This document shows, piece after piece, positions 1 to 64,000 of a stretch of 64,000 nt of DNA. The stretch is taken from IMG/VR virus record IMGVR_UViG_3300028833_000073, positions 64,001 to 128,000 of that record; one strand, given 5' to 3'. The position numbers and the translations under genes are program-made. The notes beneath the pieces were generated by a model. It was not told the origin of the DNA and did not search any database. It saw only the letters and a list, made by a program, of their open reading frames with translations. Within the stretch, counting starts at the first letter, position 1. Each line of letters begins with the position of its first letter. The DNA is from a virus. Taxonomy: Duplodnaviria; Caudoviricetes.

Positions 1-3000
1 TTACATTATCCATTACAGTTTTCTTATTTAGCTGACCATTAAGATCCATAAATTCTTTTTGAGTAAGATTAGTACCATGCTCCATATTAAAACGATCTAA
101 TTCAATTTTAGCTGCATCTCTCTTCTCTTTTAATCCTGCTCCAGTATATCCGATAACAGGACCAATAGTGTCCATAACAAGATCTATTACATCTCTACCA
201 TCTAGAATACCAAGAGTACATGTCTTAACAATTGCATTTGTAATAGCTGCCAATACAGTTTCTGTTTCCGTTATAGTAGATTGATCATTAATACCTAATA
301 CCAATCCTGGATTAGTCATACCATCATAAAATGCTTCTGCAAAGTCGTAAGCCATCAATGCTTGCCCTACATATGGGATAAGTTTACGTCCAATTGAGGC
401 AAATAGTCTTGCTCCACCTTTTTTCTCTATTGCTTTCGCCAATCCTTCAGCTAGTTTCTGGAATCCACTATTTAAAGAACTTGTCTTAAGCCCAGGAATA
501 TGACCTAGTACTTCTGCTGCCAAACTAGCAATCTTCTGTAATGGGGTCATAATGAAGTTAAAGATCTTATTAAATGCTCCTTCTGTACCTTGAGCTACTT
601 TAAATCCAGCTTTCTTATAAATAGATGCTCCTTCTTCTAGTACTTTACCCTGTACAAAACTTCCTTTAGAACCTGCGTCTAGCGCCATATCACCAAGCTT
701 GGCCATATTACCACTAATTCCACCTCTAATTAATTCAGCCGTATTACCGAATCCTCTAAGAGCTTCTAGTGGCATCTGCGCCATAGTCTTAGGAACAAAT
801 GATGCTACTTTATAACCTTTACCAAACTTAGTTGCTAAATCATCATCTACTGTATTCAATAATTGTTTACCAAATGCAGCCGCTTCTCCGACTTTAGAAA
901 CACCTTGTAATGCATAATCACCGACGTTTAATAATGCTCTTGTAGGAGCTGTATAGAAATTAACAACCTTTCCTGCTGCATTTCCTACTCCTTTAGCTAC
1001 ACCACCTACTGTTTCTCCAGCACTTCTAGCCATATTACTTGCTGCTTTAACCGCATCACTCTCTACTATTCTAGTACCAAAGTTCTTAGCACGCTGATAA
1101 TCTTGTGTTAAGGTATCTCTCATAATACCTAAGCTAGTACGTGACCTTTCTAATGATAACTTTCTTACTTCTTCCATTGCTTCTTTCTGAGTATATCCAT
1201 CTTGCATTAATCTTAGTACTTGATTATTCATTTCTTGTGGTGATAATCCATAAGTGTGTCCACCAAATAGGAAATTCTTAGTACTTGTTTTAGCTGCACT
1301 TGCTGCATCTGATAATTTACTACTAATTTTACCTCTAATGCCCATATCTTGATAACGTAGCTTCTTTAAGGTTTGCTCAATTTCTGCTTCACTATATTTT
1401 CCTGATTCTCTTAATACTCTTGCTCTTTCAGCTAGTTCTGCTTCAGATAAAGCAGTTCTCTCTGTTTTACCAAATATAGTATTTAATAACTTAGAATCAT
1501 CTCTATATTGATGCAATCCAGATTGTACCATTCCTTTTGCAGTAGCCGCTTGAGTTTTAATAGCTTCAGTAGCTTTACCTACACCTTCACTTACTTTTAT
1601 AGCTCCTCTACCAATAATACTTCTAGAATATGCCCTTTCAGCTTGTATAAATCTTCCTTCTAACATAGGATACTTATTGATTAGCTCTGCTTTTATAGCA
1701 GCATTCTTCGCTATTTCAGTTTGATTAGCTCCTAAAGCACCATGGTTTTGTTCCATTACATCTAAGATTTGTCTCATAGCTTTTTCATCTTTAGCTACGT
1801 TTCTAAGAGTTCCAAGTTTTTGTTCTTCTTGTAGTATACTCAACTGAGGACCAAGTCTTTGTTCAAGTATTTCTGTTAGTTTAGAATTTGCAGTAGCTTT
1901 ATTACCTTCGGCAAGCATAGTAGCTTTAATATTACCTTCAGCAGTAAGAGCATCAAATCCTTTATCCATTCTAGTAGAACCAGTTAATATTTCATATTGT
2001 CTAGCTAGTACATCCTGCGTAGATACTCCAAGCTTTTGTGCAATCTCTTTAACTTCAGCAGGATTTAAACCTTGTACTGTATCTTTGATCTTATATTTAT
2101 CTAAACCTTTCATAAAGCTTCGTTCATCTTCACTCATTATAGATGCTAATCTTTTATTTAAACTTCCATCTGTTCTCTCTATTCCGTTAGCATTAATAGC
2201 CCTATTCATTCTCCATCCAGCTAGTTTACTATCTACCCATTCTCCTGCTCTAACAATCTTATCTTGTCCTTGTTTAGTAGATCCATATGCTAATGCTGCA
2301 CGAGACCCTGCTTTAGCTGTTGCAGCGGCTCCTTCGGCTACTCTAGCACCTTTACCTCTAAATCCATCCCAGAAATCTCTTATTGCTTTAGTAATACCAG
2401 CACCAACTTTAGATATTTTATCATATAGCTTAGTAAAGAATGGTCCAATTATAGGAATCCTAGGAAATAGTCTAGCTAATTGGCTAGCAAAGTTCTTAAG
2501 CATATTAGGTATCTTTGGAATTTTAGGAATAACCTTCTTAAGGAGTGCAAGTAATCCACCCTTCATAAACCATGCGGCTAATCCTCCTAAGAGGCCCATT
2601 AGTTTATCAAACCAATCGTTCTTTTTCTTTTGTTCAGGTCCAGCTTTCTTAACATCTAATCTATTCTTCAATAGTTTATAAATCTCTTCAGAGTAGTATC
2701 CAGTATTGACGATAGAATCATGTTTCTCTTCTACTTTACCTTCAATTCGTTTAGTCTCTTTATTAGCAGGAATATTAGTACCACCTTGACCAGGTACATA
2801 CTTACCAATACCATACTCACTCATTACTTCTTTAAACTTATCTTTACCTTTATTAAGCATTCCTCTAATCTTATCTTTGTTATCTTTAATACTATCTAGC
2901 ATCTTAGCAATATAGGTTCTCTGCTCTGCTAGCTGCTCATTGATCTTTGTTCTATCACTATCTTTTTCATTCTTCTTCTTTTGACTATCCCTATCTTTAC

Positions 3001-6000
3001 CTTCTTGAGATGTAGTCTGTGCTGCTTTATTTCCGCCTTCAATTCCTCTAAGTTTAGTACCAGTAGAAGTAGTTCTTGTACCTGGTTCATTAACATTATT
3101 TGCAGGTGGAGCAACTTCTGGCTCTGGTTGTAGTGCTAGATTACCAACAGTACCTTCAGCGTATCTAGGCATATTCTTAAGATAATCATTTATATTTACT
3201 ACTTTCTCTCCCTTAGACAATACAGCTAAGTGATCTTTATTGATTACTCCAGTACCATAAGCATGAGTTGGAATCTCTCCTTCATTCTTAGCCTTCTCCA
3301 TTTCTTCTAGCTTATTGTATGCTGTCTCTACTTCTTCTTCAGATAGTTCTCCATTACGATATCTATCCATCCAATCATGACCAAGTTTATCTAGCTTATC
3401 GAGAATATCTCCACTTATATACCTTCTCTGTTCAGGTCTTCCTACTCTAGGATCAGGAACATTTCTACGTATCCATTTAACTCCAGTTCTACCAATATCA
3501 TTCAATCCTTCTCCGGTAGTAGCCATTCTATTCATAATGAAATTATAAGTGTGATCCATACGACGAGTCTTTATCTTACCATCTAGCTCTCCGCCACCTT
3601 CTCTATTCTTCTCCATTGTTTCTTGTCTAGCTATTTCTGATTCTAGTTTATTAGGATCTATTCTGAAATACTCTGGATTCATTAGCATTTGACCATAAGT
3701 ACCATCATCTATTAATCTCTGCATATGCTTAGCATCTAAGTACTTTTCATTTAATCCACTTATATCCATTATCTTCTTCATAGCTTCTGCATCTTTTAGC
3801 TTTACATTCTTAAATTCATTTAGATCTGTTAGCTTCAATCCTTGACTTGCTGCATTTACTAGATTCTGAACTTGATCAGCAGATAACTGGCCAAGACCTT
3901 TAAGATCTTTAGTCTGATATCCTGCTTCAGTAAAGAGCTTATATTGCTTAGAGAATAGATTCTTATCATCTTTCTTAAGAGCTTCATTAGATGCCCAAAG
4001 AACAAGATCGTTGAGATTATCTACCTTGAATCCTTTAGAACCCATCTGTAGAATCTTCTCTAGATCATTCATTCCTTGTTTTGTATCTAGATGCTGTAAT
4101 GACTCTTCAGAAATATCTAAGTTATCACCAAATACTGACTCTAATCTTCCTAGAATACTAGCTGAATTAGTCTTATGCTGTCTATCAATCTTATCCATCT
4201 CATCTTTGAATATCATTCTTCTCTTATATAGATCTGCTAATTGCTCTGGGGTTCTTCCACCACCTACAGTAATCTCTAATGTAGTCTTAATTTCATTCAA
4301 TGCTTCTACTAAGGTATTAGTCTGGTCTACAATGCTTCCTCTGATAGCATCTTCACCTTCACTAATCTTACCTTCTTTTCTCTCTTCTTCTACTTTTTCT
4401 CTTACACTAATCTCTTTCTCTACATTCTTTATCATCTTATTGAGGTTATCGCCTTCAGTAATATCATATCCAGTCATCTCTTTGATGGTTTCTACCATCT
4501 TACCTTTCTCATTAGCAAAATTGTTTCTAATATCTTCTGATTTAGCTAAGTCTAGAGCAACATCCTGGAATGTCTTAATAATCTCTTTACGCTTATCTGT
4601 AGAAACTTGTTGTCCTGCTGCTTGTGCATTATCTAGAACCTTATTAACCATTGCTATAGCTTCTTTATCTTTTCTTTCTCTAAAGAGTCTAGCAATCTTA
4701 TCTCTATCAAATTCTCCTGTAAGTCCCTTAGTACCAAACCAATGCCAATCTCCTGATTTAATTCTATCATCTACAGTTGCCCATAGATTTCTCATTGCTT
4801 GTCCTTGATCTCTCTTTAGTCCTTCATCACCATCTCTATAGAGTGTAAGTATCTTCTTAATATCATTAAGATTACCCTTGTTAGCAGTAGCTAGATTCTG
4901 ATCTAATTGTAGATATTGATTGTCTTCTATATTCATTCCTTTATCTTGTGCAAACTGTACTCTTTCTGCGGCAGACATGTAATCCGCATTACCCATCATT
5001 ATCTGTCTTCTTCTTAGAGCATCACCAACAGCACCTATCATCTTACTAGGAGCAGATAGTATAAACTTAGCTGGCTTAAGAGCTGTACTTATTAGCTTCT
5101 GTGAAATAGCAGTAAATGGCTTAAACAAATAGTCTTGTAGTGTCTTAGCTAATGGCTTACCAGTGATAACTTCAAACAATCTTCCAATAGCTTTACCTAC
5201 TCCAGAGAACATTCCTACTACACCTAGCTGTATTTGCTTAGCTATAGGAGTGAATGCTCCTTTGAGTGGTCCAAATACATCCTTCTTAACCCATTCAAAT
5301 AGATCATCTTTAACCTTCTTACCAAATTCTAACCATGGTTCTACTATACCTTCTCTTAAAGCACCTACGATACCACCATGTCTCTTACCATCTTTACCCA
5401 TAGGACCAAACATATGTGTCTGGAAAGCTTCTGTAGAGCCTAGCATACCTACAGCTCCACCCATCATAACATTACCTACTAAGCCAAAAGGTCCTAAGAA
5501 CATTCCAGCTATAGCAGATGCTGCCATATTAGGAGCTGCTTTCTTAAAGAAATCTCTAGTATCTTTATCTATAATGCCACCTATACGTTGTCCATCTTTA
5601 TTCTTCTCTCCATATAGCATAGTCTGGAAGTCTTCATTCTTCCTTAAGAATCCTAAACCAGAGCCAATCATTAAACCACCGAGAGGACCAAACGGAGTTA
5701 CTAAACCAGCAATAGTACCAATTAATCCCATAGTCTTCATAGAAGGTCCATAATGCTCTATAGCTTCTATAGTCTGCTTATCAAAGAATCCACCTTGTCT
5801 TTCTCCTTCTGCATTCTTTTCACCAAATAGCTCTTTCATGAAGAATTCATTGTTCTTAATAATACCAATAGATGCTCCAGCTATAGCACCGAGTAATGGT
5901 CCACCTAAGAGAGTACCTCCTACAAGACCTACAACACTATGAGCAGCAACATCTGGAGTAGCATCTATTATAGTCTTCTTAGTCTCATCTATATACTTAT

Positions 6001-9000
6001 TGACTTCCTTGTTAGTGCCATCGCCAAACAATATTGTGGAAAATGCATCTATAAAACCACTCTTAATATTATTAACACCATCCAATGTAGTTCTAGTAAT
6101 TGTATTATCAGTAAAGAATTCTTTAGTAGCCTTTCCTCTAATCTTACTACCTAACTTATGTAAGTCATCTATAATTGGATCAAAGCCTTTTCTATTAGCA
6201 CTAATACTTCTATCTCCTACTTCAACACCAGCTTCAGTATTAGCTTCTATAGTATTATCTCTTATATCTTTAATGAAGTCTTTGATGAATACTACCTTAG
6301 ATTCCATAGTATCCTTCTTAGGCTTCTTACCAGTAACACTCTCTACTTGAGCCGCTAGTTCATCTACACTCTTATTAGTCTCTTCACTAAGTTTATCATT
6401 AGCCATAGTAGGTAATATTCTAATTACATTACCCATTACTTCTACTTCTTTATCTCCTATTCTTCTCTTCTTAGCATCTCCATAAACACCAGTACCTTTA
6501 GCATATCCTTTAATATTCTTAGGATTAATTGAATTAGCAATAGAGTTAGAAATCCTATCAATGAATGCTTGTTCTCCCTTAGCATCTTTAGCTTGTTCTT
6601 TAGGATCAAATGATCTAGGAATAACTATCTCACCCTTAGACAGAGCATAGATACCAGTCTTAGGTACTGTACCACCTTCTGCCATTCCAAATCCAGTAAT
6701 ACCTTCAGTCTCTATATTAATACCTTTAATAGCATCTATAACATCATCTAGCTTTTTAGATAAAGTATCTCTTAAATCAACAAAGAATCCTTTCTGCTGT
6801 TCAGTAGCAGTCCCAATAATATTCTCAAATGGAGGTCCTTCTACTTCATGAATGCCAAAAGATCTATTAAATTCAAGAGGTGTAATACCATCCTTAAACT
6901 TCTCATCATATAGCTTCTCTTGATTATAACCTTGGAGAATACTTTGACCAACTTGTACATTGTCTATGATAGCTTCTTTCTTCTTACTTTCCTCTGGAGT
7001 AAACTTGCCTTGCTCAAACTCTCTAGTTATCTTCTTTCTATGACGATTAATAGCATATCTAAGATTTTTAACGCTTGAAAGGTCTTCCAAAGTTGCCCTA
7101 TCATTAGATATAAACCTATCTCTTACATCTTTAATTATATCATCTCTAGTATTCTTATCCTCTATCTTAACTAGATCCTTTAGGAATTTATCAATGTGAG
7201 GCCTATAGCTATCGAATATGATATCCTTGTTCTCATATACAAACTCTGCTAATCCTTGATCTATATTAAATGAGAAATTACCCTTCTCAAAATTATTGGT
7301 TATTCTTTCCCAGGTATGTAGCTTACCAAGCATTTTATTCTGAGCTTGTTCTCCAATATAACGACTTTTTACTTTCTCTTCTGTCTTAGTTCCTTTACCT
7401 TTTTCTTTTTCTTCCTTGTCAACTCTTGCTTTTTCAGCAATAAGATCATATAAACCTTTCTTAAAGTCATTATATATTCCTTCTGGTAGAGCTTTATTAA
7501 GAGCATTAGTATAAATTTGTACCTTTGTTTTCATTGTGGCTAGTGCAGTATCTATAGCAGTTCTTTGTTCATCTGAAGTAGCAGATAGTCTTTCTTTTTC
7601 TAACTTATCTATTTCTCCTCGTAAGAATGTAATTTGATCAGAAAGTTTCTTCCTATCCTTATCAGATAATACAGGACCAGTAGCAAGAATCCTCTGATAC
7701 ATTTGTTCTCTATCTTCAATGCTTCCATATGAATCAATATTCTTCTTAAGCTCAGAGAACATCTTTCTATTTTCTTCATCAAGATTTCCATATCCTCTTG
7801 AAGTAAAATCTACTAAAGTATCAATCTCAATACCAGTAATATTGTATGCTTTACCTCGTTCAATAGACTCTCTTGTTAATCTAGAGCTTTCATTAATCTT
7901 ATCTCTTAACTCAGAAATTCTTTGTCCACCTTTTCCTTTATATTCTGGATTATATTTGAGATTAGTATATCCTTGCACATATCTACCCTTTGAATCTACT
8001 ATTGTTTTCTCATTAGCATACATTGTTTCTAATTGATTTATATAGTCACCATATCCAGATCTCTTAGATTGATCAGATAATACTAATTGACCTTTCTTCA
8101 TCTGCTCATATTTAGCTTTACGATTTTTCAGTTCTTGAGCACCTAGCATATCACCTTTAGCTTCAGCATCTTTAATTCTTTGATCCATTGATGCTAGCTG
8201 AGCAGTAATCTTTTCTTGTTCTGTCTTAGGTTTAGTCTCAGTTGTAGTAGTAGTTCCTTCAGGATGATATTCTCCTTCATGTGTAGCTTCATTAACTTTT
8301 CTACGTTCTTCTGCTAATGCTTCTTTAGCATCTTTAAAGAAATCTATACCCATCTCTTTTAGTCTATCTTTAATAGGACCAAAGAATTCCTTAGTACTAT
8401 CCTTGAAATTATCTATTATACCATCAATATCAATACCAATGTAGTTAAGTCCTTTCTTAATAGCATCCCAAGGACCTTCAACACCTAATTTATCTTTAAG
8501 GGGCTGGAAGAGATATTCATTAAGACCTTCATTGATCCTCTTAAATACATCATCCATCTCCCATTTCAGTCTACCGAAGAACCCTTCTACAGGTTTACCA
8601 TTCTTATCGACACGCTCTTCTTCTAAGAAGAAGAAGTCATATAATTTTTCATCTGCTTGCTCTAGTACTTTAGTGAGCATAGAAGTAGGTTTATCTGCCA
8701 ACTGTTCTAGACCAGTTTTAATAACACCAAACTTCTCACTTACAGTACCAGCTTTGATAAGAGTATCTAGGAAGCCATTCTTCTGAATATCTTCCCAAGT
8801 CTTTTCATTTCTCTTAATGAAGTCTTTCTTTTGTTCATCCCACCATTTACTGACTCCGGTCTTATCTTCTTCGTATCCTTGTTCAGCTTTCCTTTGTTCT
8901 TTTTGCCATTTCTCTAAATATATCTCGGCTGCTTTCTTGCGGTATTCTTCTTCATTCTCTGCGATTCTCATCAATTCATTAGAATCTGCAGATCCTCCAT

Positions 9001-11314
9001 ATCTCTCAAAGAGATATTTATGACGAATTTTACCTTTGCCTTCTTTAAAGGCTTTCTGTTCTTCTTCTATTTGCTTTTGATACCGCTCATTTCTCTTTCT
9101 TTCTTCTTCTTCAAATAATTTCTTAGGGTCTTCTTTTCTCTTGGACACAACCTCGCCAATTTGTTTTTCAATACCAGGAAGGCTACTAGCTGGGTCGCCA
9201 GGAGATGGTCCAGATGTTCCAACACCTCTAGAAATCCTACGCATTCGTTTACGTTTATCCATTATAGCTTGTTCTTCTCTAGATTTACCAAGTCCTACAC
9301 CATAGGTTCTAATAGCAATAATCTCTGCTAGAATCTCACTTAGATAATGGAAGGTATTATATCCCTTAGAGTCATAGATGTTAGAGATATCTAACTTATT
9401 CAGCATGCTCTCTGTGTTAGTAGTAACAGTACCATACTTCTTATGAATTCTCTCTATATAAGATCCATCAAATAGATTCATAAATGGAGTCATACCACGT
9501 TCTTGTAAATTCTGTATCTCTTGATCTAATTTAGTCTTATTAGAAAATACCTCGCCAGCAAGTCCCATTATTCTGCCTTTATTCTTACCAGGACCTTGTC
9601 CTGCTTGATATATAGCTTCTAGTATATCTTGTAAATCTCTACTACCATTATATCCACCAAAGCCCATATTCATAGCAGCTTCATCTATTATCTCTTGTGC
9701 TCTCTCTTTATCTCCTTGCTTAGGATTAACTGATGCTAACTTAGACATAGCAGATACTAAGTCTTGGAATTGACCTGGTTGTGCGAATACACCTTTACGG
9801 AATCTATCATAGTTTTCCCATCTCTCAAGCTCTTCTTCTCTATTGCCACGTTTAAACTCACTCATGTATTTAGTAACTATAGAATCTATATCTCTAAATG
9901 ATTGATCTACATATCTATCATATCTAGCATTCCATTGATCCTGTAAATCTTTAGTATTTACAAACTGACCTCTCTCATAGTCATAAGTACGATGGCTTCT
10001 ACCAGTCAAAGCATTCTCAATAGCAGCTAAGTACTCAGGAATAACCTTGACTAAAGCTTGTTTTGCCTCACCATCCCATGGGATGGCGCCTTTTTCATAT
10101 GCTGACGAATCTAAGCTGGATTTTACAGTATCTCTTACTCCTAACAACTTTCCTATCATGCCCATAGGAGACATTTCATCCTGACTGGCATACATATTCA
10201 TCTTTGCTAGGAAGGTACCAAAAACCCCACTCATTGTATTATCAAAGTTCTTAGCAGTCTCTTGAAGCTTAGGACCAATCATGGTACTCACTAGCATTGT
10301 CATAATTCCGCCTAGTGGATTCTGAGCAAACATCATGAGTGGGTTATCCATGCCCATAGCTTCACCCATGGAATTGATCATTCCTAATCCAAGATCATCT
10401 AGTACAGTCTTAAAGTTATTAGCGATATTCTGTCCATATTCTTCAAATCTAATCATACCTTCAGAAGTAGCTATATCTCCAAAGCGTAGTTTCTTCTTCT
10501 TATCCTTCTCTTCTTCTTCCTTATGATGTAGCTTATATTCATTACGATACATCTCTAATAGTTCTTTAAGCATAGCATTACGTTCAGAACCTAGCTTATC
10601 TTGTGATTCAAAGAATTTCTTAGCATTCTCAAAGTGAGTATTAACAGCTTCAGTACTAAACTTAAGCTGATTAGCCATAGTCTCATTAAGAGTAGAGAAA
10701 CCAGACTGAGTTACACTCATCAGTCTCTCACCCTGAGCATAAAGTAAATTAGCAGATATTCTATTGCTCTTCATTATAGCATCAGCAGAACCAATGATAG
10801 CATTACCAGTGGCTGCTGTTGATGCTTTGGATGATTCTTTAATGCTCTTAGATATAAGAGCATCACCTTCAGAGATACCAAAGTCTTCTTCACCATTCTC
10901 ATCAAGACCTAGCATCTTATCAATATCATCAGTAGATCCAGAGGATTCATCTCCTCCTAGATCAAATCCAAAGTCATCTCCTCCACCCATGTTATCCATG
11001 ATGGCATCTTCAGATGACTTGATTCTATTATGGTTATAGAATGTACCATGAGCTAAGTCATACTTAGCGTTAGATAAAGCAGCTTCTCCTGCTTGATATA
11101 TATTAGATTTAGTAATAGCATTCTTGATTCTATTTATAGTAGCTCTATAGTCTCTTACAGCAACATAAGCACTTTTAAATACTTCCTTGTTATCATCTAC
11201 AAATGAATGATATCCTGGCATCAAGTCTCCTGCAACATCATTAGATGCATAGACAGCAGACTTCATTAAATTCTTAGTATAGTTCTTTACTAGCGGCAAC
11301 GGGTTTACTCCCAT
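1..11314 (-). CDS. Giant tape-measure-like virion protein (>3,770 aa, 3' end outside the window)
   Basis: ATG at 11314 with RBS AGAAAGAGGTG and late-type promoter AACT-CCTTAT-TA upstream. N-terminus MGVNPLPLVKNYTKNLMKS; the same frame is open at the window edge (...QKEFMDLNGQLNKKTVMDNV), which explains its absence from the ORF track. Contains IPWDGEAKQALVKVIPEYLAAIE...YDYERGQF (recalled as resembling the phiKZ gp181-type N-terminus), YAxGT/AEGG motifs and Gly/Ala-rich hydrophobic stretches. Many antisense shadow ORFs on the + strand. Confidence 0.8.
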   Translation of the reverse strand, partial: MGVNPLPLVKNYTKNLMKSAVYASNDVAGDLMPGYHSFVDDNKEVFKSAYVAVRDYRATINRIKNAITKSNIYQAGEAALSNAKYDLAHGTFYNHNRIKSSEDAIMDNMGGGDDFGFDLGGDESSGSTDDIDKMLGLDENGEEDFGISEGDALISKSIKESSKASTAATGNAIIGSADAIMKSNRISANLLYAQGERLMSVTQSGFSTLNETMANQLKFSTEAVNTHFENAKKFFESQDKLGSERNAMLKELLEMYRNEYKLHHKEEEEKDKKKKLRFGDIATSEGMIRFEEYGQNIANNFKTVLDDLGLGMINSMGEAMGMDNPLMMFAQNPLGGIMTMLVSTMIGPKLQETAKNFDNTMSGVFGTFLAKMNMYASQDEMSPMGMIGKLLGVRDTVKSSLDSSAYEKGAIPWDGEAKQALVKVIPEYLAAIENALTGRSHRTYDYERGQFVNTKDLQDQWNARYDRYVDQSFRDIDSIVTKYMSEFKRGNREEELERWENYDRFRKGVFAQPGQFQDLVSAMSKLASVNPKQGDKERAQEIIDEAAMNMGFGGYNGSRDLQDILEAIYQAGQGPGKNKGRIMGLAGEVFSNKTKLDQEIQNLQERGMTPFMNLFDGSYIERIHKKYGTVTTNTESMLNKLDISNIYDSKGYNTFHYLSEILAEIIAIRTYGVGLGKSREEQAIMDKRKRMRRISRGVGTSGPSPGDPASSLPGIEKQIGEVVSKRKEDPKKLFEEEERKRNERYQKQIEEEQKAFKEGKGKIRHKYLFERYGGSADSNELMRIAENEEEYRKKAAEIYLEKWQKEQRKAEQGYEEDKTGVSKWWDEQKKDFIKRNEKTWEDIQKNGFLDTLIKAGTVSEKFGVIKTGLEQLADKPTSMLTKVLEQADEKLYDFFFLEEERVDKNGKPVEGFFGRLKWEMDDVFKRINEGLNEYLFQPLKDKLGVEGPWDAIKKGLNYIGIDIDGIIDNFKDSTKEFFGPIKDRLKEMGIDFFKDAKEALAEERRKVNEATHEGEYHPEGTTTTTETKPKTEQEKITAQLASMDQRIKDAEAKGDMLGAQELKNRKAKYEQMKKGQLVLSDQSKRSGYGDYINQLETMYANEKTIVDSKGRYVQGYTNLKYNPEYKGKGGQRISELRDKINESSRLTRESIERGKAYNITGIEIDTLVDFTSRGYGNLDEENRKMFSELKKNIDSYGSIEDREQMYQRILATGPVLSDKDRKKLSDQITFLRGEIDKLEKERLSATSDEQRTAIDTALATMKTKVQIYTNALNKALPEGIYNDFKKGLYDLIAEKARVDKEEKEKGKGTKTEEKVKSRYIGEQAQNKMLGKLHTWERITNNFEKGNFSFNIDQGLAEFVYENKDIIFDSYRPHIDKFLKDLVKIEDKNTRDDIIKDVRDRFISNDRATLEDLSSVKNLRYAINRHRKKITREFEQGKFTPEESKKKEAIIDNVQVGQSILQGYNQEKLYDEKFKDGITPLEFNRSFGIHEVEGPPFENIIGTATEQQKGFFVDLRDTLSKKLDDVIDAIKGINIETEGITGFGMAEGGTVPKTGIYALSKGEIVIPRSFDPKEQAKDAKGEQAFIDRISNSIANSINPKNIKGYAKGTGVYGDAKKRRIGDKEVEVMGNVIRILPTMANDKLSEETNKSVDELAAQVESVTGKKPKKDTMESKVVFIKDFIKDIRDNTIEANTEAGVEVGDRSISANRKGFDPIIDDLHKLGSKIRGKATKEFFTDNTITRTTLDGVNNIKSGFIDAFSTILFGDGTNKEVNKYIDETKKTIIDATPDVAAHSVVGLVGGTLLGGPLLGAIAGASIGIIKNNEFFMKELFGEKNAEGERQGGFFDKQTIEAIEHYGPSMKTMGLIGTIAGLVTPFGPLGGLMIGSGLGFLRKNEDFQTMLYGEKNKDGQRIGGIIDKDTRDFFKKAAPNMAASAIAGMFLGPFGLVGNVMMGGAVGMLGSTEAFQTHMFGPMGKDGKRHGGIVGALREGIVEPWLEFGKKVKDDLFEWVKKDVFGPLKGAFTPIAKQIQLGVVGMFSGVGKAIGRLFEVITGKPLAKTLQDYLFKPFTAISQKLISTALKPAKFILSAPSKMIGAVGDALRRRQIMMGNADYMSAAERVQFAQDKGMNIEDNQYLQLDQNLATANKGNLNDIKKILTLYRDGDEGLKRDQGQAMRNLWATVDDRIKSGDWHWFGTKGLTGEFDRDKIARLFRERKDKEAIAMVNKVLDNAQAAGQQVSTDKRKEIIKTFQDVALDLAKSEDIRNNFANEKGKMVETIKEMTGYDITEGDNLNKMIKNVEKEISVREKVEEERKEGKISEGEDAIRGSIVDQTNTLVEALNEIKTTLEITVGGGRTPEQLADLYKRRMIFKDEMDKIDRQHKTNSASILGRLESVFGDNLDISEESLQHLDTKQGMNDLEKILQMGSKGFKVDNLNDLVLWASNEALKKDDKNLFSKQYKLFTEAGYQTKDLKGLGQLSADQVQNLVNAASQGLKLTDLNEFKNVKLKDAEAMKKIMDISGLNEKYLDAKHMQRLIDDGTYGQMLMNPEYFRIDPNKLESEIARQETMEKNREGGGELDGKIKTRRMDHTYNFIMNRMATTGEGLNDIGRTGVKWIRRNVPDPRVGRPEQRRYISGDILDKLDKLGHDWMDRYRNGELSEEEVETAYNKLEEMEKAKNEGEIPTHAYGTGVINKDHLAVLSKGEKVVNINDYLKNMPRYAEGTVGNLALQPEPEVAPPANNVNEPGTRTTSTGTKLRGIEGGNKAAQTTSQEGKDRDSQKKKNEKDSDRTKINEQLAEQRTYIAKMLDSIKDNKDKIRGMLNKGKDKFKEVMSEYGIGKYVPGQGGTNIPANKETKRIEGKVEEKHDSIVNTGYYSEEIYKLLKNRLDVKKAGPEQKKKNDWFDKLMGLLGGLAAWFMKGGLLALLKKVIPKIPKIPNMLKNFASQLARLFPRIPIIGPFFTKLYDKISKVGAGITKAIRDFWDGFRGKGARVAEGAAATAKAGSRAALAYGSTKQGQDKIVRAGEWVDSKLAGWRMNRAINANGIERTDGSLNKRLASIMSEDERSFMKGLDKYKIKDTVQGLNPAEVKEIAQKLGVSTQDVLARQYEILTGSTRMDKGFDALTAEGNIKATMLAEGNKATANSKLTEILEQRLGPQLSILQEEQKLGTLRNVAKDEKAMRQILDVMEQNHGALGANQTEIAKNAAIKAELINKYPMLEGRFIQAERAYSRSIIGRGAIKVSEGVGKATEAIKTQAATAKGMVQSGLHQYRDDSKLLNTIFGKTERTALSEAELAERARVLRESGKYSEAEIEQTLKKLRYQDMGIRGKISSKLSDAASAAKTSTKNFLFGGHTYGLSPQEMNNQVLRLMQDGYTQKEAMEEVRKLSLERSRTSLGIMRDTLTQDYQRAKNFGTRIVESDAVKAASNMARSAGETVGGVAKGVGNAAGKVVNFYTAPTRALLNVGDYALQGVSKVGEAAAFGKQLLNTVDDDLATKFGKGYKVASFVPKTMAQMPLEALRGFGNTAELIRGGISGNMAKLGDMALDAGSKGSFVQGKVLEEGASIYKKAGFKVAQGTEGAFNKIFNFIMTPLQKIASLAAEVLGHIPGLKTSSLNSGFQKLAEGLAKAIEKKGGARLFASIGRKLIPYVGQALMAYDFAEAFYDGMTNPGLVLGINDQSTITETETVLAAITNAIVKTCTLGILDGRDVIDLVMDTIGPVIGYTGAGLKEKRDAAKIELDRFNMEHGTNLTQKEFMDLNGQLNKKTVMDNV

Positions 11315-11395
11315 GGTGTATTCACCTCTTTCTATTTGCCTTAATAAGGAGTTTGAGAGGATAAATTGGATGTGGTTTCCCACATCCTTCTAGTA

Positions 11396-11920
11396 TTAGT
11401 TATTATTAGTCCAAGCTAAGATTGCATTTTTATCTTCAAGAGCTTCCTCAAAAGTTTTAATGATATCTGTCTTATCTACTTCATATTTCTCTGCTAGTAG
11501 ATCAAAGCTACTACCAATAATTTCTTCTCTAGATACATTTCTAAATGTAATCCAAGAAGACTGTAATGCATGAGCTAAATAATCTTTAAAATGATCACTA
11601 TTGATTTCATATAACCCATTTATACTATCTATATCCATATGCTTACCAGTAATAGTAGGAATTAACTGAGATGAATTACTTCTTATCTTCTCATTAGTAG
11701 CTATATATGGTCTCATAAAATCATTGATTTGTTCTAGAGTGGTACCTCCCCCGATATCAATAATATCATCGCTCCAATCAGACCTAATACTATCAAAGTC
11801 TTTAGCATTAATAATAAAAGCAGATGATCTGTGTATGCTATCAATTCTCTTAATAATGCAAATATATTTGGGGGCATTCTTTAAAACCTCTTTTACTTTG
11901 ATTTCTAGTTCATTGTTCAT
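11396..11920 (-). CDS. Hypothetical protein
   Basis: 174-aa ORF with RBS AAGGAGGT and a downstream hairpin. Confidence 0.75.
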   Translation of the reverse strand: MNNELEIKVKEVLKNAPKYICIIKRIDSIHRSSAFIINAKDFDSIRSDWSDDIIDIGGGTTLEQINDFMRPYIATNEKIRSNSSQLIPTITGKHMDIDSINGLYEINSDHFKDYLAHALQSSWITFRNVSREEIIGSSFDLLAEKYEVDKTDIIKTFEEALEDKNAILAWTNNN

Positions 11921-11992
11921 TTCTTATACCTCCTTATAGAGGGGTTAAAAGAGAGAGCCGAAGCTCTCTCTTTGGCTTCTTTACTAAGGAGT

Positions 11993-12529
11993 TTACCTCT
12001 TCTTGGGAATCCAAGGAGGACAAGGAGAGGAGGCTTTGATACCAGAGTATCCATCAACCCATACTTCTCCAGCTCCCATAATATTACTACCATCGTCATT
12101 TTGACCAATCTTAGTCGGATAACGACGCATACCAGGCTCATAGTCCTTACGGATGAAGGAGACATTTGCATCTTCACGACCACCAAGACGGAACTTACGT
12201 CCAGTGGAAGTATATGCATACAAGAACTCCTTAGTCATATCGACCATAGTAGCTGCATGAGCTTTCTTGAACTCATACTTATCTACTAGAGCCTCTGCCT
12301 CTTCAGCATTCATCTTCGTAGTACCAGCTACGACATCAGATACCATACCACGGAATTCACGGCCAGGTGCAAAAGTACCAGTGATTCCATTACGGCTATA
12401 GATATCTACCTCATAGTCACGATCATTCATCATAGCTTGCATTACAGCTACTTCATCACGAACAGATGCAGAGTGCTGCTTCACATTTGCCTTGATGTCA
12501 TTGATTGTGTCTTTCAAATTCTGACTCAT
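11993..12529 (-). CDS. Hypothetical phage protein with high-expression-like codon bias
   Basis: ATG 12529 (MSQNLK) after RBS GAAAGGATG; CGT/GGT codon bias; hairpin AGAGAGAGC-CGAA-GCTCTCTCT downstream. Confidence 0.8.
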   Translation of the reverse strand: MSQNLKDTINDIKANVKQHSASVRDEVAVMQAMMNDRDYEVDIYSRNGITGTFAPGREFRGMVSDVVAGTTKMNAEEAEALVDKYEFKKAHAATMVDMTKEFLYAYTSTGRKFRLGGREDANVSFIRKDYEPGMRRYPTKIGQNDDGSNIMGAGEVWVDGYSGIKASSPCPPWIPKKR

Positions 12530-12568
12530 TCTGATCATCCTTTCAAAATAGTTAAATCATGACGATTT

Positions 12569-12739
12569 TTATATAGATATTGGATTACGTATAGAATCTG
12601 ATCTAAGGTAATCCATATCAATATACCATGGGACATTATAACACTTAGGTTCCTTCTTCTTACCATGAACCTTTATGTATTCATTAAGTTCATCATGTGT
12701 CATTTCTGATAACTTCTTAATGAAATCTTCTCTATCCAT
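12569..12739 (-). CDS. Small hypothetical protein (56 aa, MDREDFIKKLSEMTHDELNEYIKVHGKKKEPKCYNVPWYID...)
   Basis: Below the ORF-track cutoff; RBS GAAAGGATTG; co-oriented with the downstream gene. Confidence 0.7.
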   Translation of the reverse strand: MDREDFIKKLSEMTHDELNEYIKVHGKKKEPKCYNVPWYIDMDYLRSDSIRNPISI

Positions 12740-12806
12740 ATCAAATCAATCCTTTCAGAAGGATCTATTTCTAATCTTATGTATATGGCTGTATAAAAAT
12801 ATATCT

Positions 12807-12845
12807 AACCAAACCAAAAAATAGGCATATATTATAGTTGTGCCG
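12807..12845 (+). promoter_or_regulatory. Early-type promoter (ACCAAA...AAAATAGGCATATATTATA)
   Basis: The same motif recurs before gene clusters at about 24045, 28542, 32106, 32488 and 35454 (+) and 58470 and 60958 (-). Confidence 0.7.
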
Positions 12846-12883
12846 TATAGATAGTAATGTGTTTTAAGAAAGGAAGATTTATA

Positions 12884-13150
12884 ATGGATGCAGAAGAATT
12901 GAAAAGGAATATTGATAAGGCTGTTGTTGATGTAGGTATTGTTGCTATGATACAAGTCGGAATCAAAGAAGCCAATACCTATATTGATGGTGTTCTTAAT
13001 GTTATTAACTCCGCTGGTGCTGATTCTAATATTGACGTTATTAATGATCACTATCGTGACCTTCTTGAAATCTCTAATAAGCTCAAGATTATTAATAGGG
13101 AAATCACTTTGAAGTACGACATAAAGCTTGGAGAGGATGAGAAAGAATGA
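12884..13150 (+). CDS. Hypothetical early protein
   Basis: ATG 12884 after RBS AGAAAGGA. Confidence 0.7.
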   Translation: MDAEELKRNIDKAVVDVGIVAMIQVGIKEANTYIDGVLNVINSAGADSNIDVINDHYRDLLEISNKLKIINREITLKYDIKLGEDEKE

Positions 13151-13605
13151 CACCATATCATATCACTCAGGTTGAAGCTAGGTTCGATAAAGAAACAGAA
13201 CAGTTCTATATCAAGAATATAAAGAATTTAGGTGATATAGACTTAGATGGTGAAAGTATGAAAGATTTCGCTATCTATCTTGATAAGCACAAAGACGAGA
13301 TGATCGAATTAATACCAGAGATTTATGAAAAGAAGTTCTATGAAGTAAATCCAATATTCGATGATTATGGTTCGACTACTAACTTCGTATCAGTTTTGTT
13401 GGAGTCATATACACATAATGAAACAACCAGTAAGATGAACATTGTGTTTGGACGGATTATTATTGTCTCTAAGGATTTTCCTAATCTTGACAATAATACT
13501 ATCATTCAATACTTGTCTCTTAGATCACTTAATTCAGTATATATTACTCTTAATAACAAAATAAAGCTTTTCAATGAGATGGAATATGATTTAGGCATGT
13601 ATTGA
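13147..13605 (+). CDS. Hypothetical protein
   Basis: 152 aa; ATGA overlap with the upstream gene. Confidence 0.7.
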   Translation: MTPYHITQVEARFDKETEQFYIKNIKNLGDIDLDGESMKDFAIYLDKHKDEMIELIPEIYEKKFYEVNPIFDDYGSTTNFVSVLLESYTHNETTSKMNIVFGRIIIVSKDFPNLDNNTIIQYLSLRSLNSVYITLNNKIKLFNEMEYDLGMY

Positions 13606-13628
13606 TTACTATGGAAGGATGAGCAATA

Positions 13629-13886
13629 ATGGCTAAATTAACAGATGAGGGTGCAGACAAATTAGCCAATGCAATCTATATGTTGTGTGATAAGATAGAT
13701 GACTTAACAGATGATACCCTTATTAATCTTGCTGATTCGCTTGATACTTTTTCAAGAGTACTTGAACACCACAATACTATACTCTCTGAAGGAGAATATA
13801 ATAATGAGTCTTTTTGTAAGACACTTAGTGACTTAAGTTCAAACATTGCCAATCTTACTTCTGAATTAAAAGGGATACCAAGATAA
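13629..13886 (+). CDS. Hypothetical protein
   Basis: 85 aa; RBS GGAAGGATG. Confidence 0.7.
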   Translation: MAKLTDEGADKLANAIYMLCDKIDDLTDDTLINLADSLDTFSRVLEHHNTILSEGEYNNESFCKTLSDLSSNIANLTSELKGIPR

Positions 13887-13959
13887 CTAAACTGGGCTAT
13901 ATATGATAGAGTACTTTTATGGTACTCTACTCTTTTATCTAAAGAAAGGATGAGTAATA

Positions 13960-14475
13960 ATGAATGAGTTTACGTATAATGTAATTAACTTTAATATCAA
14001 CAGTAGGCCAAGTTGTTATAACATTGGTTGCAATATTATTGGTTGTAACAAAGTTACTGATGACTATATTGTACACAATATCATTAATTATCCACGTATT
14101 GATTGTGAAAGTGATATTGTTTCCATTCTTAATAGGTTTAAGAACACAATCACAAGTACTTTGCAAGAACATATTCATTGGAGGTATAATGAAGAAGCTG
14201 AAAAAGTATACGATAAAACAGAAATAAAGGTTATTGAACTTAATGAAATAACTGGAAAGAGTGTGTTTATCTACTTGCCTCCGACTGAAGATGATGAAAA
14301 CAAAGTGGCGCTTATGATAAAGATAACTAGCACTGGCACTATCTATAGCATGGAAGAACTCAGCCTTGTTCTGCATATGTTAGATACAAAGCTTGTTAGG
14401 TATACACCGATTAGATTTAAATCAGATGGTACTATCTACTTCGATGGAATGATCGAAAATGAGAATGATAACTAA
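13960..14475 (+). CDS. Hypothetical protein
   Basis: 171 aa; RBS AGAAAGGATG. Confidence 0.7.
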   Translation: MNEFTYNVINFNINSRPSCYNIGCNIIGCNKVTDDYIVHNIINYPRIDCESDIVSILNRFKNTITSTLQEHIHWRYNEEAEKVYDKTEIKVIELNEITGKSVFIYLPPTEDDENKVALMIKITSTGTIYSMEELSLVLHMLDTKLVRYTPIRFKSDGTIYFDGMIENENDN

Positions 14476-14647
14476 ATAATATCCATGTGACGGAGGCTAA
14501 CGATACTGGGCTATATAAGAGAGAGTACCTATATGGTACTCTTTTCTTTTTCTATGGTACTAAATGAAAAGTGTAAATTGTTAAAATCTCAAAGATATAT
14601 TATAATTGTGCCGTATAGATAAGTGTCTGAGAAAGGATGTATTTGCT

Positions 14648-14839
14648 ATGAAGGATGCAAGAACAGAAACTTTAAAATTGGTTCTCGGAGAAACCGAAAG
14701 GATATTAAAAAGAGAACTGAATTGGAGAAGAAAGATCTTCCAGGAACTGGTAAAAAGCAACGAAAGAATAAATTCGGCAATTCATGATATCGAGTATTTG
14801 AAGTCTGTAGTTACTCGCATCGAAAACGATGAGGAGTAA
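14648..14839 (+). CDS. Hypothetical coiled-coil early protein
   Basis: ATG 14648 after RBS GAAAGGATG; own early-type promoter at about 14570-14605 and terminator at about 14869. Confidence 0.65.
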   Translation: MKDARTETLKLVLGETERILKRELNWRRKIFQELVKSNERINSAIHDIEYLKSVVTRIENDEE

Positions 14840-14955
14840 TTAATATCCATGTCGGAGATAAAAAGAATGAGGGTACCTATATGGTACTCTTTTCTTTTTT
14901 GTAAATTTAGGTACCTTGAACTCCTATATAAATGCCTAATAAGGAGGTTTGAATA

Positions 14956-17900
14956 ATGTCAGCTATAGTAGATGATCTGAAAAACTATATGCTATACAAT
15001 AAAAAGATATATCTTCCAATTAATGATGATGACCGTAAAAATGGAAGTGCTATCTACTTACTTACTCCAAACTTGAATTCTTCTAAAGATATCTTAGGAG
15101 ATGTATATAATCATACTAAGTATGATGGTGCTATTAACTGGGCTAGCTACTATATGGAAAAGGATATGTCCTTCTATTTCCATACTGAATCTCATAAGAT
15201 GTCTAGACTAAGATCTAATCTTATTCTAGAGGATAGTGAATATACACTTGAGACAAATGTTAAAGGGACATTAAGTGAGTTCAAACGAGTGGAAATAAGT
15301 GAAGAGTTAATAGATCAATATAGTGGAGATTGTGATGATGTAAATGGATTGATTGGTTACTTTCCATGGACTGGTTATCTATATATGAATGAGAATGATC
15401 AGATAGTTGCTGGGTTAAATGTGAATGTAGATGATAGAGATATTCATAAGATCTTTGTGGTCGATGAAGAGAAGTATGGTTATCTATATAAGGATCTAAT
15501 TGCAGAAGCTAGAAAGATGAAAGCTAACTACTGTACCATTAGCAAGAATAATACAAGTGCTATCAAAGCACTTGAAGAATTTGGTTTTACTAAGACTGAA
15601 GACTTAGTAGACAATATAAAGATGCAGTTTAAGATTCCTATCACTGAATCTACTAGAGAGTCTGAAGTTATTGACTTCTTAGAACACTCTACTATGTTTA
15701 GACATATTAAGAACAATATCCAGTTTACTGAGCAGTATAAAGCTTTTAAGAAGCTAGTTATCTACTACTGTGAGTTCTTCAATATTAAGAAAGAGATAGG
15801 TATTCTAGGTGCTATCATTGTCTGTAGTAATAACCTAATCAATCCAGAAGAGTTGAGAGGGAATCTAAAGATTCTTAACTACATGAGTCAAGAAGAGATT
15901 GCTATTGCTTATAAGGCTGCTATGGGAGCATATGAACATAAGTTCATCGGAGAGAATATATATGATAGAATTCTATTTGATGGTTATAGACTCATACACT
16001 TCACAGATATTAATGTCATTATTAGAGATGAAGTCTTAGCTTACTATGATGAGCATAGTATTAATGGAAGATGGGATAATAACTTCCTATACATGAATGA
16101 AGTAGAAGAGATAGTGGAGAATATTAAGAGGAAGCATAGTACTAGTTCACCTAATCATATGATTCTTAATCTCTCTTATAGCTACTATAGGAAAGCTCAT
16201 AAGAAAGTACAATCTGCTATAAATAAGGGATTAACTAATAAAATTATCATTGACTATAGGGTCACTGTAAAAGAATCTGCTGAAGATGATATAGCTGCTA
16301 ATATACTCAATGAAAGTCATATCTCTTTTGGGTATGAGGATGAGAAGTTTACTAACTATGATCCTGATTGGAGATTCAAGTTATTTCCTAACCACAGAGG
16401 ACCTGGATTTGGATTTACTACTAAGACTGACTCTAAGAATCTAAGAGGAATCATTATAAGTTCTGGTACTGAGGTTAAAGGTGTTATAGGTGTAGATGAG
16501 TATAATAATATCATTGAGATGTACTGGACTGATATCAATCCTACTTTCTTACTAATGATTGCAGAACGTAAGTTCTATGCCAATAAAGTAGCTGTACCAA
16601 GGGGATATAAAGTAGCTATAGAAGCTCTTCAAGAATGTTCTAGCTGGTGTGAAGTAGAAAGAGATGAGCATGAAATTCACTTTGATTGTTACTCTCAAGA
16701 GAGGATTCCATATAAAGATATTGGGATTACTAAGAATGTAGCAAATATCTTTAATAGACTATCTTCTACTGACAAGGAGTATCTAGGTAATCAGTATCTT
16801 AACCCAGTATGTATCTCAAGTACTATCTGGAGTAAGGTATTAGAGGATACAGCTCTTGTAGATGTCTATGTACAACCTACTATGCCAAAGATCGGATGGA
16901 TTGATATTGCTGTGGTAGAATCTCAGAGAGGTAAAGGTTATGCTCTACGATTGATAAGAGAAACTCAAGAAGAGATAAAGACTAAGTTCAAAGATATAGA
17001 TGCTCTAGGATGGGTATGTCATAAAGACAATACTGCTTCATATAATCTTGCCACTAAAGCTGGTTTCTATCCATATAAAGAAGTAGAAGACCACAAGTAT
17101 CTTCTATGGACTATCCACAATACAGATATGATTCCTAATACATTCATAGAAGAAACAGAAGAGACTGAATGGACTGTAAAAGGTATAGAAGAATCATCTA
17201 CTATCAATGGTGATGGAGTAATGATGTTCATAGATGAAGATGTATCTAAGGTAATGGATGATGCTAAGTTTGGATCTAAGCTAAAGAAGATTATGTGGGA
17301 AGATAGAATTAGGAATAATAAGCAGGTACTACAGATATATGACTCTGTTAAGAAGGATACTAATGGTGGTATCAAGTACACCTATCTAGATCTTAATCTC
17401 TATAAGGGAAGGAATCTATTTGTTGACTTGTCATTCTATAACATTAGCTTCTTTAACAACTATACTAAGGCTGCTCCGAATGAAAGAGGACTAAATGAGA
17501 TGTACTTTGAGCTAGTATCTAGATTGATCAATGATAAAAGAATCAAGGATAAATATAAGAAAATCAATGTAATCATTCCTATAGAAGATTGGTGTAAAGA
17601 AGATATAAAGAAATATAAGGCTGAAGCTGTTAGAAAGGCAGACTACTGGGAGAATCTTAGTCCAATAGGTTGCTTCTTATTCTATGCAGAGAAGAATCCT
17701 TTAAGACTTCGTCAAGAGTTTAAGAATATTAACTTCATCTTCATTAGTGAGAGTGGTAGTTTCTTTAAGACTAACTTCACTGACTATGATAAGTCTAAAG
17801 ATTTTGTTAAGTTTAGAACTGCTGTACATAGCTTACTTAAGAGAGTCCATATTCCTAAGGATGAGACTTATGATAAGAAAGCTATAGTTCATAGTGTACT

Positions 17901-20900
17901 AGATAAAATGGAGTCTAATGGAGAAAACAAAGTAGTCATCAATAGCATTATAGCTAAACCTGAAGAACCTGGTAGTATTGATATACATGATCCAGCAGAT
18001 ATGAATGAAGAACAAAAGAAGAAAGCAGTTGTAACTAAGATTACTAATGCTGCTGAGAAAAGTAAGAGTCCTGAAGATGTAGTTGACACTATGTCTAAAG
18101 ACAATGAGTATGCCAAGGAATATACTGAAAAACTACTTAAGGATCTAGCTGATAATGAAACAGGGAATGTTAAGCTATCTGCTGCTAGAAGTAAGAGATT
18201 AGATAGTTTGAGTGAGAAGTTCTTATCTCAGAAGGTAGTAGATAATAAAGCTAAGTTTAATGGTACTATGGAGGAGTATATCAACTATAATTCTAATGCG
18301 GAAGAGTTACCTGAGACTGCATTACCTATAGAGAGTATCAATGAAGGATGGAAGCATCTTAAGTTTACTAACTTTGATGCTAGATATAGTGTAAGATCAG
18401 ATATCTATGCTATTCTATACTCATTTGAGAATAAGACTAGTAGGTTATCTATAAGGGATAAGATTGATATTGTAGATACTAGTACTACAGAAGACTGGAA
18501 GGAAACATGGACTGTTCCTTTTGAAGCTGATACAGGTAAGAGATTCAAGTTGAAGTTTGATGTTCCTTTGTTGAAAGATAATAGAAATATGGTATTAGGT
18601 GGTAATGACAAGACTATGAATGGTCAGCTAGTACTACTACCAATATCTAAGACAGATGAAGATACAGCACAGATAGTATCTCTTTACAATAAGATCTTTA
18701 TTAGAAGATATAGTATGGGCAACTGTAAGGCTAATAGGGAAACCGATAGGTTAAATAAAGCAATAGAGATTTTTACTAAAGAGCATCCAAATATTATGAA
18801 AATAACATATGGAGATAGCTCTAAGAGTAATGTGAAGTATGCTCTTCCTTTCGACTATACTGAGCTAGCTAGTATGTACTATAGCATAGAGCTGTATAAG
18901 AATAATAAACTAGAGCTTAAGATACTATTCAATCAAGACCAAGCAAGAAAAGAAGCAGGTCTTAAAGATGATGATACAAGAATGCCATATGGATACACTG
19001 TAAGAAATGGTAAGAAGGAAACTCTATTCTGGTATACTGATGATAGGATGGTATTTGCTAGTCAGGTTGTAGGTGTTATAAGTGGAAGATCAATTGAGTT
19101 TTATGATGTATATAAGAAGATAAAGCCAGGTGCTAAGCATTGCTATAGTAAGGCAAGCATTTTAGGTACTGAGATTCCAGTGATAATCATTATGGCTTAT
19201 TGTGAAGGATTGATAGAAGCTCTTAGAAAAGCTCATATCAACTATATTATCTCTGATAAGAGGGTCAATAGTTATAATGATACTCATGATATGATCAAAT
19301 TCAGTGATGCTTATCTATACTATGAAGATACTTATATTGGATCTATGCTTATGAATGGTATTAAAGATGTAGATACTAAAAGTCACTCTATACAAGAAGT
19401 AGATTCTAAGTCAATGTGGACTGAATTCTTAGATGAATATGGTGGTAGAGCTAAGTCCGATGGTCTTGATAACTTCTATGATCTTATGATGGATCCTATC
19501 ACTATCGAGGTATGTAATGTATATAAGCTTCCTACTGACTTCTGTGAGATGTTAGCTTATGCAAATCTCTTACTATCGACGAATGAGTATATAAAGCATA
19601 CTGATCTTAGTTCTAATAGATATAGAACCAATGAGATGATTGCTGTTCATGCTTATAAATGCTTAGCAAAAGCTTATGCTAATTATAGACTACAGCTTAA
19701 GAAGGAAAGATCTAATGTAGCTATGACTATGAAGCAGTCAGCTATCATTGACTCTATCATGGAAGAATCCATTATGTCAGATCTATCCATAATGAATCCT
19801 AACCTAGAAGCAGAAGCTATCAACTCTGTAGGATTCAAAGGACTTACTGGTATGAACAATGATAGATCTTACTCATTAGACAAGAGAACTTATGACAAGA
19901 GTATGACTAATAAGATTGCTATGTCTACTGGATTTGCTGGTAACGTAGGTGTTAATAGACAGACTACTATAGATATGCAGATATATGGTACTAGAGGATA
20001 TATAAAGAACTCGGATATGAAAGATGCATCTGTTACTAATACTCTTAGCATCACAGAAGCATTAACTCCATTTGGATCTACTAGAGATGACCCATTTAGA
20101 ACTGCTATGACTAATATCCAGACAAGTAAGCATAACATGAGAATCAAAGAGTCCATGCCTATGCTAGTGACATGTGGTGCTGATCAAGCATTACCATATC
20201 TTACAGGAGATACATTCTCGTTTAAAGCTAAGGGTAATGGTAAGGTTATTAAGAAAAATGATGATTATATGGTCGTAGAGTATGATAATAAGACTAGAGA
20301 GATGATAGATCTAAGAGAGAATGTTAAGAAGAACTCTGATGGTGGTTTCTATATCACTGTGAAGCTAGATACTAATCTTAAGAAGGGATCTAGATTCAAA
20401 GAGAAGGATATATTAGCATATGACAAGGTAGTATATAATGACTCAGTAGGTGACGGTAAGAATATAGCTTACTGTGTTGGTGCTTTAGCTAATGTAGCTT
20501 ATCTTAATACTGATGAAGGATTTGAAGATTCTGCTATTATCTCCAATAGATTAGCAGAAGCTTTATCATCTGAAGTAGTAGTAGAAGTTGCTAAGAACTT
20601 ACCTTGCAACACTAACATATTTGATATCGTTAAGAAGGGTACTAAAGTACAAGAAGGTGACACTCTACTCTTATTCCAGTCTCCATTTGAAGAAGAGGAT
20701 GCTAATAGAATCGTCAAGAATCTTGCTATGGATAAGAAAGAAGTATCTGAGCTAGGAAGAATACCATTAAGATCTAAAGTAACTGGTGTAGTACAAGATG
20801 TAAAGCTCTATAGAACAGTAGAACTATCTGAGATGTCTCCTAGTCTTAGGAAGTTGTTCAAGGAATATGAGTCTAAGATAGAAGTAATGAGAAAGGACTC

Positions 20901-21294
20901 TGAAGGAATGCTCAATAAGGTTCCTCTAGAAGCCAACTATAAACTTCCTGCTGTCTCTAAGATGAAGAATCTAGAAGGTAAGGTAAGAATTGAGTTCTAT
21001 ATAAAGTATAATGACAAGATGGGTATCGGAGATAAACTAGTATTCTACTCAGCAGTAAAAGGTGAGACTAAAAATATATTCCCCAGGGGGTTAGAACCCT
21101 ATACAGATGATCGTGGTAGTTCTGAAATTATTGATTCACTTTGTCCATTACCTAGTCTCTTACATCGTATGGTAGCATCAGTTACGATTGTTACTGGTCT
21201 CTATAAGGGTGTAGTAGAATTGACTAGATATATGAAGGAAGCCGTAGGATTAAAATATATTCCATATAATCCAAGAGAAGAAATTAAAAAATAA
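14956..21294 (+). CDS. Virion RNA polymerase beta subunit (unsplit) with N-terminal GNAT-domain insertions
   Basis: C-terminal half has RNAP beta motifs GFAGNVGVNRQ, DDPFRTAMTNIQTSKH, YLNTDEGFEDSAIIS, GDKLVFYSAVKG and IIDSLCPLPSLLHRMVAS. Late-type promoter AACT-CCTATA-TA at about 14919 suggests the virion enzyme. GNAT motif IAVVESQRGKGYA...NTASYNLATKAGF. Confidence 0.9.
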   Translation: MSAIVDDLKNYMLYNKKIYLPINDDDRKNGSAIYLLTPNLNSSKDILGDVYNHTKYDGAINWASYYMEKDMSFYFHTESHKMSRLRSNLILEDSEYTLETNVKGTLSEFKRVEISEELIDQYSGDCDDVNGLIGYFPWTGYLYMNENDQIVAGLNVNVDDRDIHKIFVVDEEKYGYLYKDLIAEARKMKANYCTISKNNTSAIKALEEFGFTKTEDLVDNIKMQFKIPITESTRESEVIDFLEHSTMFRHIKNNIQFTEQYKAFKKLVIYYCEFFNIKKEIGILGAIIVCSNNLINPEELRGNLKILNYMSQEEIAIAYKAAMGAYEHKFIGENIYDRILFDGYRLIHFTDINVIIRDEVLAYYDEHSINGRWDNNFLYMNEVEEIVENIKRKHSTSSPNHMILNLSYSYYRKAHKKVQSAINKGLTNKIIIDYRVTVKESAEDDIAANILNESHISFGYEDEKFTNYDPDWRFKLFPNHRGPGFGFTTKTDSKNLRGIIISSGTEVKGVIGVDEYNNIIEMYWTDINPTFLLMIAERKFYANKVAVPRGYKVAIEALQECSSWCEVERDEHEIHFDCYSQERIPYKDIGITKNVANIFNRLSSTDKEYLGNQYLNPVCISSTIWSKVLEDTALVDVYVQPTMPKIGWIDIAVVESQRGKGYALRLIRETQEEIKTKFKDIDALGWVCHKDNTASYNLATKAGFYPYKEVEDHKYLLWTIHNTDMIPNTFIEETEETEWTVKGIEESSTINGDGVMMFIDEDVSKVMDDAKFGSKLKKIMWEDRIRNNKQVLQIYDSVKKDTNGGIKYTYLDLNLYKGRNLFVDLSFYNISFFNNYTKAAPNERGLNEMYFELVSRLINDKRIKDKYKKINVIIPIEDWCKEDIKKYKAEAVRKADYWENLSPIGCFLFYAEKNPLRLRQEFKNINFIFISESGSFFKTNFTDYDKSKDFVKFRTAVHSLLKRVHIPKDETYDKKAIVHSVLDKMESNGENKVVINSIIAKPEEPGSIDIHDPADMNEEQKKKAVVTKITNAAEKSKSPEDVVDTMSKDNEYAKEYTEKLLKDLADNETGNVKLSAARSKRLDSLSEKFLSQKVVDNKAKFNGTMEEYINYNSNAEELPETALPIESINEGWKHLKFTNFDARYSVRSDIYAILYSFENKTSRLSIRDKIDIVDTSTTEDWKETWTVPFEADTGKRFKLKFDVPLLKDNRNMVLGGNDKTMNGQLVLLPISKTDEDTAQIVSLYNKIFIRRYSMGNCKANRETDRLNKAIEIFTKEHPNIMKITYGDSSKSNVKYALPFDYTELASMYYSIELYKNNKLELKILFNQDQARKEAGLKDDDTRMPYGYTVRNGKKETLFWYTDDRMVFASQVVGVISGRSIEFYDVYKKIKPGAKHCYSKASILGTEIPVIIIMAYCEGLIEALRKAHINYIISDKRVNSYNDTHDMIKFSDAYLYYEDTYIGSMLMNGIKDVDTKSHSIQEVDSKSMWTEFLDEYGGRAKSDGLDNFYDLMMDPITIEVCNVYKLPTDFCEMLAYANLLLSTNEYIKHTDLSSNRYRTNEMIAVHAYKCLAKAYANYRLQLKKERSNVAMTMKQSAIIDSIMEESIMSDLSIMNPNLEAEAINSVGFKGLTGMNNDRSYSLDKRTYDKSMTNKIAMSTGFAGNVGVNRQTTIDMQIYGTRGYIKNSDMKDASVTNTLSITEALTPFGSTRDDPFRTAMTNIQTSKHNMRIKESMPMLVTCGADQALPYLTGDTFSFKAKGNGKVIKKNDDYMVVEYDNKTREMIDLRENVKKNSDGGFYITVKLDTNLKKGSRFKEKDILAYDKVVYNDSVGDGKNIAYCVGALANVAYLNTDEGFEDSAIISNRLAEALSSEVVVEVAKNLPCNTNIFDIVKKGTKVQEGDTLLLFQSPFEEEDANRIVKNLAMDKKEVSELGRIPLRSKVTGVVQDVKLYRTVELSEMSPSLRKLFKEYESKIEVMRKDSEGMLNKVPLEANYKLPAVSKMKNLEGKVRIEFYIKYNDKMGIGDKLVFYSAVKGETKNIFPRGLEPYTDDRGSSEIIDSLCPLPSLLHRMVASVTIVTGLYKGVVELTRYMKEAVGLKYIPYNPREEIKK

Positions 21295-21313
21295 ATGAGT
21301 ATAACATATTAGT

Positions 21314-21550
21314 ATGGTGGAACCAAGTGCCGTAGTGATTGTACACTTTCGCTGGGATACTTTACTTGGAAGGCCATCATACAGATGAGGGAGACAAGAG
21401 GCCGCTTTATAGAGTCGTGAAGCTTGCAAGTGGGAAGACGTGGTACCATCTTTCTTAGGCCTGTAAGGCGGTCTAGTTTCCCGTTTATATCAATTTCTTA
21501 AAACCACGTCAAAATATATCCACTACCAATGGTAGTGGAATTCTATTTTC
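21314..21550 (+). ncRNA. Putative late small RNA 1 (structured)
   Basis: AACA-TATTAG-TA promoter at 21303; stems ATGGTGG/CCATCAT, CCAAGT/ACTTGG and GACGTGGT/ACCACGTC; terminator TCCACTACC-AAT-GGTAGTGGA; no credible ORF. Confidence 0.55.
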
Positions 21551-21566
21551 TTCAATACATTATAGT

Positions 21567-21710
21567 ATGACCATGTTCTTTGCTGGTTGCATTCATTGAG
21601 GGAAGGTGCGGATCCCTTAATGGCTTTTTGCTCATTTGAAAACGCTCTTCTTTTTGTTACACGATATTTATTCCTCTCTTAACGGAGAGGGATAAATATT
21701 TTATTTTTTA
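21567..21710 (+). ncRNA. Putative late small RNA 2
   Basis: TACA-TTATAG-TA promoter at 21556; hairpin CATTGAGGGA/TCCCTTAATG; long terminator hairpin plus T tract. Confidence 0.5.
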
Positions 21711-21730
21711 TATAGATACAACATAAAAAT

Positions 21731-21915
21731 ACCAGAAGTCATGACACTCTTTGAGTGTACACGTTTGCTCATGACAGTATGGTTGGTATTTAGGTTATCC
21801 GGACCTAATACTATGCCTGTGAAAGAAAGTTTGTAGATCCTTTCTTTCCTGGAACGCTTCGTTACAACAGAGAAGACTGGAGGGCGTAACCGCCCTCCCT
21901 CTTCGCTGTCAAAAA
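21731..21915 (+). ncRNA. Putative late small RNA 3
   Basis: AACA-TAAAAA-TA promoter at 21720; four consecutive hairpins (GTCATGA/TCATGAC, GTATTAGG/CCTAATAC, GAAAGAAAG/CTTTCTTTC, GGAGGGCG/CGCCCTCC). Confidence 0.55.
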
Positions 21916-21993
21916 TGTGAATATCTCTGAATTCAGAGATATATTATATATGTAGTAATAGGGTACCTTGTTTAACAACAAGGAGGAATTACC

Positions 21994-22101
21994 ATGAGAT
22001 TCTTTATATATCGTCTAGCAGAAACCACCTGCAAAAACGAATGGATCTTTGACGTAATTAATCATGTAATGTTTGATTTACTTATCACTTGTTTGCGATA
22101 A
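21994..22101 (+). CDS. 35-aa peptide MRFFIYRLAETTCKNEWIFDVINHVMFDLLITCLR inside a structured early transcript
   Basis: RBS AAGGAGG; early-type promoter at about 21916-21950; transcript ends form a perfect 17-bp inverted repeat. Confidence 0.55.
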   Translation: MRFFIYRLAETTCKNEWIFDVINHVMFDLLITCLR

Positions 22102-22201
22102 GCGACATTACCTCTGATCCTCGTTGTTGTGACTTGCAATCGCTTACGGTGGTATGAATATCACTCGCAATGTCAAACTCAAGGTACCCTATTACTTTTT
22201 G

Positions 22202-22786
22202 TCAAATAGTCTTATCTTTATATTCATTCTCATACTTTCTAGATAGAGTAACACAATACTTATTCATCTCTTCATCTTCTTCACCATTGAGAGTATATAG
22301 AATCATTGTATGGAAGTTAGCATCAAAGGTTACTGCTAGTCTACTTAGGATGTAGTATGAACTAATCATCCACCAACCAGCATCTTGCTTATCATTGAAG
22401 AGAATATCAAAGACTTCTCTATCAATACCAGTTCTATAAGCAAGAATATTAGTGTTTCTTTTTTCTATGTTTTGTTCTCTACAATACTTGAGAACTAGTT
22501 CCTTCATCCATTGGAATTCCGTATAAGGATCTCCCTTGATAGGAATAAACTCTAATGGTTCATCTATCAATCCATACAGATAGTCACAATTGACATTAAG
22601 CTCTCTTGCTATCTCGTATACAAAAGAATCTGGGAACTCGTCTCTTACATAGAAACTATGTAAGATCTCATTAAGTCTTTTATCTGTATGATGGCTATGC
22701 ATTATAAATTTATCTTTAAGACTCTCTACTTCTATTTTTTTCTCTTCACATAACCTTCTAACTCTCATGCAATTTATTGAAATCAT
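22202..22786 (-). CDS. Putative XRE-type helix-turn-helix protein (possibly two HTH domains)
   Basis: VYEIARELNVNCDYLYGL and ILAYRTGIDREVFDIL...ILSRLAVTFDANF resemble XRE HTH; ATG 22786 after RBS AAGGAGTG. Confidence 0.6.
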   Translation of the reverse strand: MISINCMRVRRLCEEKKIEVESLKDKFIMHSHHTDKRLNEILHSFYVRDEFPDSFVYEIARELNVNCDYLYGLIDEPLEFIPIKGDPYTEFQWMKELVLKYCREQNIEKRNTNILAYRTGIDREVFDILFNDKQDAGWWMISSYYILSRLAVTFDANFHTMILYTLNGEEDEEMNKYCVTLSRKYENEYKDKTI

Positions 22787-22790
22787 TATT

Positions 22791-23159
22791 TCACTCCTTC
22801 TTTCTACAAGGGTCATAATCTGGCACTTCAAAGACTCCAGATTTAACAGATTGCTCTTCTAAGTAATCTTCTAGGGTAGTTACCTTGACGACCACTTGAT
22901 TTTGCTTTTTAGAAAAATAGGCATCTTCAAGTGCCCTGTATTTTGTACATTTAGAAAAATCTATAGGTTCCTTAATAAGAGGATCCACTATAGCGAATAC
23001 ATTGCCTCGTTTTATATTAGCCATCCTTCCTCGCTTATATTGTTCATTACCATAAGCATCATCAGGTTGTCTAATATAAATCTTTCTAAGTAATCTATTG
23101 CTTCTATCATAATCATCAACTTCTAAAAACTCTTTAGGAATAACTGTAGATTCATCCAT
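22791..23159 (-). CDS. Hypothetical protein
   Basis: ATG 23159 after RBS GAGGTG; late-type promoter AACT-TCTTAA-TA upstream. Confidence 0.7.
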   Translation of the reverse strand: MDESTVIPKEFLEVDDYDRSNRLLRKIYIRQPDDAYGNEQYKRGRMANIKRGNVFAIVDPLIKEPIDFSKCTKYRALEDAYFSKKQNQVVVKVTTLEDYLEEQSVKSGVFEVPDYDPCRKKE

Positions 23160-23227
23160 TCTTATCACCTCATTAATTATTAAGAAGTTTAAGCTCCTAC
23201 CAATTATGGTAGGAGCTATAATATCCT

Positions 23228-23304
23228 TGGCGGCCCGTATTGAATTCGAATCAATGACCTAGGCTTTAGAAGAGCCTTGCTCTATCCAACTGAGCTAACG
23301 GGCC
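23228..23304 (-). tRNA. tRNA-Arg(UCU)
   Basis: GGCCCGT acceptor stem, D arm GCTC/GAGC, anticodon arm AGGCT-CT-TCT-AA-AGCCT, TTCGAAT T loop, encoded CCA. Confidence 0.95.
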
Positions 23305-23400
23305 AAGATTTTCATACTACTATGTATGTATCTATATAATTTTTAATATACAATAGATACTAAAGTAAATAATATATGTTGTAAAGGAGTGTAATTACAT

Positions 23401-23994
23401 ATGATTAGAAGATCTATTAACATGTCCATAGACAATGACTTGATAGAAAGTCTTAATAATCTTTCAATCAAAAGAAACACATCAAGATCAGATTTGATTA
23501 ATACAATACTTAGAGACAATATTGATAATTACAAAACTAAGAATGTTAGTCTCACTACATCTAACGATACTATACTTACAGCTACTATATCTAAGAATAC
23601 TATGAGTAAACTCAATGAATTACATACTAAGTATAATAGTGATAGATGTAGATATTCTTCTATAGGTAATTACTTAACTTATCTAATCAATGAAACTTAT
23701 AAAGATCATAGTGATAAACTTAAGTCTCTTAGAGATAGTATCAATAATATATACAATAAGAATAATAGAATAGGTACAAATACTAAGAGATATATAGATA
23801 GTAAATGTAGTATACTTAAACAGAATATTAAATGGTTCCAGAATGTAATAGATAATCTTAATAATTCTATTGAATTCAAGAATACTAGGAATAAAGATAT
23901 ACTACAGCATTATATCAATAGAGTAGAAGAATCTCTTAAGAGATTCAATACTTCCATAGATAACTTCAATAATAGTGATATTCCTAAGAAGTAG
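23401..23994 (+). CDS. Ribbon-helix-helix (CopG/Arc-like) DNA-binding protein, probably tandem RHH plus coiled coil
   Basis: N-terminus RSINMSIDNDLIESLNNLSIKRNTSRSDLINTIL fits the RHH pattern; second weaker copy TILTATISKNTMSKL...SIGNYLTYLI. Confidence 0.65.
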   Translation: MIRRSINMSIDNDLIESLNNLSIKRNTSRSDLINTILRDNIDNYKTKNVSLTTSNDTILTATISKNTMSKLNELHTKYNSDRCRYSSIGNYLTYLINETYKDHSDKLKSLRDSINNIYNKNNRIGTNTKRYIDSKCSILKQNIKWFQNVIDNLNNSIEFKNTRNKDILQHYINRVEESLKRFNTSIDNFNNSDIPKK

Positions 23995-24120
23995 TATAAC
24001 AATCACAACAGAAATAGGTAGTCTAATAGACTACCTATATTTTTTGACCAAATTCAAGAATAGGCACATATTATAACTGTGGCATATAGACAATGATATG
24101 TTTAGAAAGGAGGTATTACA

Positions 24121-24231
24121 ATGACTGTATTGGAAGTAGTATACTTAGACATGAATTCTAGAATCACAGTGTATGATTTTAAAATTTTACACACCACTAA
24201 CACAAGAGTAATCAAAACCAGTTTCGTATAA
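24121..24231 (+). CDS. 36-aa early peptide (MTVLEVVYLDMNSRITVYDFKILHTTNTRVIKTSFV)
   Basis: RBS AGAAAGGAGGT; early-type promoter at about 24045-24075. Confidence 0.6.
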   Translation: MTVLEVVYLDMNSRITVYDFKILHTTNTRVIKTSFV

Positions 24232-24250
24232 ATATAATATAATATAAATC

Positions 24251-24448
24251 TTGGGAGCCCAGAGCTAGGAACCAGGAGAACGGAGCTAGGAACCTACCCT
24301 TAGGATGGACTTGGAGGCTAAGAAACTCAGCAGAGGAAAAGACTAACAAAGGACAAACTAGGAGAAGGAAGGATCGAGACGGTAACACCCCAATGGAAAG
24401 AGAAGATATAGAGCCTAGGATGGTAAGGAGCGGCAGCTCCTTACATAT
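24251..24448. other. GGA-rich non-coding tract (candidate ncRNA or origin element)
   Basis: 16 GGA trinucleotides in 24254-24429; direct repeat GAGCTAGGAACC x2; terminal hairpin GTAAGGAGC/GCTCCTTAC. Confidence 0.5.
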
Positions 24449-24531
24449 ATAGGAGTGTTGAGGATAAATGAATATAATACTACTATAAGTAGAATAAGAA
24501 TAATAATCTCAATAGAAAGGATAATACTACT

Positions 24532-24843
24532 ATGAGTAGAATAAATGCATATGTACTCTATAACAAGACTAATGATGATATAGGAGTATTCAATAATCTT
24601 ACATCATGTAGAGTAGCAAGAGATACTTATAGAAAGAAGGGTAGATTATACAAGTACTCTGTAGGAACAGAGAAAGAAGCTATTAATATAGCTAGTAAGA
24701 TAATACATAGTATATTTAATCCAGAATTACCAAAAAGATACTATACATTAGTAAAACCTGTAAAGACTAATGAGATGTGTTCAATAAGAGATCTTATCAG
24801 TGAAGTACCAAGATACTATATCAAAGATGATGATATTGTATGA
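24532..24843 (+). CDS. Hypothetical protein
   Basis: 103 aa; RBS AGAAAGGAT. Confidence 0.65.
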   Translation: MSRINAYVLYNKTNDDIGVFNNLTSCRVARDTYRKKGRLYKYSVGTEKEAINIASKIIHSIFNPELPKRYYTLVKPVKTNEMCSIRDLISEVPRYYIKDDDIV

Positions 24844-24858
24844 AAGGAAGATACTACT

Positions 24859-25416
24859 ATGAGTAATAAGTTTAAAGTACGTACAAGCAGTAGTAATGAC
24901 TACTTAATCTACATGGTAACTAATAAGTTCAATAGTAAAGGATACATAGGATATACAACTAAGAAGAGAATAGAAGATGCAATAATACAAAAAATACACT
25001 TAGCAATAAACAAGACTAATCCATACTCTATGTTTGACTTAGATGTACTAAGTACTCTTAAGAAGATAGACTATAACTATGACTTCATCTATAAAGCTTA
25101 CTCTCAATTCTTACTAGATACTTTTCCATGTACTACACCAATAGATGATATCAATGATATAAAGATAGCATATATCTATAAATATCATACTTTTACTAGT
25201 GGTCTTAATGATACACTCAATGGAATCAGATATGATGAATTACTAATCTTAGTACAAGAGATTGTTGACATGTATCTTCATGGAATGCCAATAGAGAAGA
25301 TAAGTAATACAATATTCAAACCTGAAAGGATGATAGAGATAATACTGAAAGCTAACAACATAGACATCAGTAATCAACCTAAGTTAATAGATCCTCCATT
25401 CAAGATTGTAATCTGA
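24859..25416 (+). CDS. GIY-YIG-like protein (degenerate) with C-terminal HTH-like region
   Basis: YLIYMVTNKFNSKGYIGYT...IAYIYKYHTFTSGLN; the expected catalytic Glu position appears to be Lys. Confidence 0.65.
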   Translation: MSNKFKVRTSSSNDYLIYMVTNKFNSKGYIGYTTKKRIEDAIIQKIHLAINKTNPYSMFDLDVLSTLKKIDYNYDFIYKAYSQFLLDTFPCTTPIDDINDIKIAYIYKYHTFTSGLNDTLNGIRYDELLILVQEIVDMYLHGMPIEKISNTIFKPERMIEIILKANNIDISNQPKLIDPPFKIVI

Positions 25417-25523
25417 TAATACTCATACTATAATAAAATACTACCATCGTTAAGATGGTAGTATTTTATTTTTTATAAATTGATATACATCATCATAAGA
25501 TATAAAAGGAGGTAAGATACCTT

Positions 25524-26882
25524 ATGATAATCACATTTGAAGGTCCTGATTGTTCAGGTAAAACTACACAAGCAAAATCATTAGTGGAGTACATTAATAA
25601 GTACTATCCTAAGTTACATGCAATATATAAGCACTTTCCTAATCATGATAGGAAAGATATACAATTGATTCTACATGATAAGGATGCTAATATTAGTAAT
25701 CCTTATTACATTGCTAGTAGTTATATGAATGAATTCTTCTATGAATTCAATAGTAATGAAAAGTATACTACAGCAGATAACAAAGTAACACTAACATTCA
25801 AAGAAGCAGCTAGAAGAAAGGATGTAGTATTAGTATTAGATAGATACTACTATTCTTCTCTTATCATGTGTCCTCATTGGCCTAACAAGTATGACAATAT
25901 CAAGGATATGACTAGTGAACAAAAAACACAGAAGAATGAATATATTAAGAATCTCTTTGGAGTAACTGGATTACTACTACAGAAGTTTGAATTACCTAGA
26001 CCTGATCTTACTATTGTACTAATTCCTGATAAAGATGAGATGATTAAAAGGATCAGTGAGAAGACAACTATAAAAGAATCAGATAAGTTTGAGACTATAA
26101 AGAAAGCAGAAGAGTTCTATTATGATTACTTAGATTCTATTCTTGATGGTGATGCTTCTATCTATCATATGAATGGAGAGTGGTTTAATCCAGTAGTAAT
26201 CAACAATAGAAAGACTGCATATATTCCTACATCAAAGAAGACTAGTAAGATGGATTCAATTCTACAAGACTATTGTTCAGATATCCTAGATAATACAAAG
26301 GATATCAAAGAAACTAAACTGATGGTAGAAGGAGTATTTGAATCATATCTAAAGACTATCTGTAGAATTACTAATGATAATGAAGAGAAGTCAATCTATA
26401 TCTTCAAAGTAAGTAAGAAAGATCTTGATATATATGAATCTTGTTATAATGATCCTAAAGATAGTGAAGAGACTAAGGAAGAAGAACATGCTACTGGATT
26501 ACTCAATCCAGTAAAAGAATATGACCTTAGTAAGAAAGAAGAGGTTGCATTCTGTAAGATTGGACATCCTACTCCTTACAATGTAATCAATTCTCCTGAT
26601 AAGTATATCTTATCTAAACAATATCCTACTAATGAAAGAGTAATGGTACTTAATATCTTACTTAAGATTCTTAGAGCTGACTATACTAAAGATCAGTTCC
26701 CATCTGCTAAGATTGATGAAGTTACTAGATATATCTATAGGAAGATTGAACAGTTACATGCAGGTTCTGTAGTAAGTACGGAAGGTGGTAAGGTTGAATA
26801 TACTAGAGAAGATAAAGAAGACAACTCAGGAGATCAACCCATTGAAGGAACAAAAGCAGAAGGAAACAAAAAAGAAGAATAG
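25524..26882 (+). CDS. tmk: Thymidylate (dNMP) kinase with long C-terminal extension
   Basis: IITFEGPDCSGKTTQ P-loop; VLVLDRYYYSS; PRPDLTIVL. Confidence 0.85.
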   Translation: MIITFEGPDCSGKTTQAKSLVEYINKYYPKLHAIYKHFPNHDRKDIQLILHDKDANISNPYYIASSYMNEFFYEFNSNEKYTTADNKVTLTFKEAARRKDVVLVLDRYYYSSLIMCPHWPNKYDNIKDMTSEQKTQKNEYIKNLFGVTGLLLQKFELPRPDLTIVLIPDKDEMIKRISEKTTIKESDKFETIKKAEEFYYDYLDSILDGDASIYHMNGEWFNPVVINNRKTAYIPTSKKTSKMDSILQDYCSDILDNTKDIKETKLMVEGVFESYLKTICRITNDNEEKSIYIFKVSKKDLDIYESCYNDPKDSEETKEEEHATGLLNPVKEYDLSKKEEVAFCKIGHPTPYNVINSPDKYILSKQYPTNERVMVLNILLKILRADYTKDQFPSAKIDEVTRYIYRKIEQLHAGSVVSTEGGKVEYTREDKEDNSGDQPIEGTKAEGNKKEE

Positions 26883-27771
26883 TAGTTTAAAGACATTGTT
26901 CTTATGGGATAATGAACCTCTACTCTATAGAGATAATAGAGGTTCTTTTATATGGGCTATACAGATGATAAATCCTGATGAGAGTATGCTAGAGGATTTG
27001 GTTACCTTCTTAGAGGTAACACCTAAGCATGTTACTCATAGATCAGGATCTATTCTATCCATACTTATCTCACTGAACGTATACGATATAATGAACATCC
27101 TAAGAGATAATAGATTCCCATATTCTAGATTGTATAATGAATTTGTTAAGGATGTAGAGTTAGAAGTTCCTGGTAAATATATTCATAGCTATATAACAAA
27201 TAATTTACATTTAGAATTTGCTAGAGAAGAGATAAAACCACAGACTGATGATTACTTCAATGAGAATGATAAAGAATCACTAGCACTGAAGGATAAGTAT
27301 GATATCAAGTATGTATCAGAGAATGTAAAGGTTGTAGGATTAGATATACCTAAGAATATCTATGAGAAGGTAACTAACTTCATTGGTCTTTTAAATCCTA
27401 ATGGTATAAGCTATAATACTTGCTTACAGCTATGCAGGATAACTTTTGATATCACTAACATAGAAGATAGAGACTATGGGAGGTCATTCTCATATAACTT
27501 CCATGATCTATATACTATGATGAAGGATGAACTACTTAATGATGACCCTGGTCCTTATATTGACCTTAAGTATTTACTAGAATCTGAGGGAGAAATAACT
27601 ATTGACTTAGATAATGATCTTGATATATCCAAGATCAATCCTTGGTCAGATAGTGATGAAGATGTTGATGATATTCTTAGTACTGAAGAAGAGATTATAG
27701 ACTCATCTAAAGTACCCGATTCAAACTACATTGGTAAAGAAGGAGAGAATAATAATGGCAATGAGAAATGA
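26785..27771 (+). CDS. Hypothetical protein
   Basis: 328-aa ORF in the operon; start uncertain (overlaps tmk). Confidence 0.7.
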   Translation: MVRLNILEKIKKTTQEINPLKEQKQKETKKKNSSLKTLFLWDNEPLLYRDNRGSFIWAIQMINPDESMLEDLVTFLEVTPKHVTHRSGSILSILISLNVYDIMNILRDNRFPYSRLYNEFVKDVELEVPGKYIHSYITNNLHLEFAREEIKPQTDDYFNENDKESLALKDKYDIKYVSENVKVVGLDIPKNIYEKVTNFIGLLNPNGISYNTCLQLCRITFDITNIEDRDYGRSFSYNFHDLYTMMKDELLNDDPGPYIDLKYLLESEGEITIDLDNDLDISKINPWSDSDEDVDDILSTEEEIIDSSKVPDSNYIGKEGENNNGNEK

Positions 27772-28483
27772 TTATGAGCCTACTAGTGACACTTATGTAA
27801 AGAAGTTTGATAAGCTTAGTGATGGTTTTAAGGAGTTACAGAAGGTAACCAATGATCCCAATATTGAAGGTATTACATTTGATGGATGTGAATCTTTCTT
27901 AGATGAATACAAGGCTATTGCAAAGCATTGCTCTAATATTGTTCTTGATGATAATAACTTCCCTAACTTTATGGGAGAAGACTTCCCTGATGTATATGGA
28001 GTAAGTATCTTTGGTAATCGTTTCTATTTCCGTACCAATGATATCTATAGCTTCTCATTCAATATCAATACAAGAGATATTGATACAGTAGATGCTGAGC
28101 TTTTATCCATGTATATCAGTATCAAGAAGCCACATAATCCTGTTGCAGTAGTCAACTACAATAAAATTGTAAAAGAGCTAAATGATCTAGGCTGGTCAGT
28201 ACATGAAAGTCGCCGTCGTCGTAATTCATTTGGTTATCGTCGTGGTGCTGATAGCTATTTAGTTAATCATATGGTTGACAATAGACTTCAGGCCACTACT
28301 AAGAAGAACACTATTGGACATGACGTTGTAACTACTTCTTCTGAAGAAGAAGGAGACGTATATGTAGCAACTTCTATTCCTATTGACAGTGGTAAGATCA
28401 CTAATGCTATGAATAAGCTTAATGATCTTAACTCTGCTGAGAAGGAAGCATTGTCTAAAGCTCTTGGTAGTGATAATTCCTGA
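27755..28483 (+). CDS. Hypothetical protein
   Basis: ATG 27755 after AAGGAGAG; terminator at about 28507-28540. Confidence 0.75.
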   Translation: MAMRNDYEPTSDTYVKKFDKLSDGFKELQKVTNDPNIEGITFDGCESFLDEYKAIAKHCSNIVLDDNNFPNFMGEDFPDVYGVSIFGNRFYFRTNDIYSFSFNINTRDIDTVDAELLSMYISIKKPHNPVAVVNYNKIVKELNDLGWSVHESRRRRNSFGYRRGADSYLVNHMVDNRLQATTKKNTIGHDVVTTSSEEEGDVYVATSIPIDSGKITNAMNKLNDLNSAEKEALSKALGSDNS

Positions 28484-28604
28484 ACAGCCTAGTAACATAG
28501 AAAATAAGAATGTAGAGCCTTCTATGGCTCTACATTTCTTTTGACCAAATCTAAAAATGGGCATATATTATAGATGTAGCCAAAAGAAGAAAGGATGTGA
28601 TAAA

Positions 28605-29300
28605 GTGGGCATTATAAGAACAGATAGGCCTAAGCCTAGTGAGTACTTCAAAATGCAAAGGGAGTTGAAGAACAATAAGTTTCTGAAAAGATCAGAAAGG
28701 AAGAAAATCATTCGTAAGCTTAATGAGAGGAGGAAGTATTTATCATCCATAGCGGTATGCCAAGTATGGATGTGTGAGCAGGAAGATGATGAAGAAGTAT
28801 ATAAGATTGAGTCTAAAGGAATTACCGAGAAGACTCGTCCTATGCTAGTGTCTATGTGTCATGGAGACAATATTACTGTGTATCCATTGACCACTAGTGA
28901 GAATGCTACTGAGAGGTGTAAGATATACCATAGAATGTGGGATGGATCTGGTATCTGTCTTACAGAACAGCTTAAAGCATTTACAAGAGTTAAGTTCTGG
29001 TTCTATATGAATACAATAGACTTCAGAGAACTAGAAGAGATCAATAATCAATACGCAAAGGAGTTGCTAAAATCAAGAGTACCTACCCTAACGAAGGAAA
29101 CCACCATTCCTTCATATGAGATCAATATGGATAGGAAGCTAGTTACCACTACGGACAAAAGAACTTATTCTCCAGATATCGTTAAATATATCGTAGATAA
29201 CTGGAGTCTATTACCTATGAACAATATCTTGTCGGCATGTAAGGGTTTAAACAGACACGATGTATACAATATTGCTAATGCTAACTTTAGTACAATATAA
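28605..29300 (+). CDS. MazF/PemK-like endoribonuclease-fold protein with N- and C-terminal extensions
   Basis: QVWMCE...KGITEKTRPMLVS...ITVYPLTTS...SGICLTEQLKAF...ELEEINNQY matches the PemK/MazF pattern; GTG 28605 after RBS AGAAAGGATG; early-type promoter just upstream. Confidence 0.6.
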   Translation: MGIIRTDRPKPSEYFKMQRELKNNKFLKRSERKKIIRKLNERRKYLSSIAVCQVWMCEQEDDEEVYKIESKGITEKTRPMLVSMCHGDNITVYPLTTSENATERCKIYHRMWDGSGICLTEQLKAFTRVKFWFYMNTIDFRELEEINNQYAKELLKSRVPTLTKETTIPSYEINMDRKLVTTTDKRTYSPDIVKYIVDNWSLLPMNNILSACKGLNRHDVYNIANANFSTI

Positions 29301-29314
29301 GGGAGAGATTTATA

Positions 29315-30127
29315 ATGGCATTGAATGAAGATCAAGTGAAATTGATGAATTACTATCAGATGGAAGAGTTTAAGCAGAAGCTGATAGAGGATAATAGGCC
29401 AAAAGATGAGAAGGATATGGTTGATGCATATCTTAGTGACTTCTTGAAGTATGCTAAGAAGTTGGGAGAGAATGTTAAAGAACATCCATATGCAGTAGCA
29501 TACATGTTCTTTAGCAAAGGTTATGATGCTGCTCCTCCAGCCACTAGGGGAATCTGTGATCTTTCCAGGATGACAATGTCTAATATGATTCCATTGGATG
29601 CCCTTCTCACAAGGATTCTCTATGATATGGGAGTCAAGATGGGACTGTACTTTGATATGCTGGAGAGGTATAAGATTGATGAAGAGCTTGATGTTATTAA
29701 GGAGGAAGATGACAAGGATAAGCTCTATGATCTGATCATCGCGTTCTTTAAGAATCATATTGATAAGAACGTGGATTATGAGAAAGAGTTCTGTATGTTG
29801 TTGAATGAGGATTCCATTAATACGCTCAAGAATGCGATTGAGAAGTTTGAGCAGATTATGGGAATCTTTAGGAATAACAACATCGAAAGAGATAGGTTGC
29901 TCTTCAATACGGTGATTGCCAAGACTTATAACTTCGATATGGAATATATGACTTCTGTACAGGCAACAAACCATGCATCCTTTATTGATAGCCTCTATAG
30001 AAATCCAAAGAAGTATATGAAAGATTTGGATACTATTGAGGTAGTCAAGCAGGATGAGCATCACCATAGCCATATTGAGAAGGTGCCTGTATATAGGAAG
30101 GAAAAGGTGAATAACGATGAAGGTTAA
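29315..30127 (+). CDS. Hypothetical protein
   Basis: 270 aa; RBS AAGGGAG. Confidence 0.75.
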   Translation: MALNEDQVKLMNYYQMEEFKQKLIEDNRPKDEKDMVDAYLSDFLKYAKKLGENVKEHPYAVAYMFFSKGYDAAPPATRGICDLSRMTMSNMIPLDALLTRILYDMGVKMGLYFDMLERYKIDEELDVIKEEDDKDKLYDLIIAFFKNHIDKNVDYEKEFCMLLNEDSINTLKNAIEKFEQIMGIFRNNNIERDRLLFNTVIAKTYNFDMEYMTSVQATNHASFIDSLYRNPKKYMKDLDTIEVVKQDEHHHSHIEKVPVYRKEKVNNDEG

Positions 30128-30302
30128 AGAGGTTGCTGATTCACTCCGTGGTGCATATCTGTATATTGATGAAGACCTGTATCGTACTGTGGATGTTCCT
30201 GAAGATATTGGAAACAAAGAAGTAGACTTTATGTACATTATAACTGACGGGATAATGACTCTTCATGAAGATAGATACCTTGCAGTAATAACCAAGAAGT
30301 AA
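30117..30302 (+). CDS. Small hypothetical protein
   Basis: 61 aa; RBS AAGGTG; terminator follows. Confidence 0.65.
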   Translation: MKVKEVADSLRGAYLYIDEDLYRTVDVPEDIGNKEVDFMYIITDGIMTLHEDRYLAVITKK

Positions 30303-30393
30303 AATTTTGGGTACCTTAATGGTACCCTTTTTCTTTTTCTTAAAATAGCCTAGTCAGAACATACTGGTAATGATTAAGAAGGGAGCGATACAT

Positions 30394-31185
30394 ATGTCGA
30401 GAGATGTCTTGACAATGAATCATGTCGACCCGATAGATTTCAATGTAATAAGAATTCCATCGCTTCCTGTGTATGATAGAGAAGACTACGACTTCTATGA
30501 TGATAAAGACATAGATAAGTATATAAAGGATGTAGAAAGAGTAGCGAGGAATTCATTTGAGTATCATCGGTTCATTAAGTTCTTACGTACTCGTCTAGAT
30601 ATGAATAAGTGTTCATTCTACGAGAATGTATCTAATAGATTTGGTGATACAGATTGTTTTAAGATAAAGATACATATTCATCATGATCCTTTCACTCTAT
30701 ATGAGATTGCTAAGATAGTATATCTCAAGAGAGCAAAGAGACATGAGAATCTAGATGAACAGTTGACTGCATGTGAAGTGATGCTACTACATTATAACCT
30801 TTTAGTAGGACTCATTCCACTAGCAGAGACTGTACATGAGCTAGTACATAATCAATATCTTTTTGTTCCAACTACTTCAGTTTTTGGCTTCTATAGAGAC
30901 TTCATGGAAATGTATGATGAGTACATAGATCAAGAACTGAAAGATAAGATTGAAAGATTAGAAGAGTTTAGTGCTTTATATGAGGGTGAAGATAAATTCA
31001 TCTTAGATAAGCATTTCCTTTATACTGATCTTTCAGGAACTTATAAACTTCCTAAGTATGAAGATGTTAAAGCTTTTCTTAATGAGCGTATATCTGAGAT
31101 TGATAATGGATTACCATCTCCACACGTGGAACCTAAACCAGTAAAGAAGTTAGTAGATCCACCGTGGAAGATAGTGATAGATTAA
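30394..31185 (+). CDS. HNH/His-Me-finger-like protein (paralog of 44080-44871)
   Basis: NKCSF...IHIHHDPFTL...LIPLAETVHELVH; late-type promoter AACA-TACTGG-TA at 30358. Confidence 0.6.
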   Translation: MSRDVLTMNHVDPIDFNVIRIPSLPVYDREDYDFYDDKDIDKYIKDVERVARNSFEYHRFIKFLRTRLDMNKCSFYENVSNRFGDTDCFKIKIHIHHDPFTLYEIAKIVYLKRAKRHENLDEQLTACEVMLLHYNLLVGLIPLAETVHELVHNQYLFVPTTSVFGFYRDFMEMYDEYIDQELKDKIERLEEFSALYEGEDKFILDKHFLYTDLSGTYKLPKYEDVKAFLNERISEIDNGLPSPHVEPKPVKKLVDPPWKIVID

Positions 31186-31221
31186 GATTAAAATGACATA
31201 AATAGATAGGAGGAAGTAATC

Positions 31222-31584
31222 ATGCAGATTTGTTCTGTTCTTAAGCAGAAGTATGTTGACGGCACTCCAGCCGGTAAGAATTATCTAGTTGCATATTTCC
31301 CTCGTACTAAGGACGAGGTTATTGCAATGATCATGAGGGATAACAAGACTTCTGTATCTAATGTCGTTGCTGTTGATGACGGTAAGGTATGGACGGCTGA
31401 TATGACTAAGGAGTCTGGTGAGAAGTGGAAGCTTACCTTTATTTATCATGAACTCAAGGAGCTTGAAGCCTTCTCCGAGATCAAGAAGCAGATCAAGGGT
31501 CAGATTATCAAGCAGGCTCAGTTCATTGTCAAAACTCCAGTTGAATTCGATGAGATCAATTGGGTAACCAAGTGCTATTTTTGA
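31222..31584 (+). CDS. Hypothetical protein
   Basis: 120 aa; RBS AGGAGG; terminator at about 31600. Confidence 0.75.
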   Translation: MQICSVLKQKYVDGTPAGKNYLVAYFPRTKDEVIAMIMRDNKTSVSNVVAVDDGKVWTADMTKESGEKWKLTFIYHELKELEAFSEIKKQIKGQIIKQAQFIVKTPVEFDEINWVTKCYF

Positions 31585-31634
31585 TACATGGTGATACGAG
31601 GGACTACCTTAGGGTAGTCCCTTTTAAATAAGGA

Positions 31635-31973
31635 GTGATAATGATGCTTAATGTTAGAATTAGTTCTACATTGAATATATTAATCAGACATTTTGATCAA
31701 TGTATTAATACTTTGCTATGTAATGTGAATGAAAAGGATAGGAAAACTATCAGAGAGAGTATTGAATTATCTCCATTCTATTCTGTTATGACTGAATTAG
31801 AGAAAGATGGTACTGCTACTGGTATGCTATATGAGTTCAATAATGACATTAAGAAGAAGTATACTAAAGAGATTGAGTTATTTAAGAAGCAGCTTACTAT
31901 GTATCCTAACTATTGGGATAAGATCTATGCTTTAGAAGCAGATGATGATTCTTTGCTTATATCTCTTGTCTAA
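31635..31973 (+). CDS. Hypothetical protein
   Basis: About 110 aa; RBS AAGGAG. Confidence 0.65.
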   Translation: MIMMLNVRISSTLNILIRHFDQCINTLLCNVNEKDRKTIRESIELSPFYSVMTELEKDGTATGMLYEFNNDIKKKYTKEIELFKKQLTMYPNYWDKIYALEADDDSLLISLV

Positions 31974-32139
31974 TTACTATAAACGGGGGTACCTAATGGT
32001 ACCCTCAAAAAGTGTGAAAAGTTCATTTTTCAGAGATATATTATTGGTAGAATACCAATACCACCATGCATTCGGATAGAATGCAATTCCCTTTTTTAAT
32101 TTTTCTGACCAAACCCGAAAATAGGTATATATTATATAT

Positions 32140-32478
32140 GTGAGTCTAGAGTGATAATTGTTTAAAATAAACAAAACAATCATATAACTAATTCGTGATA
32201 GCCTAAGGTTGGAGTATTCCTGTGAAAGGATCGGGGCGCTATACTGAGATAGAATCAAAGGGCGCTTATACTAATGCATGGATCTAAGTAATAGGGAGTG
32301 TAGCTATGGTGATTCATGGGCGTGTCTTCAGCGGAGATAGTATCAATGTTACGCCTAATACCGAGATAACATCAAGGGGCGCAAAGTCTTTTAGGGCATA
32401 ATAGGCAGCAGGAAACCAAGCGGCGCCAAATCAATACATGATTAGAGTACCTTTATTGGTACTCTATATTCTTTTTTA
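32140..32478 (+). ncRNA. Putative early non-coding RNA with internal repeats
   Basis: Early-type promoter 32106-32138; terminator 32444-32478; no ORF; repeats TACYGAGATA..ATCAA.GGGCGC. Confidence 0.5.
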
Positions 32479-32535
32479 TTTTTCCTCTGACCAAAAGTAA
32501 AAATAGCGATATATTATAGACATGACTAAAGGAGG

Positions 32536-33072
32536 ATGATTCAAATGACATTGATTGAACATGACTTGAATGAACTTGCTGAACAACTGTATCTTATGGA
32601 TAAGGAGGTTAGGAACTGTTGTACAATATTGCTTCGTCCTAAGGAGTTTTACTATGATACTGAGAACGATTGCAATTACTTGGAGGATTTTGTATATTCT
32701 ATCTTATCGAGAGGTTTCAAATATAAATTCATCAAGTTTGAGACTGATGATGATAATGAATTTATGGAACTTTTCGTATATAAATATGATCATCAATTTG
32801 AGATGTATAAGGCAACTGAAATTTTTAAAGCTTCTAATAGTACTAATATGTGCCGTATTGGTCAGTATATCCTTGGTAAGCTCTTAGGATATAGTGACAG
32901 GAATATGGAAGAATTTCTCAATACTCCTCATGGTAATAAGGAAGTAAAGATAGAGCTTGAGGACAATTGGTTTGAGAAGAATTATATTGATAGTTTTGAT
33001 ATCAATGAGGTTTTGGGGGAACGTAATGATGATGGAGAAAATGAAATTGTTCAGGAGAGCGATAAAGACTGA
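32536..33072 (+). CDS. Hypothetical protein (GxLLGY motif)
   Basis: 178 aa; early-type promoter; RBS AAAGGAGG (start may be 32545). Confidence 0.7.
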   Translation: MIQMTLIEHDLNELAEQLYLMDKEVRNCCTILLRPKEFYYDTENDCNYLEDFVYSILSRGFKYKFIKFETDDDNEFMELFVYKYDHQFEMYKATEIFKASNSTNMCRIGQYILGKLLGYSDRNMEEFLNTPHGNKEVKIELEDNWFEKNYIDSFDINEVLGERNDDGENEIVQESDKD

Positions 33073-33220
33073 TATTCTTGATGTGGTATTCTACTCTAGG
33101 TATCCTTTGACTGATAACTTTGCTGAGGATATCACGATGGAGTTCATAAGGAATAAAGAATCGTTTATTTACGAAGTACAGAATAAAGGAACTAAAGCAC
33201 AATATGTAGTATATTTATAA
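33026..33220 (+). CDS. Small hypothetical protein
   Basis: Fills the gap between co-oriented genes; start uncertain. Confidence 0.5.
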   Translation: MMMEKMKLFRRAIKTDILDVVFYSRYPLTDNFAEDITMEFIRNKESFIYEVQNKGTKAQYVVYL

Positions 33221-33233
33221 GAGGTGATAAAGA

Positions 33234-34571
33234 ATGAAGGATATAAGATTAGAATGTGATCCTAAGTGGTACAGTAATGTGGACTTTGAAAATCCATTTA
33301 TTGTGGACAAAATTTATCCTGATGAGTTGGAAATATATACCTCATTGGATAGGACATATGATAGGATTTGGAATGGATGGAATCGTAGCTTTGGTGGTCC
33401 TCTTGAAAATGCATGTATTATCCGTGATGGTAATGAGGCATCCAAGGCAAAACTAAATAAAATGAAGAAAGGAATTCTTTATAGTAAATTGATTGATTCC
33501 GAACCATATTTCTATATCTCTGAAAAAAGGGGTATTAAGTACAAATCAAAACAATCATTCATTAACCATAATAAGACGGAATATAGGAGGTGTGTCTTAT
33601 ATTACAGAAAACGATATCAAGAATTGGTTAATGATGTCATCTCTCTTGGAAATAGGGTGGATAAGAATCTGTTCCATTATAAATATATTTTAAATCATGT
33701 TGTTGAAGAATATGATCATAAAGATTTGTTTGACATCGAGTTATTTGAGGATTTCTTAGACAAACTCAAAGCTCGTTGTAGGAACAATGCATACTTCTTC
33801 TTTAACAATATGAACTACGACGATATCAATAAACTTGAGAATGCTAAAAAGTTATATGATCTTGTCATAAGTGATTATGATGGTTATCATGTAACTAGCT
33901 TTGACGACTATTTAAAACTTAGGCTTGGTAGGATTACCATGAATATGTACTTACCAGCACCATTTAAAGACTATGTTCTTGATAACTCTGAGAACATACT
34001 GATTTCTATTGATGGAAATGGGCAAGTGATAAAAATAGTATACTCTCCTGTGTATAAAATAGGTGATGATGATTATGTTGTCAAGTACAATAAGTATATG
34101 CTGCTTCAGTTATATCCAGGATGTTTTGTATCAAGATGTGATGAACTCTATACTACTGAACAAGTAACATTCATGGATTCCTCTCCGGATGCATATATCT
34201 TTGAAGAACTCTGTGGTCTTGGGTTTCATCCTAAGAGAGGATTTACTAGGAATAACTTGGTTAGTAGGGAGGAAGTAAACTTCAGACTTAAGAAGGTTAT
34301 TAGTGAATTTGAGATTGAAAACAAGGGGGTATTAGATTACGTTAAAAACATATGTCAAAAAATGGCATCCAAAGGAACTGAAAGATTCACTATTCAGATT
34401 ACACACACTACAGAAAGAGAAATATCAGCTCTTATCTCGTGTCTGTATATGCTTAGAAGGAGTCTTTACTTCTATTCAGTGATTAATAATCAGGTATTCA
34501 AATACCTTGATGAAGAGAGGAGTATTGATAGCATATTGACATTTGAAGTTAAGGGTAAATGGATAATCTAA
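33234..34571 (+). CDS. Hypothetical protein
   Basis: 445 aa; RBS AGAGGTG. Confidence 0.75.
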   Translation: MKDIRLECDPKWYSNVDFENPFIVDKIYPDELEIYTSLDRTYDRIWNGWNRSFGGPLENACIIRDGNEASKAKLNKMKKGILYSKLIDSEPYFYISEKRGIKYKSKQSFINHNKTEYRRCVLYYRKRYQELVNDVISLGNRVDKNLFHYKYILNHVVEEYDHKDLFDIELFEDFLDKLKARCRNNAYFFFNNMNYDDINKLENAKKLYDLVISDYDGYHVTSFDDYLKLRLGRITMNMYLPAPFKDYVLDNSENILISIDGNGQVIKIVYSPVYKIGDDDYVVKYNKYMLLQLYPGCFVSRCDELYTTEQVTFMDSSPDAYIFEELCGLGFHPKRGFTRNNLVSREEVNFRLKKVISEFEIENKGVLDYVKNICQKMASKGTERFTIQITHTTEREISALISCLYMLRRSLYFYSVINNQVFKYLDEERSIDSILTFEVKGKWII

Positions 34572-34665
34572 AACTTATGGGTGCTCTCACCAAGCACCCT
34601 TTTTCTTTTTATTAATCCACCATACAACTCAATGGTAAATGACGTAATCAAAGGAGGCTATAATA

Positions 34666-35256
34666 ATGTCTTTGATGGAAACGATAAAGAGATTTGGTAA
34701 TACAGAAACATTTGTTACTGAGAGTATGGAGGTTGAGCTAGGACTAGAGGATGCTATCAATGAGTATTCAGGTCTAGCTGTTACTCCTACTAGGGTTGCA
34801 TTCCCTGCTAGTCAGGTTCCTGTAGCAGAATTTGCTGATCCTAGTCTACCATGTAAATATGGTGTTTCGGCGGATATTTTTTCAATCTTTATGGAGCGTA
34901 ATGGTCTAAAAGATATTCAAGAGGCTATGTCTACTATCGCTATGTCTAATGGTATTTCTTCTAAGGACATTATGCTTGTAATGGATAGTGATGATGTCAT
35001 TAGGAGAACTATTGACGAAGCTAAGGTAGATCCTAATACTATCACTCGTAAAGAGAAGCTTACTAATATCGCTAAGGTTGGTAAGCTAATACAACATAGT
35101 AGAGAAACTGGAGTCTTTGTGGCTAAAGAGCCTAATGTAGAGAACCCTCCAGTATATCAAGTTCAATGGAATGACAATCCTAACATTGTCAACATTGAAA
35201 GAGATACTTGTGATCTTGGTCTATTTTCTGATGAGCGTCAGCTCACCTTCAAGTAA
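34666..35256 (+). CDS. Putative virion (inner head) protein
   Basis: Late-type promoter AACT-CAATGG-TA at about 34627; N-terminal FVTES/AINE motifs resemble head-protease sites. Confidence 0.55.
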   Translation: MSLMETIKRFGNTETFVTESMEVELGLEDAINEYSGLAVTPTRVAFPASQVPVAEFADPSLPCKYGVSADIFSIFMERNGLKDIQEAMSTIAMSNGISSKDIMLVMDSDDVIRRTIDEAKVDPNTITRKEKLTNIAKVGKLIQHSRETGVFVAKEPNVENPPVYQVQWNDNPNIVNIERDTCDLGLFSDERQLTFK

Positions 35257-35259
35257 GCA

Positions 35260-35441
35260 ACAAACAATCTCCTACCAATACGGTAGGAGATTTATTTGCT
35301 AAGTTATTATGTGAGAATTATATGAAAGGAGGTAATGCACATGAAAAACCATATGCGTAATGTGAGATAATGTTAGTTACGCAAACAAGTGTAACCGAAG
35401 TGTACCCAAAGGAAAAGCTGAATTGCCCACAAGCTTACCTT
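35260..35441 (-). ncRNA. Putative late small RNA carrying the ACUUGUUUGC hairpin and an anti-RBS/anti-AUG segment
   Basis: AACA-AAATAA-TA promoter at 35452; GUUAC-ACUUGUUUGC-GUAAC hairpin (35395-35376); UUUUUCAUGUGCAUUACCUCCUUUCAU; terminator at about 35265-35295. Confidence 0.6.
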
Positions 35442-35531
35442 ATTATTTTGTTATGACCAAAAAAATATATAGACACATATTATATATGTGGTGGTATTGG
35501 GTAAAATTCTAATAGAAAGGAAGGAATAACA

Positions 35532-36266
35532 ATGGCCACGTATACAAGACTTGATATGCAATCACAGATATTTGAAGAAGGAGTTTTGAATATATTTACA
35601 GATGCCAGTATCAATCCCTTGGGAAATAATAAATGGGATGGATGTGCTGGTGCAATACCTGTAACTTATGATCATAAGATTAATAATCTTACGGAATATA
35701 TACCGATGATAAGAGTGTTTAGAGATTGCACTAATAATATTGCAGAACTTTCAGCCATAGAGATGGCATGTGAGTTTGCAGTAAGCAATCAATCTAAGTA
35801 TGTCAGAATCAATCTCTTTAGTGATTCTGAGTATAGTATTAAGACGTTGAAAGAATGGATTTTTAATTGGGCCAAAGTATCATGCCGTGATGGTATTGAA
35901 GGCTTTAGAAATCTTAGAAAGAGTGATGGTAACTTAGTAAAAAATCATACCATCATCATAAATATTATCAACAAGATTTTGTCAATAGATCCTAGACAGT
36001 GTGGCTTTAATGTGTACCATGTAAAGGCTCACACTAACGGGGACAGTAAGAAAGTACAAGAGCAGTTTAAGAAAGCTAATAAGATATCTATTAATATCTT
36101 AGATGCTGATATCTTAGCTTACTACAATGACAAAGTAGATAATCTTACAAGAGATATCTTACTTAGCAATGAAAGTAGTTATTATGAGTGTGAGGTAGTA
36201 CCATATGCAATACTTCCTTATGCTTTTAATAAATATAAGAGAATTATAGGTTCAAGGAGGTTCTAG
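35532..36266 (+). CDS. rnhA: Ribonuclease HI
   Basis: IFTDAS, TNNIAELSAI, LFSDSEYSI, HVKAH and YNDKVDNL catalytic motifs. Confidence 0.9.
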   Translation: MATYTRLDMQSQIFEEGVLNIFTDASINPLGNNKWDGCAGAIPVTYDHKINNLTEYIPMIRVFRDCTNNIAELSAIEMACEFAVSNQSKYVRINLFSDSEYSIKTLKEWIFNWAKVSCRDGIEGFRNLRKSDGNLVKNHTIIINIINKILSIDPRQCGFNVYHVKAHTNGDSKKVQEQFKKANKISINILDADILAYYNDKVDNLTRDILLSNESSYYECEVVPYAILPYAFNKYKRIIGSRRF

Positions 36267-36268
36267 TT

Positions 36269-36598
36269 ATGTATGCTAACTATGAGTGTCTCGTTTTTAC
36301 CAAAAGGATTAAAGCGATCGCTGACCAACAGATGAGAGATAAGCTCTTAGGCTATTGTATTAGGCTTATCTTCAAACACCACTTTGGTGAAGGTGCTAAG
36401 GGACTTGACTTTATTGAGGACTTTGTAGTGGATGCTTCACTTGCTTACTACTACTCAAGAGAACTCAATCTGTTAAACTTCATGAAGCAGTATATCAAGG
36501 ACTATACTCTCATGGAAGATCAGAGTCTTGTAGGTAAGATCAGTGTCAATATCAACAACTTTGGTAGTGATATTGATGCATTGTTCAAGGATATCTAG
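36269..36598 (+). CDS. Hypothetical protein
   Basis: 109 aa; RBS AAGGAGG. Confidence 0.75.
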   Translation: MYANYECLVFTKRIKAIADQQMRDKLLGYCIRLIFKHHFGEGAKGLDFIEDFVVDASLAYYYSRELNLLNFMKQYIKDYTLMEDQSLVGKISVNINNFGSDIDALFKDI

Positions 36599-36670
36599 AA
36601 TAGGTTTCTAATCTATCTAGAATATATAAGTATAGGTAATTTAATTGTTTATGAAAGGATGTATGGTACA

Positions 36671-37804
36671 ATGGCAAGAAAAGTTATTAAGCTTACTCCG
36701 GAGCAGGTTAAAGCTCTTGAGGAACAGATCAAGAAGATTGAAGGATTCGATGTAAAAGTCGAAGAGAAGAATGAGAAACCTGATGAGTTTATCAATGTTT
36801 CTGATGTTACAATGGATACTTGTAGGTCTATCAAAGTACCTGGTTGTAACGATAGCGCTCTTAGGAATGATATCTATGCAAACGCATTTGATATTGATAA
36901 GCACAATTATGACTTTATCCATACTTTGCGTGATAAGTCTGATTATATGAATAAGGCAATGAAGTATTTTGAGAATGAGTATGAAACTACTATCAATGAT
37001 TCTGGTATTGGTAGTTGTGATGTTACTGTGGAGGATAAGTTTAACTCTTATCCCAGTGGATGTATGCTTGGAGCTGTAATTCCTGGTATCAATAGTGCTA
37101 TTAGGTTTGTCGAGGCCAATAACTATTTCACTAGGGATATCTCTCCTGATGAGAAGCAGTCTATTATCAATTCTCATAATCTGAACTTCAATACCACAGC
37201 AAATAGTATTATTCGTACTATGGTAGATGATATTCAGAATGCTTTCTCTGGGCTTATCGTCAAACATGCTCTTACACAGGAGGAGATGGATAATCTTCTT
37301 AAGACTAAACAAAGGCTGAATACGCTTCTTAAGCAAGATGAAGTTGTTAATTTTACGCCGTCTGATATTTCTAGCTATTCTGGTTGGACTATGCCTACTA
37401 ATAGTACGGAGCTCTTCACCTTGTTTACCACTCTTAGGAACTTCCATAGTGTTACTAACTATAATGACGAGGATCAGATCATTATTAGTGGTAATACTTT
37501 GAACTACTATGTCGAGTGTATCTACAATTATGCAACGACATCGTTCTTCCAATTCCTTCGTTACAGGTTTGCTGATAATGAGTATAAGGAAGACATTATG
37601 TCTCGTATCTCTCTTGAGTTTGAGACGAACTTTGGATTTGAGATGCGTCGTTATATTGCAGCTACTCTTAAGGAGATTGCAAGGATTGCGACTATCTATC
37701 TCATGAATCTCAAAGTCCTTAATAGTTATCCGAAGACGTGTGAAAAGTATGAAGAGAGTAATCGTTTGATCAATCCTCCTTTCCATTATAGGCCTGGATT
37801 CTGA
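36671..37804 (+). CDS. Hypothetical protein with C-terminal RLINPPF motif
   Basis: About 377 aa; RBS GAAAGGATG. Confidence 0.75.
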   Translation: MARKVIKLTPEQVKALEEQIKKIEGFDVKVEEKNEKPDEFINVSDVTMDTCRSIKVPGCNDSALRNDIYANAFDIDKHNYDFIHTLRDKSDYMNKAMKYFENEYETTINDSGIGSCDVTVEDKFNSYPSGCMLGAVIPGINSAIRFVEANNYFTRDISPDEKQSIINSHNLNFNTTANSIIRTMVDDIQNAFSGLIVKHALTQEEMDNLLKTKQRLNTLLKQDEVVNFTPSDISSYSGWTMPTNSTELFTLFTTLRNFHSVTNYNDEDQIIISGNTLNYYVECIYNYATTSFFQFLRYRFADNEYKEDIMSRISLEFETNFGFEMRRYIAATLKEIARIATIYLMNLKVLNSYPKTCEKYEESNRLINPPFHYRPGF

Positions 37805-37856
37805 GCAAACAAAATCTTAGAGATATATTATAACTAGGAGAAAGGAGGAAAGTGTA

Positions 37857-38576
37857 TTGGTTTTCTACAATAATAACCAAGGTAACTTTCCTGCTTCTCC
37901 TATAGGTAATCAGGCAATGGCATCACAGCCATTGCCTATGATTCCTGTGGGACAGCAGCAGGGTTATTCAACGTACAATGGGTACTTTAACCCATGGGAA
38001 ATACAAAGGAGGCAAGATGAACAACTAAAGAATTATAATAACAATATCAATATGCAGATTGATATATATAAGAGACTATATATCAATTCATGTAAGAACC
38101 TGGGCATATATGTGGATGAACAAGCAGTAGATGAGTACTATAATCAGTTTAGACCATCGACTACTAGTACATATGATATGCTCAAGAAACAAAAGGAAAT
38201 AGCCGAGGAACAAAAGATAGCAGAAGCTGTACAGAGGGCCAATGGTCAAGGGTCTATGTTAGCTAATGCCCAGATGAAGATCTGGTATGATCAAGAAGAA
38301 AAGAATCAAAAAATATATGAAGGTAAGTCATTGCAAGAACAGTATGAAGCATTGACAGTGGCTGCCTTCGATATGAGAATGGATGAGGCTAAGAGACAGA
38401 ATAAGAATATGAAAAATAGCTATAACAATAGTGCATATCAGAAGCTTATAGCATCTAATGGTCAAGGACTATTCTCTACCAATATAGATGACATGGAAGT
38501 TACCTTACCCAATAACTTGTCTGGTACTTATCAGTCTAGAAGGGCTAGGTTCCTTGCAGCAGTCTTAGGGAAGTGA
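37857..38576 (+). CDS. Hypothetical Q/N-rich protein
   Basis: TTG start after AAAGGAGG; early-type promoter at about 37820. Confidence 0.75.
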   Translation: MVFYNNNQGNFPASPIGNQAMASQPLPMIPVGQQQGYSTYNGYFNPWEIQRRQDEQLKNYNNNINMQIDIYKRLYINSCKNLGIYVDEQAVDEYYNQFRPSTTSTYDMLKKQKEIAEEQKIAEAVQRANGQGSMLANAQMKIWYDQEEKNQKIYEGKSLQEQYEALTVAAFDMRMDEAKRQNKNMKNSYNNSAYQKLIASNGQGLFSTNIDDMEVTLPNNLSGTYQSRRARFLAAVLGK

Positions 38577-40342
38577 TGTCTATGAAGTTTGATCCATTAG
38601 AGTTATTCTATGCTAAGCAAAAGACGAATGCATTGAATTTCGACTTTGAAGGATTAATGGGTCCTATTATTCCCAATCTACTTCCACCAAGTATAGATTC
38701 ATATCTATATAGCTTAGCTACCCATCCAAAGTATTCATCTAAAATAAAGATGAAGTTTGATTTGATAGACAGAGCTGTAAATGATTATGGATTCGTATTG
38801 ATGGGAAGAGGGACCAATCGTTGCATCTACAAACATCAGATTGATGGTAGGATAATGCTTAAGATAGGGTTTGATAGAGCAGGTATTACAGATGCTTATA
38901 AAGAACTCTATAACATGAACTATCTTAAGCCATTTGTTACAAAGTGTTTCGATGTAAGTCCCACTGGTACTATAGGTTTATTCGAGAGAGTCATTCCGAT
39001 AACCTATAAGGATGAGTTTATATCTGTAGCTGGGGATATATTCGATGTGATAACCAAGTGTTTCATCGGTAAGTATATCCTTGCAGATATAGGTACTAAG
39101 TTTTATATGAACTGGGGGATAAGAAAGGGATTTGGTCCAGTTCTTCTGGACTATCCTTTTATGTATCTTCTAGATGGAAGAAAGTTACATTGTATCAATC
39201 AAGTTCCGTCACCAATTGGCATGGTAATGTGTAATGGCTTAATAGATTATGATGAGGGTTTCAATCACTTGAAGTGTACTAAGTGTGGCAAGACCTACTT
39301 TGCATCTGATCTAGCCAAAGAAAACAAAGAAGGCCAATTGGAAATATATGGTGCAAGATTAGGAGGAAAGATGAAAATGTCTACAGGAGAGTATTACATC
39401 AATGGAAAGAAAGTAAGTGAGGAAGAGGTAATGGCTCGTTATTTCGGAGATAAGTCCAATAACAATTATCCGGATAACAATAGGGTATTTGAAGCTGCAC
39501 CACCTCCAGTTCCGCCCAGTTATGAAAGGAAGAGGGCAGAAGCTGAGAGGAAGATGAGACAGCAGCAGAACAATACTCCTCGTCAGAGCCAGCCTCATAA
39601 TAACAATAATAGGAATGATCGTCCTAAGGAAACAAGAGTAGAGTATATGTATCGTTACGCTAAGTATACTCTTAAGCGTATGATAAAGGCATCTCGTAAT
39701 GAACTCGATCTTGGTAATATCGCATATGCTCTTGTTGATCTTATCATGAACACGAATAATAGTAGTGGTCAGAAAATTGAGAGGAAGGAAGTAATAGCAA
39801 AAGCTCAAGAGCTTGCTCAGGAAGCATTGAATGAGTTTGTTGAGGATTGTAAGAGGTTGAATAATAATCCTACACCTCCTAATAATCCTCGTCCTCAGCC
39901 GAATCCTGCACAAGCAAAGATGCAGGAGAATGTAAAGAAGACAGTAGTAGAACCTACACAGACAGCAACATTATCTCCGGCTCAATCTGTCGCTATTGTA
40001 CCTGAGATTGTTGAAGCCGAAGTAGTAGATGATTCTCCTACTGAAGAGGATGATGCAGAGATTCTGAGTGAAGTAGAACAGCTTCATGCAAATGATGCTG
40101 ATCAGGTAAATGATATCGTTGATGCTATTGATAATCTTAGTACCGCTGTAGAAGAAGGTAAGAAGATTGCTGAAGCAAACAATGGTATCTCTCCTACTAC
40201 TCAGGAAGGATTGAATAGGATTAAGCAGATCAATGACATGGGTAATAATGCACCCCATGTAAAGAAGGAAGAAGCAAAGCCGGCACCTAAACCAAATCCT
40301 CCTCAGAAGATTCCTGGAACAGGTATGGCTTTCACTTTCTAA
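38573..40342 (+). CDS. Protein-kinase-like protein with Zn ribbon and disordered C-terminus
   Basis: MGRGTNRCIY (Gly loop), IMLKIG, YKE, LADIG...NWG, VLLDYP; C..C and CTKC Zn ligands; P/Q/N/E-rich tail. Confidence 0.7.
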   Translation: MMSMKFDPLELFYAKQKTNALNFDFEGLMGPIIPNLLPPSIDSYLYSLATHPKYSSKIKMKFDLIDRAVNDYGFVLMGRGTNRCIYKHQIDGRIMLKIGFDRAGITDAYKELYNMNYLKPFVTKCFDVSPTGTIGLFERVIPITYKDEFISVAGDIFDVITKCFIGKYILADIGTKFYMNWGIRKGFGPVLLDYPFMYLLDGRKLHCINQVPSPIGMVMCNGLIDYDEGFNHLKCTKCGKTYFASDLAKENKEGQLEIYGARLGGKMKMSTGEYYINGKKVSEEEVMARYFGDKSNNNYPDNNRVFEAAPPPVPPSYERKRAEAERKMRQQQNNTPRQSQPHNNNNRNDRPKETRVEYMYRYAKYTLKRMIKASRNELDLGNIAYALVDLIMNTNNSSGQKIERKEVIAKAQELAQEALNEFVEDCKRLNNNPTPPNNPRPQPNPAQAKMQENVKKTVVEPTQTATLSPAQSVAIVPEIVEAEVVDDSPTEEDDAEILSEVEQLHANDADQVNDIVDAIDNLSTAVEEGKKIAEANNGISPTTQEGLNRIKQINDMGNNAPHVKKEEAKPAPKPNPPQKIPGTGMAFTF

Positions 40343-40408
40343 TGAGACTATAACCAGTATATAAGCCCTATCATATGATAGGGCTTGTCTGGTTTGAAAT
40401 GAGGTGTA

Positions 40409-41089
40409 ATGATGTTTAAAGGGGATATCTTTATAACGGATGATTTCCAACTTGCAACTACTCTTAGCTATGATAGTAGATATAGAGTTTTTGCATTGAT
40501 GGATAACTATGAACTAGAGTTTGGTAAGAATAGTAATGTTATTGGTATGCCGTTCTTACTTCCTCCATACAATGCATTAGAGGAAGAGAATATTGGTAAT
40601 CTTCAAAATTTTTATAATATTTACTATCAGCACCTGGCTAGCGCTGAAGCAGATAATTATATCACTACATTACTTACAGGGCTCTATAGAGGTTTCAATA
40701 TCCTTTTCTATGTTCCTAAGGATGAAGCCCAACTAGAGTTCAGTAAAGCACTGTTGAGATATATCCATGATGTATTTGGAGTCACTATTGGTAGCAAGGA
40801 TAACAACCAATGTGGTTTCAATGTAGCCTTTGAAGACACAGTAAGAATCAAGATGTACTTCTATGGTAATATTCCTGCTATGGATCTAGTGCAGAACATA
40901 AAGAGCAAGATCATGGATCCATTTATCTGTGATCGTATGTGTAATGATCTCGGTATTAGTCCTGGTAATAATTCTGTAGAAGCTATAGATCAATATATTA
41001 GAAACTATAGGAATAGCCAGAATGTAGTACAAGTACCAGCTCCTAGGAAACTTATAGATCCTCCATTTAAGATAAGAGGATTTGAGTGA
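40409..41089 (+). CDS. Hypothetical protein (paralog of 41099-41638) with C-terminal KLIDPPF motif
   Basis: LLPPY...YYQHL...NILFY...LLRYIHDVFGV. Confidence 0.75.
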   Translation: MMFKGDIFITDDFQLATTLSYDSRYRVFALMDNYELEFGKNSNVIGMPFLLPPYNALEEENIGNLQNFYNIYYQHLASAEADNYITTLLTGLYRGFNILFYVPKDEAQLEFSKALLRYIHDVFGVTIGSKDNNQCGFNVAFEDTVRIKMYFYGNIPAMDLVQNIKSKIMDPFICDRMCNDLGISPGNNSVEAIDQYIRNYRNSQNVVQVPAPRKLIDPPFKIRGFE

Positions 41090-41098
41090 GGTGCAATC

Positions 41099-41638
41099 AT
41101 GATCTTAGTAATGAATAGTGAATTCTTCATTCAGAATATAAAGAATGATATGAAGATTATGGATAATTCATTTGTTCTTAGCTGGGATTCTCAGTTAACT
41201 CCAGAGGCAGCAGGATGTCCTATTTGGAGTAGTAGGCATCTTGTTCCTCCAGAGGGAATTAGTAATGACTATGATTATACTAATTACTTATACTTCAATG
41301 ATAAGGCTATGGAGTTAATAGCTATCATTGGGTATATGATTAAGACGAATAACATAGTTATCATTCTCTCTAATGGTAATTATGCTGAAGACTTCCTATA
41401 CATGTTCTTGAAGTTTATCCAGAACAGATATGGAATAGTGTATAGAGATGTGAAGTGTCTTGAAGATATTCCTGAAGTTCCAGGAGATACAGATAGCTTT
41501 AGCATTCAAGGACTCTATAACTTCAATGCCTATGACAATAATAGAGTTGTTAGGTATATAGAGTCACTTAAGATATCTGATCCTGACTTTAGGATGTTCT
41601 TTGAACAGAATCTGAATGAGAAAGCAGCAGAGCTATGA
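41099..41638 (+). CDS. Hypothetical protein (paralog of 40409-41089)
   Basis: LVPPE...YTNYL...NIVII...FLKFIQNRYGI. Confidence 0.75.
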   Translation: MILVMNSEFFIQNIKNDMKIMDNSFVLSWDSQLTPEAAGCPIWSSRHLVPPEGISNDYDYTNYLYFNDKAMELIAIIGYMIKTNNIVIILSNGNYAEDFLYMFLKFIQNRYGIVYRDVKCLEDIPEVPGDTDSFSIQGLYNFNAYDNNRVVRYIESLKISDPDFRMFFEQNLNEKAAEL

Positions 41639-42426
41639 AGCTATATGAGAAGGTGAATTATACTCAAGATATAGCGCTCTTAAAGAATGCTAATATCTAC
41701 GAGTATGATATTGCTAAGGCTAATATATCTGTCCTCTTAAATAGGGGACAGATATCATCTTCTCTATATGACTTTCTTTTTAATCAAGACAATATGGTTA
41801 GAAAGATCATGGTAGGTAATATGGAGAAGACTAATAAGAATCTTATTAAAGAGAAACAACAAGGTATCATTGATGCTAAGAAGTATCTCTTTGAAGCTAA
41901 TCATATAGATGATAACGAAGTTCTCTCGATAAAGAATGATGCTGTATTCGTTACAAGGGAACTAGATAAACTTGAGTATGGTAATGCTAGATTCACACTA
42001 AGGAATAGATATAATCTCTTTATTAGAATCCTAAGATTACAATTCTTCTATCTTCTAGATCAAGTGAATGATATAGAGGTATTAGATATAAAGGGTATAA
42101 GAGATGAGGTTATAGAGAAGCAAGAGGAGTATATGATTGACTTCATTAAGACTCTATTGTTTACCTTTAAGACAGAAGGATCTGATAAGACATTGCTCTT
42201 ATTAAGAACATTCAATCATAATTATATGAATAAGAAGTTAGATATCAACTACTATAGGGACTTATACACAGGTAAGTTCCCATTGAATACAGATAGTGTA
42301 GTCTTTTCATATAATGCAGATGCTCTTAGTCAAGACCTTGTAGATTCTGTCGATATAGTAAACAATGGATCATTCCTTAGAGCTATATCGAAAGTATTCT
42401 ATACTGAGTATCTTAGGCAGAAATGA
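41635..42426 (+). CDS. Small DNA-polymerase-palm-like protein
   Basis: IYEYDIAKAN (motif A-like), VLSIKNDAVFV (motif C-like) and IKGI; no exonuclease domain. Confidence 0.55.
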   Translation: MKLYEKVNYTQDIALLKNANIYEYDIAKANISVLLNRGQISSSLYDFLFNQDNMVRKIMVGNMEKTNKNLIKEKQQGIIDAKKYLFEANHIDDNEVLSIKNDAVFVTRELDKLEYGNARFTLRNRYNLFIRILRLQFFYLLDQVNDIEVLDIKGIRDEVIEKQEEYMIDFIKTLLFTFKTEGSDKTLLLLRTFNHNYMNKKLDINYYRDLYTGKFPLNTDSVVFSYNADALSQDLVDSVDIVNNGSFLRAISKVFYTEYLRQK

Positions 42427-42461
42427 GTCCTCACCATAACGGTGAGGATTTTATTTTTTGC

Positions 42462-42953
42462 ACTAAATACCTCCCATCCGAAGATGGGAATAGTATCTAG
42501 CTCAACGCAAACAAGTGTTGATTACTTTAGAAAGGATCGCTTACAGAAAAATACGTGCTGGCTACTTTTATGTTAGTACTATATCAAAGACTAAATACCT
42601 CCCATCCGAAGATGGGAGTAGTATCTAGCTCAACGCAAACAAGTGTTGATTACTTGAACATATTCCTGCCGAAAAAAATTCTTTGCATATTTTTATGTTA
42701 GCACTATATTAAAGACTAAATATCTCCCATCCAAAGATGGGAGTATATCTAGTTCTAACGCAAACAAGTGTTAGATGAACGAACCAAAGTTATGATTTCT
42801 CACCCATGAGTAATCCCCATTATATTGTTATAAAGAAATTAAAAGTTACAGGACCTCCATCCTGCAACTTTTAATTTTTGGTGTATCAGCAATGACTAAA
42901 ATAACCACAGAGAAGAACTATCATTTTCTGCTCTATAGCTATACTATAGTGTT
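42462..42953 (-). repeat. Tandem array of four promoter-sRNA-terminator units (period about 125-128 bp), three with a conserved hairpin-plus-terminator block
   Basis: Promoters AACA-N6-TR at 42574, 42699, 42829 and 42953; near-identical 66-bp blocks at 42462 and 42590 and a diverged third at about 42715; unrelated 35-45-nt segments between them. Confidence 0.8.
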
Positions 42954-43443
42954 ACCAATCTGTATCTATATCAACTTCTTTTTCTTTTTTAGCCTTTGGT
43001 TTAAAGTCCTTATGAGTAACATTCTTCTCTGAGTTAAAGTTGGCTACATATACAGTTACTAAGTAGAAGATCTTCTCTGCTAGTAATTCAGTAAAGTACT
43101 CTTCTGAATAGCATAGATATATCTTCTTCTTAAGGGTAGTTGATAGTCTATTTGATACAATATTGGTTATATCCTTACGAATAGTATCTTCTCTTTCTTT
43201 ATTGATGAAATCAAGTCCTGTATCAGGAACTATATTATACATCACATAGTCATTAAGACAGTCATCAAGAAACTCATTTATGAAATTATTCACATCTTCC
43301 TTTGAGTCTTTATATCTAAAATCAGATATAGCTCTAAACTCATCGGTCTTTGTTGCACTATCTAGAACGTCTATATATCTCTTAAGTAGATACAATGCAA
43401 CTATAGCTAGAATTACATAGATATATTCAAGCAACTTACTCAC
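42952..43443 (-). CDS. Hypothetical membrane-anchored protein
   Basis: N-terminal hydrophobic helix YIYVILAIVALYLL. Confidence 0.75.
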   Translation of the reverse strand: MSKLLEYIYVILAIVALYLLKRYIDVLDSATKTDEFRAISDFRYKDSKEDVNNFINEFLDDCLNDYVMYNIVPDTGLDFINKEREDTIRKDITNIVSNRLSTTLKKKIYLCYSEEYFTELLAEKIFYLVTVYVANFNSEKNVTHKDFKPKAKKEKEVDIDTDW

Positions 43444-43643
43444 CCCTTAATGGAGAGTAAATGTTCTTTTGCATTTTCATAATCACCATCGAATCGAGAT
43501 AGAGCAGCTTTACAAGCATCTAGATCAACACCAGTCTCTTCATTTAACTGTAGAGCTAGTACAGGATCAGCCTGTTTAGCATTAGCTCTTCCATAAGCAG
43601 CCTTTAAATTCTCTGCTTGTTGTCTTTTGAAGTCTTCAAACAC
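43440..43643 (-). CDS. EF-Ts N-terminal (UBA-like) domain mini-protein
   Basis: LQLNEETGVDLDACKAALSRFDGDYENAKEHL resembles EF-Ts VKELREKTGAGMMDCKKAL...GD.EKA...L. Confidence 0.6.
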   Translation of the reverse strand: MFEDFKRQQAENLKAAYGRANAKQADPVLALQLNEETGVDLDACKAALSRFDGDYENAKEHLLSIKG

Positions 43644-43678
43644 AATAATCTCTCCTTTGATTATTAGAAGGTGAACTT

Positions 43679-44083
43679 ATGACAAAGAAAGACTTTAGAT
43701 ACTTTGCCATAGCTAAAGAGGTATCTAAGAAATCTACTTACAATAGAGTCCATATAGGGGCTATTGTAGTAGGTAAGAATAAGATACTTGGTGAAGGAAC
43801 AAACATGGTTAAATCTCATCCTCTACAAATGAAATATAACAGACTCAATCCAGATATGAAGGAGAACTATGCACATGCAATTCATGCCGAAGTATCTGCT
43901 ATAGTTCATACAGGTACAACTAATCTAGAAGGATGTATCATATATATCTATAGAGAAGATAGAAATGGAAAGATTGCTATGTGTCGTCCTTGTATTGGTT
44001 GTATGCAGCTAATAAGAGCTGTTGGTATTAAGATTATCTATTACACTACCAATGATGGTTTCTGTAAAGAAGTTATAGGTTAG
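43679..44083 (+). CDS. Cytidine/deoxycytidylate deaminase family protein
   Basis: HAE and PCxxC zinc motifs (IHAEVSAI; CRPCIGC). Confidence 0.85.
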   Translation: MTKKDFRYFAIAKEVSKKSTYNRVHIGAIVVGKNKILGEGTNMVKSHPLQMKYNRLNPDMKENYAHAIHAEVSAIVHTGTTNLEGCIIYIYREDRNGKIAMCRPCIGCMQLIRAVGIKIIYYTTNDGFCKEVIG

Positions 44084-44871
44084 AATGCATTACCTTGAAA
44101 CATAAAAGCATCATACATACTCACTAGGTTAGGATCATATGGTTGAGCATCTGGTAATGATACTAGTCTATCATTATACTCAGACCAATCATAGATCTCT
44201 TGTCTTATATTGAGTATATCATAGTTTAGACCAAAGTCATTCTCTTCAAACTCCTTAAGATAGAATAGTATCTTATAGGCTATATCCTTACTAATTCCAT
44301 ATCTATATTCCTTCAAGAAGCTATACCAATCACCAAAGCACATCTCAGGAGGAATAGATAGTTGGTCAGTATTATGATATAACTGATGAGGAGTAAGTGA
44401 TAACATTACTAGTTGGACCTTATGCTCCTTATGCACTTTCTTTAACAGATAGCATAGTTGCATAGAAGTTAGTCCTTCATTAGATGTATTAGTAATATGA
44501 CTAGTGATGATATAAGCAATATCAAAGATGTTTAGCATGTTGTGATGCATCTCTAATGTAGCCATCTCACTAGTTATATTACCATGTACTTGGCATCTAT
44601 TTAGTCCTAGCTCCATAAGAAAAGCTTTATAGTTCTTATACGTTCTTGTCTTTCTGAAGTTGCTTATAGCATTCTCCAGAAACTGTCTATAGTCGTCTAC
44701 GTTAAGTAGGCTCTCTTTTGTTTGCTTAAACTGTAAAACCATAGGATCATTAGCACAAGAGATAAGAGGATTGTTTCCTGGTACGAAGTAGATATTTGGC
44801 ATACCCGTATTACTCTGACCAAGTGCCTCTAATTGTTGTAGTTTTGCTAATGAACTATCGTATTCATTCAT
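44080..44871 (-). CDS. HNH/His-Me-finger-like protein (paralog of 30394-31185)
   Basis: NRCQV...LEMHHNMLNI...LVMLSLTPHQLYH; late-type promoter GACT-TGTTAA-TA. Confidence 0.6.
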   Translation of the reverse strand: MNEYDSSLAKLQQLEALGQSNTGMPNIYFVPGNNPLISCANDPMVLQFKQTKESLLNVDDYRQFLENAISNFRKTRTYKNYKAFLMELGLNRCQVHGNITSEMATLEMHHNMLNIFDIAYIITSHITNTSNEGLTSMQLCYLLKKVHKEHKVQLVMLSLTPHQLYHNTDQLSIPPEMCFGDWYSFLKEYRYGISKDIAYKILFYLKEFEENDFGLNYDILNIRQEIYDWSEYNDRLVSLPDAQPYDPNLVSMYDAFMFQGNAF

Positions 44872-44948
44872 ATCTACTCACCTCACAGTATTATTAACAA
44901 GTCAAAAGTTAGACACCATAGTAATGTTGGTAAGAGGAGGGATAATCA

Positions 44949-47900
44949 GTGGCTTATCAACTTAAGAAGATATTTAGTAATAATCCTTTCTTAGATCATA
45001 TAGTATATCAGTCTAAATATATTGCACTTAACTGTGTATGCAAGGATATCAATAAAGCAAATAAGTATGAAACAGCAGAGACAGCTAGAAACTTCGATAT
45101 CTATCTAGCTTGTACTCGTAATCCAGATTGGTTTCTATTTGATAGTATTCCGTATGAAGTTATTAAGAAAGCTATAGGTCATAAGTATAGTGATAGACAG
45201 ATAAGACGGATATATGTTCCCTATAAGGATAATATCCCTGAAGAAGATAGACCAGCAGTATTAGCTGAAATGGCTAAATACTATATAGAGCATTTTGAAG
45301 AGAAGAATGATTACTATAGAGAGGTAATGGGATATAGACCATCATATAGTAAAGAGAGAATCTTATTAGAAGATTATGGATTTGAGAATGATCTAGTAGC
45401 TCAGCAAGGTAAGTTATATACATATCTAGATGAACTACCAGATTCTATTCTATATAATCTTATAACCAATGGTACCATTCAGAAGATTATCAATGATTAT
45501 CCTGATGAGAAATGGGTAGCTCATATCCCTATGAGAATAGACACTAGTGAAGATGGTACTGATACATTATCTCTCTACATGGTAAGACATGCAGAAGAGT
45601 TCGATTTACTATATATGCCATCAGATGCAGATGAGATCATAAGAGAACAGTTTGCAGAGAGATATGAGTTAAACCAAGACTATATTCTAGGTAATGTATA
45701 CTCGGAAGCAATGAAGATAGGATCTGAAGATTACTATGATAACTTCATACAGATCCTTATCATAACCTGTACTATGTTAGATATGTTTGATACAGTACAA
45801 GATCATATAGTGAGAAGAGATATCTTCGATGCTAGGTGTATTGAATATATCTTTGAGCAGTACAATGTACCTTACTATAGTGAAATTCCTATTAGATACC
45901 AACAAGCTATGCTTAAGAATCTAAATACTCTAGTGAAGTTTAAGTCAACGGCTAGATGTATGATAGATCTTTGTTCATTATTTGGCTTTGAATCATCTCA
46001 GATCTTCCAATTCTATATACTTAGAAAGAGAAAGATGAATGAGAATGGAGACTATATCTTTAATTATAAGACTATTATAGTTCCTAATGATGTAGAGGAA
46101 GTAGTAAAGCAATCAAGTGTCTATACTATCTCCAATACTACTAAAATATTCATCACTATCAATCCTCCTATAGTGAATTTCTATGAAGATGTCAATCATA
46201 AGATTCTAGTATTCCTTAATGGAGAGCTAGTAGATCCTAGTCTATATGATGTAGATGAAGAGAATAATAGAATTATCTTCCATAATAGCAATGATATCAA
46301 TGAAGAAGATATTACTTTAGAATACGTTTATACTAATCCAGATGGTACAGATATAAAACAAGATACTCAAGAGATACTAGTATCAGATTTAGATATAGAC
46401 GGAGGTGCTAATCCGGTATATATCAGAATAGAGTTTCCTATTGGATATAATGATGCAGAAATTAAAGGAATATCAGTGTTTATAGATGGAGTTGAGCTAG
46501 ATGATACATATTGGACTACAGTTGGTGGATTGCTAATGATAGTACGTGGTAATCTCATACATGACACCTATAAGATAACGATTAATTTTACATGGAGAGA
46601 TCCAGATTATATAGATTTAATTAGACAGAAAGAAGGAGCAGAGTCTCAGAGCACTACTAATCATGTTATAGCTATTGAATATCCTATAGATCACTTTGGA
46701 GATGATGAATCAGATAAGATTATAGTTACTACAGAGAATGGTAAAGTATCTCCAAATGACTATATTATCTCAGGTAATAAGATATTCTTCATAGGAGAAG
46801 ATATCTTAAGAAACAATGATAAGATTATACTTATATTCCAGCACGGTACTGACCCGATACAAGAATACACTATACAATACTATACTAGAAATATCCTTAA
46901 GACTTATGTCATTCTTAATTACCCAGTAGAGAACTACTTCTCTAGTGGTAATAAGGTTGAGGTATGGATTAATGGACAGCTACTACCAGAGCAATATTAC
47001 TCAGTCTATGATGATAAGCTCTATATAGAAGATGAGAATATACTAAAGAATTATGAAGACATAGAAGTCAAGTATTTATACAATAACAGTGAAGAGGAGA
47101 TAAATATTCCAGATCATTCTATCATCATGAGTGATGAGTCTATGATATATACATCATCTCAGAGCATATATACTCTTCATCCTCCTGTAGAGAATTACTT
47201 TGATCTTGGCGGATATATCTTTGTCATACTAGGTACCTTATTACTACATGAAGACTGTTATGATATTCTACCTGAGTCTAATCAGATCTTTATCCATGCC
47301 GATGTACTAAATCATTATAAATTTACTAAAGATATGAAGATACTATATATGTACTCGGAGGCAATAGATCTTAAGAAGAAAGATGTAGATGTAATATCAA
47401 CTCAGAAGGGACAAACATCCTTTATTATACCAGAACCATTTGAAGGTTACTATGAAGCAGGAGGAAGATTCTTCTTATCTACTGGTGGAGGATATATACA
47501 TGAGTCTAGATACCATGTAGAAGGAAATACTCTTATCTTCAATAGTCCTAATGATGGTCTTCCAGAAGGTAAGACATTAACCTTCCATTTCATCTATAAC
47601 TTGTTTAGCAATGTAGGTATAAGATATGAGAATGTAATTCTTACAGCTACTAGTAATCATCAGACTACATTTACTATACCTTTACCTTATGAGAATTATA
47701 TAGCAGATGGTAATCCTATATTTGTAAAGATTCGGGGATCATATCTTGATCCTCAGTTCTACGAGATTCTTAAGAATCAAATAGTCCTTCATAATAACTA
47801 CAGTCTATATCCAGGAGCAATACTAGAACTAGAGTTTGTATATGGAACTATTAAAGAGATTAAACATACTATGGTTGCTGTAAAGGCTACTATTACAGTA

Positions 47901-50900
47901 CAACAAGATTTCAATATACCTTTCCCTTATGATGGTTTCTTAGTAAGAGGTAATAAGCTTAGAGTTAGATATAAAGGAATAGAGTATAGAGAAGGTGTTG
48001 ATTACATAATCAAGGGTAATATGTTAGAGATCTTCTCTGTAGCTAAAGCTATTCCTAAGGATGGAATATTAGAGTTCCACTTCTATACCAATGTGAATAA
48101 CGAGAACCATGTAACAGTAAGTGAAGCACAAGTAAAGATGTATACTAATGACCAAACAAGATTCAGTATTCCAGTACCATTCTATAATTACTTCAATACA
48201 GGTAATAGAATGATTGTTACTCTAGGAGGATTATTTGTTTCTTCAGATACATACCAGCTAGTAGATAATAGACTAGAGTTCACTGATCCATCAGTCATAG
48301 GACTCATCAAAGATAGAGAACTTAACTTCACCTTTATCTATCATACTATCTATCTCCAGTATAACAAGCAAGTCACTATAGACTACGACACCTATAGTGT
48401 CGCAGAAGAAAAAGGAAGAGAAGATGGATCTTTGAAGATAAAGATACCATTCCCATTTGAAAATTACTTAGAGCTAGGTAATACATTTGAGATGAGAGTA
48501 GATGGTATTACATTGATACCAGAGGAAGCATATGATGTAATTGATAATGAATACGCTATTATCTTTAAACCAGATATCTATGTATATCCCTATGGTGACA
48601 CAATACAGTTTGTCTTCACATATTCTTCTAATGGTTATGAAGAGAAAGTAGTAGAAGACTTAGAGAAGGATGTGGAACTTAAGTTCGTTAAAGTACCTAT
48701 ACTAGAGAATCCAGATAATTACCTTAAAGATGAATCTAACTATGTAGACTATGACACTATAACTAATGCTGATCCCTCATGGGATGGTGATTACTTACAT
48801 GAAGAAGTTAAAGAGACTCTAATAGATAGTGAATTCTCTTATAATAGAACTAAGTACTTTGGTCTTACTAGCCTTATGTCCATGGGTAAGTTAGCATATC
48901 AGTTACCATACTTCATGAATATCATCTTTGATAAGTTTAAGACTGAAGAGAGGCTTAAGTTAAGATTACCATACATCAATACTGGTCATCAGTTTAGATT
49001 CAATGATGTATTGACCTATATGATGGCTCTATCACATAGGTTCATTGGAGTAGAGGATGATATTCCTACTATACAGAAGTCTCTATATGTACATGGTTTT
49101 AACTTTGAAACAGATCTAGCTACTATATCAGCTCATATCCAAGATAAGCTAGGTAATGATGGTGGACTAAACAACTATAAGATCTCAGATAAGTATAAGC
49201 AGTTTAAGAAATATGAACATCAGATTCCTACATACAAGGAGCTAATAGATCTATATACAACCAATACTGATATCTATAACCATGTAGTAGATGAGATGAT
49301 TAATGCGGAGAATAAGATAATCTATGATATCTATAAGAAGATATATGACTCTCTTATGATCATTAAGTATTCTAAGCAATACTTTTCAATCAATAGAGAA
49401 GTACAACCAACTCTTACAGCTTGGCTTAGATATAGAGATGAGTTCTTATATGATTCCCTCTTACAAGTAGATGCTATAACGGAAGAAGAAGAGAGAAAGA
49501 AGACTATATCTACTTACTTAGAAGACTGTGTATATCAGCTAAAGGAATACTTAGATTCTGAAGACTTTAGATATATACTTGGATCTTTCCATGGTGTTGA
49601 TAAGGATGCTATACTGAAGTATCTAGTTACAGTAATAGACTTCTTCAAATCATATAAGATCCAGATATATGATACAGCTATTAAATACGTATTTGATGAT
49701 AAGCTAGAGAATACACTTAGACCTATAGACTTAGCTATCTACTACTCTACATTCGATGTAGAAGCAGATGGTCATACTATCTTCGATATTATAACAGATA
49801 TGTGGTCTAGATGGACTCATAAAGAAAAGATTACAGATGATATCCTTAAAGAACAGATTAAGCTAATCATTAAACAATACTTGAAGATTGATATTAATGA
49901 GAGAATCAATATTATAGATTACATTAAGAGAGCACTAATAACTATGATGCTCAAAGATACCGTAGATATAGAGGAACTAGTCAAACTCTTAATTCAGTTC
50001 TCTATTAGAGATAACTATGATAGTTGTATTGATTTAATCAAGAGTCTAACTTTTATGGCTCCTGAAGATAAAGTAGAAGTAATAGAGAAGATATCTACAG
50101 TGATTAAGCAGTATACTCAATTAAAGAAAGATGATATGTATACGCTACATGAGGAGATATCTAAACTCTTTGCGAATATTGATCTAAAAGATAAGTTAGA
50201 TGTAGTAGAAGAGTTGTATAAGAAGGTATCACTAATTCTTAATGATATTCATGCTGACCCAGAGGATAGAGTCTTTACAACACTATCCACTATGACATTC
50301 TATGACTTTGATGAGACTAAAGATAATGTTAAGATACTAGCTACTATATATAAGCAAGATAAATACAAAGATAAGTATGAGATTCTTTCGGATCTAGCTA
50401 AGTTACTATCTAAGACATCTCCTAAGGATAGATATGATATATTAGACGGTATTATAACTACAACCCTATTAAATCTAAGAGATAATAATAAAATTATCAT
50501 GGATTCCATGGGAGAATACTACTCTTACTCTGACGCTAAAGATTCATTCGAGCTAAAGGAAAATATAAAGAAACTCATCTTCGAGTATATTAATACTCCA
50601 GTAGAAGATAGACTAGATATCAATTCTTATATAGGATCACTAAGAAGTAAGATAATTACTTCTGATAAGCTAGATATCCTACTCAAAGCAATAGTCAAAA
50701 CTACCTTAGAGATATATGATAGTGCTATACGTAACTATGATAGATTAGTATGTAATGTCTCATTTACTACAGAGGACAGAAACAATATTAGAGAAAAGCT
50801 AAGTGTGCTATGTAATACTACTATATGTAAACAATACATGGATAGAATAGCAACAGAGAATGAAATAGTATCTATCTTAAACTCTTATAAGATAATTGAG

Positions 50901-51122
50901 AAGATAGCATCTATAAAAGAACAGATAAGACTTGCTACTATATTAGATCCCAAGGAGAAGATATCTATTCCTGAGATATTTAGCATGTTCATCTCTAGTT
51001 CTTTTAGAGATAACATCACTGTATTAGATATACCGAATATCTTTAAGAAAGTATTTGATACTAAGGAAGTATCAGATTCTATAAATATCCGTGATAATGC
51101 GATTGTGAAAACATTTGGATAA
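44949..51122 (+). CDS. Large virion structural protein, probable baseplate wedge with tandem beta-rich repeats
   Basis: 2057 aa; late-type promoter GACA-CCATAG-TA; KNLNTLVKFKST...LFGF baseplate-like motif; about 10 repeats of IPxPxxNYxxxGNxxxVxxxG; repetitive D/I/K-rich C-terminus. Confidence 0.65.
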   Translation: MAYQLKKIFSNNPFLDHIVYQSKYIALNCVCKDINKANKYETAETARNFDIYLACTRNPDWFLFDSIPYEVIKKAIGHKYSDRQIRRIYVPYKDNIPEEDRPAVLAEMAKYYIEHFEEKNDYYREVMGYRPSYSKERILLEDYGFENDLVAQQGKLYTYLDELPDSILYNLITNGTIQKIINDYPDEKWVAHIPMRIDTSEDGTDTLSLYMVRHAEEFDLLYMPSDADEIIREQFAERYELNQDYILGNVYSEAMKIGSEDYYDNFIQILIITCTMLDMFDTVQDHIVRRDIFDARCIEYIFEQYNVPYYSEIPIRYQQAMLKNLNTLVKFKSTARCMIDLCSLFGFESSQIFQFYILRKRKMNENGDYIFNYKTIIVPNDVEEVVKQSSVYTISNTTKIFITINPPIVNFYEDVNHKILVFLNGELVDPSLYDVDEENNRIIFHNSNDINEEDITLEYVYTNPDGTDIKQDTQEILVSDLDIDGGANPVYIRIEFPIGYNDAEIKGISVFIDGVELDDTYWTTVGGLLMIVRGNLIHDTYKITINFTWRDPDYIDLIRQKEGAESQSTTNHVIAIEYPIDHFGDDESDKIIVTTENGKVSPNDYIISGNKIFFIGEDILRNNDKIILIFQHGTDPIQEYTIQYYTRNILKTYVILNYPVENYFSSGNKVEVWINGQLLPEQYYSVYDDKLYIEDENILKNYEDIEVKYLYNNSEEEINIPDHSIIMSDESMIYTSSQSIYTLHPPVENYFDLGGYIFVILGTLLLHEDCYDILPESNQIFIHADVLNHYKFTKDMKILYMYSEAIDLKKKDVDVISTQKGQTSFIIPEPFEGYYEAGGRFFLSTGGGYIHESRYHVEGNTLIFNSPNDGLPEGKTLTFHFIYNLFSNVGIRYENVILTATSNHQTTFTIPLPYENYIADGNPIFVKIRGSYLDPQFYEILKNQIVLHNNYSLYPGAILELEFVYGTIKEIKHTMVAVKATITVQQDFNIPFPYDGFLVRGNKLRVRYKGIEYREGVDYIIKGNMLEIFSVAKAIPKDGILEFHFYTNVNNENHVTVSEAQVKMYTNDQTRFSIPVPFYNYFNTGNRMIVTLGGLFVSSDTYQLVDNRLEFTDPSVIGLIKDRELNFTFIYHTIYLQYNKQVTIDYDTYSVAEEKGREDGSLKIKIPFPFENYLELGNTFEMRVDGITLIPEEAYDVIDNEYAIIFKPDIYVYPYGDTIQFVFTYSSNGYEEKVVEDLEKDVELKFVKVPILENPDNYLKDESNYVDYDTITNADPSWDGDYLHEEVKETLIDSEFSYNRTKYFGLTSLMSMGKLAYQLPYFMNIIFDKFKTEERLKLRLPYINTGHQFRFNDVLTYMMALSHRFIGVEDDIPTIQKSLYVHGFNFETDLATISAHIQDKLGNDGGLNNYKISDKYKQFKKYEHQIPTYKELIDLYTTNTDIYNHVVDEMINAENKIIYDIYKKIYDSLMIIKYSKQYFSINREVQPTLTAWLRYRDEFLYDSLLQVDAITEEEERKKTISTYLEDCVYQLKEYLDSEDFRYILGSFHGVDKDAILKYLVTVIDFFKSYKIQIYDTAIKYVFDDKLENTLRPIDLAIYYSTFDVEADGHTIFDIITDMWSRWTHKEKITDDILKEQIKLIIKQYLKIDINERINIIDYIKRALITMMLKDTVDIEELVKLLIQFSIRDNYDSCIDLIKSLTFMAPEDKVEVIEKISTVIKQYTQLKKDDMYTLHEEISKLFANIDLKDKLDVVEELYKKVSLILNDIHADPEDRVFTTLSTMTFYDFDETKDNVKILATIYKQDKYKDKYEILSDLAKLLSKTSPKDRYDILDGIITTTLLNLRDNNKIIMDSMGEYYSYSDAKDSFELKENIKKLIFEYINTPVEDRLDINSYIGSLRSKIITSDKLDILLKAIVKTTLEIYDSAIRNYDRLVCNVSFTTEDRNNIREKLSVLCNTTICKQYMDRIATENEIVSILNSYKIIEKIASIKEQIRLATILDPKEKISIPEIFSMFISSSFRDNITVLDIPNIFKKVFDTKEVSDSINIRDNAIVKTFG

Positions 51123-51184
51123 TGTATAGGAATCTTGTATGGAGGAGAATCCTCCTTAATAATACACGAGGAGGCAGTAATACA

Positions 51185-51994
51185 ATGAGTAAACAAAGAT
51201 ATTATAAGAAGATAAATGCATTTGATCAGGGTAAACTTGATCGTGATTATGCCAATATTACAAAGACTTCTATCCTTATTAAAGTCCCTGGAACGGATAT
51301 TGTTCTATTCAAGGGCCATAATAAGGTAATTCTTCCTGGTGCTGGATTTACTGCTAGAGCACACTTTGATATTCCTAGAGATGAAATCACCCCATCCTAT
51401 AATCAAGCCTTATCACTAGAGAATACAGTCAATGAAGTTCCTAGCAGTAAAGAAAAGGTATATTTATTCTGTGTAGGTAATGATGGATGTGGTAAAGAGA
51501 ACTCAGATGTATACAAAGTCAACTACGGAAAATGGATTTTCCCAGAATCATTGATTCCCTTTAGATATCCATTGCTTGCAGAAGATTTGACTGGAGCTAT
51601 GAGAGACGTATACTTTGGACGTAAGGTAGATGGAGATCGAGTTGCTTACTATTTTAAGGCCTTTGAATCTGTTCCTACCTTTTCACAGAAGTATACTGAC
51701 GGAACAGTCATTGATGAGAATGTATATGAATCTGAGAAGACCGATGAAATTGAATCCTTTATCTCTGTTGGCCTTAAGGTAGAGCCTGAAGATTGTAGAG
51801 AATGGTATAAGAATACTACTGGTATTAATGATGCCAAAGTAAATACATTCTCATTATGTACTGCATGGGCAAAGACTATTGATGGTCAAATCTACTATCA
51901 AGACATTCGTCCATTAACTAAGTACAACATACCTAATGAATCTCTCATTGAGATCTCAAAAGGAATTCAGATCGAATATCACCTCTATTATTGA
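51185..51994 (+). CDS. Putative baseplate/tail structural protein
   Basis: ATG 51185 after GAGGAGG; directly follows the baseplate gene; HNKVILPG...FCVGNDG. Confidence 0.55.
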   Translation: MSKQRYYKKINAFDQGKLDRDYANITKTSILIKVPGTDIVLFKGHNKVILPGAGFTARAHFDIPRDEITPSYNQALSLENTVNEVPSSKEKVYLFCVGNDGCGKENSDVYKVNYGKWIFPESLIPFRYPLLAEDLTGAMRDVYFGRKVDGDRVAYYFKAFESVPTFSQKYTDGTVIDENVYESEKTDEIESFISVGLKVEPEDCREWYKNTTGINDAKVNTFSLCTAWAKTIDGQIYYQDIRPLTKYNIPNESLIEISKGIQIEYHLYY

Positions 51995-52046
51995 TACAGG
52001 TTTGGGTACTATTACGAACATGAAATCAAAAGGGTATACTACTTTT

Positions 52047-52155
52047 GCAAGAAAAGAGAGAGAGCAATATGCTCTCTCCGTCTTTTCTTTAAGTGTGTTG
52101 CGTATGTCGTCTGTAGATGTGCCGAGAGGAACAACTAACCCTAGAAGTCGTCCTT
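52047..52155 (-). ncRNA. Putative late small RNA
   Basis: TACT-ATAAAA-TA promoter at 52166; ends in the bidirectional hairpin at 52049-52089; GC-richer and non-coding. Confidence 0.4.
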
Positions 52156-52219
52156 ATTTTATAGTAAGGTATGAATTAATAAAAGATACTTCTTAGTAAA
52201 TAAGAAAAGAGGTGCTATA

Positions 52220-53560
52220 ATGGCTAAGCGTAAATCTAATCATATTACTAATAAAGATGATATAGACTATATCCTTAGTCTTACTGAGGATGACTTAAAT
52301 AGATTATCAGTTATTCTAGGAATGTTCGGTACCTTTAATGGTAAGAGAAGGTTTAATACTTATGATACAATAAATATTCCTCCTGGTAGTTATGGTAAGG
52401 GGGATAAGAAAAATAAGAATACCTTCACTACAACTATAGGAAGATATGTATATAATAAGATCTTTATTGAACAGGATCTCTTTGAGATAAAGGGATATAT
52501 AAATCAGACTATCAATAAGAAGATGTTTAAGAAGCTTAATAAGACTCTAGCCCAAGGAATACTAGAAGAGAAGATTCCACTTGATGTATTGAAGAGATAT
52601 CTAATGAAGACACAAAAGCTTATGCCTGTAGTGACAGTATTGATGGAGAATGAATCGGATGCTATGTATATGCTAGCAGATAAGATAGCTCCTAAGAAAA
52701 AACAGCTTCTAGCAAAGTATAAGAAAGAGATAGATGATGGGCATGATGATGTAATTCCTAAGATTGAGAAGGAATTGATTGATTATGCTAAATCTTTACT
52801 ACAAGATGATGGTTCTCTTGATGTCTTTGATAATGGTGAGTCCGCTGACTACTCTAATAACTTCAAAAACATGTTTATCATGAAGGGTCTAGTAAAGAGA
52901 AATGGTGCTGATGGATACAATGTTATTACCTCTGACTATATGAGAGGAATCAGTAAAGATGAGTATGTAATGTTTGCAGACTCACTAGCAGCAGGACCAT
53001 ATTCTAGAGCTAGAAAGACAGCTACTGGTGGACACTGGGAGAAGTTATTTAGAATATTTGAGCATGTAGTACTAGATGAACCTGGTACTGATTGTAAGAC
53101 AAAGAGAACTATTGAGGTTAAGCTAGATGATACTATGATTGGATATCTGATGTATAGCTACGTAGTGGATGGTAATAAGCTAGTTGAGCTTACATCGGAT
53201 ACAGTAGATAAATATAGAGATAAGACAGTGAAGTTAAGATTCTCTTCTTTATGTGAATCTAAGAATGGTAAGATATGTAGTAAGTGTGCTGGTAATAAAT
53301 TCTATAGATTAGGAATAAAGAATATTGGATCCGCTGTACCTCAAGTAGGATCTAAGATAAAGAATATCAACATGAAGGCATTCCATGATAGTCAGGTAGT
53401 ATTCCAAGATATGGATGTAATGAAAGCATTCTTTCCATTTGGAGCAAAAGGTAAAGTAACTATCAATGAAGATGTAAATGACTATGGAATTAAAGTAGAG
53501 ACAATAGAAGAACAGATGACTCATGCAAATAACTTAGAACTAAATGTCTTTAATGAGTAG
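52220..53560 (+). CDS. Virion RNA polymerase beta' C-terminal subunit (phiKZ gp80-like)
   Basis: Bridge-helix-like SRARKTATGG; DCKT...RFSSLC...ICSKCAG Zn site; trigger-loop-like NIG...NINMKAFH; late-type promoter TACT-TCTTAG-TA. Confidence 0.85.
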   Translation: MAKRKSNHITNKDDIDYILSLTEDDLNRLSVILGMFGTFNGKRRFNTYDTINIPPGSYGKGDKKNKNTFTTTIGRYVYNKIFIEQDLFEIKGYINQTINKKMFKKLNKTLAQGILEEKIPLDVLKRYLMKTQKLMPVVTVLMENESDAMYMLADKIAPKKKQLLAKYKKEIDDGHDDVIPKIEKELIDYAKSLLQDDGSLDVFDNGESADYSNNFKNMFIMKGLVKRNGADGYNVITSDYMRGISKDEYVMFADSLAAGPYSRARKTATGGHWEKLFRIFEHVVLDEPGTDCKTKRTIEVKLDDTMIGYLMYSYVVDGNKLVELTSDTVDKYRDKTVKLRFSSLCESKNGKICSKCAGNKFYRLGIKNIGSAVPQVGSKIKNINMKAFHDSQVVFQDMDVMKAFFPFGAKGKVTINEDVNDYGIKVETIEEQMTHANNLELNVFNE

Positions 53561-53624
53561 AAAACGAGGGTGCATAGCACCCTCAACTTCTTATTAATGT
53601 AGGTTTAGAAAGAAGGTTTAAAAT

Positions 53625-54422
53625 ATGAATGAAACAGAGGCGATCAATGGTGTAGCTAGCATATCCAAACTTATCTATGAATATGGTCCTGCTGTAACTA
53701 TGATGTCAGTAATCCTTATACTCTTCATAGTTATTCTATTCTATTTTCTTAGATCTCAACAGAAAGCAAATGAAAATATAATGAATGAGCATAAGCTTCT
53801 GATTGAGAATATGCTTGCACAACAGAAAGAAAGAGAAAAGTTTATGATGGAGTATAAGAAGGAGAGCGAAGTACCAAGCAATAAAGAGCTTATGGATAAC
53901 TATATGAAGATTAATAATGATATTAGATCTCATGTAGCCGTAAATATCTTAAGTCTTAATGCTTGTAGAATGTGCATCTTCCTATTCCATAATGGAACTA
54001 AGTCTCTTGGTAATTTTCCTTTCTTTAAGTTCTCATGTATATGTGAGCAGACAACAAACGTGAAGTATGTTAGAATAAACAAGCAACATGATTACCCAGT
54101 TAATCTTATGAGTGACTTCATTGCTAATTTATATGATCATAGTGAAATCTCTTACTATAACCAAGAGAGTCATAAGGTTATAGAAGAGGATCCTATGCTA
54201 GAGAAGATACTATCGAATCATCATGATAAGTTTATAATCAGAGGAATCTTTGACTCTTCTTCCTCCTTGCTAGGATTCGTTCTAGTAGAGTTTAAAGATG
54301 AGAATATTAATGATGATAATTATCCTGAGAAAGCAAAGATAATAAAGAGACTCATAAATGAGTTAGCTCCTATCTTTGAATACTCTAATCTTAATCAAGT
54401 ATATCAGGAGGCGAATAGATAA
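53625..54422 (+). CDS. Membrane protein with TM helix, coiled coil and GAF-like domain (possible holin)
   Basis: TM MMSVILILFIVILFYFL; RMCIFLFHNG...LLGFVLVEF; late-type promoter AACT-TCTTAT-TA. Confidence 0.5.
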   Translation: MNETEAINGVASISKLIYEYGPAVTMMSVILILFIVILFYFLRSQQKANENIMNEHKLLIENMLAQQKEREKFMMEYKKESEVPSNKELMDNYMKINNDIRSHVAVNILSLNACRMCIFLFHNGTKSLGNFPFFKFSCICEQTTNVKYVRINKQHDYPVNLMSDFIANLYDHSEISYYNQESHKVIEEDPMLEKILSNHHDKFIIRGIFDSSSSLLGFVLVEFKDENINDDNYPEKAKIIKRLINELAPIFEYSNLNQVYQEANR

Positions 54423-55804
54423 TGAAACCAAAGATTCTTGAGGATAGAATTTTTGCTTCACATAATGTTAGTGTTGGTAACCTAGTAGAGTTTAATAACT
54501 CTACTGGTACTGAGTTAAAAGATTCTAGTATCAAATCAAATGATGTGCTAAAACTAGTATCTATGATTAATAATCTTGTACAGCATCTAGCTAATGATAC
54601 TAACCATGTTTCTGATGAAGATAGAGCTAGATGGGATAAGAGAGAAGCAGTAACTGATCACATGGCAGATAAGTCTATCCATGTATCATCTCAAGATAGA
54701 GAATATTGGAATGAGAAGGAGTCAGTAGCTGGTGCTCAAGCTAAAGCTGATGCTGTTATGAGTCAAGCTAATAAGCATATCTATGACTCTAATGTACATA
54801 TTACTCTTGCAGATAAGAATAAGTTAAATAATGTATACTCTAAGGAAGAGATTGAAGCTCTAATCTCTACACTACAGACAAATAACCAATGGAAAGAAGC
54901 AGTCAATACATATGAAGATTTATATACTACTTACCCAGATCCACTAGATGGTTGGACAGTCAATATCCTTGAATCTGATCTTACTTATAGATGGACTGGT
55001 GATGAATGGATTGCAATTTCAGCTAACTTTATTCCAGTAGCTACTCAAGAAGTAGATGGTAAACTATCTAAGTATGATAAGAGAAAACTAGATGGAATTG
55101 AAGATGGAGCTAATAGATATGTACATCCATCTGATCAGTATACTCGACATGTAACTGATAACCAGATTGCTATATGGAGTGGTAAGGCTGATAATAAACT
55201 AGCAGATTATCTTAATGATGGTCTACTTACCAAGGAAGATAAAGTAAAGCTAGATAACATCGAGGAATTTGCTAATCATTATGAACACCCAGGTACTCAT
55301 AGTGCTCGTATGATTGAAACAACAGAAGACTTAGCATTCATCTCTGAGGAAGAGAGAACCTATTGGAATGCTAAGGCTGATAGTAATAGGGCTACTATCT
55401 TCAAAGATGGTATTATGTCTAATGAAGATAAGAAGAAGTTAGATGGTATTGCAGAAAAAGCTAATCTATATACACATCCAGCTACTCATAACCCAGATAT
55501 TATAGCGGAGAATGCAGATAAACAATTTGTATCATCTCAGGATAAAACAGTATGGAATGCAAAGTTTGGTAGAGGAAACTTCATTAGAGGTTCTGCTGTA
55601 CTTAATGGTACTGCTGGAACTAAGATTGTACATTCACTATTTGATATGACAAATTCATATAGTGTAATGATTACATTAACCTCAGCAGTAACACCAGATA
55701 GAACTGGTCAAATCTATGTAGTCAAAGATCCTAATGCTATCTTTGTATATTCTACTGGAGGTAATATCACAGACTCATTTGACTACTTGATCATTGAGAA
55801 GTAA
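54422..55804 (+). CDS. Tail fibre/fibre-like structural protein
   Basis: Repeats DGxxSxxDKxKLDGIxxxANxYxHP (x3) and HVSxxDRxxW. Confidence 0.7.
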   Translation: MKPKILEDRIFASHNVSVGNLVEFNNSTGTELKDSSIKSNDVLKLVSMINNLVQHLANDTNHVSDEDRARWDKREAVTDHMADKSIHVSSQDREYWNEKESVAGAQAKADAVMSQANKHIYDSNVHITLADKNKLNNVYSKEEIEALISTLQTNNQWKEAVNTYEDLYTTYPDPLDGWTVNILESDLTYRWTGDEWIAISANFIPVATQEVDGKLSKYDKRKLDGIEDGANRYVHPSDQYTRHVTDNQIAIWSGKADNKLADYLNDGLLTKEDKVKLDNIEEFANHYEHPGTHSARMIETTEDLAFISEEERTYWNAKADSNRATIFKDGIMSNEDKKKLDGIAEKANLYTHPATHNPDIIAENADKQFVSSQDKTVWNAKFGRGNFIRGSAVLNGTAGTKIVHSLFDMTNSYSVMITLTSAVTPDRTGQIYVVKDPNAIFVYSTGGNITDSFDYLIIEK

Positions 55805-55823
55805 GAGGTGAGATGTTACTACG

Positions 55824-56183
55824 ATGAATATTATCAATAAGCTTAAAAGCTTCTTCGTTAGAGAATATGATGAAGAACCATTAAAAGAGGATCCTATAGA
55901 CAAATTTAAGAAACAATTAGAAGAAGCACATCATCATGCAGTTGTCTTTGGATATAATGATCTTATGTGTATTTTTAAACCTTACTACGATGCAATAGAT
56001 AGAGCCTTTGATGAACATGATCCTAGAAGAAGTGAACGTCAAAAGATAATAACTTCTATGCTAAACTGTTATATGGATGAGTGTATGAGTGCTATATCTG
56101 AGAGAGAAGTGTATCTAATTAAAGAGACAGTGCTTAGAATGTCATATATCATAATGAATAGTATAATCAAGGAGAAAAAATAA
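55824..56183 (+). CDS. Hypothetical protein
   Basis: 119 aa; RBS AGAGGTG. Confidence 0.65.
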   Translation: MNIINKLKSFFVREYDEEPLKEDPIDKFKKQLEEAHHHAVVFGYNDLMCIFKPYYDAIDRAFDEHDPRRSERQKIITSMLNCYMDECMSAISEREVYLIKETVLRMSYIIMNSIIKEKK

Positions 56184-56207
56184 AAGAGGGGACCTAATGG
56201 TCCTCTC

Positions 56208-57539
56208 TTAAAATATTCTATTTCTATTGTGACCATGGACTTCAATCATAGCATTATGAACAAAGGGTAAATCACAATAGACTACGATATTAGACTTTAG
56301 CTTTATAGGTACTGCTCTAGTATTAAGAGTCATATTATTCCAATCTATAAAGGATTGCATCTCTTTCATATTGTTAAATACCTTGATCTCCATAAAGACA
56401 TCAGGTGAAACTCCTCGTACTCTACAGTACTCTATTGTATCTAGTATATCATTCTGAGTTACATCTCCACCGGTAGTAAACATATCATTCAAGTTTATTC
56501 TAATTGGCTCATTAGGATTATCCGACTCATATTCTCCATCTACATATATATGCCATCCATTAGCATTCTTAGATGGAATAGGAGTGAAGACAAGAGCAGA
56601 AACAACTACATCTCCTTCACTACTATCTCTATACATCACATGGTTAGTCTCATACTCAGACCAATATACATAGTACTTAGGATATGGCATATATGCAGTA
56701 CATGTCATCTCAAGTCCATAGTTAGTATGAGTCATTCCTTCATTCTCACCATCATCTATATCTAGATTGATATCTCTTATATGAACTATAATCTCAGTTA
56801 CTCTCATATAGAACTCATATCTATGATTCACACCACGAATCTTATACATGAATGGTAATACTGAGTATGTATTCATGTAATTAAGAAAGGCAGTATAATC
56901 TACTGGCATTCCCTTATCATCTATCTCAAAGTGTAAGTCTTTAGCCAATCTAGATATCAATCTACTAGGAACTAAGAAGTCTATATTAGCATGAAGTGAC
57001 ATAGTTTTTCCTACTCTACACTTCATTAGAATCTCATCATATAGATCATATTGCTTAGCCCTAGTATCTACTTGGATTCTATAAGTGAAGTCCACCTTAT
57101 TGAGTCTAGATATAAGTCCTAGCTGGACGTTATTATCTTTATCTCTGAAGAAGGTGTTCTTATCTTGGGTTCTATTGATGTAACCCATAATGGAATTATA
57201 ATCATCATCTATGAATTCTCTATTGTATTGAATATCTGGCTTAGGTATAATAGACAACTTAGGTCTCTGTCTCTTTACCCAGTCTCTTATAGTCCAATGC
57301 ATCATATCATGAAATGGATCATGACCATCTAGATTGATTGCATTGAATATAGGTTTCTCTGTTCTAGCATCTATAAACTTATTCACGAACCAGTTATACA
57401 TATACTCTACGCACATAGATATTCCATCTACTCTACCTGGAAGATATAGAGCAGAATTCAATCTCTTATATACAATATTACACATCTCTTCTATCTTAAC
57501 TGGCACCATATTGTGCGGTGTTCCTCTAGGTGGAATCAT
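56208..57539 (-). CDS. Hypothetical protein, probably virion structural
   Basis: 443 aa; RBS AGAGGTG; codon style like the late genes. Confidence 0.65.
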   Translation of the reverse strand: MIPPRGTPHNMVPVKIEEMCNIVYKRLNSALYLPGRVDGISMCVEYMYNWFVNKFIDARTEKPIFNAINLDGHDPFHDMMHWTIRDWVKRQRPKLSIIPKPDIQYNREFIDDDYNSIMGYINRTQDKNTFFRDKDNNVQLGLISRLNKVDFTYRIQVDTRAKQYDLYDEILMKCRVGKTMSLHANIDFLVPSRLISRLAKDLHFEIDDKGMPVDYTAFLNYMNTYSVLPFMYKIRGVNHRYEFYMRVTEIIVHIRDINLDIDDGENEGMTHTNYGLEMTCTAYMPYPKYYVYWSEYETNHVMYRDSSEGDVVVSALVFTPIPSKNANGWHIYVDGEYESDNPNEPIRINLNDMFTTGGDVTQNDILDTIEYCRVRGVSPDVFMEIKVFNNMKEMQSFIDWNNMTLNTRAVPIKLKSNIVVYCDLPFVHNAMIEVHGHNRNRIF

Positions 57540-57552
57540 TAGCTATCACCTC

Positions 57553-57852
57553 TTACTTAGAGGTTTTAGGTATATTTGTGTCATCTATGTAAGCCCATGC
57601 AGATACTTCATTAGCATAGTATATACTAGAATCTCCTATCCACCTATATGGCTTAGTATCAAACTCAGTCATTTCTGATATAGGTATAACATCTCTACAG
57701 GCTATATATATTTTCACTGGTATTCCATTTATTTTAGTCGTTCTTTTGGGAACATATATCAATACCATCTCACCAGGTATAGGTGTTTTATCTTCAGGAT
57801 CAAACCATTTCATATAAGATAATGTGTCAAGATTAATATCCAGTACTGACAT
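57553..57852 (-). CDS. DUF551-like protein
   Basis: KWFDPEDKTP...VLIY...VSAWAYI. Confidence 0.55.
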   Translation of the reverse strand: MSVLDINLDTLSYMKWFDPEDKTPIPGEMVLIYVPKRTTKINGIPVKIYIACRDVIPISEMTEFDTKPYRWIGDSSIYYANEVSAWAYIDDTNIPKTSK

Positions 57853-57887
57853 GATATATCATCTCCTTACTATACAAGTATTACATC

Positions 57888-58519
57888 AAAAAATAAAAGA
57901 TTTGACAAAACAGAAAAGCCCTCCGAAGAGGGCCGGTGTTTATTTACTTTGTTTCATTTACATATACTTCTTCAAGGATACTATCCAAGTATTCAAGATA
58001 CTCTTTGTCCTTCTGGCTAAGATTATCAATCTTACCAGTTCTTATATAGAAATGCTTTAATGTCTCGAACTCACATGGATAATCCATTTCTTCAGGTTTA
58101 TCAATATCTGCCCAGGCTACAACAGATTGTCCAAAATATTTTGTAGAACAAGTGCTATGCCATTCATATTCTCTTAAGTTATTTCCCATGAACCTGTTCT
58201 CAATGCATGATTTAGGCATCATTTCACGATACACAATATCATAACACGCATGTTTACCATCAATATATACTGGTCTAAATGGAACATACCCTAAAACTAG
58301 CTTTCCAAGAGGCGGAAGTTCATCCAAGCAATTATGCCAATGAAGATTAGATAGTAACTTTCCGTTTTGATCCAATGTAATAATGTCTTTCATTATTAAT
58401 TTCCTCCTTTTAAACACATCATATTCATTTCGGCACATCTATAATATATGCCTATTTTTGAATTTGGTTAGGAAAAAATAAAAGATTTGACAAAACAGAA
58501 AAGCCCTCCGAAGAGGGCC
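57888..58519. repeat. Identical 47-bp direct repeats (57888-57934 and 58473-58519) containing a terminator hairpin
   Basis: AAAAAATAAAAGATTTGACAAAACAGAAAAGCCCTCCGAAGAGGGCC occurs twice. Confidence 0.9.
57944..58393 (-). CDS. DUF551-like protein
   Basis: HWHNCLDELPPLGKLVLGY...VVAWADI; ATG 58393 after AAGGAGG. Confidence 0.6.
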   Translation of the reverse strand: MKDIITLDQNGKLLSNLHWHNCLDELPPLGKLVLGYVPFRPVYIDGKHACYDIVYREMMPKSCIENRFMGNNLREYEWHSTCSTKYFGQSVVAWADIDKPEEMDYPCEFETLKHFYIRTGKIDNLSQKDKEYLEYLDSILEEVYVNETK

Positions 58520-58535
58520 CTGTTTTGTCTGTCAA

Positions 58536-58925
58536 CTACTTTGCTACATGAGAAGCATAGTAGTTAACGTAAGCCTTCGAGAAAATGGCGATTTCATCCG
58601 CCATAAACTCAAAGTCCTTAAATTTTTTCGGGAGAATACCGCATGCCGCAAGTGCCCATCCTTGTACATTTCCATCGAACTTAGCATTGAATGCTAAGTC
58701 CCATGCGAGGAAGGACATACATGCTCTTGCATACTTCGCTTTAAACTCTTGCGTAGGCGAAGTATACTCTACCATTCTAGCCTGCATTTCCATGAATTCC
58801 TTTAACGTGCTGAGGTTTTGGCTTTGAGCCATTTCCTCAATACGATTGGTATCTGCCTTCCCCTCGATCACGATACCAGAAGCAATGAACTCACGGTTGT
58901 TGATAGCGTTTAACATGGTACTCAC
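58536..58925 (-). CDS. Hypothetical early protein
   Basis: 129 aa; early-type promoter at about 59045-59008. Confidence 0.7.
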   Translation of the reverse strand: MSTMLNAINNREFIASGIVIEGKADTNRIEEMAQSQNLSTLKEFMEMQARMVEYTSPTQEFKAKYARACMSFLAWDLAFNAKFDGNVQGWALAACGILPKKFKDFEFMADEIAIFSKAYVNYYASHVAK

Positions 58926-59047
58926 CTGTACCCTTTCTGCTGTAGTATCATAGTTATCTACAGCTAGATATTATCACTCGTACTAAACATTTCTATCTAG
59001 TACTCGCAATAATAATATATCTTTGAAATTTGAACAATTCACACTTT

Positions 59048-59527
59048 TCACTTTTTGGGTCTATTTGTTTTTTCAAGAATAACCAATACCTTTTCAAGAA
59101 GATCGCAAATGTCACTCATTTTTTTCTTTTCACGAGCTCCTCTTACCTGTTGCCAGTTAAAACTATAGCTTCCATCATCAAGCTCTCCAGAAAGAATACC
59201 ATTACATATTACTTCAACAGGATTATCGGAGTCTTTCTTCAAAGCATTGGTGATATTATAGAAATCCTTAAGCATATCGCCTTTATCATAATAGGTCAAG
59301 GTATGACATATTCCAGAAGAGTGATATACTTTGAGATTACGTCTGAGGTTATAATCTTCAAAATCACACTCTTCAATATCAATATAGGGAACCTCAACTA
59401 CTCCTACAATATCAGTGAAGAGGAACATGTTATCACATAATTCCCTTCTATAGGTTATCTCATCATTGGTAACACATACATTATTGAGACTTCCATGATA
59501 AATAGTAATCATTGTTATTTCCTCCAT
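59048..59527 (-). CDS. Hypothetical protein
   Basis: About 155 aa; GGAGG upstream of an alternative start. Confidence 0.65.
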   Translation of the reverse strand: MEEITMITIYHGSLNNVCVTNDEITYRRELCDNMFLFTDIVGVVEVPYIDIEECDFEDYNLRRNLKVYHSSGICHTLTYYDKGDMLKDFYNITNALKKDSDNPVEVICNGILSGELDDGSYSFNWQQVRGAREKKKMSDICDLLEKVLVILEKTNRPKK

Positions 59528-59532
59528 TATAA

Positions 59533-59823
59533 TTAATCAATCCTTTTTGCTACAAAGATATCCGGAAGCAATTCAACATCATTTTCCTTTTTATTCGCTA
59601 TGCAATTAATCATTGCATCATAATCATTAATACATCTTTTCTTACCATTAGTCTCATTAACATTCACTGATACTATATAGCCAAACGAAAACCACTCCTT
59701 TGTTCCTGTTTGTACTACAATCCAACAAATATCCTTTTTATCAAGAATATAGAAGTTTTGTATATTTGTGAGATAACAGTATATAAGATTATCTTCTTTA
59801 CCGTTATATACCCATGCATCCAT
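59533..59823 (-). CDS. Hypothetical protein
   Basis: 96 aa; RBS AAGGAGG. Confidence 0.7.
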   Translation of the reverse strand: MDAWVYNGKEDNLIYCYLTNIQNFYILDKKDICWIVVQTGTKEWFSFGYIVSVNVNETNGKKRCINDYDAMINCIANKKENDVELLPDIFVAKRID

Positions 59824-59878
59824 AATATTCCTCCTTAAGAATAAAAACTAACCCTACCCATATAGGGTAGGGTTCTTA

Positions 59879-60061
59879 TTATGCATACCACATAGAAACA
59901 CTCTCATAGATGTCGCATCCCTTGTCATAGCCAAGAGATCTCAAAGTTTCTACCAAAATGGCATCCATATCCATATGTCCTTCCTCACCTGCATTACCAT
60001 CTTCCATATGATATTTATCATATACTTCTTTCATCTTCTTTTCAAACTCTTCAGGTGTCAT
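59879..60061 (-). CDS. Small hypothetical phage protein
   Basis: MTPEEF...HxDMD...LRSLGY...WYA; RBS AAAGGAGG. Confidence 0.75.
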   Translation of the reverse strand: MTPEEFEKKMKEVYDKYHMEDGNAGEEGHMDMDAILVETLRSLGYDKGCDIYESVSMWYA

Positions 60062-60369
60062 TATTCTTCCTCCTTTCTAACCCATGCTATACCATCATTA
60101 TCTATAGTAATATCTTGAGTAGAGTTATCATACTCAATCCAATCACTACCGAATTCTCTTAGAATATCCATATACATCTCATTCAGCTCTTTATTACCTT
60201 TACCATTGAATATTTTCATATTGACTCTAACGCGATTAAGATAATCTTTAGACTCGAATAGATATCCTCGTCCTATTAACTTATCTTGTTGCTTTTTAGT
60301 AGTCTTATATTCAAGAATAAAAATAATATTCGCTATCATCTTCTCTTTATTACTTAGCTTAGTAACCAT
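60061..60369 (-). CDS. Hypothetical protein
   Basis: 102 aa; RBS GAGGTG. Confidence 0.7.
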   Translation of the reverse strand: MVTKLSNKEKMIANIIFILEYKTTKKQQDKLIGRGYLFESKDYLNRVRVNMKIFNGKGNKELNEMYMDILREFGSDWIEYDNSTQDITIDNDGIAWVRKEEE

Positions 60370-60453
60370 TTATCAACACCTCACCGCATCAGTATACTAA
60401 TCATTACTAATATATTGATGCGGCAAGATATTGAATCAATAGTTACTTGTTAT

Positions 60454-60801
60454 TTACTGAGCAATATGTTTGAGATAGCGAAGAGCTTTTGTATAAAATG
60501 CCCAATGAAGAGGTTGGCCTTCAGGAGTAACAATCACATTTGCTTCTCCTTGATGTTTGCCCATAATAATCCCGTTCATTGTTACATATCCAACAGTGCT
60601 TCTTGTAACTGTTCCTTCAGTATTGTTCCTACAAGCAACAGTACATGTAAACTCTTCAGGCCACCCTCGTACACTATCTGTATCAAGGTACCAATCACAG
60701 TCACCCTTGGTACTAACATATACATCTTCAGCAGATGCAAAGTTGTTACCTCCAACAAGAATCATCAAACCCAGTACCATAGAAACAAACAGCTTTTTCA
60801 T
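60454..60801 (-). CDS. Secreted/periplasmic protein with signal peptide
   Basis: MKKLFVSMVLGLMILVGGNNFASA|EDVYV; AxA cleavage site. Confidence 0.7.
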   Translation of the reverse strand: MKKLFVSMVLGLMILVGGNNFASAEDVYVSTKGDCDWYLDTDSVRGWPEEFTCTVACRNNTEGTVTRSTVGYVTMNGIIMGKHQGEANVIVTPEGQPLHWAFYTKALRYLKHIAQ

Positions 60802-60939
60802 TTTACTTACCCCTTTCTAAATACCAATACAATTCTATTCTTACATACTATCCTCCTTTATATTAGATTCAGATAAAGAGTATAAGAGTACCAAAAACGG
60901 TACTCTTATATCCTTAATTATCTCATCTATAATATATCT

Positions 60940-61191
60940 CTATTTTTTGATTTGGTCTTTCCAATTACGACACATATCAAACAAATCATATTCTTCTTTA
61001 GTATACCCTTTTGTAGTATTTATTAATGCATTAGTAAGAATCATAGTATCTTTTTTGTGATTGAAGAAGGGCTCCATTAATCCATCATTCCTACTAATAT
61101 GCATTGCATTTCTAGGATTGAAGACAGCGTTAGATGCTCTCTTTATTTCATTATTAATTAACAGCAGAATATTCAATGTATCACCATCAAA
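60940..61191 (-). CDS. Non-virion RNAP beta' (catalytic subunit) exon 3
   Basis: Begins FDGDTLN, completing NADFDGD; ...FNPRNAMHISRNDG. Confidence 0.9.
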   Translation of the reverse strand, partial: FDGDTLNILLLINNEIKRASNAVFNPRNAMHISRNDGLMEPFFNHKKDTMILTNALINTTKGYTKEEYDLFDMCRNWKDQIKK

Positions 61192-62167
61192 CGATTTCTT
61201 CACTCGCTTAGTTTATCACGAGCAGTTCTCTTATGAACTTCTCTAGGATTTCCCTAGAAGTCGAGACTATATCTTCACCATGAGAATTATATAATTCTTT
61301 TAGGTGCTCTGCATTTCGATTTAAGGGACTCTCACCCGCCTACTTAGGCCCTACTCCTGTTGCACTTGTTAAGGGTGCCAAAGGGATAGTCGTTGAATTT
61401 TCAGAATTTATAGTCTTTTGATATACTGGTCCAGTTTCTCCTTTCTTTTATTTTAGCAAATTGATTTTTACTAACTTCAAATCCTACCACTTCACTTATA
61501 TTACCTGAGGTAATACCAGGAACTGATTCAAGAGCTTCACATATTTTGTGAACTTGGTCATTAGATAATTTTGCTTGACTATTAAGTTCACCATTATGAT
61601 CTCCTTTTCCTGCTAACCCAGTTTTAACTGAATGGATTATGTTATTCTGTCTAGTTACCCATTCAAGATTAATATCTCGATTATTACTTTTATTTCCATC
61701 AATATGATTTATATCCATATTGATGTTTCTTGTTTCAGGAGAAAACTCCCATCCAACAAGACGATGTATTGCAAAGTGATGAGGATTATATTCAAAAGAA
61801 TTATCATCTAATCTTACATACCAATATCCATTACGGGATTGATATGATTGCATATATCTCTGTTTTACTGTATCATATACCAGACCATCATTACTTATTA
61901 AATATTTTCCTGTTGTTACATTAGGAAAAGTACATACTCTGAATTCTCTAATGTAAAACGGTGGATTGATCATATAAATTCCTCCAATGCTGATCACCCA
62001 TTTATCGGCGATGAAAAACTTACTATTATTTTTCATCACATCTCAAAACTTATTTCTGCTTACGCTCCTATATAATTTTTATATAGGCATTTGAGCTTTA
62101 GGGCTTTCCAGCTTTTAACAGAGTGTTTTTGCGCTAACTTTTTCAAGCTAGGTGGACGTTGATGTTC
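61192..62167 (-). mobile_element. Group I intron 2 (976 nt) containing an HNH homing endonuclease gene
   Basis: Exon ends in U (GAU) with P1 GGAU/GUCC; terminal G at 61192; P AAGCTGGAAAG, Q GATCAGCA, R TTCAACGACTA, S AAGATATAGTCT; removal restores NADFDGD. Confidence 0.9.
61401..61973 (-). CDS. Intron-encoded HNH homing endonuclease (NUMOD4-like, HNH, C-terminal HTH-like)
   Basis: YLISNDG...NGY; IHRLVG...INHIDGNKSNN...NLEWVT..NN..H; ATG 61973 after GGAGGA. Confidence 0.9.
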   Translation of the reverse strand: MINPPFYIREFRVCTFPNVTTGKYLISNDGLVYDTVKQRYMQSYQSRNGYWYVRLDDNSFEYNPHHFAIHRLVGWEFSPETRNINMDINHIDGNKSNNRDINLEWVTRQNNIIHSVKTGLAGKGDHNGELNSQAKLSNDQVHKICEALESVPGITSGNISEVVGFEVSKNQFAKIKERRNWTSISKDYKF

Positions 62168-62281
62168 ATCCGCATTTAATCCAGGCAAGATGAGCAAAGG
62201 AATTTCCATAGTGTAATTATTGGGCTCATCTCCACTTATTCCAACACAAAACATCTGTAAAATGGATCCATAATTAAGCGT
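62168..62281 (-). CDS. Non-virion RNAP beta' exon 2 (38 codons)
   Basis: TLNYGSILQM...IPLLILPGLNAD joins NRNP upstream and FDGD downstream in frame. Confidence 0.9.
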
Positions 62282-62553
62282 CATGTTTGTTCACGTAAGA
62301 TGGTTAAACTTACGCCGTCTTAATGTAAAGACTGCTATATGTCACCATATAGATCAGACTATATCACATACTCATATGAGTATCTTAGTATTTCGAGTCA
62401 CCAATTGACCCTACGTCTTTCGACTAGTCGTTGAACCTTCACATCCTTTCTAGGATTAGCTCGGCTGCTGATTGTCTTATCATATGATAAGAGTTTCCAG
62501 CAATTAACTAAGTTTTTCCATATAGAGTCACCTCTATAGGCCCCGCGCAGTTC
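62282..62553 (-). mobile_element. Group I intron 1 (272 nt, no ORF)
   Basis: Exon ends CCU with P1 CCCU/GGGG; terminal G at 62282; P AATTGCTGGAAAC, Q AATCAGCAG, R GTTCAACGACTA, S ATATAGTCT; removal restores NRNPTL. Confidence 0.9.
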
Positions 62554-64000
62554 AGGGTTACGATTAATTATGAATGGGATCCCGTTTTCGTTTGCTTTGA
62601 TAATGTAGTTAACGATCTTCCATACACGATCATCATAATCCGTATAGGCTTTATCAAAGACTGCTTTAGCAGTATGCATAGCCATACCATAAGTATTATG
62701 GAGGATATTGATAATCGCATGTTCAAGAAGCTTAACCAATGCCTTAAACGGCAACTTGATCTGATCAGTTCTAAGAGTCCAGTTAGGTACAATAACAGCT
62801 CTGCAACTGAAATTATACCGGCCACCATACAGTGACCTAATAATACCTTTCTTAGAACTCATGATCTTGATTACTTCATCATAAATCTCCATGAGATTAA
62901 ACTGAAGATCATAGAGTAATTGATTGCGGGTCTTCTTAGACCTGCGTCCTTTTATTGATTCTTTATGATTGATGATAGCTCCGAGCATAGCCATGATATT
63001 AAAGTACTTATTCGTATCCTGGAATGCAAACTTATCACCATTAAGATGATATGGACGCAAGAGAGTAGTAAACACAGGAATACTATGAGTGAATACTTTT
63101 TCTCTATCGTGCATGATATCATCATATACATCTTTCTTATTTGGATTCATCTTAAGATAATAGTCCATGATCTCATCGAAGTTCTCATAGAACCCCAACA
63201 TTCCATAATCATAGTACTTATCTAAATCTCCTCTTTCTACTTGGATAGAAAATCCATTCTCATCCTTTTCATCCTTTGGATCAAGAATACCTGTGAGTGC
63301 TGCCTTACCAATAAAGAACTCAATAGACTTATACAATCCTGGATGTATCACATAGTCATCATCCAGAATAATCCATCCAGTAATCTTGAAATCATCATTC
63401 TTCTTCACTACCTTCTTACCACAGATAGGACAGATAGTTCCTTCATTCTGTTGGTTCTTAGTAGCTCCACACGGACAAGTATATCTAGTTCCATAAGAAC
63501 TAGCATCATCAAATGTAGGACCAAACAAAGGAGAATAGATTGAGTTAGGTTCTTTGATATCCTTCTTAACTCCTTGAGGTTTCTCGATACGGATTCCTTT
63601 ACCTTTACCAAAGTCTTCCATCCGTTCTTCATCAAGATTGATTCTTTCAATCCATGTTCTATATTCATATTTATTACTGTGAGGATACGATGAGTCTTTA
63701 TCATCCACTGGAATGGGAGCTTTAGCTACTATTGCTTTTACTACTTCATATGGATTTGCAAGAGATTCTGCTAATCCAGTTCTAAGAAGATTATTAACTT
63801 CTTCTTTCCTTTTATTGAAGTTGCTTATTCCCCTCCATTTATCCTCAACTTTGAAATTCTTATAGTTGGATCCTTCAGTGGGAACAACCATAGAAAAGTG
63901 TCTTTCCTTTGGATAGTCCTTTAGCATTGATTCTCTTTGCTCTCCATGGAAATACTCTATTTTGCTTCCAACTGTAGGTACCACCTTAGAAAACTTCTTT
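62554..64000 (-). CDS. Non-virion RNAP beta' exon 1 (start lies outside the window)
   Basis: Zn finger CPCG...CPICG; IPVFTTLLRP; KKGIIR...GGRYNFSCRAVIVP; INRNP; frame open to the window edge. Confidence 0.9.

What the first reader, a model, noticed from the sequence alone, without database searches (positions are those of the whole stretch)
22081..42775. Dispersed hairpin with invariant ACTTGTTTGC loop and four different covarying stems
Seen: the 10-nt loop occurs at 22087-22096 (+; stem CTTATC/GATAAG), 35381-35390 (-; GTTAC/GTAAC), 42507-42516 and 42635-42644 (-; TCAAC/GTTGA) and 42760-42769 (-; TCTAAC/GTTAGA). It is always closed by C-G and always in the sense orientation relative to the nearest upstream phage promoter. 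A degenerate ACACGTTTGC lies in sRNA 3 (about 21759). Inference: compensatory stem changes around a fixed loop indicate selection on an RNA structure recognised by a factor. This links loci 20 kb apart, under early and late promoters, into one system.
Basis: seen in the sequence. Interest (0 to 1): 0.85.

Follow-up and report, generated by a model that had tools for sequence, protein, structure and literature searches.

The report
Shared hairpin handle of phage sRNAs
An uncultured giant phage that brings its own RNA polymerases carries a small RNA hairpin with an unchanging 10-base loop and freely changing stems in six short non-coding transcripts; related phages have it too and no catalogue lists it, so it is a real new RNA motif whose binding partner is still unknown.

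Summary
ACTTGTTTGC occurs five times in the window (0.03 expected) and a sixth time elsewhere in the 158-kb record. All six copies sit between 5-8 bp inverted repeats; 0.9% of random 10-nt windows do. Five of six lie 42-51 nt after an AR9-type late promoter motif (AACA-N6-T-A/G) and before a terminator, so they are short promoter-to-terminator RNAs. The sixth lies in an early-type unit, on the stop codon of a 35-codon ORF.

The same loop with other stems occurs in a relative with 65% vRNAP identity and in a second, very different RNAP-encoding phage (G001). Across 11 hairpins, 82% of cells pair (26-35% when slid) and 0 of 500 shuffles reach the covariation score. G-U wobbles run 9:1 for the motif strand, so the structure is RNA.

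No Rfam family matches. Cultured relatives (AR9, S6, LPJP1, phiR1-37) lack it. I found no phage target for the loop or the 5' segments, and a coding reading fails.

Best reading: the docking module of a sibling-sRNA family, most likely for a protein (about 0.45) or otherwise for an RNA. The core also reads as a late-promoter consensus, which is unexplained.

The parts
21940..21947 (+). Early-type promoter core (TATATTAT class) in front of the site-1 RNA
   Evidence: 38 copies of this 8-mer in the genome. About 25 are intergenic with conserved upstream boxes and a same-strand gene downstream. The review PMC7598289 describes AT-rich -10-centred early promoters for vRNAP.
21953..22202 (+). Predicted site-1 transcript. 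Its 5' end (21953-21969) pairs with its 3' end (22181-22197), followed by a U-run. It contains a 35-codon ORF (21994-22101) with a Shine-Dalgarno sequence.
   Evidence: Sequence; 17-nt perfect inverted match; MFE fold keeps both the clamp and the hairpin.
22081..22102 (+). Hairpin copy 1: 6-bp stem, loop 22087-22096. It overlaps the stop codon of the small ORF.
   Evidence: model R1 gives 32.5 bits.
35441..35452 (-). Late-promoter motif (AACA-N6-TA) of the site-2 sRNA; predicted +1 at 35441
   Evidence: the motif ends 51 nt before the loop.
35375..35396 (-). Hairpin copy 2: 6 bp, of which the outermost is G-U. In the 92%-identical relative L132 that pair is G-C.
   Evidence: R1 gives 35.0 bits.
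35266..35292 (-). Terminator ending the site-2 sRNA (about 175 nt); works in both directions
42818..42829 (-). Late-promoter motif (AACA-N6-TG) of array unit 5; +1 at 42818
   Evidence: 49 nt before the loop.
42754..42775 (-). Hairpin copy 5: 6-bp stem. It differs from units 3 and 4 by a compensated one-base insertion in each arm.
   Evidence: R1 gives 34.4 bits.
42724..42743 (-). Terminator stem of unit 5
42688..42699 (-). Late-promoter motif of array unit 4; +1 at 42688
   Evidence: 44 nt before the loop.
42630..42649 (-). Hairpin copy 4: 5-bp stem
42599..42618 (-). Terminator stem of unit 4
42563..42574 (-). Late-promoter motif of array unit 3; +1 at 42563
   Evidence: 47 nt before the loop.
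42502..42521 (-). Hairpin copy 3: 5-bp stem
42471..42490 (-). Terminator stem of unit 3. A further two-way terminator follows at 42428-42448.

Best explanation
The hairpin is an RNA module carried by a family of short phage transcripts ('sibling' sRNAs). Each unit is a phage promoter, 0-50 nt of unit-specific sequence, the hairpin, sometimes more unit-specific sequence, and an intrinsic terminator. Five units use the AR9-type late promoter read by the non-virion RNA polymerase; one uses an early-type promoter. The lower stem only has to pair, so it drifts by compensatory change. The top of the hairpin (A-U and C-G pairs plus the 10-nt loop, which probably folds further into A.C, C-G and U.U with a UGUU apex) is held constant because it is the docking surface for one trans-acting partner. 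I think the partner is most likely a protein, phage- or host-encoded. The RNAs would then either deliver that protein to targets through their CU-rich anti-Shine-Dalgarno-like stretches or soak it up late in infection. Shown here: the motif, its RNA-level covariation, its strand, its place inside promoter-to-terminator units, and its conservation in distant phages. Inferred: actual transcription, the fine structure of the loop, and the existence and nature of the partner.
For: The loop is enriched (5 found against 0.03 expected) and 6 of 6 genomic copies have stems (background 0.93%). Covariation over 11 hairpins from four or five phages: 81.8% of cells pair against 26-35% when slid, score 0.826 against 0.20 shuffled, 0 of 500 shuffles, and all six inner pairs show double changes. 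There are nine G-U wobbles on the motif strand against one position that would be a wobble only on the other strand; the 17-bp stem in G001 has four G-U pairs. A late-promoter motif ends 42-51 nt upstream in 5 of 6 copies, against a background of 1.7-2.2% per position. Terminators follow on the same strand. The loop is identical in L129/L127, whose surrounding sRNA sequence is unrelated, and in G001, which shares almost no detectable protein with G000. The smallest unit, in L126, is promoter, hairpin at +3 and terminator, so the hairpin itself is the functional part. The hairpin appears in the minimum-energy fold of 4 of 6 predicted transcripts. No complementary phage target was found for the loop, which leans towards a protein or host partner.
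Against: No candidate binding protein was identified. Only about half of the roughly 297-kb genome is held, so a phage RNA target could sit in the missing part. The loop has YUNR-type U-turn sequences (CUUG, UUUG), which are typical of RNA-RNA recognition loops. The closest sampled relative (74% vRNAP identity, L124/L131) lacks the hairpin at both syntenic loci, so the module is dispensable or replaceable.
Confidence: 0.45

Rival explanations
1. The loop is an RNA-RNA recognition element, a seed or kissing loop with a U-turn. It pairs with a conserved 8-10-nt sequence in a host RNA or in a phage RNA encoded in the unsequenced half of the genome. The sibling sRNAs would then share one target.
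For: The loop contains YUNR motifs at its 5' side (sequence). Conserved loops on variable stems are the usual layout of sibling sRNAs and antisense RNAs (general knowledge). G000 and G001 share little except a tail-fibre-like protein, which suggests related hosts and hence a shared host target. From memory only, untested: 9 of 10 loop bases could pair, with one G-U, with the conserved 16S rRNA segment just 5' of the 790 loop.
Against: No sense-strand complement of 9 nt or more exists in the 158 kb of G000 or the 57.8 kb of G001 apart from the hairpins' own opposite strands. The 7-8-nt matches are scattered inside coding regions and not at ribosome-binding sites. Duplex energies with the phage tRNA and neighbouring ncRNAs are at background level. 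The invariance extends into the two top stem pairs, which a seed would not need.
Confidence: 0.25
2. The core relates to the phage non-virion RNA polymerase. Either the DNA is an internal late promoter (the core reads WACA-N6-TG with +1 at loop base 9), or the RNA hairpin presents UGUU, the uracil template-strand -11..-8 element, and acts as a decoy or brake for the sigma-like subunit, as 6S RNA does for bacterial RNA polymerase.
For: The AR9 consensus is 5'-AACA-N6-T-A/G(+1), read on the template strand as single-stranded uracils, and that enzyme can initiate on single-stranded DNA (PMC9209446, PMC7598289). The core matches AACA-N6-TG in 4 of 9 distinct hairpins and WACA-N6-TG in 8 of 9. I estimate the chance of such a match in a fixed 12-mer at about 1%. 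Folding puts UGUU at the apex. A variant loop changes U3.U8 to A3-U8.
Against: The N6 and +1 of the core do not resemble the N6 preferences of the gene-proximal late motifs here (purines before TA, +1 A). A transcript starting at loop base 9 could not form the hairpin, so the RNA-level covariation and G-U excess would be unexplained. Real late promoters do not conserve N6, yet all 10 loop bases are fixed. AR9 strictly needs U at -11, which the TACA-type hairpins lack. No -1/+1 element lies in register with the UGUU apex.
Confidence: 0.12
3. It is a DNA-level element: a cruciform, hairpin promoter or operator, or a recombination cassette comparable to the promoter-stem-loop cassettes of T4-type phages, which would explain the copy-number changes between relatives.
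For: Unit number and position differ between relatives: 3, 2 or 1 copies at the array locus, 1 or 2 at the RNase H locus, and none in L131. Tandem duplication is evident. N4-type polymerases use hairpin promoters (general knowledge).
Against: The 9:1 G-U asymmetry means the opposite-strand hairpin would carry A.C mismatches, four of them in the G001 17-bp stem. An operator for a dimeric protein would conserve the arms and not the spacer. Only the 14-nt core is shared between distant phages, with no extended homology as expected for a mobile cassette.
Confidence: 0.08
4. The motif encodes the C-terminus of small peptides (frame ACT TGT TTG CGN followed by a stop).
For: In G000 all six copies have a stop codon 0-2 codons after this frame, and copy 1 ends a 35-codon ORF with a good Shine-Dalgarno sequence.
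Against: Units 3 and 4 have no start codon in frame. In L129 the frame runs on for 7 and more than 30 codons after the motif. Nucleotide invariance without synonymous change is not what a 4-residue peptide tail would produce.
Confidence: 0.02

Closest known systems
Sibling sRNA families with a conserved loop, such as Listeria LhrC1-5 (tandem sRNA genes, each with its own promoter and terminator)
   Same: Several small genes, partly in tandem, each a self-contained promoter-to-terminator unit. They share a short invariant single-stranded motif presented on hairpins, and they carry CU-rich anti-Shine-Dalgarno-like stretches.
   Different: There the conserved loop motif (UCCC) is itself the anti-SD seed. 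Here the invariant loop is not SD-complementary, no target is known, the genes are phage-encoded, and they are driven by phage-polymerase promoters. There is no sequence or Rfam relationship.
Protein-titrating or protein-docking hairpins: CsrB/RsmZ GGA loops, the lambda boxB-N complex, the MS2/PP7 coat-protein operators
   Same: An invariant loop and top of stem, a freely covarying lower stem, and multiple copies per genome. This is the pattern expected when a protein reads the apex.
   Different: There is no GGA motif and no boxA, and no downstream operon to antiterminate, because every unit ends at a terminator. The loop is 10 nt. No partner protein is identified.
6S RNA (an RNA mimic of an open promoter that sequesters RNA polymerase)
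   Same: The hairpin core contains the polymerase's own promoter words (WACA-N6-TG; UGUU at the apex), and the RNA is made by that polymerase late in infection.
   Different: 6S RNA is a roughly 180-nt rod with a large central bubble. Here there is a hairpin of about 22 nt, and no binding is shown. The resemblance may be chance.
AR9/PBS1-type late promoters
   Same: The AACA-N6-T-A/G motif lies upstream of 5 of 6 units and of late-looking genes. The phage encodes an AR9-like virion RNA polymerase beta subunit (about 30% identity).
   Different: The hairpin itself is absent from AR9, S6, LPJP1 and phiR1-37.

Membership tests
Any Rfam 15 family | Covariance-model score at or above the gathering threshold | tested here: not met
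   The gathering scan of the whole window finds only a group I intron and a tRNA. Permissive E-value scans of the three loci give only sub-threshold chance hits, mostly on the terminators.
Lambda-type nut site (boxA + boxB) | A hairpin downstream of a promoter and upstream of terminators that must be read through into an operon; a boxA element | tested here: not met
   Every unit ends at its own terminator 4-110 nt after the hairpin, with no gene behind it on that strand. No shared linear box lies next to the hairpin.
CsrA/RsmA-binding sRNA | GGA or ANGGA in the hairpin loops, many per RNA | tested here: not met
   The loop has no GGA, and there is one hairpin per unit.
Guide RNA of TnpB/Cas12-type nucleases (a reading in earlier notes) | A cognate nuclease gene in the genome | tested here: not met
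   PF07282 is absent from the held parts of G000 and G001.
Guide RNA of TnpB/Cas12-type nucleases (a reading in earlier notes) | A variable segment that matches a target | tested here: not met
   The 5' segments have only chance-level matches in the phage. The smallest unit has no 5' segment at all.
AR9-type late promoter (for the core itself) | 5'-AACA-N6-T-A/G(+1), with uracils required at template -11 and -10 | tested here: inconclusive
   There is a full match in 4 of 9 distinct hairpins. TACA or ATCA in the others would lack the -11 U (PMC9209446). Activity cannot be tested with these tools.
N4-type DNA hairpin promoter | A DNA hairpin of 5-7 bp with a 3-nt loop, read by a single-subunit virion polymerase | tested here: not met
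   The loop is 10 nt, the polymerases here are multisubunit, and the G-U asymmetry argues for RNA.
Type I toxin-antitoxin mRNA (copy 1 only) | A small hydrophobic toxin ORF, a 5'-3' clamp and a cognate antisense RNA | tested here: inconclusive
   The clamp and a 35-codon ORF are present. The peptide is only partly hydrophobic and no antisense partner was identified.

The most novel reading that the evidence does not exclude
The hairpin is an RNA mimic of the phage's own late promoter. It displays, as ribo-uridines at its apex, the UUGU word that AR9-type non-virion RNA polymerases read as single-stranded deoxyuridines. A family of late (and one early) sRNAs would thereby bind and tune the sigma-like subunit or holoenzyme. 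This would be a phage-polymerase counterpart of 6S RNA, and a biological use for that enzyme's unexplained taste for single-stranded uracil templates.
Probability: 0.08. Interest if true: 0.9.

Novelty: new variant of a known kind. Interest (0 to 1): 0.55.

Why it matters
As far as I know, regulatory RNAs of giant phages that transcribe with their own multisubunit polymerases are largely uncharted. This is a statistically solid, uncatalogued RNA motif. It ties six small transcription units of one phage together and persists, base for base, in phages that otherwise share almost nothing. Such conservation implies a specific partner. Finding it (an RNA-binding protein, the phage polymerase or a host RNA) would reveal a post-transcriptional or polymerase-level control layer in this phage group. 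The motif also gives a compact search handle (model R1) for related uncultured phages.

Tried and rejected
1. Coding reading (TCLR followed by a stop): rejected, because units 3 and 4 have no start codon and the stop is not conserved in L129.
2. Phage targets for the loop complement: only scattered 7-8-mers inside genes.
3. Guide-like targets of the 5' or 3' unit-specific segments: blastn-short gives chance-level hits only.
4. The ATTACCTC-type second motif as an anti-RBS seed: its complement lies near only one gene start.
5. Pairing of the loop with the phage tRNA-Arg or neighbouring ncRNAs: background energies.
6. Rfam: nothing.
7. IMG/VR scans. The 14-mer core gave 117 or more mostly chance hits and one real relative, G001. 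The promoter-plus-core pattern gave 32 chance hits.
8. JGI metagenome scan with promoter plus core: 64 hits, none a real hairpin.
9. Protein-based searches of IMG/VR for relatives found none. Whole contigs of the ENA and Logan relatives are not searchable, so I walked them in 20-kb steps.
11. TnpB is absent from G000 and G001.
12. A PemK-like protein occurs in hairpin-positive and hairpin-negative phages alike, so it does not discriminate.
13. Cultured dU jumbo phages lack the motif.
14. The 74% relative has a look-alike word at the array locus, but it lies inside a stem and not in a loop.
15. One search was a wasted pattern search.
Full report
WHAT THE WINDOW IS
The window is bases 64001-128000 of a 158,305-bp IMG/VR virus record, estimated 64% complete. 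A 296,790-bp contig with an identical RNase H protein exists elsewhere. The 2112-residue ORF at 14956-21294 matches jumbo-phage RNA polymerase beta subunits. It is about 30% identical to those of AR9/PBS1, Staphylococcus S6-like phages, Listeria LPJP1 and Yersinia phiR1-37. The AR9 counterpart is annotated as a virion RNA polymerase subunit. A dCMP deaminase and a thymidylate-kinase-like gene fit the uracil-DNA biology of that group. Sigma-70-type promoters are fewer than expected.

Two phage promoter classes are visible. One is a TATATTAT class with conserved upstream boxes, with about 25 intergenic copies in front of genes. It matches the description of AT-rich, -10-centred early promoters of virion polymerases (PMC7598289). 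The other is AACA-N6-T-A/G, the published AR9 late consensus, which AR9 reads on the template strand as uracils (PMC9209446 and PMC7598289). That motif is 2.4-fold enriched in intergenic DNA here.

THE OBSERVATION
The 10-mer occurs exactly five times in the window, where 0.03 are expected, at the stated places. A sixth copy lies at genome 154007 (+). Every copy is flanked by 5-8 contiguous pairs, whereas 0.93% of random 10-nt windows have 5 or more. One-mismatch copies have no stems. A covariance model built from 11 hairpins (A2, R1) finds only these six in the whole record and does not pick up the 21759 variant.

CONTEXT
Five of the six copies have a late-promoter motif ending 42-51 nt upstream on the same strand. 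The background is 1.7-2.2% per intergenic position. Each of the five is followed by an intrinsic terminator on that strand: in the window at 35292-35266, 42743-42724, 42618-42599 and 42490-42471, and for the sixth copy seen in the sequence. They are therefore short, ORF-less promoter-to-terminator units. Three stand in tandem at 42462-42829, and a fourth unit without the hairpin lies at 42830-42953.

Copy 1 (22081-22102) lies about 140 nt downstream of an early-type promoter. Its RNA pairs 5' end to 3' end through 17 perfect base pairs. The hairpin overlaps the stop codon of a 35-codon ORF with a good ribosome-binding site.

RELATIVES
RNA polymerase homologues show a large uncultured clade, and I walked several contigs.
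- A phage 92% identical in DNA (L132-L135) has the same hairpins. One G-U becomes G-C, and one stem is shifted by a register.
- A phage with 65% vRNAP identity (L127/L129) has the exact loop at both syntenic loci with new stems, plus a variant loop (U3 to A). These sit in sRNA-like units whose other sequence is unrelated.
- A 68% relative (L126) has a variant loop (A1 to U) in a minimal unit: late promoter, hairpin starting at +3, terminator.
- The 74% relative (L124/L131) has other late sRNA-like units at both loci but no such hairpin.
- A second IMG/VR phage (G001, 57.8 kb) encodes its own RNA polymerase beta subunit and a terminase. It shares almost no detectable protein with G000. It carries two units with the identical loop on 9-bp and 17-bp stems, antisense between its terminase gene and the next gene.
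- AR9, LPJP1, S6 and phiR1-37 have nothing above chance.
- Further IMG/VR and JGI metagenome scans found no other true copies.

RNA OR DNA
Over the 11 aligned hairpins, 81.8% of cells pair, against 26-35% in slid controls. The six inner pairs show double changes in 1-6 sequences each; the outermost seventh pair is unpaired in 9 of 11. The covariation score is 0.826 against 0.20 in shuffles, with 0 of 500 reaching it. Some rows are close relatives, but the stems of W1, W2, W3, W5, W6, the L129 copies and the G001 copies are independent. Within contiguous stems there are nine G-U wobbles on the motif strand. Only one position would be a wobble solely on the opposite strand. Together with the promoter and terminator orientation, this puts the structure in RNA transcribed from the motif strand. 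It argues against a cruciform, an operator or an opposite-strand leader. The strong RBS-plus-mini-ORF seen on the opposite strand at several units is then the shadow of CU-rich anti-Shine-Dalgarno-like tracts in the sRNAs.

WHAT IT IS NOT
- It belongs to no Rfam family.
- It is not coding. The in-frame stops seen at 6 of 6 copies in G000 are absent in L129, and units 3 and 4 have no start codon.
- It is not a nut-like antiterminator, because nothing lies behind the terminators.
- It is not a guide-plus-handle RNA. No TnpB-type gene is present, no targets exist for the variable segments, and the L126 unit has no variable segment.

HOW IT MOST LIKELY WORKS
The pattern is a drifting lower stem, an invariant apex of about 14 nt, several copies per genome, and identity across phages that share little else. 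This is the signature of a docking site for one trans-acting partner. Folding always pairs loop C2 with G9, leaving A.C and U.U oppositions and a UGUU apex. The L129 variant would convert U.U to A-U.

I favour a protein partner (0.45). The invariance reaches into the top stem pairs, and no complementary RNA exists in the 216 kb examined. An RNA partner in the host or in the unsequenced half remains a serious rival (0.25). In its favour, the loop has U-turn-type words, and G000 and G001 share a tail-fibre-like protein that hints at related hosts.

UNEXPLAINED
On the transcribed strand the core reads as the late-promoter consensus itself: AACA-N6-TG in 4 of 9 distinct hairpins and WACA-N6-TG in 8 of 9. 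Its apex, read 3' to 5', is the UUGU word that AR9's non-virion polymerase recognises as single-stranded uracils. This could be chance (my estimate is about 1%), an internal promoter, or a promoter-mimicking RNA. The last reading is the most novel one not excluded (0.08).

VERDICT
This is a real, conserved, uncatalogued RNA hairpin module of a phage sRNA family, with its partner and function unknown.

Noticed in passing
window 62335-62563 (-): Group I intron (Rfam RF00028, 73 bits) lying within the long minus-strand ORF 62398-63984.
   Followed up: no
window 23228-23304 (-): Phage tRNA-Arg(UCU). The 74% relative has one too (L124:17900-17974).
   Followed up: partly
whole genome, e.g. window 12828, 28564, 32128, 32510, 37824, 58441: About 25 early-type promoters share an extended pattern: a conserved box of roughly 11 nt, about 14 nt of spacer, then TATATTAT. 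A second subclass has a different upstream box, to which the site-1 promoter belongs. Sigma-70-like promoters are depleted.
   Followed up: partly
window 21953-22202 (+): The site-1 early RNA has a 17-bp 5'-3' clamp and a 35-codon ORF with a Shine-Dalgarno sequence, an architecture like a type I toxin mRNA. No antisense partner was found.
   Followed up: partly
window 35300-35345 (-); genome 154060-154095 (+); L145:8370-8400 (-): Hairpin-bearing sRNAs carry CU-rich stretches that resemble the 3' end of 16S rRNA. On the opposite strand these read as strong ribosome-binding sites followed by mini-ORFs of 6-12 codons.
   Followed up: partly
window 14956-21294 (+): The virion RNA polymerase beta-like subunit carries an N-terminal extension of about 1100 residues containing a GNAT acetyltransferase domain. 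Homologues in the clade carry varied N-terminal cargo, for example M23 peptidase and transglutaminase-like domains.
   Followed up: no
window 2-11383 (-) and beyond: A giant ORF of about 21 kb (about 7100 codons in the genome). Its relatives carry lysozyme, amidase and M23 domains.
   Followed up: no
L126:17300-18406; L132:5572-6669: TnpB (IS605 OrfB) genes are inserted in two relatives but are absent from the corresponding places in G000.
   Followed up: partly
window 43679-44083 (+); 25524-26882 (+): A dCMP deaminase and a long thymidylate-kinase-like protein, consistent with a uracil-DNA phage like AR9/PBS1.
   Followed up: no
L141:2527-3684 (genome 130427-131584) and G001 12165-13322 (-): A 385-residue tail-fibre-like protein (39% identity) is the only clear protein match between the two partial genomes that share the hairpin. 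This may reflect a shared host range.
   Followed up: partly
L131:18915-19063 (-): In the hairpin-negative relative, the syntenic late unit keeps words similar to the loop and its upstream flank, but they pair with each other around an inserted GNRA-capped helix (z-score -5.4).
   Followed up: partly

Follow-up and report, generated by a model that had tools for sequence, protein, structure and literature searches.

A lineage-specific terminal peptide on DNA- and RNA-handling proteins of AR9-like jumbo phages and its putative role as a docking motif

Why should proteins of unrelated kinds, encoded by one phage, end in the same short peptide? The question was raised by a 158-kb record of an uncultured giant AR9-like phage (G000), from which a 64-kb stretch (the window) had been annotated in a first pass. 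KLIDPPFKI-type peptides (form KKLIDPPFKIRV) are found in this phage on the disordered ends of unrelated DNA- and RNA-handling proteins. The peptide, here called the tag, was analysed in the record and in related phages.

Results

The tag consensus in G000 and its relative G001 was [KR]L[IV][DN]PP[FW][KRY]I. The core pattern L[IV][DN]PP[FW] was found five times in the 158-kb record, in all five cases within 20 residues of a protein end, a zone that holds 12% of all residues. The strict pattern was expected 0.013 times from 1000 within-protein shuffles (mean) and 0.004 times analytically. With five copies against 0.013, every one terminal, a chance origin of the copies was excluded, and the shuffled-proteome check proposed in the first-pass annotation came out in favour of terminal enrichment. 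A relaxed pattern, [PV]P[FW][KRYFHT][IYV], searched in six frames over the 158 kb, gave exactly 7 sites, 7/7 terminal and 7/7 in real genes. The five sites originally listed were all recovered at their coordinates. The copies were also rightly described as differing in synonymous codons while being conserved as protein, and because the codons differ from copy to copy, selection on the tag acts at the protein level. Close orthologs retain the tag while the length and sequence of the linker drift (P0121-P0124 and P0126). The tag is proline-led, strand-like and ∼8 residues long, and is located in disordered N- or C-terminal tails or an inserted loop. It has these properties in common with an ELM-type short linear motif: fewer than ∼12 residues, more than 10 unrelated protein families, frequency above chance, a disordered location and a conserved island within variable flanks across orthologs.

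Carriers were classed by homology, and their functions are predicted ones. Carrier 1 (24859..25416, + strand, 185 aa) has a GIY-YIG-like region at its N-terminus, followed by an HTH, a linker and, at the C-terminus, the tag KLIDPPFKIVI (25381-25413, + strand); the terminal site at 25381 reads PKLIDPPFKIVI up to the stop codon. The match to Pfam GIY-YIG PF01541 was sub-threshold (E 0.051, 14.3 bits; cut-off 22.6). Pairwise BLASTP gave E 1e-5 to a G001 GIY-YIG and HTH protein, which itself matches PF01541 at 9.6e-11 and terminates in DPPFYIDMDYLKS. Carrier 2 (30370..31185, + strand, 271 aa) is HNH-like, belongs to the AR9 g242/g261 family (phrog_12252) and bears the C-terminal tag KLVDPPWKIVID (31147-31182, + strand), the terminal site at 31147 reading KKLVDPPWKIVID up to the stop codon. 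In an AF2 model (pLDDT 80.7) the tail, residues 249-271, was disordered with pLDDT <50, consistent with the earlier description of tags that follow linker-like sequence. The best VIA-align matches were GVE2 HNH (Z 5.8, rmsd 2.4 Å, 84 aa) and T5 SciA (Z 5.5), with further HNH enzymes lower down the list; H104, H105, H141 and H156 are invariant, and no match was obtained with Foldseek or Pfam. The nuclease-fold labels of the first-pass annotation are only moderately supported, by the homology of carrier 1 and the Z scores of carrier 2, against which stand the sub-threshold Pfam score and the blank Foldseek search. The carrier 2 ortholog in G007 terminates in EVICPISFD, the tag of G007's own lineage.

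Carrier 3 (36659..37804, + strand, 381 aa; start probably at 36671) bears the C-terminal tag RLINPPFHYRPGF (37763-37801, + strand; terminal site at 37763, NRLINPPFHYRPGF up to the stop codon), and its 85%-identity ortholog P0126 terminates in RLINPPFRYWPGF. Carrier 4 (40409..41089, + strand, 226 aa) bears KLIDPPFKIRGFE (41048-41086, + strand; terminal site at 41048, RKLIDPPFKIRGFE up to the stop codon). The same KLIDPPFKIRGFE ends its ortholog of 98% identity, with KLIDPPFYIKF at 75%, KLIDPPFTIRF at 74% and VPVPWFIRSD at 51%; LLFDPLLVV in the G005 ortholog and LLKNPLCEV in the G011 ortholog are in register. The paralogs of carrier 4 (41099..41638, + strand, 179 aa) and of carrier 2 (44080..44871, − strand, 263 aa, AR9 g261-like) are untagged, as first reported.

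An HNH homing endonuclease (61401..61976, − strand; Pfam HNH_3, 7e-8) within a group I intron of the nvRNAP beta' gene carries the tag at its N-terminus, MINPPFYIR (61950-61976, − strand). This beginning had been read correctly, with the true start now refined to the ATG at 61976, 6 nt behind a GGAGGA Shine-Dalgarno sequence. The group I intron core (62335..62563, − strand; Rfam RF00028, 73.3 bits, E 7e-18) lies directly upstream of the tagged gene, and the homologous AR9 g271 lacks the N-terminal addition. With one GIY-YIG and one intron HNH protein tagged here and two GIY-YIG proteins in G001, the suggestion that mobile endonucleases acquired the tag was upheld. A sixth carrier, outside the window (G000:C1:134869-135375), begins with RLVDPPFRIV. 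Two weak variants had also been put forward. The 56-aa protein at 12569..12739 (− strand), which has the degenerate tag YNVPWYID (12617-12640) close to its C-terminal end, was retained: it is the syntenic ortholog of a 57-aa G005 protein terminating in KLIDPLVPVIIN, its tail resembles that of the G001 GIY-YIG protein (DPPFYIDMDYLKS), and VPVPWFIR occurs in the 51% ortholog of carrier 4. The gene at 11993 (SPCPPW) was dropped, since its orthologs keep S-x-C-P and not the tag of their own lineage.

Four related uncultured AR9-like jumbo phages carry their own versions of the tag: DPPF[KY]I, LIDPL, LINP[IL][IL] and ICPIEF. The tagged families are the DnaB helicase, the DNA polymerase N-part, an SF2 helicase, NAD ligase, three nvRNAP subunits, an Mre11-like nuclease, small Zn-ribbon proteins and GIY-YIG/HNH homing endonucleases, often with 2-4 tandem copies. 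Families were identified from the AR9 annotation (carriers are homologs of nvRNAP subunits g089, g154 and g226, helicases g007 and g156 and ligase g095), and from lineage to lineage the tag is found on the same families and at the same protein end. In G001 the DPPF tag is present in 2 copies on the divDnaB helicase and 4 copies on the nvRNAP beta-C tail, and also on an NAD-ligase insert, a Zn-ribbon protein and two GIY-YIG proteins. The polymerase N-part tails of G007 and G011 have 3 copies each, with ligase, helicases and RNAP tagged too. G000 is 64% complete and lacks the helicase, ligase and polymerase genes, and its wider tag network was therefore inferred from G001. Proteins common to G000 and G001 are only 26-39% identical, yet one tag serves both. 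Tag flanks are strongly basic in these two phages and acidic in G005.

Lineage variants exceeded shuffles 10-100 fold (10 vs 0.09, 13 vs 0.66, 7 vs 0.63, 10 vs 0.1 and 6 vs 0.1), an enrichment that is partly circular because the regular expressions were drawn from the instances themselves; this was mitigated by an unsupervised 8-mer test. Each helicase-tail 8-mer recurred in 4-8 other proteins of its own lineage, in 0-3 in other lineages and in 0 in AR9, a result that holds in 3/4 lineages, the G011 variant being degenerate and not discriminating. In further lineages helicase and carrier 2 tails co-vary, as LQPMVTF/LQQMVSF, KKFMTRV/RKVFMVRD and LIYHDES/PIYHDYS (twice). The tag is lineage-specific, and its form shifts jointly across roughly a dozen protein families of the related phages, a fact beyond the reach of the first-pass annotation.

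No tag was found in cultured AR9, BpSp, S6 or LPJP1, which also lack extra tails on polymerase, ligase and RNAP. Helicases of cultured AR9-like phages end in DSGIPF, GGVDF, FDDF or DDIPF, in the style of T7 gp2.5/gp4 and SSB (DDDIPF) tails, and the uncultured clade has replaced this tail by the new tag. An acidic tail of the SSB-Ct/T7 type, ending in a C-terminal aromatic residue with free carboxylate, was rejected as a description of the tag itself. The tags are basic-flanked in G000 and G001, stop 2-6 residues short of the C-terminal end, and are found at N-termini and within a ligase loop as well; unlike the SSB C-terminal tip, they are on clients and not on SSB.

Discussion

Known clamp-binding consensus sequences are QL[SD]LF and Qxx[LIM]xx[FY][FY]. 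Neither these nor the RPA70N/RPA32C client motifs are matched by [KR]L[IV][DN]PP[FW]xI or its lineage variants. In PIP-box/QL[SD]LF and RPA client systems a short motif in disordered termini likewise allows one hub to read many unrelated DNA enzymes, but those motifs are nearly universal across domains of life, whereas the tag is lineage-private and co-varies across clients. As with clamp-binding peptides in general, the tag is a terminal peptide on the replicative polymerase plus other DNA enzymes. It resembles the T4/RB69 gp45-binding tails (gp43 polymerase, gp33, gp55, ligase, RNase H) as a short terminal peptide on polymerase, ligase and late-transcription machinery of a large myovirus, and as one that would tie late transcription to replication. 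It differs in having no sequence resemblance, in being present on RNAP core subunits themselves, helicases, nucleases and homing endonucleases, and in its lineage-variable, often tandem (2-4 copies) and sometimes N-terminal or loop placement; clamp and clamp loader families are moreover undetected in three complete relatives.

The tag is probably a co-evolving short linear docking motif for one putative phage-encoded receptor at replicating DNA. It would tether the phage's own DNA-transaction machinery to this common receptor: the replicative helicase, DNA polymerase N-part, SF2 helicase, ligase, Mre11-like nuclease, three subunits of the non-virion (late) RNA polymerase and several small adaptor-like proteins. 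Homing endonucleases would have copied the tag and ride the same platform. We infer that the tag binds a partner that is single and phage-encoded. Tag and receptor would co-evolve, and each phage lineage would therefore have a private version. Against docking is that, in hub networks, a motif common to more than 10 clients does not usually change fast. By analogy with the T4 clamp, docking may link late transcription with replication. Coupling to the replication fork is plausible given that AR9 nvRNAP is able to initiate on single-stranded DNA (PMC5449584).

The phage-specific docking motif of the first-pass annotation fits the list of carriers, but a classical sliding clamp as its hub is not supported, neither clamp nor clamp loader being detectable by Pfam. 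PF02916, PF00705, PF00712 and PF13177 had no match in G000, G001, G005, G007 or G011 in searches that detected the controls and that a divergent or monomeric clamp could escape; PCNA, beta-clamp, gp45, clamp loader and SSB families were all absent by Pfam from the three complete relatives. A cryptic processivity or clamp-like protein was ranked first as receptor, the Whirly-fold SSB of the clade second and something else third. By position the best candidate is a ∼200-aa gene that evolves fast and, in G005, G007 and G011, overlaps the polymerase N-part gene at its end. The Whirly-type SSB retains a separate acidic tip, [ST][LI]DD[IL][DE]. In Chimallivirus Rhc, RNase H is fused to a clamp-derived domain (PMC13648687; bioRxiv 10.64898/2026.10.01.755736). 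As a non-ring accessory subunit in multisubunit-RNAP jumbo phages, Rhc serves DNA polymerase and late transcription (PMC13648687) and is therefore a precedent for a cryptic receptor. The RNase H of the present clade, by comparison, is just 222-244 aa without a clamp domain, and no peptide motif on Rhc partners is reported in the literature on Rhc.

The carriers are exactly the set worth concentrating around phage DNA, and their multivalent tandem copies in disordered tails recall FG or DPF-type low-affinity motifs. Together with the terminal position, this would suit an address label by which a transporter or shell protein, and not a hub bound to DNA, brings the carriers into a replication compartment or condensate or keeps them there. 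We know of no linear import signal even in nucleus-forming phages, and no compartment gene was identified in this analysis. AR9-like phages are outside Chimalliviridae and chimallin is missing from many jumbo phages (review PMC13282480), and such a label is considered unlikely. Capsid import, another earlier proposal, is not supported, and a capsid-targeting or prohead-protease-processed signal does not fit, the carriers being not virion proteins but homologs of non-virion replication and transcription enzymes. A phage-encoded modifying enzyme (kinase, protease/unfoldase) that regulates the carriers as a group, with the tag as its docking site or degron, is less probable than an address label. 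Tags at the N- or C-terminus are usual for AAA+ degrons, and a conserved 589-aa protein directly upstream of carrier 4, in a cassette syntenic in four lineages, has faint kinase-like features (Atlas 0.85-0.87, lead only). That hint falls short of what the tool itself counts as reliable, and the protein has no match in Pfam or PHROGs; a degron would not readily explain tandem copies or a tag in an internal ligase loop, and the late RNA polymerase and replisome need to last throughout infection.

Improbable to a further degree is co-assembly of the carriers by self-association, with strand-like peptides pairing as a beta-zipper without a dedicated receptor. Homotypic pairing would need a sequence uniform across the genome, and in the tag hydrophobic residues alternate after a proline, with copies in tandem. 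Prolines within the core (DPPF) disfavour regular beta pairing, and the flanks, basic in G000 and G001 but acidic in G005, suggest a complementary charged receptor. The least probable of these alternatives has the tag binding the host beta clamp, SSB or RNAP, lineage differences following host differences. The blank Pfam searches for phage clamp and SSB and the tag common to G000 and G001 despite their divergence are in its favour. The tag is, however, unlike the bacterial clamp-binding consensus QL[SD]LF, and cultured relatives on Bacillus, Staphylococcus and Listeria are without any such tags. Since host hubs are highly conserved, a host hub would not be expected to go with tags that are alike throughout one genome but very different from lineage to lineage.

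Returning to docking on a phage-encoded receptor, a fuller picture is offered tentatively and may well not hold in all its parts. The clade may wire its replisome, recombination nucleases and late RNAP to one fast-evolving receptor, a cryptic clamp-like protein at the polymerase gene end or the Whirly-type SSB, via a private barcode that would insulate the machinery from co-infecting relatives and the host, and that homing endonucleases would copy to reach replicating DNA.

A classical sliding clamp is reported to be missing from jumbo phages with a multisubunit RNAP (PMC7824862; PMC13648687), and a literature search found no paper joining 'jumbo phage' with 'short linear motif'. The tag bears on how the jumbo-phage replisome is held together and late transcription tied to replication. 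Being common to polymerase, helicases, ligase and three nvRNAP subunits, it could serve directly as experimental bait for the organiser. A set of tags altered together over a dozen proteins is a natural dataset for the co-evolution of hub-and-motif networks, and lineage-specific tags may account for incompatibility among related phages.

The terminal tag in G000

The tag [KR]L[IV][DN]PP[FW], e.g. KKLIDPPFKIRV, was found near the C-terminus of four unrelated window ORFs (carriers 1 to 4; 24859..25416, 30370..31185, 36659..37804 and 40409..41089, all (+)), with the stop codon 4-6 residues later. The intron HNH endonuclease (61401..61976 (-)) carries it at the N-terminus, as MINPPFYIR, and its ATG is preceded by GGAGGA. 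A sixth carrier lies outside the window (G000:C1:134869-135375) and has RLVDPPFRIV at residues 12-21. Every peptide cited in the first-pass annotation was found where it had been placed.

ORF sets were greedy longest-ORF calls. The strict pattern L[IV][DN]PP[FW] occurred five times in G000, against a mean of 0.013 in 1000 within-protein shuffles, and all five occurrences were ≤20 residues from a protein end, a zone holding only 12% of residues. The relaxed pattern gave 7 sites in all in the six frames of the 158 kb, the seventh being in the gene at 12569. Chance was ruled out by the shuffles and the six-frame scan, and both the frequency and the terminal position anticipated for the tag were upheld. 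A DNA-level repeat, promoter or terminator was rejected as its source because codons differ between the copies at most positions, as had been noted from the sequence. The gene at 11993, previously listed as a weaker variant, was discarded. The KKLTDPVF C-terminus of G000 2804-4441 was not accepted as a lineage tag; the ending is also conserved in the relative G005, as [LF]T[DN]PVF, and is a family feature. This gene was also excluded as a DNA polymerase, being a virion RNAP beta'-N subunit by AR9 annotation.

The expected conservation in orthologs was also borne out, close orthologs retaining the tag while the linker varies in length and sequence. Carrier 4 orthologs end in KLIDPPFKIRGFE (98% identity), KLIDPPFYIKF (75%), KLIDPPFTIRF (74%) and VPVPWFIRSD (51%), and a carrier 3 ortholog of 85% identity ends in RLINPPFRYWPGF. 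The tag-holding residues 249-271 of carrier 2 have a pLDDT below 50 in its AF2 model, which scores 80.7 overall.

Carrier folds and neighboring genes

AR9 homologs exist for many window genes and include g242, g261, g239 and g264, as well as the intron-borne HNH gene g271 within nvRNAP beta' g270; several family assignments depend on BLASTP to AR9 annotation. The HNH identity of the intron endonuclease is solid. Directly upstream of its ORF, in the nvRNAP beta' gene, is a group I intron (62335-62563 (-); RF00028, 73 bits). A second intron-like match, sub-threshold at 34.6 bits (61241-61479 (-)), overlaps the 3' end of the HNH ORF; the two matches could represent one split core or two introns.

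The labels given to carriers 1 and 2 were sustained in part. Carrier 1 is sub-threshold as a GIY-YIG protein by itself, and is related to that family by homology to two tagged GIY-YIG+HTH proteins of G001, a second uncultured phage contig. For carrier 2 the HNH label draws on four invariant histidines and on the two best structural matches, both of them HNH endonucleases with modest Z scores of 5.8 and 5.5; a Foldseek search of the PDB returned nothing at E ≤ 0.001. Carrier 2 orthologs from other lineages (L132:1504-2358, L144:1456-2268, L135:1474-2286) finish with a short peptide of their own that is repeated exactly in tandem (M[IN][NM]PIYHDYS x2, VTPAIYFD x2, RGMVY x2).

The 589-aa protein at 38573-40342 (+) is 44-49% identical across four lineages, and its gene is in every case upstream of tagged carrier 4 and the untagged paralog of carrier 4. 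It gave only faint kinase-like Atlas leads (0.85-0.87), with Pfam and PHROGs empty.

The tag in related phages

G000 is a 158,305-bp IMG/VR virus record, of which the window covers bases 64001-128000; its completeness was estimated at 64%. The group adjoins Bacillus phages AR9, PBS1 and BpSp and the Staphylococcus jumbo phages at ~30% identity (tblastn with a relative's helicase). No match to the window was found in the phage collection by megablast. Library protein P0125, whose listed contig measures 296,790 bp, is identical to the protein of window 36671-37804; a near-complete genome of G000's phage probably exists in another assembly. Because G000 is without core replisome genes, the putative tag network of its phage is reconstructed from G001 and from orthology.

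A degenerate DNA pattern for KL[IV]DPPFK[IM] matched only G001 (57.8 kb) among other viral contigs. There a divergent DnaB helicase (PF20307) bears two C-terminal copies, the nvRNAP beta-C subunit (AR9 g089 homolog) four tandem copies in its C-terminal tail, the NAD-dependent ligase (AR9 g095 homolog) one in an insert near residue 126, and an 87-aa Zn-ribbon protein one at the N-terminus.

Helicase relatives were gathered from viral contigs, and three complete uncultured relatives (G005, G007, G011) and AR9 were compared. Helicase C-terminal tails are lineage-dependent, yet all of them are short and hydrophobic with a leading proline, and duplication is frequent. Among the uncultured genomes the tag takes lineage-specific forms: DPPF[KY]I in G000 and G001, L[IV][DN]PL in G005, [CNS]PI[ES]F[VI] in G007 and [DN]P[IL][IL]x[IL] in G011. 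Flanks are basic in G000/G001 and acidic in G005. Lineage regexes gave 13, 7, 10, 10 and 6 instances against shuffled means of 0.66, 0.63, 0.09, 0.1 and 0.1; as these regexes were derived from the instances themselves, an unsupervised test was added, in which each lineage's helicase-tail 8-mer was scored against every proteome (BLOSUM62, threshold 24). The G001 8-mer matched 6 other proteins in G000 and 4 in G001, the G005 8-mer 7 others in G005 and the G007 8-mer 8 others in G007, against 0-3 proteins outside the lineage concerned and none in AR9; the G011 variant was too degenerate for discrimination. In further lineages carrier 2 and the helicase from one genome have matching tails (LQQMVSF/LQPMVTF, RKVFMVRD/KKFMTRV, PIYHDYS x2/LIYHDES).

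The motif was absent from cultured AR9, BpSp, S6 and LPJP1, in which no DPPF excess was seen, and AR9 has 0 instances of a general tag pattern. The DnaB-like helicases of these four (L018:1441-3126, L019:1477-3213, L020:1423-3165, L021:922-2694) have SSB/T7-like acidic ends (DSGIPF, GGVDF, FDDF, DDIPF). AR9 g161 ends in DGGINF.

By homology to annotated AR9 genes, the tagged families comprise the DnaB-like helicase g007 (4/4 lineages), the SF2 helicase g156 (3/3), the NAD ligase g095 (in an insert in 3/3, the insert being absent from AR9) and the DNA polymerase N-part g132, whose ~100-aa C-terminal tails hold three copies each in G007 and G011. They also include nvRNAP beta-C g089, beta'-C g154 and a gp226-like promoter subunit, the Mre11/SbcD-like g002 (G005 only), a Zn-ribbon protein encoded directly upstream of SbcC (3/3), the carrier 4 family (3/4), carrier 2 of the g242 family, and homing endonucleases. 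The small protein adjoining the RecD-like helicase (family of G000 134869) is tagged in 4/4, N-terminally every time. Primase, polymerase C-part, RecD and SbcC are without the tag.

Candidate receptors

Uniformity of the tag within a genome, and its divergence between lineages, where the flank charge flips too, argue for a putative receptor that is phage-encoded and co-evolving; a conserved host hub would fit less well. Pfam models of gp45, PCNA, beta clamp, clamp loader and SSB found nothing in G000, G001, G005, G007 and G011, with controls detected. The RNase H (35532-36266) was ruled out as an Rhc-like clamp fusion, consisting only of RNase H and a short tail. The 263-aa AR9 g239-like protein (41635-42426 (+)) was rejected as a clamp. 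It belongs to a large viral family of uniform length (283 homologs) with no Pfam match, and the motifs invariant within it (Y-D-I-S-K-x-N-I, K-N-D-A-V-F, K-G-I) recall those in the palm of family-B polymerases (Atlas DNA_pol_B 0.85). A clade-specific 239-284-aa family near the helicase was set aside as a putative PD-(D/E)xK nuclease by motif.

One positional candidate is a fast-evolving 190-277-aa gene overlapping the stop codon of the DNA polymerase N-part gene in G007 (L084:15919-16551; 75919-76551), G011 (L065:17089-17661 (-); 197089-197661) and G005 (L070:7520-8353; 47520-48353). The three copies share only 22-36% identity over ~60 residues, and the family profile matched nothing in PDB sequences or Pfam. 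It was not detected in the four cultured phages without tags, which have a DnaQ-like exonuclease at the same position.

The other candidate, from modeling, is a Whirly/PUR-alpha-fold ssDNA-binding protein (L090:3540-4334, G007 183540-184334; orthologs L074:979-1833 and L063:16977-17807), with an AF2 pLDDT of 83 and Foldseek matches to PUR-alpha, WHY1-3 and MRP1/2 (lowest E 4e-5). Its family, of 264-284 aa, has disordered tails rich in Asn/Gly as well as an acidic tip that is conserved ([ST][LI]DD[IL][DE]), and is probably the clade's SSB. It was found in G005, G007 and G011 and in 442 clusters of the representative library, and was undetected in AR9, BpSp, S6 and LPJP1.

The T4 gp45 clamp activates late transcription via gp33 and gp55, and the tag carriers likewise include both replication proteins and late RNA polymerase. 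The AR9 nvRNAP initiates transcription on single-stranded DNA, and its late promoters were suggested to be exposed by replication (PMC5449584). The tag carriers are of the kind that a clamp or SSB/RPA-type hub recruits, plus the late RNA polymerase.

Follow-up and report, generated by a model that had tools for sequence, protein, structure and literature searches.

The gap between two genes of this phage raises the question of whether a ribosome-binding site followed by only nine codons is a place where ribosomes start, or the mirror image of a small RNA transcribed from the opposite strand. In giant phages, regulatory RNAs have hardly been studied. The window analyzed here, a stretch of 64,000 nucleotides, comes from an uncultured giant phage of the sheep gut, which is represented by a 158-kb record in IMG/VR. 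The completeness of the record was estimated at 64%, and against a relative of ~297 kb nearly half of the genome lies outside the 158 kb that served as the searchable genome. ORF 14956..21294 encodes an RNA polymerase beta subunit of the AR9/phiKZ (giant-phage) multisubunit type (phrog_3148, E 1e-128). The recurrent promoter motif of the phage, ...ATATATTAT-6N-G, fits the early-promoter consensus reported for Bacillus phage AR9, AAATATATATTAT-(6N)-G (PMC5312081), whose late-promoter consensus is given as AACA-(6N)-TA/G with the start site at the last base (PMC5312081). The Shine-Dalgarno (SD) sites of the phage genes are strong; the host probably uses strong SD sites, because the phage's own genes carry AAAGGAGG.

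The locus is a 275-nt gap (35257-35531) between gene 34666..35256 and the RNase H gene 35532..36266 (PF00075). Neither the DNA of the regions tried nor two proteins matched anything in a cultured-phage collection, and no relatives of the RNase H protein were found in IMG/VR. Relatives were obtained via homologues of a flanking protein and comprised 10 loci that are about 97% alike (L127-L132 and L201-L204) and one diverged relative with 84% protein identity (L133). The contigs of two metatranscriptome runs (X8 and X23), which carry no strand information, gave no usable cover of 35257-35450 or of the tandem array described below and are neutral either way. As a separate observation, an IS605-type TnpB gene (OrfB_IS605, Cas12f1-like_TNB) was present at L127:6427-7524 and also in L128, L129, L132, L163, and L164. 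It sits between genes that adjoin each other in the window, is absent from the window record, and has no link to the hairpin family described here. The early promoter of the RNase H gene is directly followed by the leader GGTGGTATTGGGTAAA at 35487-35510, an arrangement that was found at at least six other loci of the genome, and promoter, TGACCAAA upstream box, and terminator form a repeated cassette (family D1).

Read from the minus strand, the gap is best described as a candidate small-RNA gene of ~185 nt, running from 35441 down to ~35256; this reading rests on a motif grammar derived from AR9. All of the elements named in an earlier note on this DNA were found in place. A late-promoter-like motif, AACAAAATAATA, lies at 35441..35452, with the predicted start A at 35441, and is a match to the AR9 late consensus only. 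It is followed on the minus strand by a 5' variable segment of ~44 nt (35397..35440) and by the handle hairpin, GGUUAC-ACUUGUUUGC-GUAACU (35375..35396), whose loop was predicted to be unpaired with a probability of 0.8. A second hairpin, GCAUAUGG-UUUU-UCAUGUGC (35337..35356), contains the complement of the plus-strand ATG, is present in both the minimum free energy and the centroid folds, and is partly kept in L133, with 2 of 7 pairs broken. Next is the anti-SD box, ACCUCCUUU (35325..35333; AAAGGAGGT on the plus strand), and the unit ends in a terminator at 35258..35301 with a core hairpin, a lower stem, and a U/G-rich tail, which also serves the upstream plus-strand gene. The core is a 12-pair hairpin (35292-35266 on the minus strand) followed by GUUUGUUGCU, and the terminator scan matched both strands. 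On the plus strand, the SD sequence GAAAGGAGGT (35324-35333) is followed, after 8 nt, by the ATG at 35341 of the ORF MKNHMRNVR (35341..35370), which is probably not a peptide gene. No match to Rfam was found at gathering scores, nor at E values up to 5 over 21200-43100.

We infer the strand of transcription from the motif match and from comparison with related units. The earlier proposal of a self-contained minus-strand unit proved to be the best comparative reading, on the basis of the promoter kept in L133, the grammar of the arrays, and the pairing of the terminator. The AACA-N6-TA motif at 35452-35441 survives in L133 as AACAAATTAGTA despite a changed N6. The general motif (AACA-N6-TA/G) is of low information; the 158-kb record contains it 169 times, including 27 intergenic occurrences. 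The late-promoter motif lies 44 nt from the handle in the 35-kb unit, and in the L133 array all six units carry AACAT(A/C)(C/T)A(A/G)(A/G)TA 40 to 55 nt 5' of the handle on the same strand. After the handle, the L133 array units have a GC hairpin with a U-rich tail, and the same layout was found in all three array units of the window. The distance from handle to terminator is 84 nt in the 35-kb unit versus 8 to 12 nt in the array units. The array hairpins have UUCG, UACG, and GAAA tetraloops on the strand that reads ACUUGUUUGC and unremarkable loops on the opposite strand.

The terminator showed the same strand preference. At the locus itself, 19 of 19 positions pair on the minus strand (3 as G-U) and 16 of 19 on the plus strand. 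Across three sequences, the lower stem pairs at 19/19, 18/19, and 19/19 positions on the minus strand versus 16 to 17 of 19 on the plus strand, with eight G-U pairs versus one and two compensatory changes in L133. The helix is thus complete on the minus strand only, because the G-U pairs form there; G-U pairs within the handle were uninformative on the strand. The terminator core, CCUACC...GGUAGG, also ends the handle units L087 unit 1, L161 unit 1, and L133:10305. Because it recurs at such unrelated places, it is a component of both the handle unit and the upstream gene.

The perfect-looking initiation region on the plus strand may nevertheless simply be one. According to this explanation, which we regard as unlikely, only the plus-strand element is real, either as an initiation site or as an SD-type mRNA stabilizer that is not translated; the minus-strand promoter match is due to chance, and the handle hairpin is an mRNA element. 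The RNA would be read-through from gene 34666..35256 or a late 5' untranslated region of the RNase H gene starting from AACAATCTCCTA at 35263. This late-like motif on the plus strand qualifies the earlier statement that the ORF has no evident promoter. A start there would fall in the 5' arm of the terminator and would disable it, and L133 has lost the motif together with the ATG, as would fit a linked function. The SD, its spacing, and the ATGAAAA are ideal, the genes flanking the gap are all on the plus strand, and orphan SD-ATG sites occur in other mRNA leaders of the phage, at 60846 (ATG-TAA) and 78140. On the other hand, the early promoter of the RNase H gene sits downstream of the handle element, and the array units have no plus-strand promoter, with tetraloops, U tails, and promoter motifs that fit the minus strand. 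L133 also keeps the SD box without a start codon 5 to 10 nt behind it, and the length and frame of the ORF differ between alleles.

Comparison of the window with L133 separated the conserved from the diverged parts of the locus. The terminator hairpin was 89% identical, the handle 91%, and the promoter motif 83%, whereas the spacer was 32% identical, the mini-ORF region 41%, and the 5' segment 35%; the 5' segment is 100% identical to that of the L127 type. The box ACCUCCUUU/AAAGGAGGT was invariant in 7 of 7 orthologous sequences, including L133, between flanks of only 32 to 41% identity. The locus had been described as a complete antisense copy of a ribosome-binding site and start codon. The SD complement stood as an island of conservation, whereas the start-codon part did not, since ATA replaces ATG in L133. 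In the L127-type allele, found at 10 of 12 orthologous loci (L127-L132 and L201-L204), a 1-nt deletion shortens the ORF to seven codons (MKNHMRT*), and this allele also has no upstream ATG at 35322. Neither strand has a small ORF that keeps its frame and sequence from the window to L133. A peptide-coding minigene is therefore unlikely, because the ORF is shortened in the commonest allele and the ATG is lost in L133. In the predicted fold, the box at 35325..35333 had a mean unpaired probability of 0.71, compared with 0.48 for the whole RNA, and across six predicted transcripts the values were 0.53 to 0.85 for the box and 0.36 to 0.48 for the transcript means; by symmetry, such unpairedness would hold for the plus strand too.

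The same alleles weaken the alternative raised in the earlier note, an antisense-controlled minigene, which was carried to seven codons by a frameshift in one case and left without its ATG in the other. In the general form of this explanation, both strands are used and the minus-strand RNA covers the orphan initiation site that lies directly opposite on the plus strand, and we consider such a sense/antisense pair rather improbable. The complementarity would be perfect by construction, an SD-ATG lies inside the predicted minus-strand unit in four units, and no better trans target was found in the phage 158 kb or in IMG/VR. However, the product of the mini-ORF is unconserved (9 amino acids, 7 amino acids, or none), no plus-strand promoter is conserved, and there is no apparent benefit in controlling an ORF of seven to nine codons. 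Moreover, between L087 and L161 the box has switched its side of the handle and its sequence, which is more like cargo turnover than a fixed gene pair. A conserved translated gene opposite the RNA, as in cis-antisense regulation of the P22 sar type, was not found at the locus, where the opposite strand encodes nine codons, seven codons, or no ATG, and neither was a conserved hydrophobic toxin ORF of ~20 to 60 amino acids, as in type I toxin-antitoxin systems.

The handle places the locus in a family, which we define by a variable stem of 5 to 7 bp, a closing C-G pair, and the invariant loop ACUUGUUUGC. In this genome, the loop occurs in five hairpins with differing stems, at 22087, 35381, 42507, 42635, and 42760. 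A 14-mer around the loop was found four times exactly and six times with up to two mismatches, versus 0.14 expected, and the copy at 46107 has no hairpin. The distant giant-phage contig L087 contained two handle copies in a pattern scan, and L161, which is 79% identical to L087, contained two further copies. The alignment of 16 handle copies (15 distinct) from four phage lineages showed that 82.9% of stem cells pair, compared with 50.9% in shuffles, and the covariation score of the stem was 0.829 versus 0.168, with none of 500 shuffles as high. One of the changes is a swap of a stem pair from G:C to C:G between the window and L133. The closing C-G pair was present in 14 of 15 distinct copies. 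One exception to the loop, T to A, was found among the aligned copies, in L133:10431, and both handle copies of L161 share the loop variant ACUUGCUUGC. A concerted change of this kind is as expected if a trans-acting factor were to read the loop.

Wider scans found the family in few places. An exact 14-mer scan of IMG/VR gave 117 matches, mostly due to chance, with true hairpins only in L087. A scan of IMG/VR and JGI metagenomes for two handles at array spacing found only unrelated repeats without stems, and a scan of IMG/VR for promoter plus handle gave 31 chance matches. The 250-kb phage L170 carries a different hairpin around the same letters, in a single copy and without an Rfam match, and was not counted as a member. 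We also considered the handle as the end of a conserved peptide (TCLR-stop), but rejected this possibility, as the copies are read in different frames and no start codon occurs in the array units. The handle family appears to be undescribed so far.

Members of the family also occur in larger RNAs and in a tandem array. The RNA at 21950-22215 (plus strand) is driven by an early promoter, with a predicted folding energy of -78.3 kcal/mol (z -5.9), and the RNA at L161 643-880, also driven by an early promoter, has the same layout (-76.5 kcal/mol, z -8.2). The former is closed by a helix of 16 to 17 bp (GTAATAGGGTACCTTG / CAAGGTACCCTATTAC) and the latter also by a long helix. The 21950-22215 RNA contains a strong SD with a 35-codon ORF whose end falls within the handle; the SD pairs with an anti-SD inside the same RNA. 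The closing helices at 22 kb suggested a retron, which was rejected because a reverse transcriptase is absent from the 158 kb (no PF00078 match). The copy number of the array at 42427-42951 depends on the sample, with three units in the window and six in L133, and DNA contigs of two other runs join 42562-42688 or 42608-42734, leaving two units.

Elsewhere in the window, an ORF-free RNA of ~330 nt at 32140-32475, preceded by an early promoter (32099-32140) and followed by a terminator (32444-32475), has repeated GAGATA..ATCAA.GGGCGC motifs and a fold z-score of only -0.38. A metatranscriptome contig over 32160-32425 had a depth of 24.8, about 6 times that of other phage pieces, and one DNA run held a variant with 17 letters in place of 32067-32465.

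The design of a handle joined to an anti-initiation box recurs outside this locus. A second lineage contributes three further handle units with anti-(SD + AUG) boxes; these boxes are predicted to be unpaired and lie before or after the hairpin. The pattern CAU-N6-8-(A)CCUCC occurs 5' of the handle in L087 unit 1 and 3' of the handle in L161 unit 1, and L087 unit 2 has the same CAU layout with CCCCU replacing CCUCC. The initiation-region strings (box plus spacer) of the individual units are GGAGGTAATGCACATG, GGAGGTCAAAAAATG, GGGGATAATTATG, and GGAGGTGTACTTTATG. A CAU lies 6 to 8 nt 5' of the box in four of the five distinct box-carrying units; by our own estimate from base composition, such a placement has a chance of ~5% per unit, and four of five is thus unlikely. 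L087 unit 1 and L161 unit 1 have a common promoter (AACTTTTTAGTA / AACATTTTAGTA) and terminator, with boxes that differ in side and sequence. This turnover at an orthologous unit argues that the anti-initiation-site box would be selected cargo and not a decaying gene start. The handle units of the tandem array have no anti-SD box, and most members of the family are without one. Translational silencing, put forward before as the function of the whole family, could thus not be upheld: because array members do without the box, the 35-kb locus cannot define the function of the family, and the box is the cargo of some members.

These observations also bear on the explanation that the ribosome-site copy has no function. 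A mobile or recombining cassette of promoter, hairpin, and terminator would then have come to lie on the decayed 5' end of a gene, and selection would act on the handle alone, which might serve in protein binding, processing, or packaging. Units of the L087/L161 type are accessory, with only 42 to 72 nt at the L087 junction in four further relatives (from L163-L168); the array holds two or three units depending on the sample, and its members have no box, all of which agree with such a cassette. A functionless copy is nonetheless a doubtful explanation, because the box is an island of conservation amid diverged flanks, the CAU 6 to 8 nt 5' of it in four of five distinct units is unlikely by chance, and the L087/L161 orthologues carry two different boxes, one on each side of the handle, which argues for repeated gain.

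The earlier note took the RBS-ATG as the imprint of a trans target mRNA in host or phage. This was not borne out, as searches of the phage's 158 kb, IMG/VR, and 185,579 species genomes gave no specific target. The short-word BLAST suggested as a check on the phage genome, extended by k-mers and duplex energies, gave complementarity no better than that of shuffles, and the longest complementarities of every variable segment in the 158 kb were those of shuffled controls. Among 137 initiation regions, the best duplex was formed with gene 36269 (-30.2 kcal/mol), which was equaled by 23 of 100 flank-shuffled controls. Its complementarity lies in two blocks of 10 and 8 nt, GAGAAUUAUA and AAGGAGGU, and L133 gave no clear sign that the element covaries with this initiation region. 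At gene 25524, 15 of 16 nt matched, and 16 of 16 in L127, a site that is mostly generic SD and at chance level. A search with an 18-mer found no other copy in IMG/VR. A 21-mer had one match in the 185,579 species genomes, at a gene start in a Saprospiraceae metagenome-assembled genome from wastewater. This gene start was rejected as a target, since uniform sequence would give ~0.3 matches by chance, a figure that rises for gene starts, and wastewater is the wrong habitat.

Altogether, the best-supported reading is that the locus encodes a small RNA on the minus strand whose anti-SD box is functional, and we put this forward tentatively, on sequence comparison; the function of the putative small-RNA family is unproven. 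In the mechanism that we propose, the phage's own non-virion RNA polymerase would transcribe the unit late, from an AR9-type AACA-N6-TA promoter. The RNA would consist of a fast-evolving 5' segment, the handle hairpin, the second hairpin, the single-stranded box ACCUCCUUU, and an intrinsic terminator, in this order. The box would mirror the SD and, in the window allele, also the spacer and AUGAAAA. Once exposed, it would most likely pair with the translation-initiation region of at least one mRNA and keep 30S subunits off, and the handle may be a docking site for a coevolving factor. We infer each of these steps, namely, the transcription of the predicted RNA, its timing, its pairing, and its effect on translation, from the arrangement of the elements. 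As a counterpoint, the late mRNAs of the phage itself have the same SD and would be affected as well by a generic anti-SD RNA.

The mechanism proposed for the 35-kb unit is a variant of known anti-ribosome-site RNAs. P22 sar and P1/P7 c4 are reportedly phage antisense RNAs that cover a ribosome-binding site and have a conserved protein-coding target (ant/icd); sar RNA is said to mask the ribosome site of ant. Like these, the unit would give a small phage RNA with its own predicted promoter and terminator and a single-stranded complement of SD and start. Unlike sar and c4, the opposite ORF has seven to nine codons or is absent, the search for a trans target was empty, and the unit carries a family hairpin common to at least 15 other units. 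The RsaE/RoxS-type small RNAs of Firmicutes have C-rich seeds that pair with SD sequences and contain several UCCC motifs. The present unit resembles these trans-acting anti-SD RNAs in its unpaired C-rich SD complement, located between hairpins and ahead of the terminator, and no targets beyond generic SD were found for it in the searches described above. It differs from RsaE/RoxS in having a single box, in being phage encoded and probably made by a phage polymerase, and in showing no sequence similarity and no Rfam match.

The family also resembles CRISPR crRNAs and guide RNAs in its constant hairpin, its variable segment of 40 to 55 nt, and its tandem arrays that differ in the variable part. 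In contrast to crRNAs, each unit has its own promoter and terminator, and the stem varies around a constant loop. No cas, TnpB, or reverse transcriptase gene (PF00078, PF07282) was found in the 158 kb, and the variable segments, taken as spacers, matched none of the searched sequences. A guide RNA of TnpB was likewise rejected, as the 158-kb record contains no TnpB. It is improbable that the handle docks a phage-encoded protein and that the units are programmable guides, made late, by which selected mRNAs would be silenced at translation or cleaved independently of CRISPR. In that case, exchangeable targeting cargo would be provided by the variable segments and by the anti-(SD + AUG) boxes. 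This idea agrees with the concerted loop change in L161, with the box turnover from L087 to L161, and with variable arrays in which each unit has its own promoter. As a further speculation, the UUGU of the loop could mimic the template-strand element read by the AR9-type polymerase. In AR9, which has two multisubunit RNA polymerases, late AACA-N6-TA/G promoters drive antisense and noncoding transcription (PMC5312081). The minus-strand unit is similar to these transcripts in the form of its late-promoter-like motif and in belonging to a giant phage with a multisubunit polymerase type, and differs from them in that the passages of that article considered here mention neither a shared hairpin nor an array nor an anti-SD box for AR9 (PMC5312081).

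If the minus-strand small RNA is real, these giant phages of the ruminant gut would encode modular small RNAs that join a shared hairpin to exchangeable pairing segments, including a class that mirrors ribosome-binding sites. Such RNAs would give the phage a means of switching translation in the course of infection, and silencing RNAs for Gram-positive hosts could be designed on their natural scaffold. The invariant 9-nt box, the invariant 10-nt loop, and the defined ends can each be mutated separately.

In addition, several features were observed elsewhere in the window record. The orphan SD-ATG sites mentioned above are both strong: the one at 60846 (minus strand) is a start-stop, AAGGAGGATAGTATG-TAA, behind an early promoter, and the one at 78140 (plus strand) reads AAGGAGG..ATG AGA TAA, with two codons. 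A group I intron (RF00028, 73.3 bits) lies at 62335-62563 on the minus strand, beside or inside the minus-strand ORF 62398..63984. A perfect direct repeat of 47 nt, with TTGACA and a GC hairpin (GCCCTCCGAAGAGGGC), is located at 57888-57934 and 58473-58519, and its two copies precede two neighboring minus-strand genes.

Follow-up and report, generated by a model that had tools for sequence, protein, structure and literature searches.

A strand-specific RNA hairpin shared by arrays of putative small-RNA genes in an uncultured AR9-like phage

The stretch of DNA analysed here (the window, 64,000 nt) corresponds to bases 64001-128000 of a linear virus record, 158,305 bp long and of 34% GC, for which CheckV gives a completeness of about 64%. 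Sheep and goat gut metagenome runs contain this phage DNA (24 sequencing runs with the stretch, all of them listed as something other than RNA), and proteins encoded near the array described below are ~30% identical to those of AR9, PBS1, vB_BpuM-BpSp, Staphylococcus jumbo phages, Listeria LPJP1, Fusobacterium JD-Fnp phages and Yersinia phiR1-37. From this protein identity and the gut metagenome origin we place the phage, which is uncultured, as a distant relative within the AR9-like group, whose members bring their own multisubunit RNA polymerases. The array fills a 525-bp gap between two convergent genes, one on the plus strand (41635..42426) and one on the minus strand (42952..43443) encoding a 163-aa protein with an N-terminal membrane helix; it has the same orientation as the 163-aa gene and lies immediately behind it, and its lower boundary is the intrinsic terminator of the convergent gene (42425..42451, plus strand). 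Besides the 163-aa protein, the neighbouring genes encode a phrog_21037 protein without assigned function, a 67-aa protein and a dCMP-deaminase relative.

Three units of ~125 nt each span positions 42462-42829 on the minus strand, and re-reading the sequence bore out for all three the layout proposed in the first-pass annotation, namely a variable 5′ segment, a hairpin (which we refer to as HP1) and a terminator-like hairpin (HP2). Each opens with a TAACA-N6-TR motif ending at 42818, 42688 or 42563, the repeats are spaced 125 and 128 nt apart with a 66-nt block common to the three units, and the 10-nt HP1 loop ACUUGUUUGC lies at 42760-42769, 42635-42644 and 42507-42516 (minus strand). Unit U2 (42715..42829, minus strand) has its promoter motif AACAATATAATG at 42818-42829 (+1 at 42818), followed by the 5′ segment (42776-42818), HP1 (42754-42775) and HP2 (42715-42753). 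In U3 (42590..42699, minus strand) the promoter motif occupies 42688-42699 (+1 at 42688), the 5′ segment 42650-42688, HP1 42630-42649 and HP2 42590-42629, and in U4 (42462..42574, minus strand) the promoter motif AACATAAAAGTA at 42563-42574 (predicted +1 at 42563) precedes a 5′ segment at 42522-42563, which contains GAUCCUUUCUAAAG, HP1 at 42502-42521 and HP2 at 42462-42501. The 5′ segments of these units are 37-43 nt long with little or no mutual similarity, whilst the constant part of a unit measures 66-85 nt. Folding left the 5′ segment largely open, and HP1 and HP2 formed in every unit. The HP1 stems originally given, UCUAAC/GUUAGA once (in U2) and UCAAC/GUUGA twice, were recovered unchanged; the hairpin itself is present as described but is better drawn as a stem followed by C-G, an A.C mismatch, C-G and the hexaloop UUGUUU. 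Likewise, the terminator-like hairpin CUCCCAUCUU(Y)GGAUGGGAG does occur three times (chance expectation 0.02), but it belongs to a 16-bp helix, interrupted by a 2-nt bulge, that abuts HP1 directly. Its U-tail is weak, only GUAUUUAGUCUUU, which leaves room for read-through and for processing from a longer transcript. A protein-coding reading of the plus strand was considered, as U3 and U4 have similar frames of 29-30 aa there; these start inside HP2 without a ribosome-binding site, and the frame is broken in U2, where, read by eye, compensating indels keep the RNA stem, so the coding reading was rejected.

A fourth unit, U1 (42836..42953, minus strand), leads the array and, as first noted, lacks the loop and folds differently: it has two other strong hairpins (z -7.3), the second of which is a 19-bp terminator-like stem. 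The ends of all four AACA-N6-TR motifs, 42942 (in U1), 42818, 42688 and 42563, were confirmed. The U1 motif, which shares bases with the stop codon of the 163-aa gene, is not conserved in relatives whose flanking protein is 99% identical (AATA in place of AACA). U1 may be just the 3′ UTR and terminator of the upstream 163-aa gene.

Relatives were found by searching with the flanking 263-aa protein, and the contigs encoding its relatives were compared; the identical protein is also on record for a contig of 296,790 bp. Against the reference gap of 525 bp, with three HP1 units plus the loop-less U1, the gap in three contigs with a 99% identical flank protein (L029, L030 and L120) is 403 bp and holds two HP1 units, reference U3 being missing. 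In L024 (86%) the gap is 1079 bp, with one loop-less unit and seven HP1 units, and in two other contigs of the L024 cluster, compared by gap size only, it is about 700-720 bp, which would fit about 4 units. At 68% identity (L025 and L118) a gap of 253 bp contains two promoter-plus-terminator units without HP1, at 58% (L026) a gap of 127 bp contains one such unit, again without HP1 and including GAUCACCUUUCUAUAG, and at 59% and 51% (L031 and L032) about 30 bp hold a terminator only. A loop-less unit similar to U1 is present in relatives. Array content turns over by whole units between close relatives: contigs from four further runs, belonging to four studies, skip exactly one unit (125 nt), and U3 is absent from all related strains examined. 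In the last unit of the 99% relatives the promoter is mutated (to AACC) and the HP1 closing pair is broken as well. The HP1 units of L024 each have their own AACATA-N4-TAG, a differing stem and a differing HP2, with 5′ segments unrelated to any in the reference, and a short JGI contig from the L024 cluster adds two units that are again different. Within the reference array the HP1-HP2 block of U3 and U4 is 98% identical yet their 5′ segments are largely dissimilar, a pattern that speaks for an origin by cassette exchange or gene conversion and against simple duplication followed by drift. A TnpB gene is present about 9 kb from the array in the 99% relatives and is missing in the reference. One neighbourhood gene, encoding a 134-aa deaminase, is restricted to HP1-carrying contigs.

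HP1 is a genuine, strand-specific structured RNA motif. The exact loop 10-mer has six copies in the 158-kb record, 6/6 of them inside stems of 5-8 bp that differ in sequence: three in the array units, one at window positions 35381-35390 (minus strand), one at window positions 22087-22096 (plus strand) and one outside the window at genome positions 154007-154016 (plus strand). The first-pass annotation had suggested a covariance model, and the one we built from 15 instances in three phages rests on strong covariation, as 83.7% of cells in the alignment pair vs. 50.5% after shuffling (0/500 shuffles reach the observed value) and pairing falls to 36-39% when the partner columns are slid by one. 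Five of the seven HP1 pairs show three to six pair types, i.e. compensatory change, whilst the closing C-G is invariant. For example, the orthologous solitary hairpin carries a G-C to C-G swap between the reference and L024. The stems contain G.U pairs on this strand only, which would be A.C on the opposite strand, and this fixes the orientation of HP1. In relatives the fourth loop base may be A (ACUAGUUUGC, three cases). Run against the 158 kb, the model finds these sites alone.

The three solitary members differ in their surroundings. S35 (35262..35452, minus strand) has a late promoter motif at 35441-35452, the HP1 loop at 35381-35390 in a GGUUAC/GUAACU stem and a terminator at 35262-35290, and its 3′ part contains CAUUACCUCCUUUCAU, an open stretch complementary to both Shine-Dalgarno and start-codon sequences (anti-SD/anti-AUG); its orthologues show a compensatory stem change together with a conserved ACCUCCUUU. 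S154 (plus strand) has its loop at genome positions 154007-154016, outside the window. S22 (21954..22198, plus strand) is predicted to be a ~240-nt RNA driven by an early promoter, with the loop at 22087-22096 in a CUUAUC/GAUAAG stem; it is very stable (z -7.15), a 17-bp helix joins its two ends, HP1 caps one arm and its apparent ribosome-binding site is buried in a helix. As an early, large and structured RNA, S22 fits poorly with a late silencer.

A fixed loop and a fixed closing pair on a free stem are the signature of hairpins read by proteins. In U1 snRNA hairpin II, bound by U1A, and in lambda boxB, bound by N, the loop and a closing C-G are likewise fixed and read by the protein, and the stem sequence is free. 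The analogy with HP1 is one of recognition logic only, with no sequence relation, and no RRM protein is found in the 158-kb record (~64% complete). By this analogy HP1 is most likely a docking site for one common factor, a phage or host RNA-binding protein. A nucleic acid partner for the loop was also sought, and the non-coding parts of the record contain no site complementary to at least 8 of its 10 bases outside the hairpins. A possible pairing of CUUGUUUGC with the conserved 16S rRNA segment GCAAACAGG was dropped, as about two such rRNA matches were estimated by chance.

Transcript mapping in AR9 defined the late promoter as AACA-(6N)-TA/G, the last base being the start site, and the early promoter as AAATATATATTAT-(6N)-G (PMC5312081). 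The AACA-N6-TR motif that had been read as an AR9 late-type promoter matches that mapping and is present in each unit. In this genome the early motif has 33 close matches, mostly followed by stereotyped ~40-nt leaders, and the late motif, often extended to AACATA-N4-TA, precedes plausible late protein genes. The late motif also stands 30-50 nt ahead of 13 of the 14 HP1 hairpins (5/6 in the reference and 8/8 in L024), against a background of 169 sites genome-wide on both strands, or ~0.03 per 60 nt; the exception is the sixth reference hairpin, S22, which lies behind an early promoter. The solitary HP1 copies with a late motif sit antisense between plus-strand genes. From the promoter motif and terminator-like hairpin of every array unit, which are sequence motifs with a weak U-tail at HP2, we infer that the units are most likely each transcribed separately by the late (non-virion-type) RNA polymerase of the phage.

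The pairing potential of the variable segments is biased in some members. Early leaders share a block ...UGUUUUAGAAAGGAUG...AUG, and the ribosome-binding sequence AGAAAGGAU, which the first-pass annotation described as widely used, indeed has 19 occurrences, about 11 of which are ribosome-binding sites, mostly behind early promoters. When the 5′ segment of U4 was paired by RNAduplex with 25 early start regions, the median energy was -18.0 kcal/mol, vs. -13.6 kcal/mol with 112 others (p = 2.6e-4), and none of 100 shuffles attained the median observed. The 3′ part of S154, which amounts to a ~40-nt antisense of one early leader including its start codon, gave -25.7 vs. -19.9 kcal/mol for early vs. 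other start sites (p = 5.9e-4; 0/100 shuffles), and for S35 the preference for early start sites was weak (p = 0.07), although ACCUCCUUU is the block of its 3′ region that orthologues conserve and folding predicts this block to be open. Of the 14 family RNAs, 6 contain anti-SD 6-mers vs. 1.8 expected, a level reached by 10 of 2000 random sets. U4, S35, S154 and two or three L024 RNAs have an open anti-SD stretch, which U2, U3 and most others lack; such a stretch is by itself likely to pair with any strong ribosome-binding site. No early-leader preference was found for U2 and U3 when tested by RNAduplex against the phage start regions, and 5 of the 7 units in the L024 array likewise had no target preference. 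The target proposed for U3, pairing of UUUCGGCA with UGCCGAAA, did not stand: UGCCGAAA occurs at one early leader only, and 7 nt can pair, because its U is the -1 base, which is about chance level in about 1.2 kb of leaders. The longest exact complements in the whole record are at shuffle level for U2, U3, U4 and all L024 units. In more distant relatives the S35 site carries a late-promoter RNA with (A)UCUCCUUU and no HP1. As these relatives have anti-SD RNAs without HP1 at both the array and S35 sites, small anti-Shine-Dalgarno RNAs at these positions appear to predate HP1, which by the contigs compared is confined to one sub-lineage.

Searches for known families and for partner proteins gave the following picture. 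In Rfam, searched with 41500-44000 on both strands at E<=10, no known family matched on HP1; the best match was rnk_leader on the terminator of a neighbouring gene (32.9 bits vs. a cut-off of 50), and the only CRISPR-DR match (18 bits, E 4.3) lay outside HP1. blastn against 50,697 phage records gave no match at E 1e-5, and at E<=10 the same records contained only chance-level protospacer-like matches of 20-24 nt, among them one of 23/24, taking in part of HP1, to portal genes of Streptococcus/Lactococcus phages. IMG/VR contained no relatives of the flanking protein, and the loci found there by a 16-mer scan (23) and by a promoter-plus-loop pattern (73) are all chance matches, since their stems are no longer than the pattern imposes and their model scores are <=27 bits vs. 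31-37 for true members; the best candidate, L061, was inspected and rejected. A scan of JGI metagenomes for two loops 100-130 nt apart returned 23 loci, all unrelated tandem repeats with no model matches, and the HP1 model found nothing in AR9, vB_BpuM-BpSp, vB_StaM_SA1, LPJP1 or JD-Fnp1. The partner protein that a guide-RNA system, as first read, would call for was not found in the 158-kb record (~64% complete): searches of this record found no TnpB, Hfq, RRM, RNase III, Nop, TROVE or RtcB protein and no Cas proteins. Several identities were rejected individually. A CRISPR array or a Racr/Cracr has near-identical repeats of 23-50 nt, vs. a constant part of 66-85 nt here, and HP1 stems vary; for TIGR-Tas, PF01798 is absent from the record (~64% complete) and no Nop-domain protein adjoins the array; for a TnpB/IscB omega-RNA, PF07282 is absent from the record and the variable part lies 5′ of the scaffold here, whereas the TnpB guide lies 3′; for a Ro60/Y-RNA particle, PF05731 and PF01139 are absent from the record (~64% complete). 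As to Hfq-type features, the record has no Hfq gene and the HP2 tail is only GUAUUUAGUCUUU. The 134-aa deaminase was rejected as the HP1 partner, being an ordinary dCMP-deaminase relative.

We consider it about an even bet (a probability of roughly 0.5) that these loci encode a family of small RNAs which share a docking hairpin, differ in their pairing segment and are mostly made late, a subset silencing early leaders and the rest acting on targets elsewhere. Transcription of each unit would start at TAACA-N6-TR and end at HP2. All members would carry the HP1 module, a free-sequence stem of 5-7 bp (5-8 bp in the record) followed by the invariant C-G, A.C, C-G and the loop U(U/A)GUUU, on which one common phage or host RNA-binding protein would dock, and the unstructured, unit-specific segment would act through base pairing. 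In U4, S154 and weakly S35, the anti-SD/anti-start-codon segments match the conserved ~40-nt early leaders, and these late-made anti-leader RNAs could thereby shut down early-gene translation, whilst the remaining units would have targets outside the phage record, presumably host or rival transcripts. Units would be gained and lost as cassettes through recombination between their constant parts.

Four other explanations were weighed against this small-RNA reading. The HP1 copies could instead be decoys that titrate one protein with affinity for RNA (an RNase, a defence sensor or a translational regulator, for example), the 5′ segments being mere spacers and array length setting the dose. HP1 is the only invariant element, its copy number ranges from 2 to 7 among close relatives, most segments have no detectable target and are fully divergent at 86% flank-protein identity, and the hairpin also sits inside the unrelated RNAs S22 (early), S35 and S154, all as expected of a sponge. 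A sponge would, however, have no need of a promoter for each copy, nor of 5′ segments kept within 30-50 nt, and it leaves without a role the anti-SD stretches, which are more frequent than expected, are retained by orthologues and should, by prediction, be single-stranded; we regard it as rather unlikely, with a modest share of the probability. The guide or antisense interpretation in the first-pass annotation gained from the conserved layout, the covariation, the turnover and the pairing of U4 and S154, and lost the targets for U2, U3 and most L024 units. A "programmable guide" role is, from the sequence features, a possibility, and in its stronger form HP1, with HP2, would be the handle of an RNA-guided effector, the 5′ segment steering a nuclease or repressor of phage or host origin to host or rival nucleic acids. 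A constant 3′ scaffold behind a hypervariable 5′ segment of 30-50 nt, the cassette-wise gain and loss of units and the near-identical U3/U4 scaffolds with largely dissimilar 5′ segments would all suit such guides, and phage RNAs that reprogram host Cas are a precedent (PMC10651486; bioRxiv 10.1101/2024.10.29.618823). Set against this are the absence of any Cas, TnpB or Nop-type protein in the 158 kb, of a Rfam CRISPR-repeat match on HP1 and of protospacer-like matches in the phage records, the variation of HP1 stems among units, unlike repeats recognised by Cas6-type proteins, and the ordinary HP1-less anti-SD small RNAs that distant relatives have at these sites, so that an effector-guiding function seems doubtful.

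The same features could also arise without independent small RNAs, if the array were a structured 3′ UTR of the 67-aa/163-aa operon or its read-through, with HP1 and HP2 as cis-acting signals for processing, stability or termination. Its position directly behind the co-oriented 163-aa gene, the non-conserved U1 promoter motif and the weak HP2 U-tails are in keeping with this, but the promoter motif recurs at a fixed distance in nearly all units of two diverged arrays and at the antisense solitary copies, the promoter-mutated unit (AACC) of the 99% relatives has also lost its closing pair, and HP1 occurs at 6 places only rather than at late-operon ends, which makes a purely cis-acting element quite improbable. 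A DNA-level element, i.e. origin iterons, a recombination hotspot or a hairpin-forming ssDNA signal, is suggested by a tandem repeat between convergent genes that is also a hotspot of insertion and deletion among strains. The stems nevertheless accept G.U on one strand only, a site in duplex DNA gives flanking inverted repeats no cause to covary, and the promoter and terminator signals are consistently oriented; we would be very surprised if the array acted as DNA.

The HP1 RNAs, which relate to multicopy small RNAs of phages and bacteria, form what is, judged by sequence, a new family without match in Rfam or in the searched literature. By analogy of function, the nearest described systems appear to be LhrC and the csRNAs, in which the pairing motif is shared, whereas here it varies. 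Most LhrC copies are reportedly arranged in tandem. LhrC1-5 of Listeria monocytogenes are multicopy small RNAs whose CU-rich motifs block translation by pairing with the G-rich ribosome-binding region (PMC4132741). They resemble the array in being several ~100-nt RNA genes in a low-GC context, each with its own promoter and terminator (here present as sequence motifs only) (PMC4132741), and differ in being near-identical paralogues with a conserved pairing motif, whereas here the pairing part is variable and a separate hairpin is constant. LhrC is moreover bacterial and the array phage-encoded, with no sequence or Rfam match between them. The csRNAs of streptococci (CiaRH regulon) have an unpaired anti-SD and anti-AUG stretch between hairpins (PMC3091779), as S35 (in CAUUACCUCCUUUCAU) and S154 do; unlike the HP1 family they share this unpaired region, have no invariant-loop hairpin, are host-encoded and form no variable arrays. 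The anti-SD motif by which LhrC-type and csRNA-type families would be recognised is not an element common to all copies of the HP1 family. In phage Racrs and crRNA-like arrays a hairpin handle that binds protein stands alone or is joined to a short variable segment, at times in multiplexed form (PMC10651486; bioRxiv 10.1101/2024.10.29.618823), and HP1 units share this handle-plus-variable logic. Racr handles copy the host CRISPR repeat, with a fixed stem of 23-50 nt, whereas in HP1 the stem varies freely and it is the 10-nt loop that is fixed, and each HP1 unit, unlike those arrays, has its own promoter and terminator motifs. In the jumbo phages 201phi2-1 and phiKZ, which likewise use multisubunit RNA polymerases of their own, short non-coding transcription units have been mapped (PMC11512511); their RNAs are single, 5′-UTR-derived or intergenic, with no shared module and no arrays.

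The design of these loci is unusual in that a hairpin module is constant and the presumed pairing region variable, and in that the length of the array ranges from 2 to 7 units between otherwise near-alike phages. To our knowledge, little of the small-RNA repertoire of virulent and giant phages has been charted. It is an unlikely, though consequential, extension that the arrays are a cassette-exchanging guide library with a promoter per unit, in which HP1 would be the handle of an effector from the host or from the missing third of the genome and the targets would be early phage messages together with host or rival messages; if true, this would be a CRISPR-independent, RNA-programmable system in phages. 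If HP1 recruits a protein, it would be a natural scaffold for programmable RNA targeting. If the anti-SD members silence early leaders, they would give phages with RNA polymerases of their own an RNA-based switch from early to late expression, comparable in purpose to RegB of T4 but working through antisense RNA.

Close matches to an AR9-type early promoter, searched as A[TC]ATATTAT[AT]N5, number 33 in the whole record (for example at window coordinates 12842, 14610, 35490 and 69508), and these promoters are followed by stereotyped leaders of ~40 nt, which fall into two main classes starting at the 5' end with GCCG(U/A)AUAG or GGUGGUAUUGGG, many of them ending in UUAGAAAGGAUG before the start codon. 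The record itself is rated as ~64% complete and the flanking protein occurs in identical form on a recorded 296,790-bp contig; the true phage genome is therefore probably jumbo-sized.

One early-promoter unit encodes S22, an RNA of ~240 nt (21954-22198, plus strand) that carries HP1, the fixed-loop hairpin of the array units, at a site outside the array. The predicted fold is very strongly structured (z -7.15), with the two ends joined by a 17-bp helix and HP1 forming the tip of one arm. S22 contains a 35-codon frame, but as the ribosome-binding site of this frame is buried in a helix in the predicted fold, S22 looks like a structured non-coding RNA and not a message. A short early-promoter RNA at 32051-32110 (plus strand) lacks HP1 and carries CCAAUACCACCA, which is complementary to the leaders of the GGUGGUAUUGG class; it is a second candidate regulator of early leaders.

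In the relatives sharing 99% flank protein identity, a TnpB gene (OrfB_IS605/Cas12f1-like; L029:1-584 and L120:1-606) lies ~9 kb upstream of the array, the matching place in the reference phage has no TnpB, and this presence or absence looks like an IS605-type insertion polymorphism. The last array unit of these relatives (L029:10865-10930, minus strand, also in L030 and L120) has AACC in place of the promoter AACA, and its HP1 has C.A where the closing pair is otherwise always C-G, so that the pair is broken; this gives it the appearance of a decaying unit. More distant relatives have, at the same two sites, late-promoter small RNAs with anti-Shine-Dalgarno stretches and no HP1 (L118:3385-3545, L026:4040-4240 and L031:1460-1660, all on minus strands, and L026:10793-10919); their sequences include AUCUCCUUU and GAUCACCUUUCUAUAG, the latter of which resembles the 3'-terminal part of 16S rRNA in Firmicutes. 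The loop-less unit of a 68% relative (L025:2905-2950, minus strand) ends in GUUCAAGUAAC, a terminator hairpin and UGUUUGCUUG, whilst U3, an HP1-bearing array unit of the reference, reads GUUCAAGUAAUCAAC-ACUUGUUUGC-GUUG at 42630-42665 (minus strand). Judged from these sequences, HP1 may have originated from a terminator tail like that of the L025 loop-less unit.
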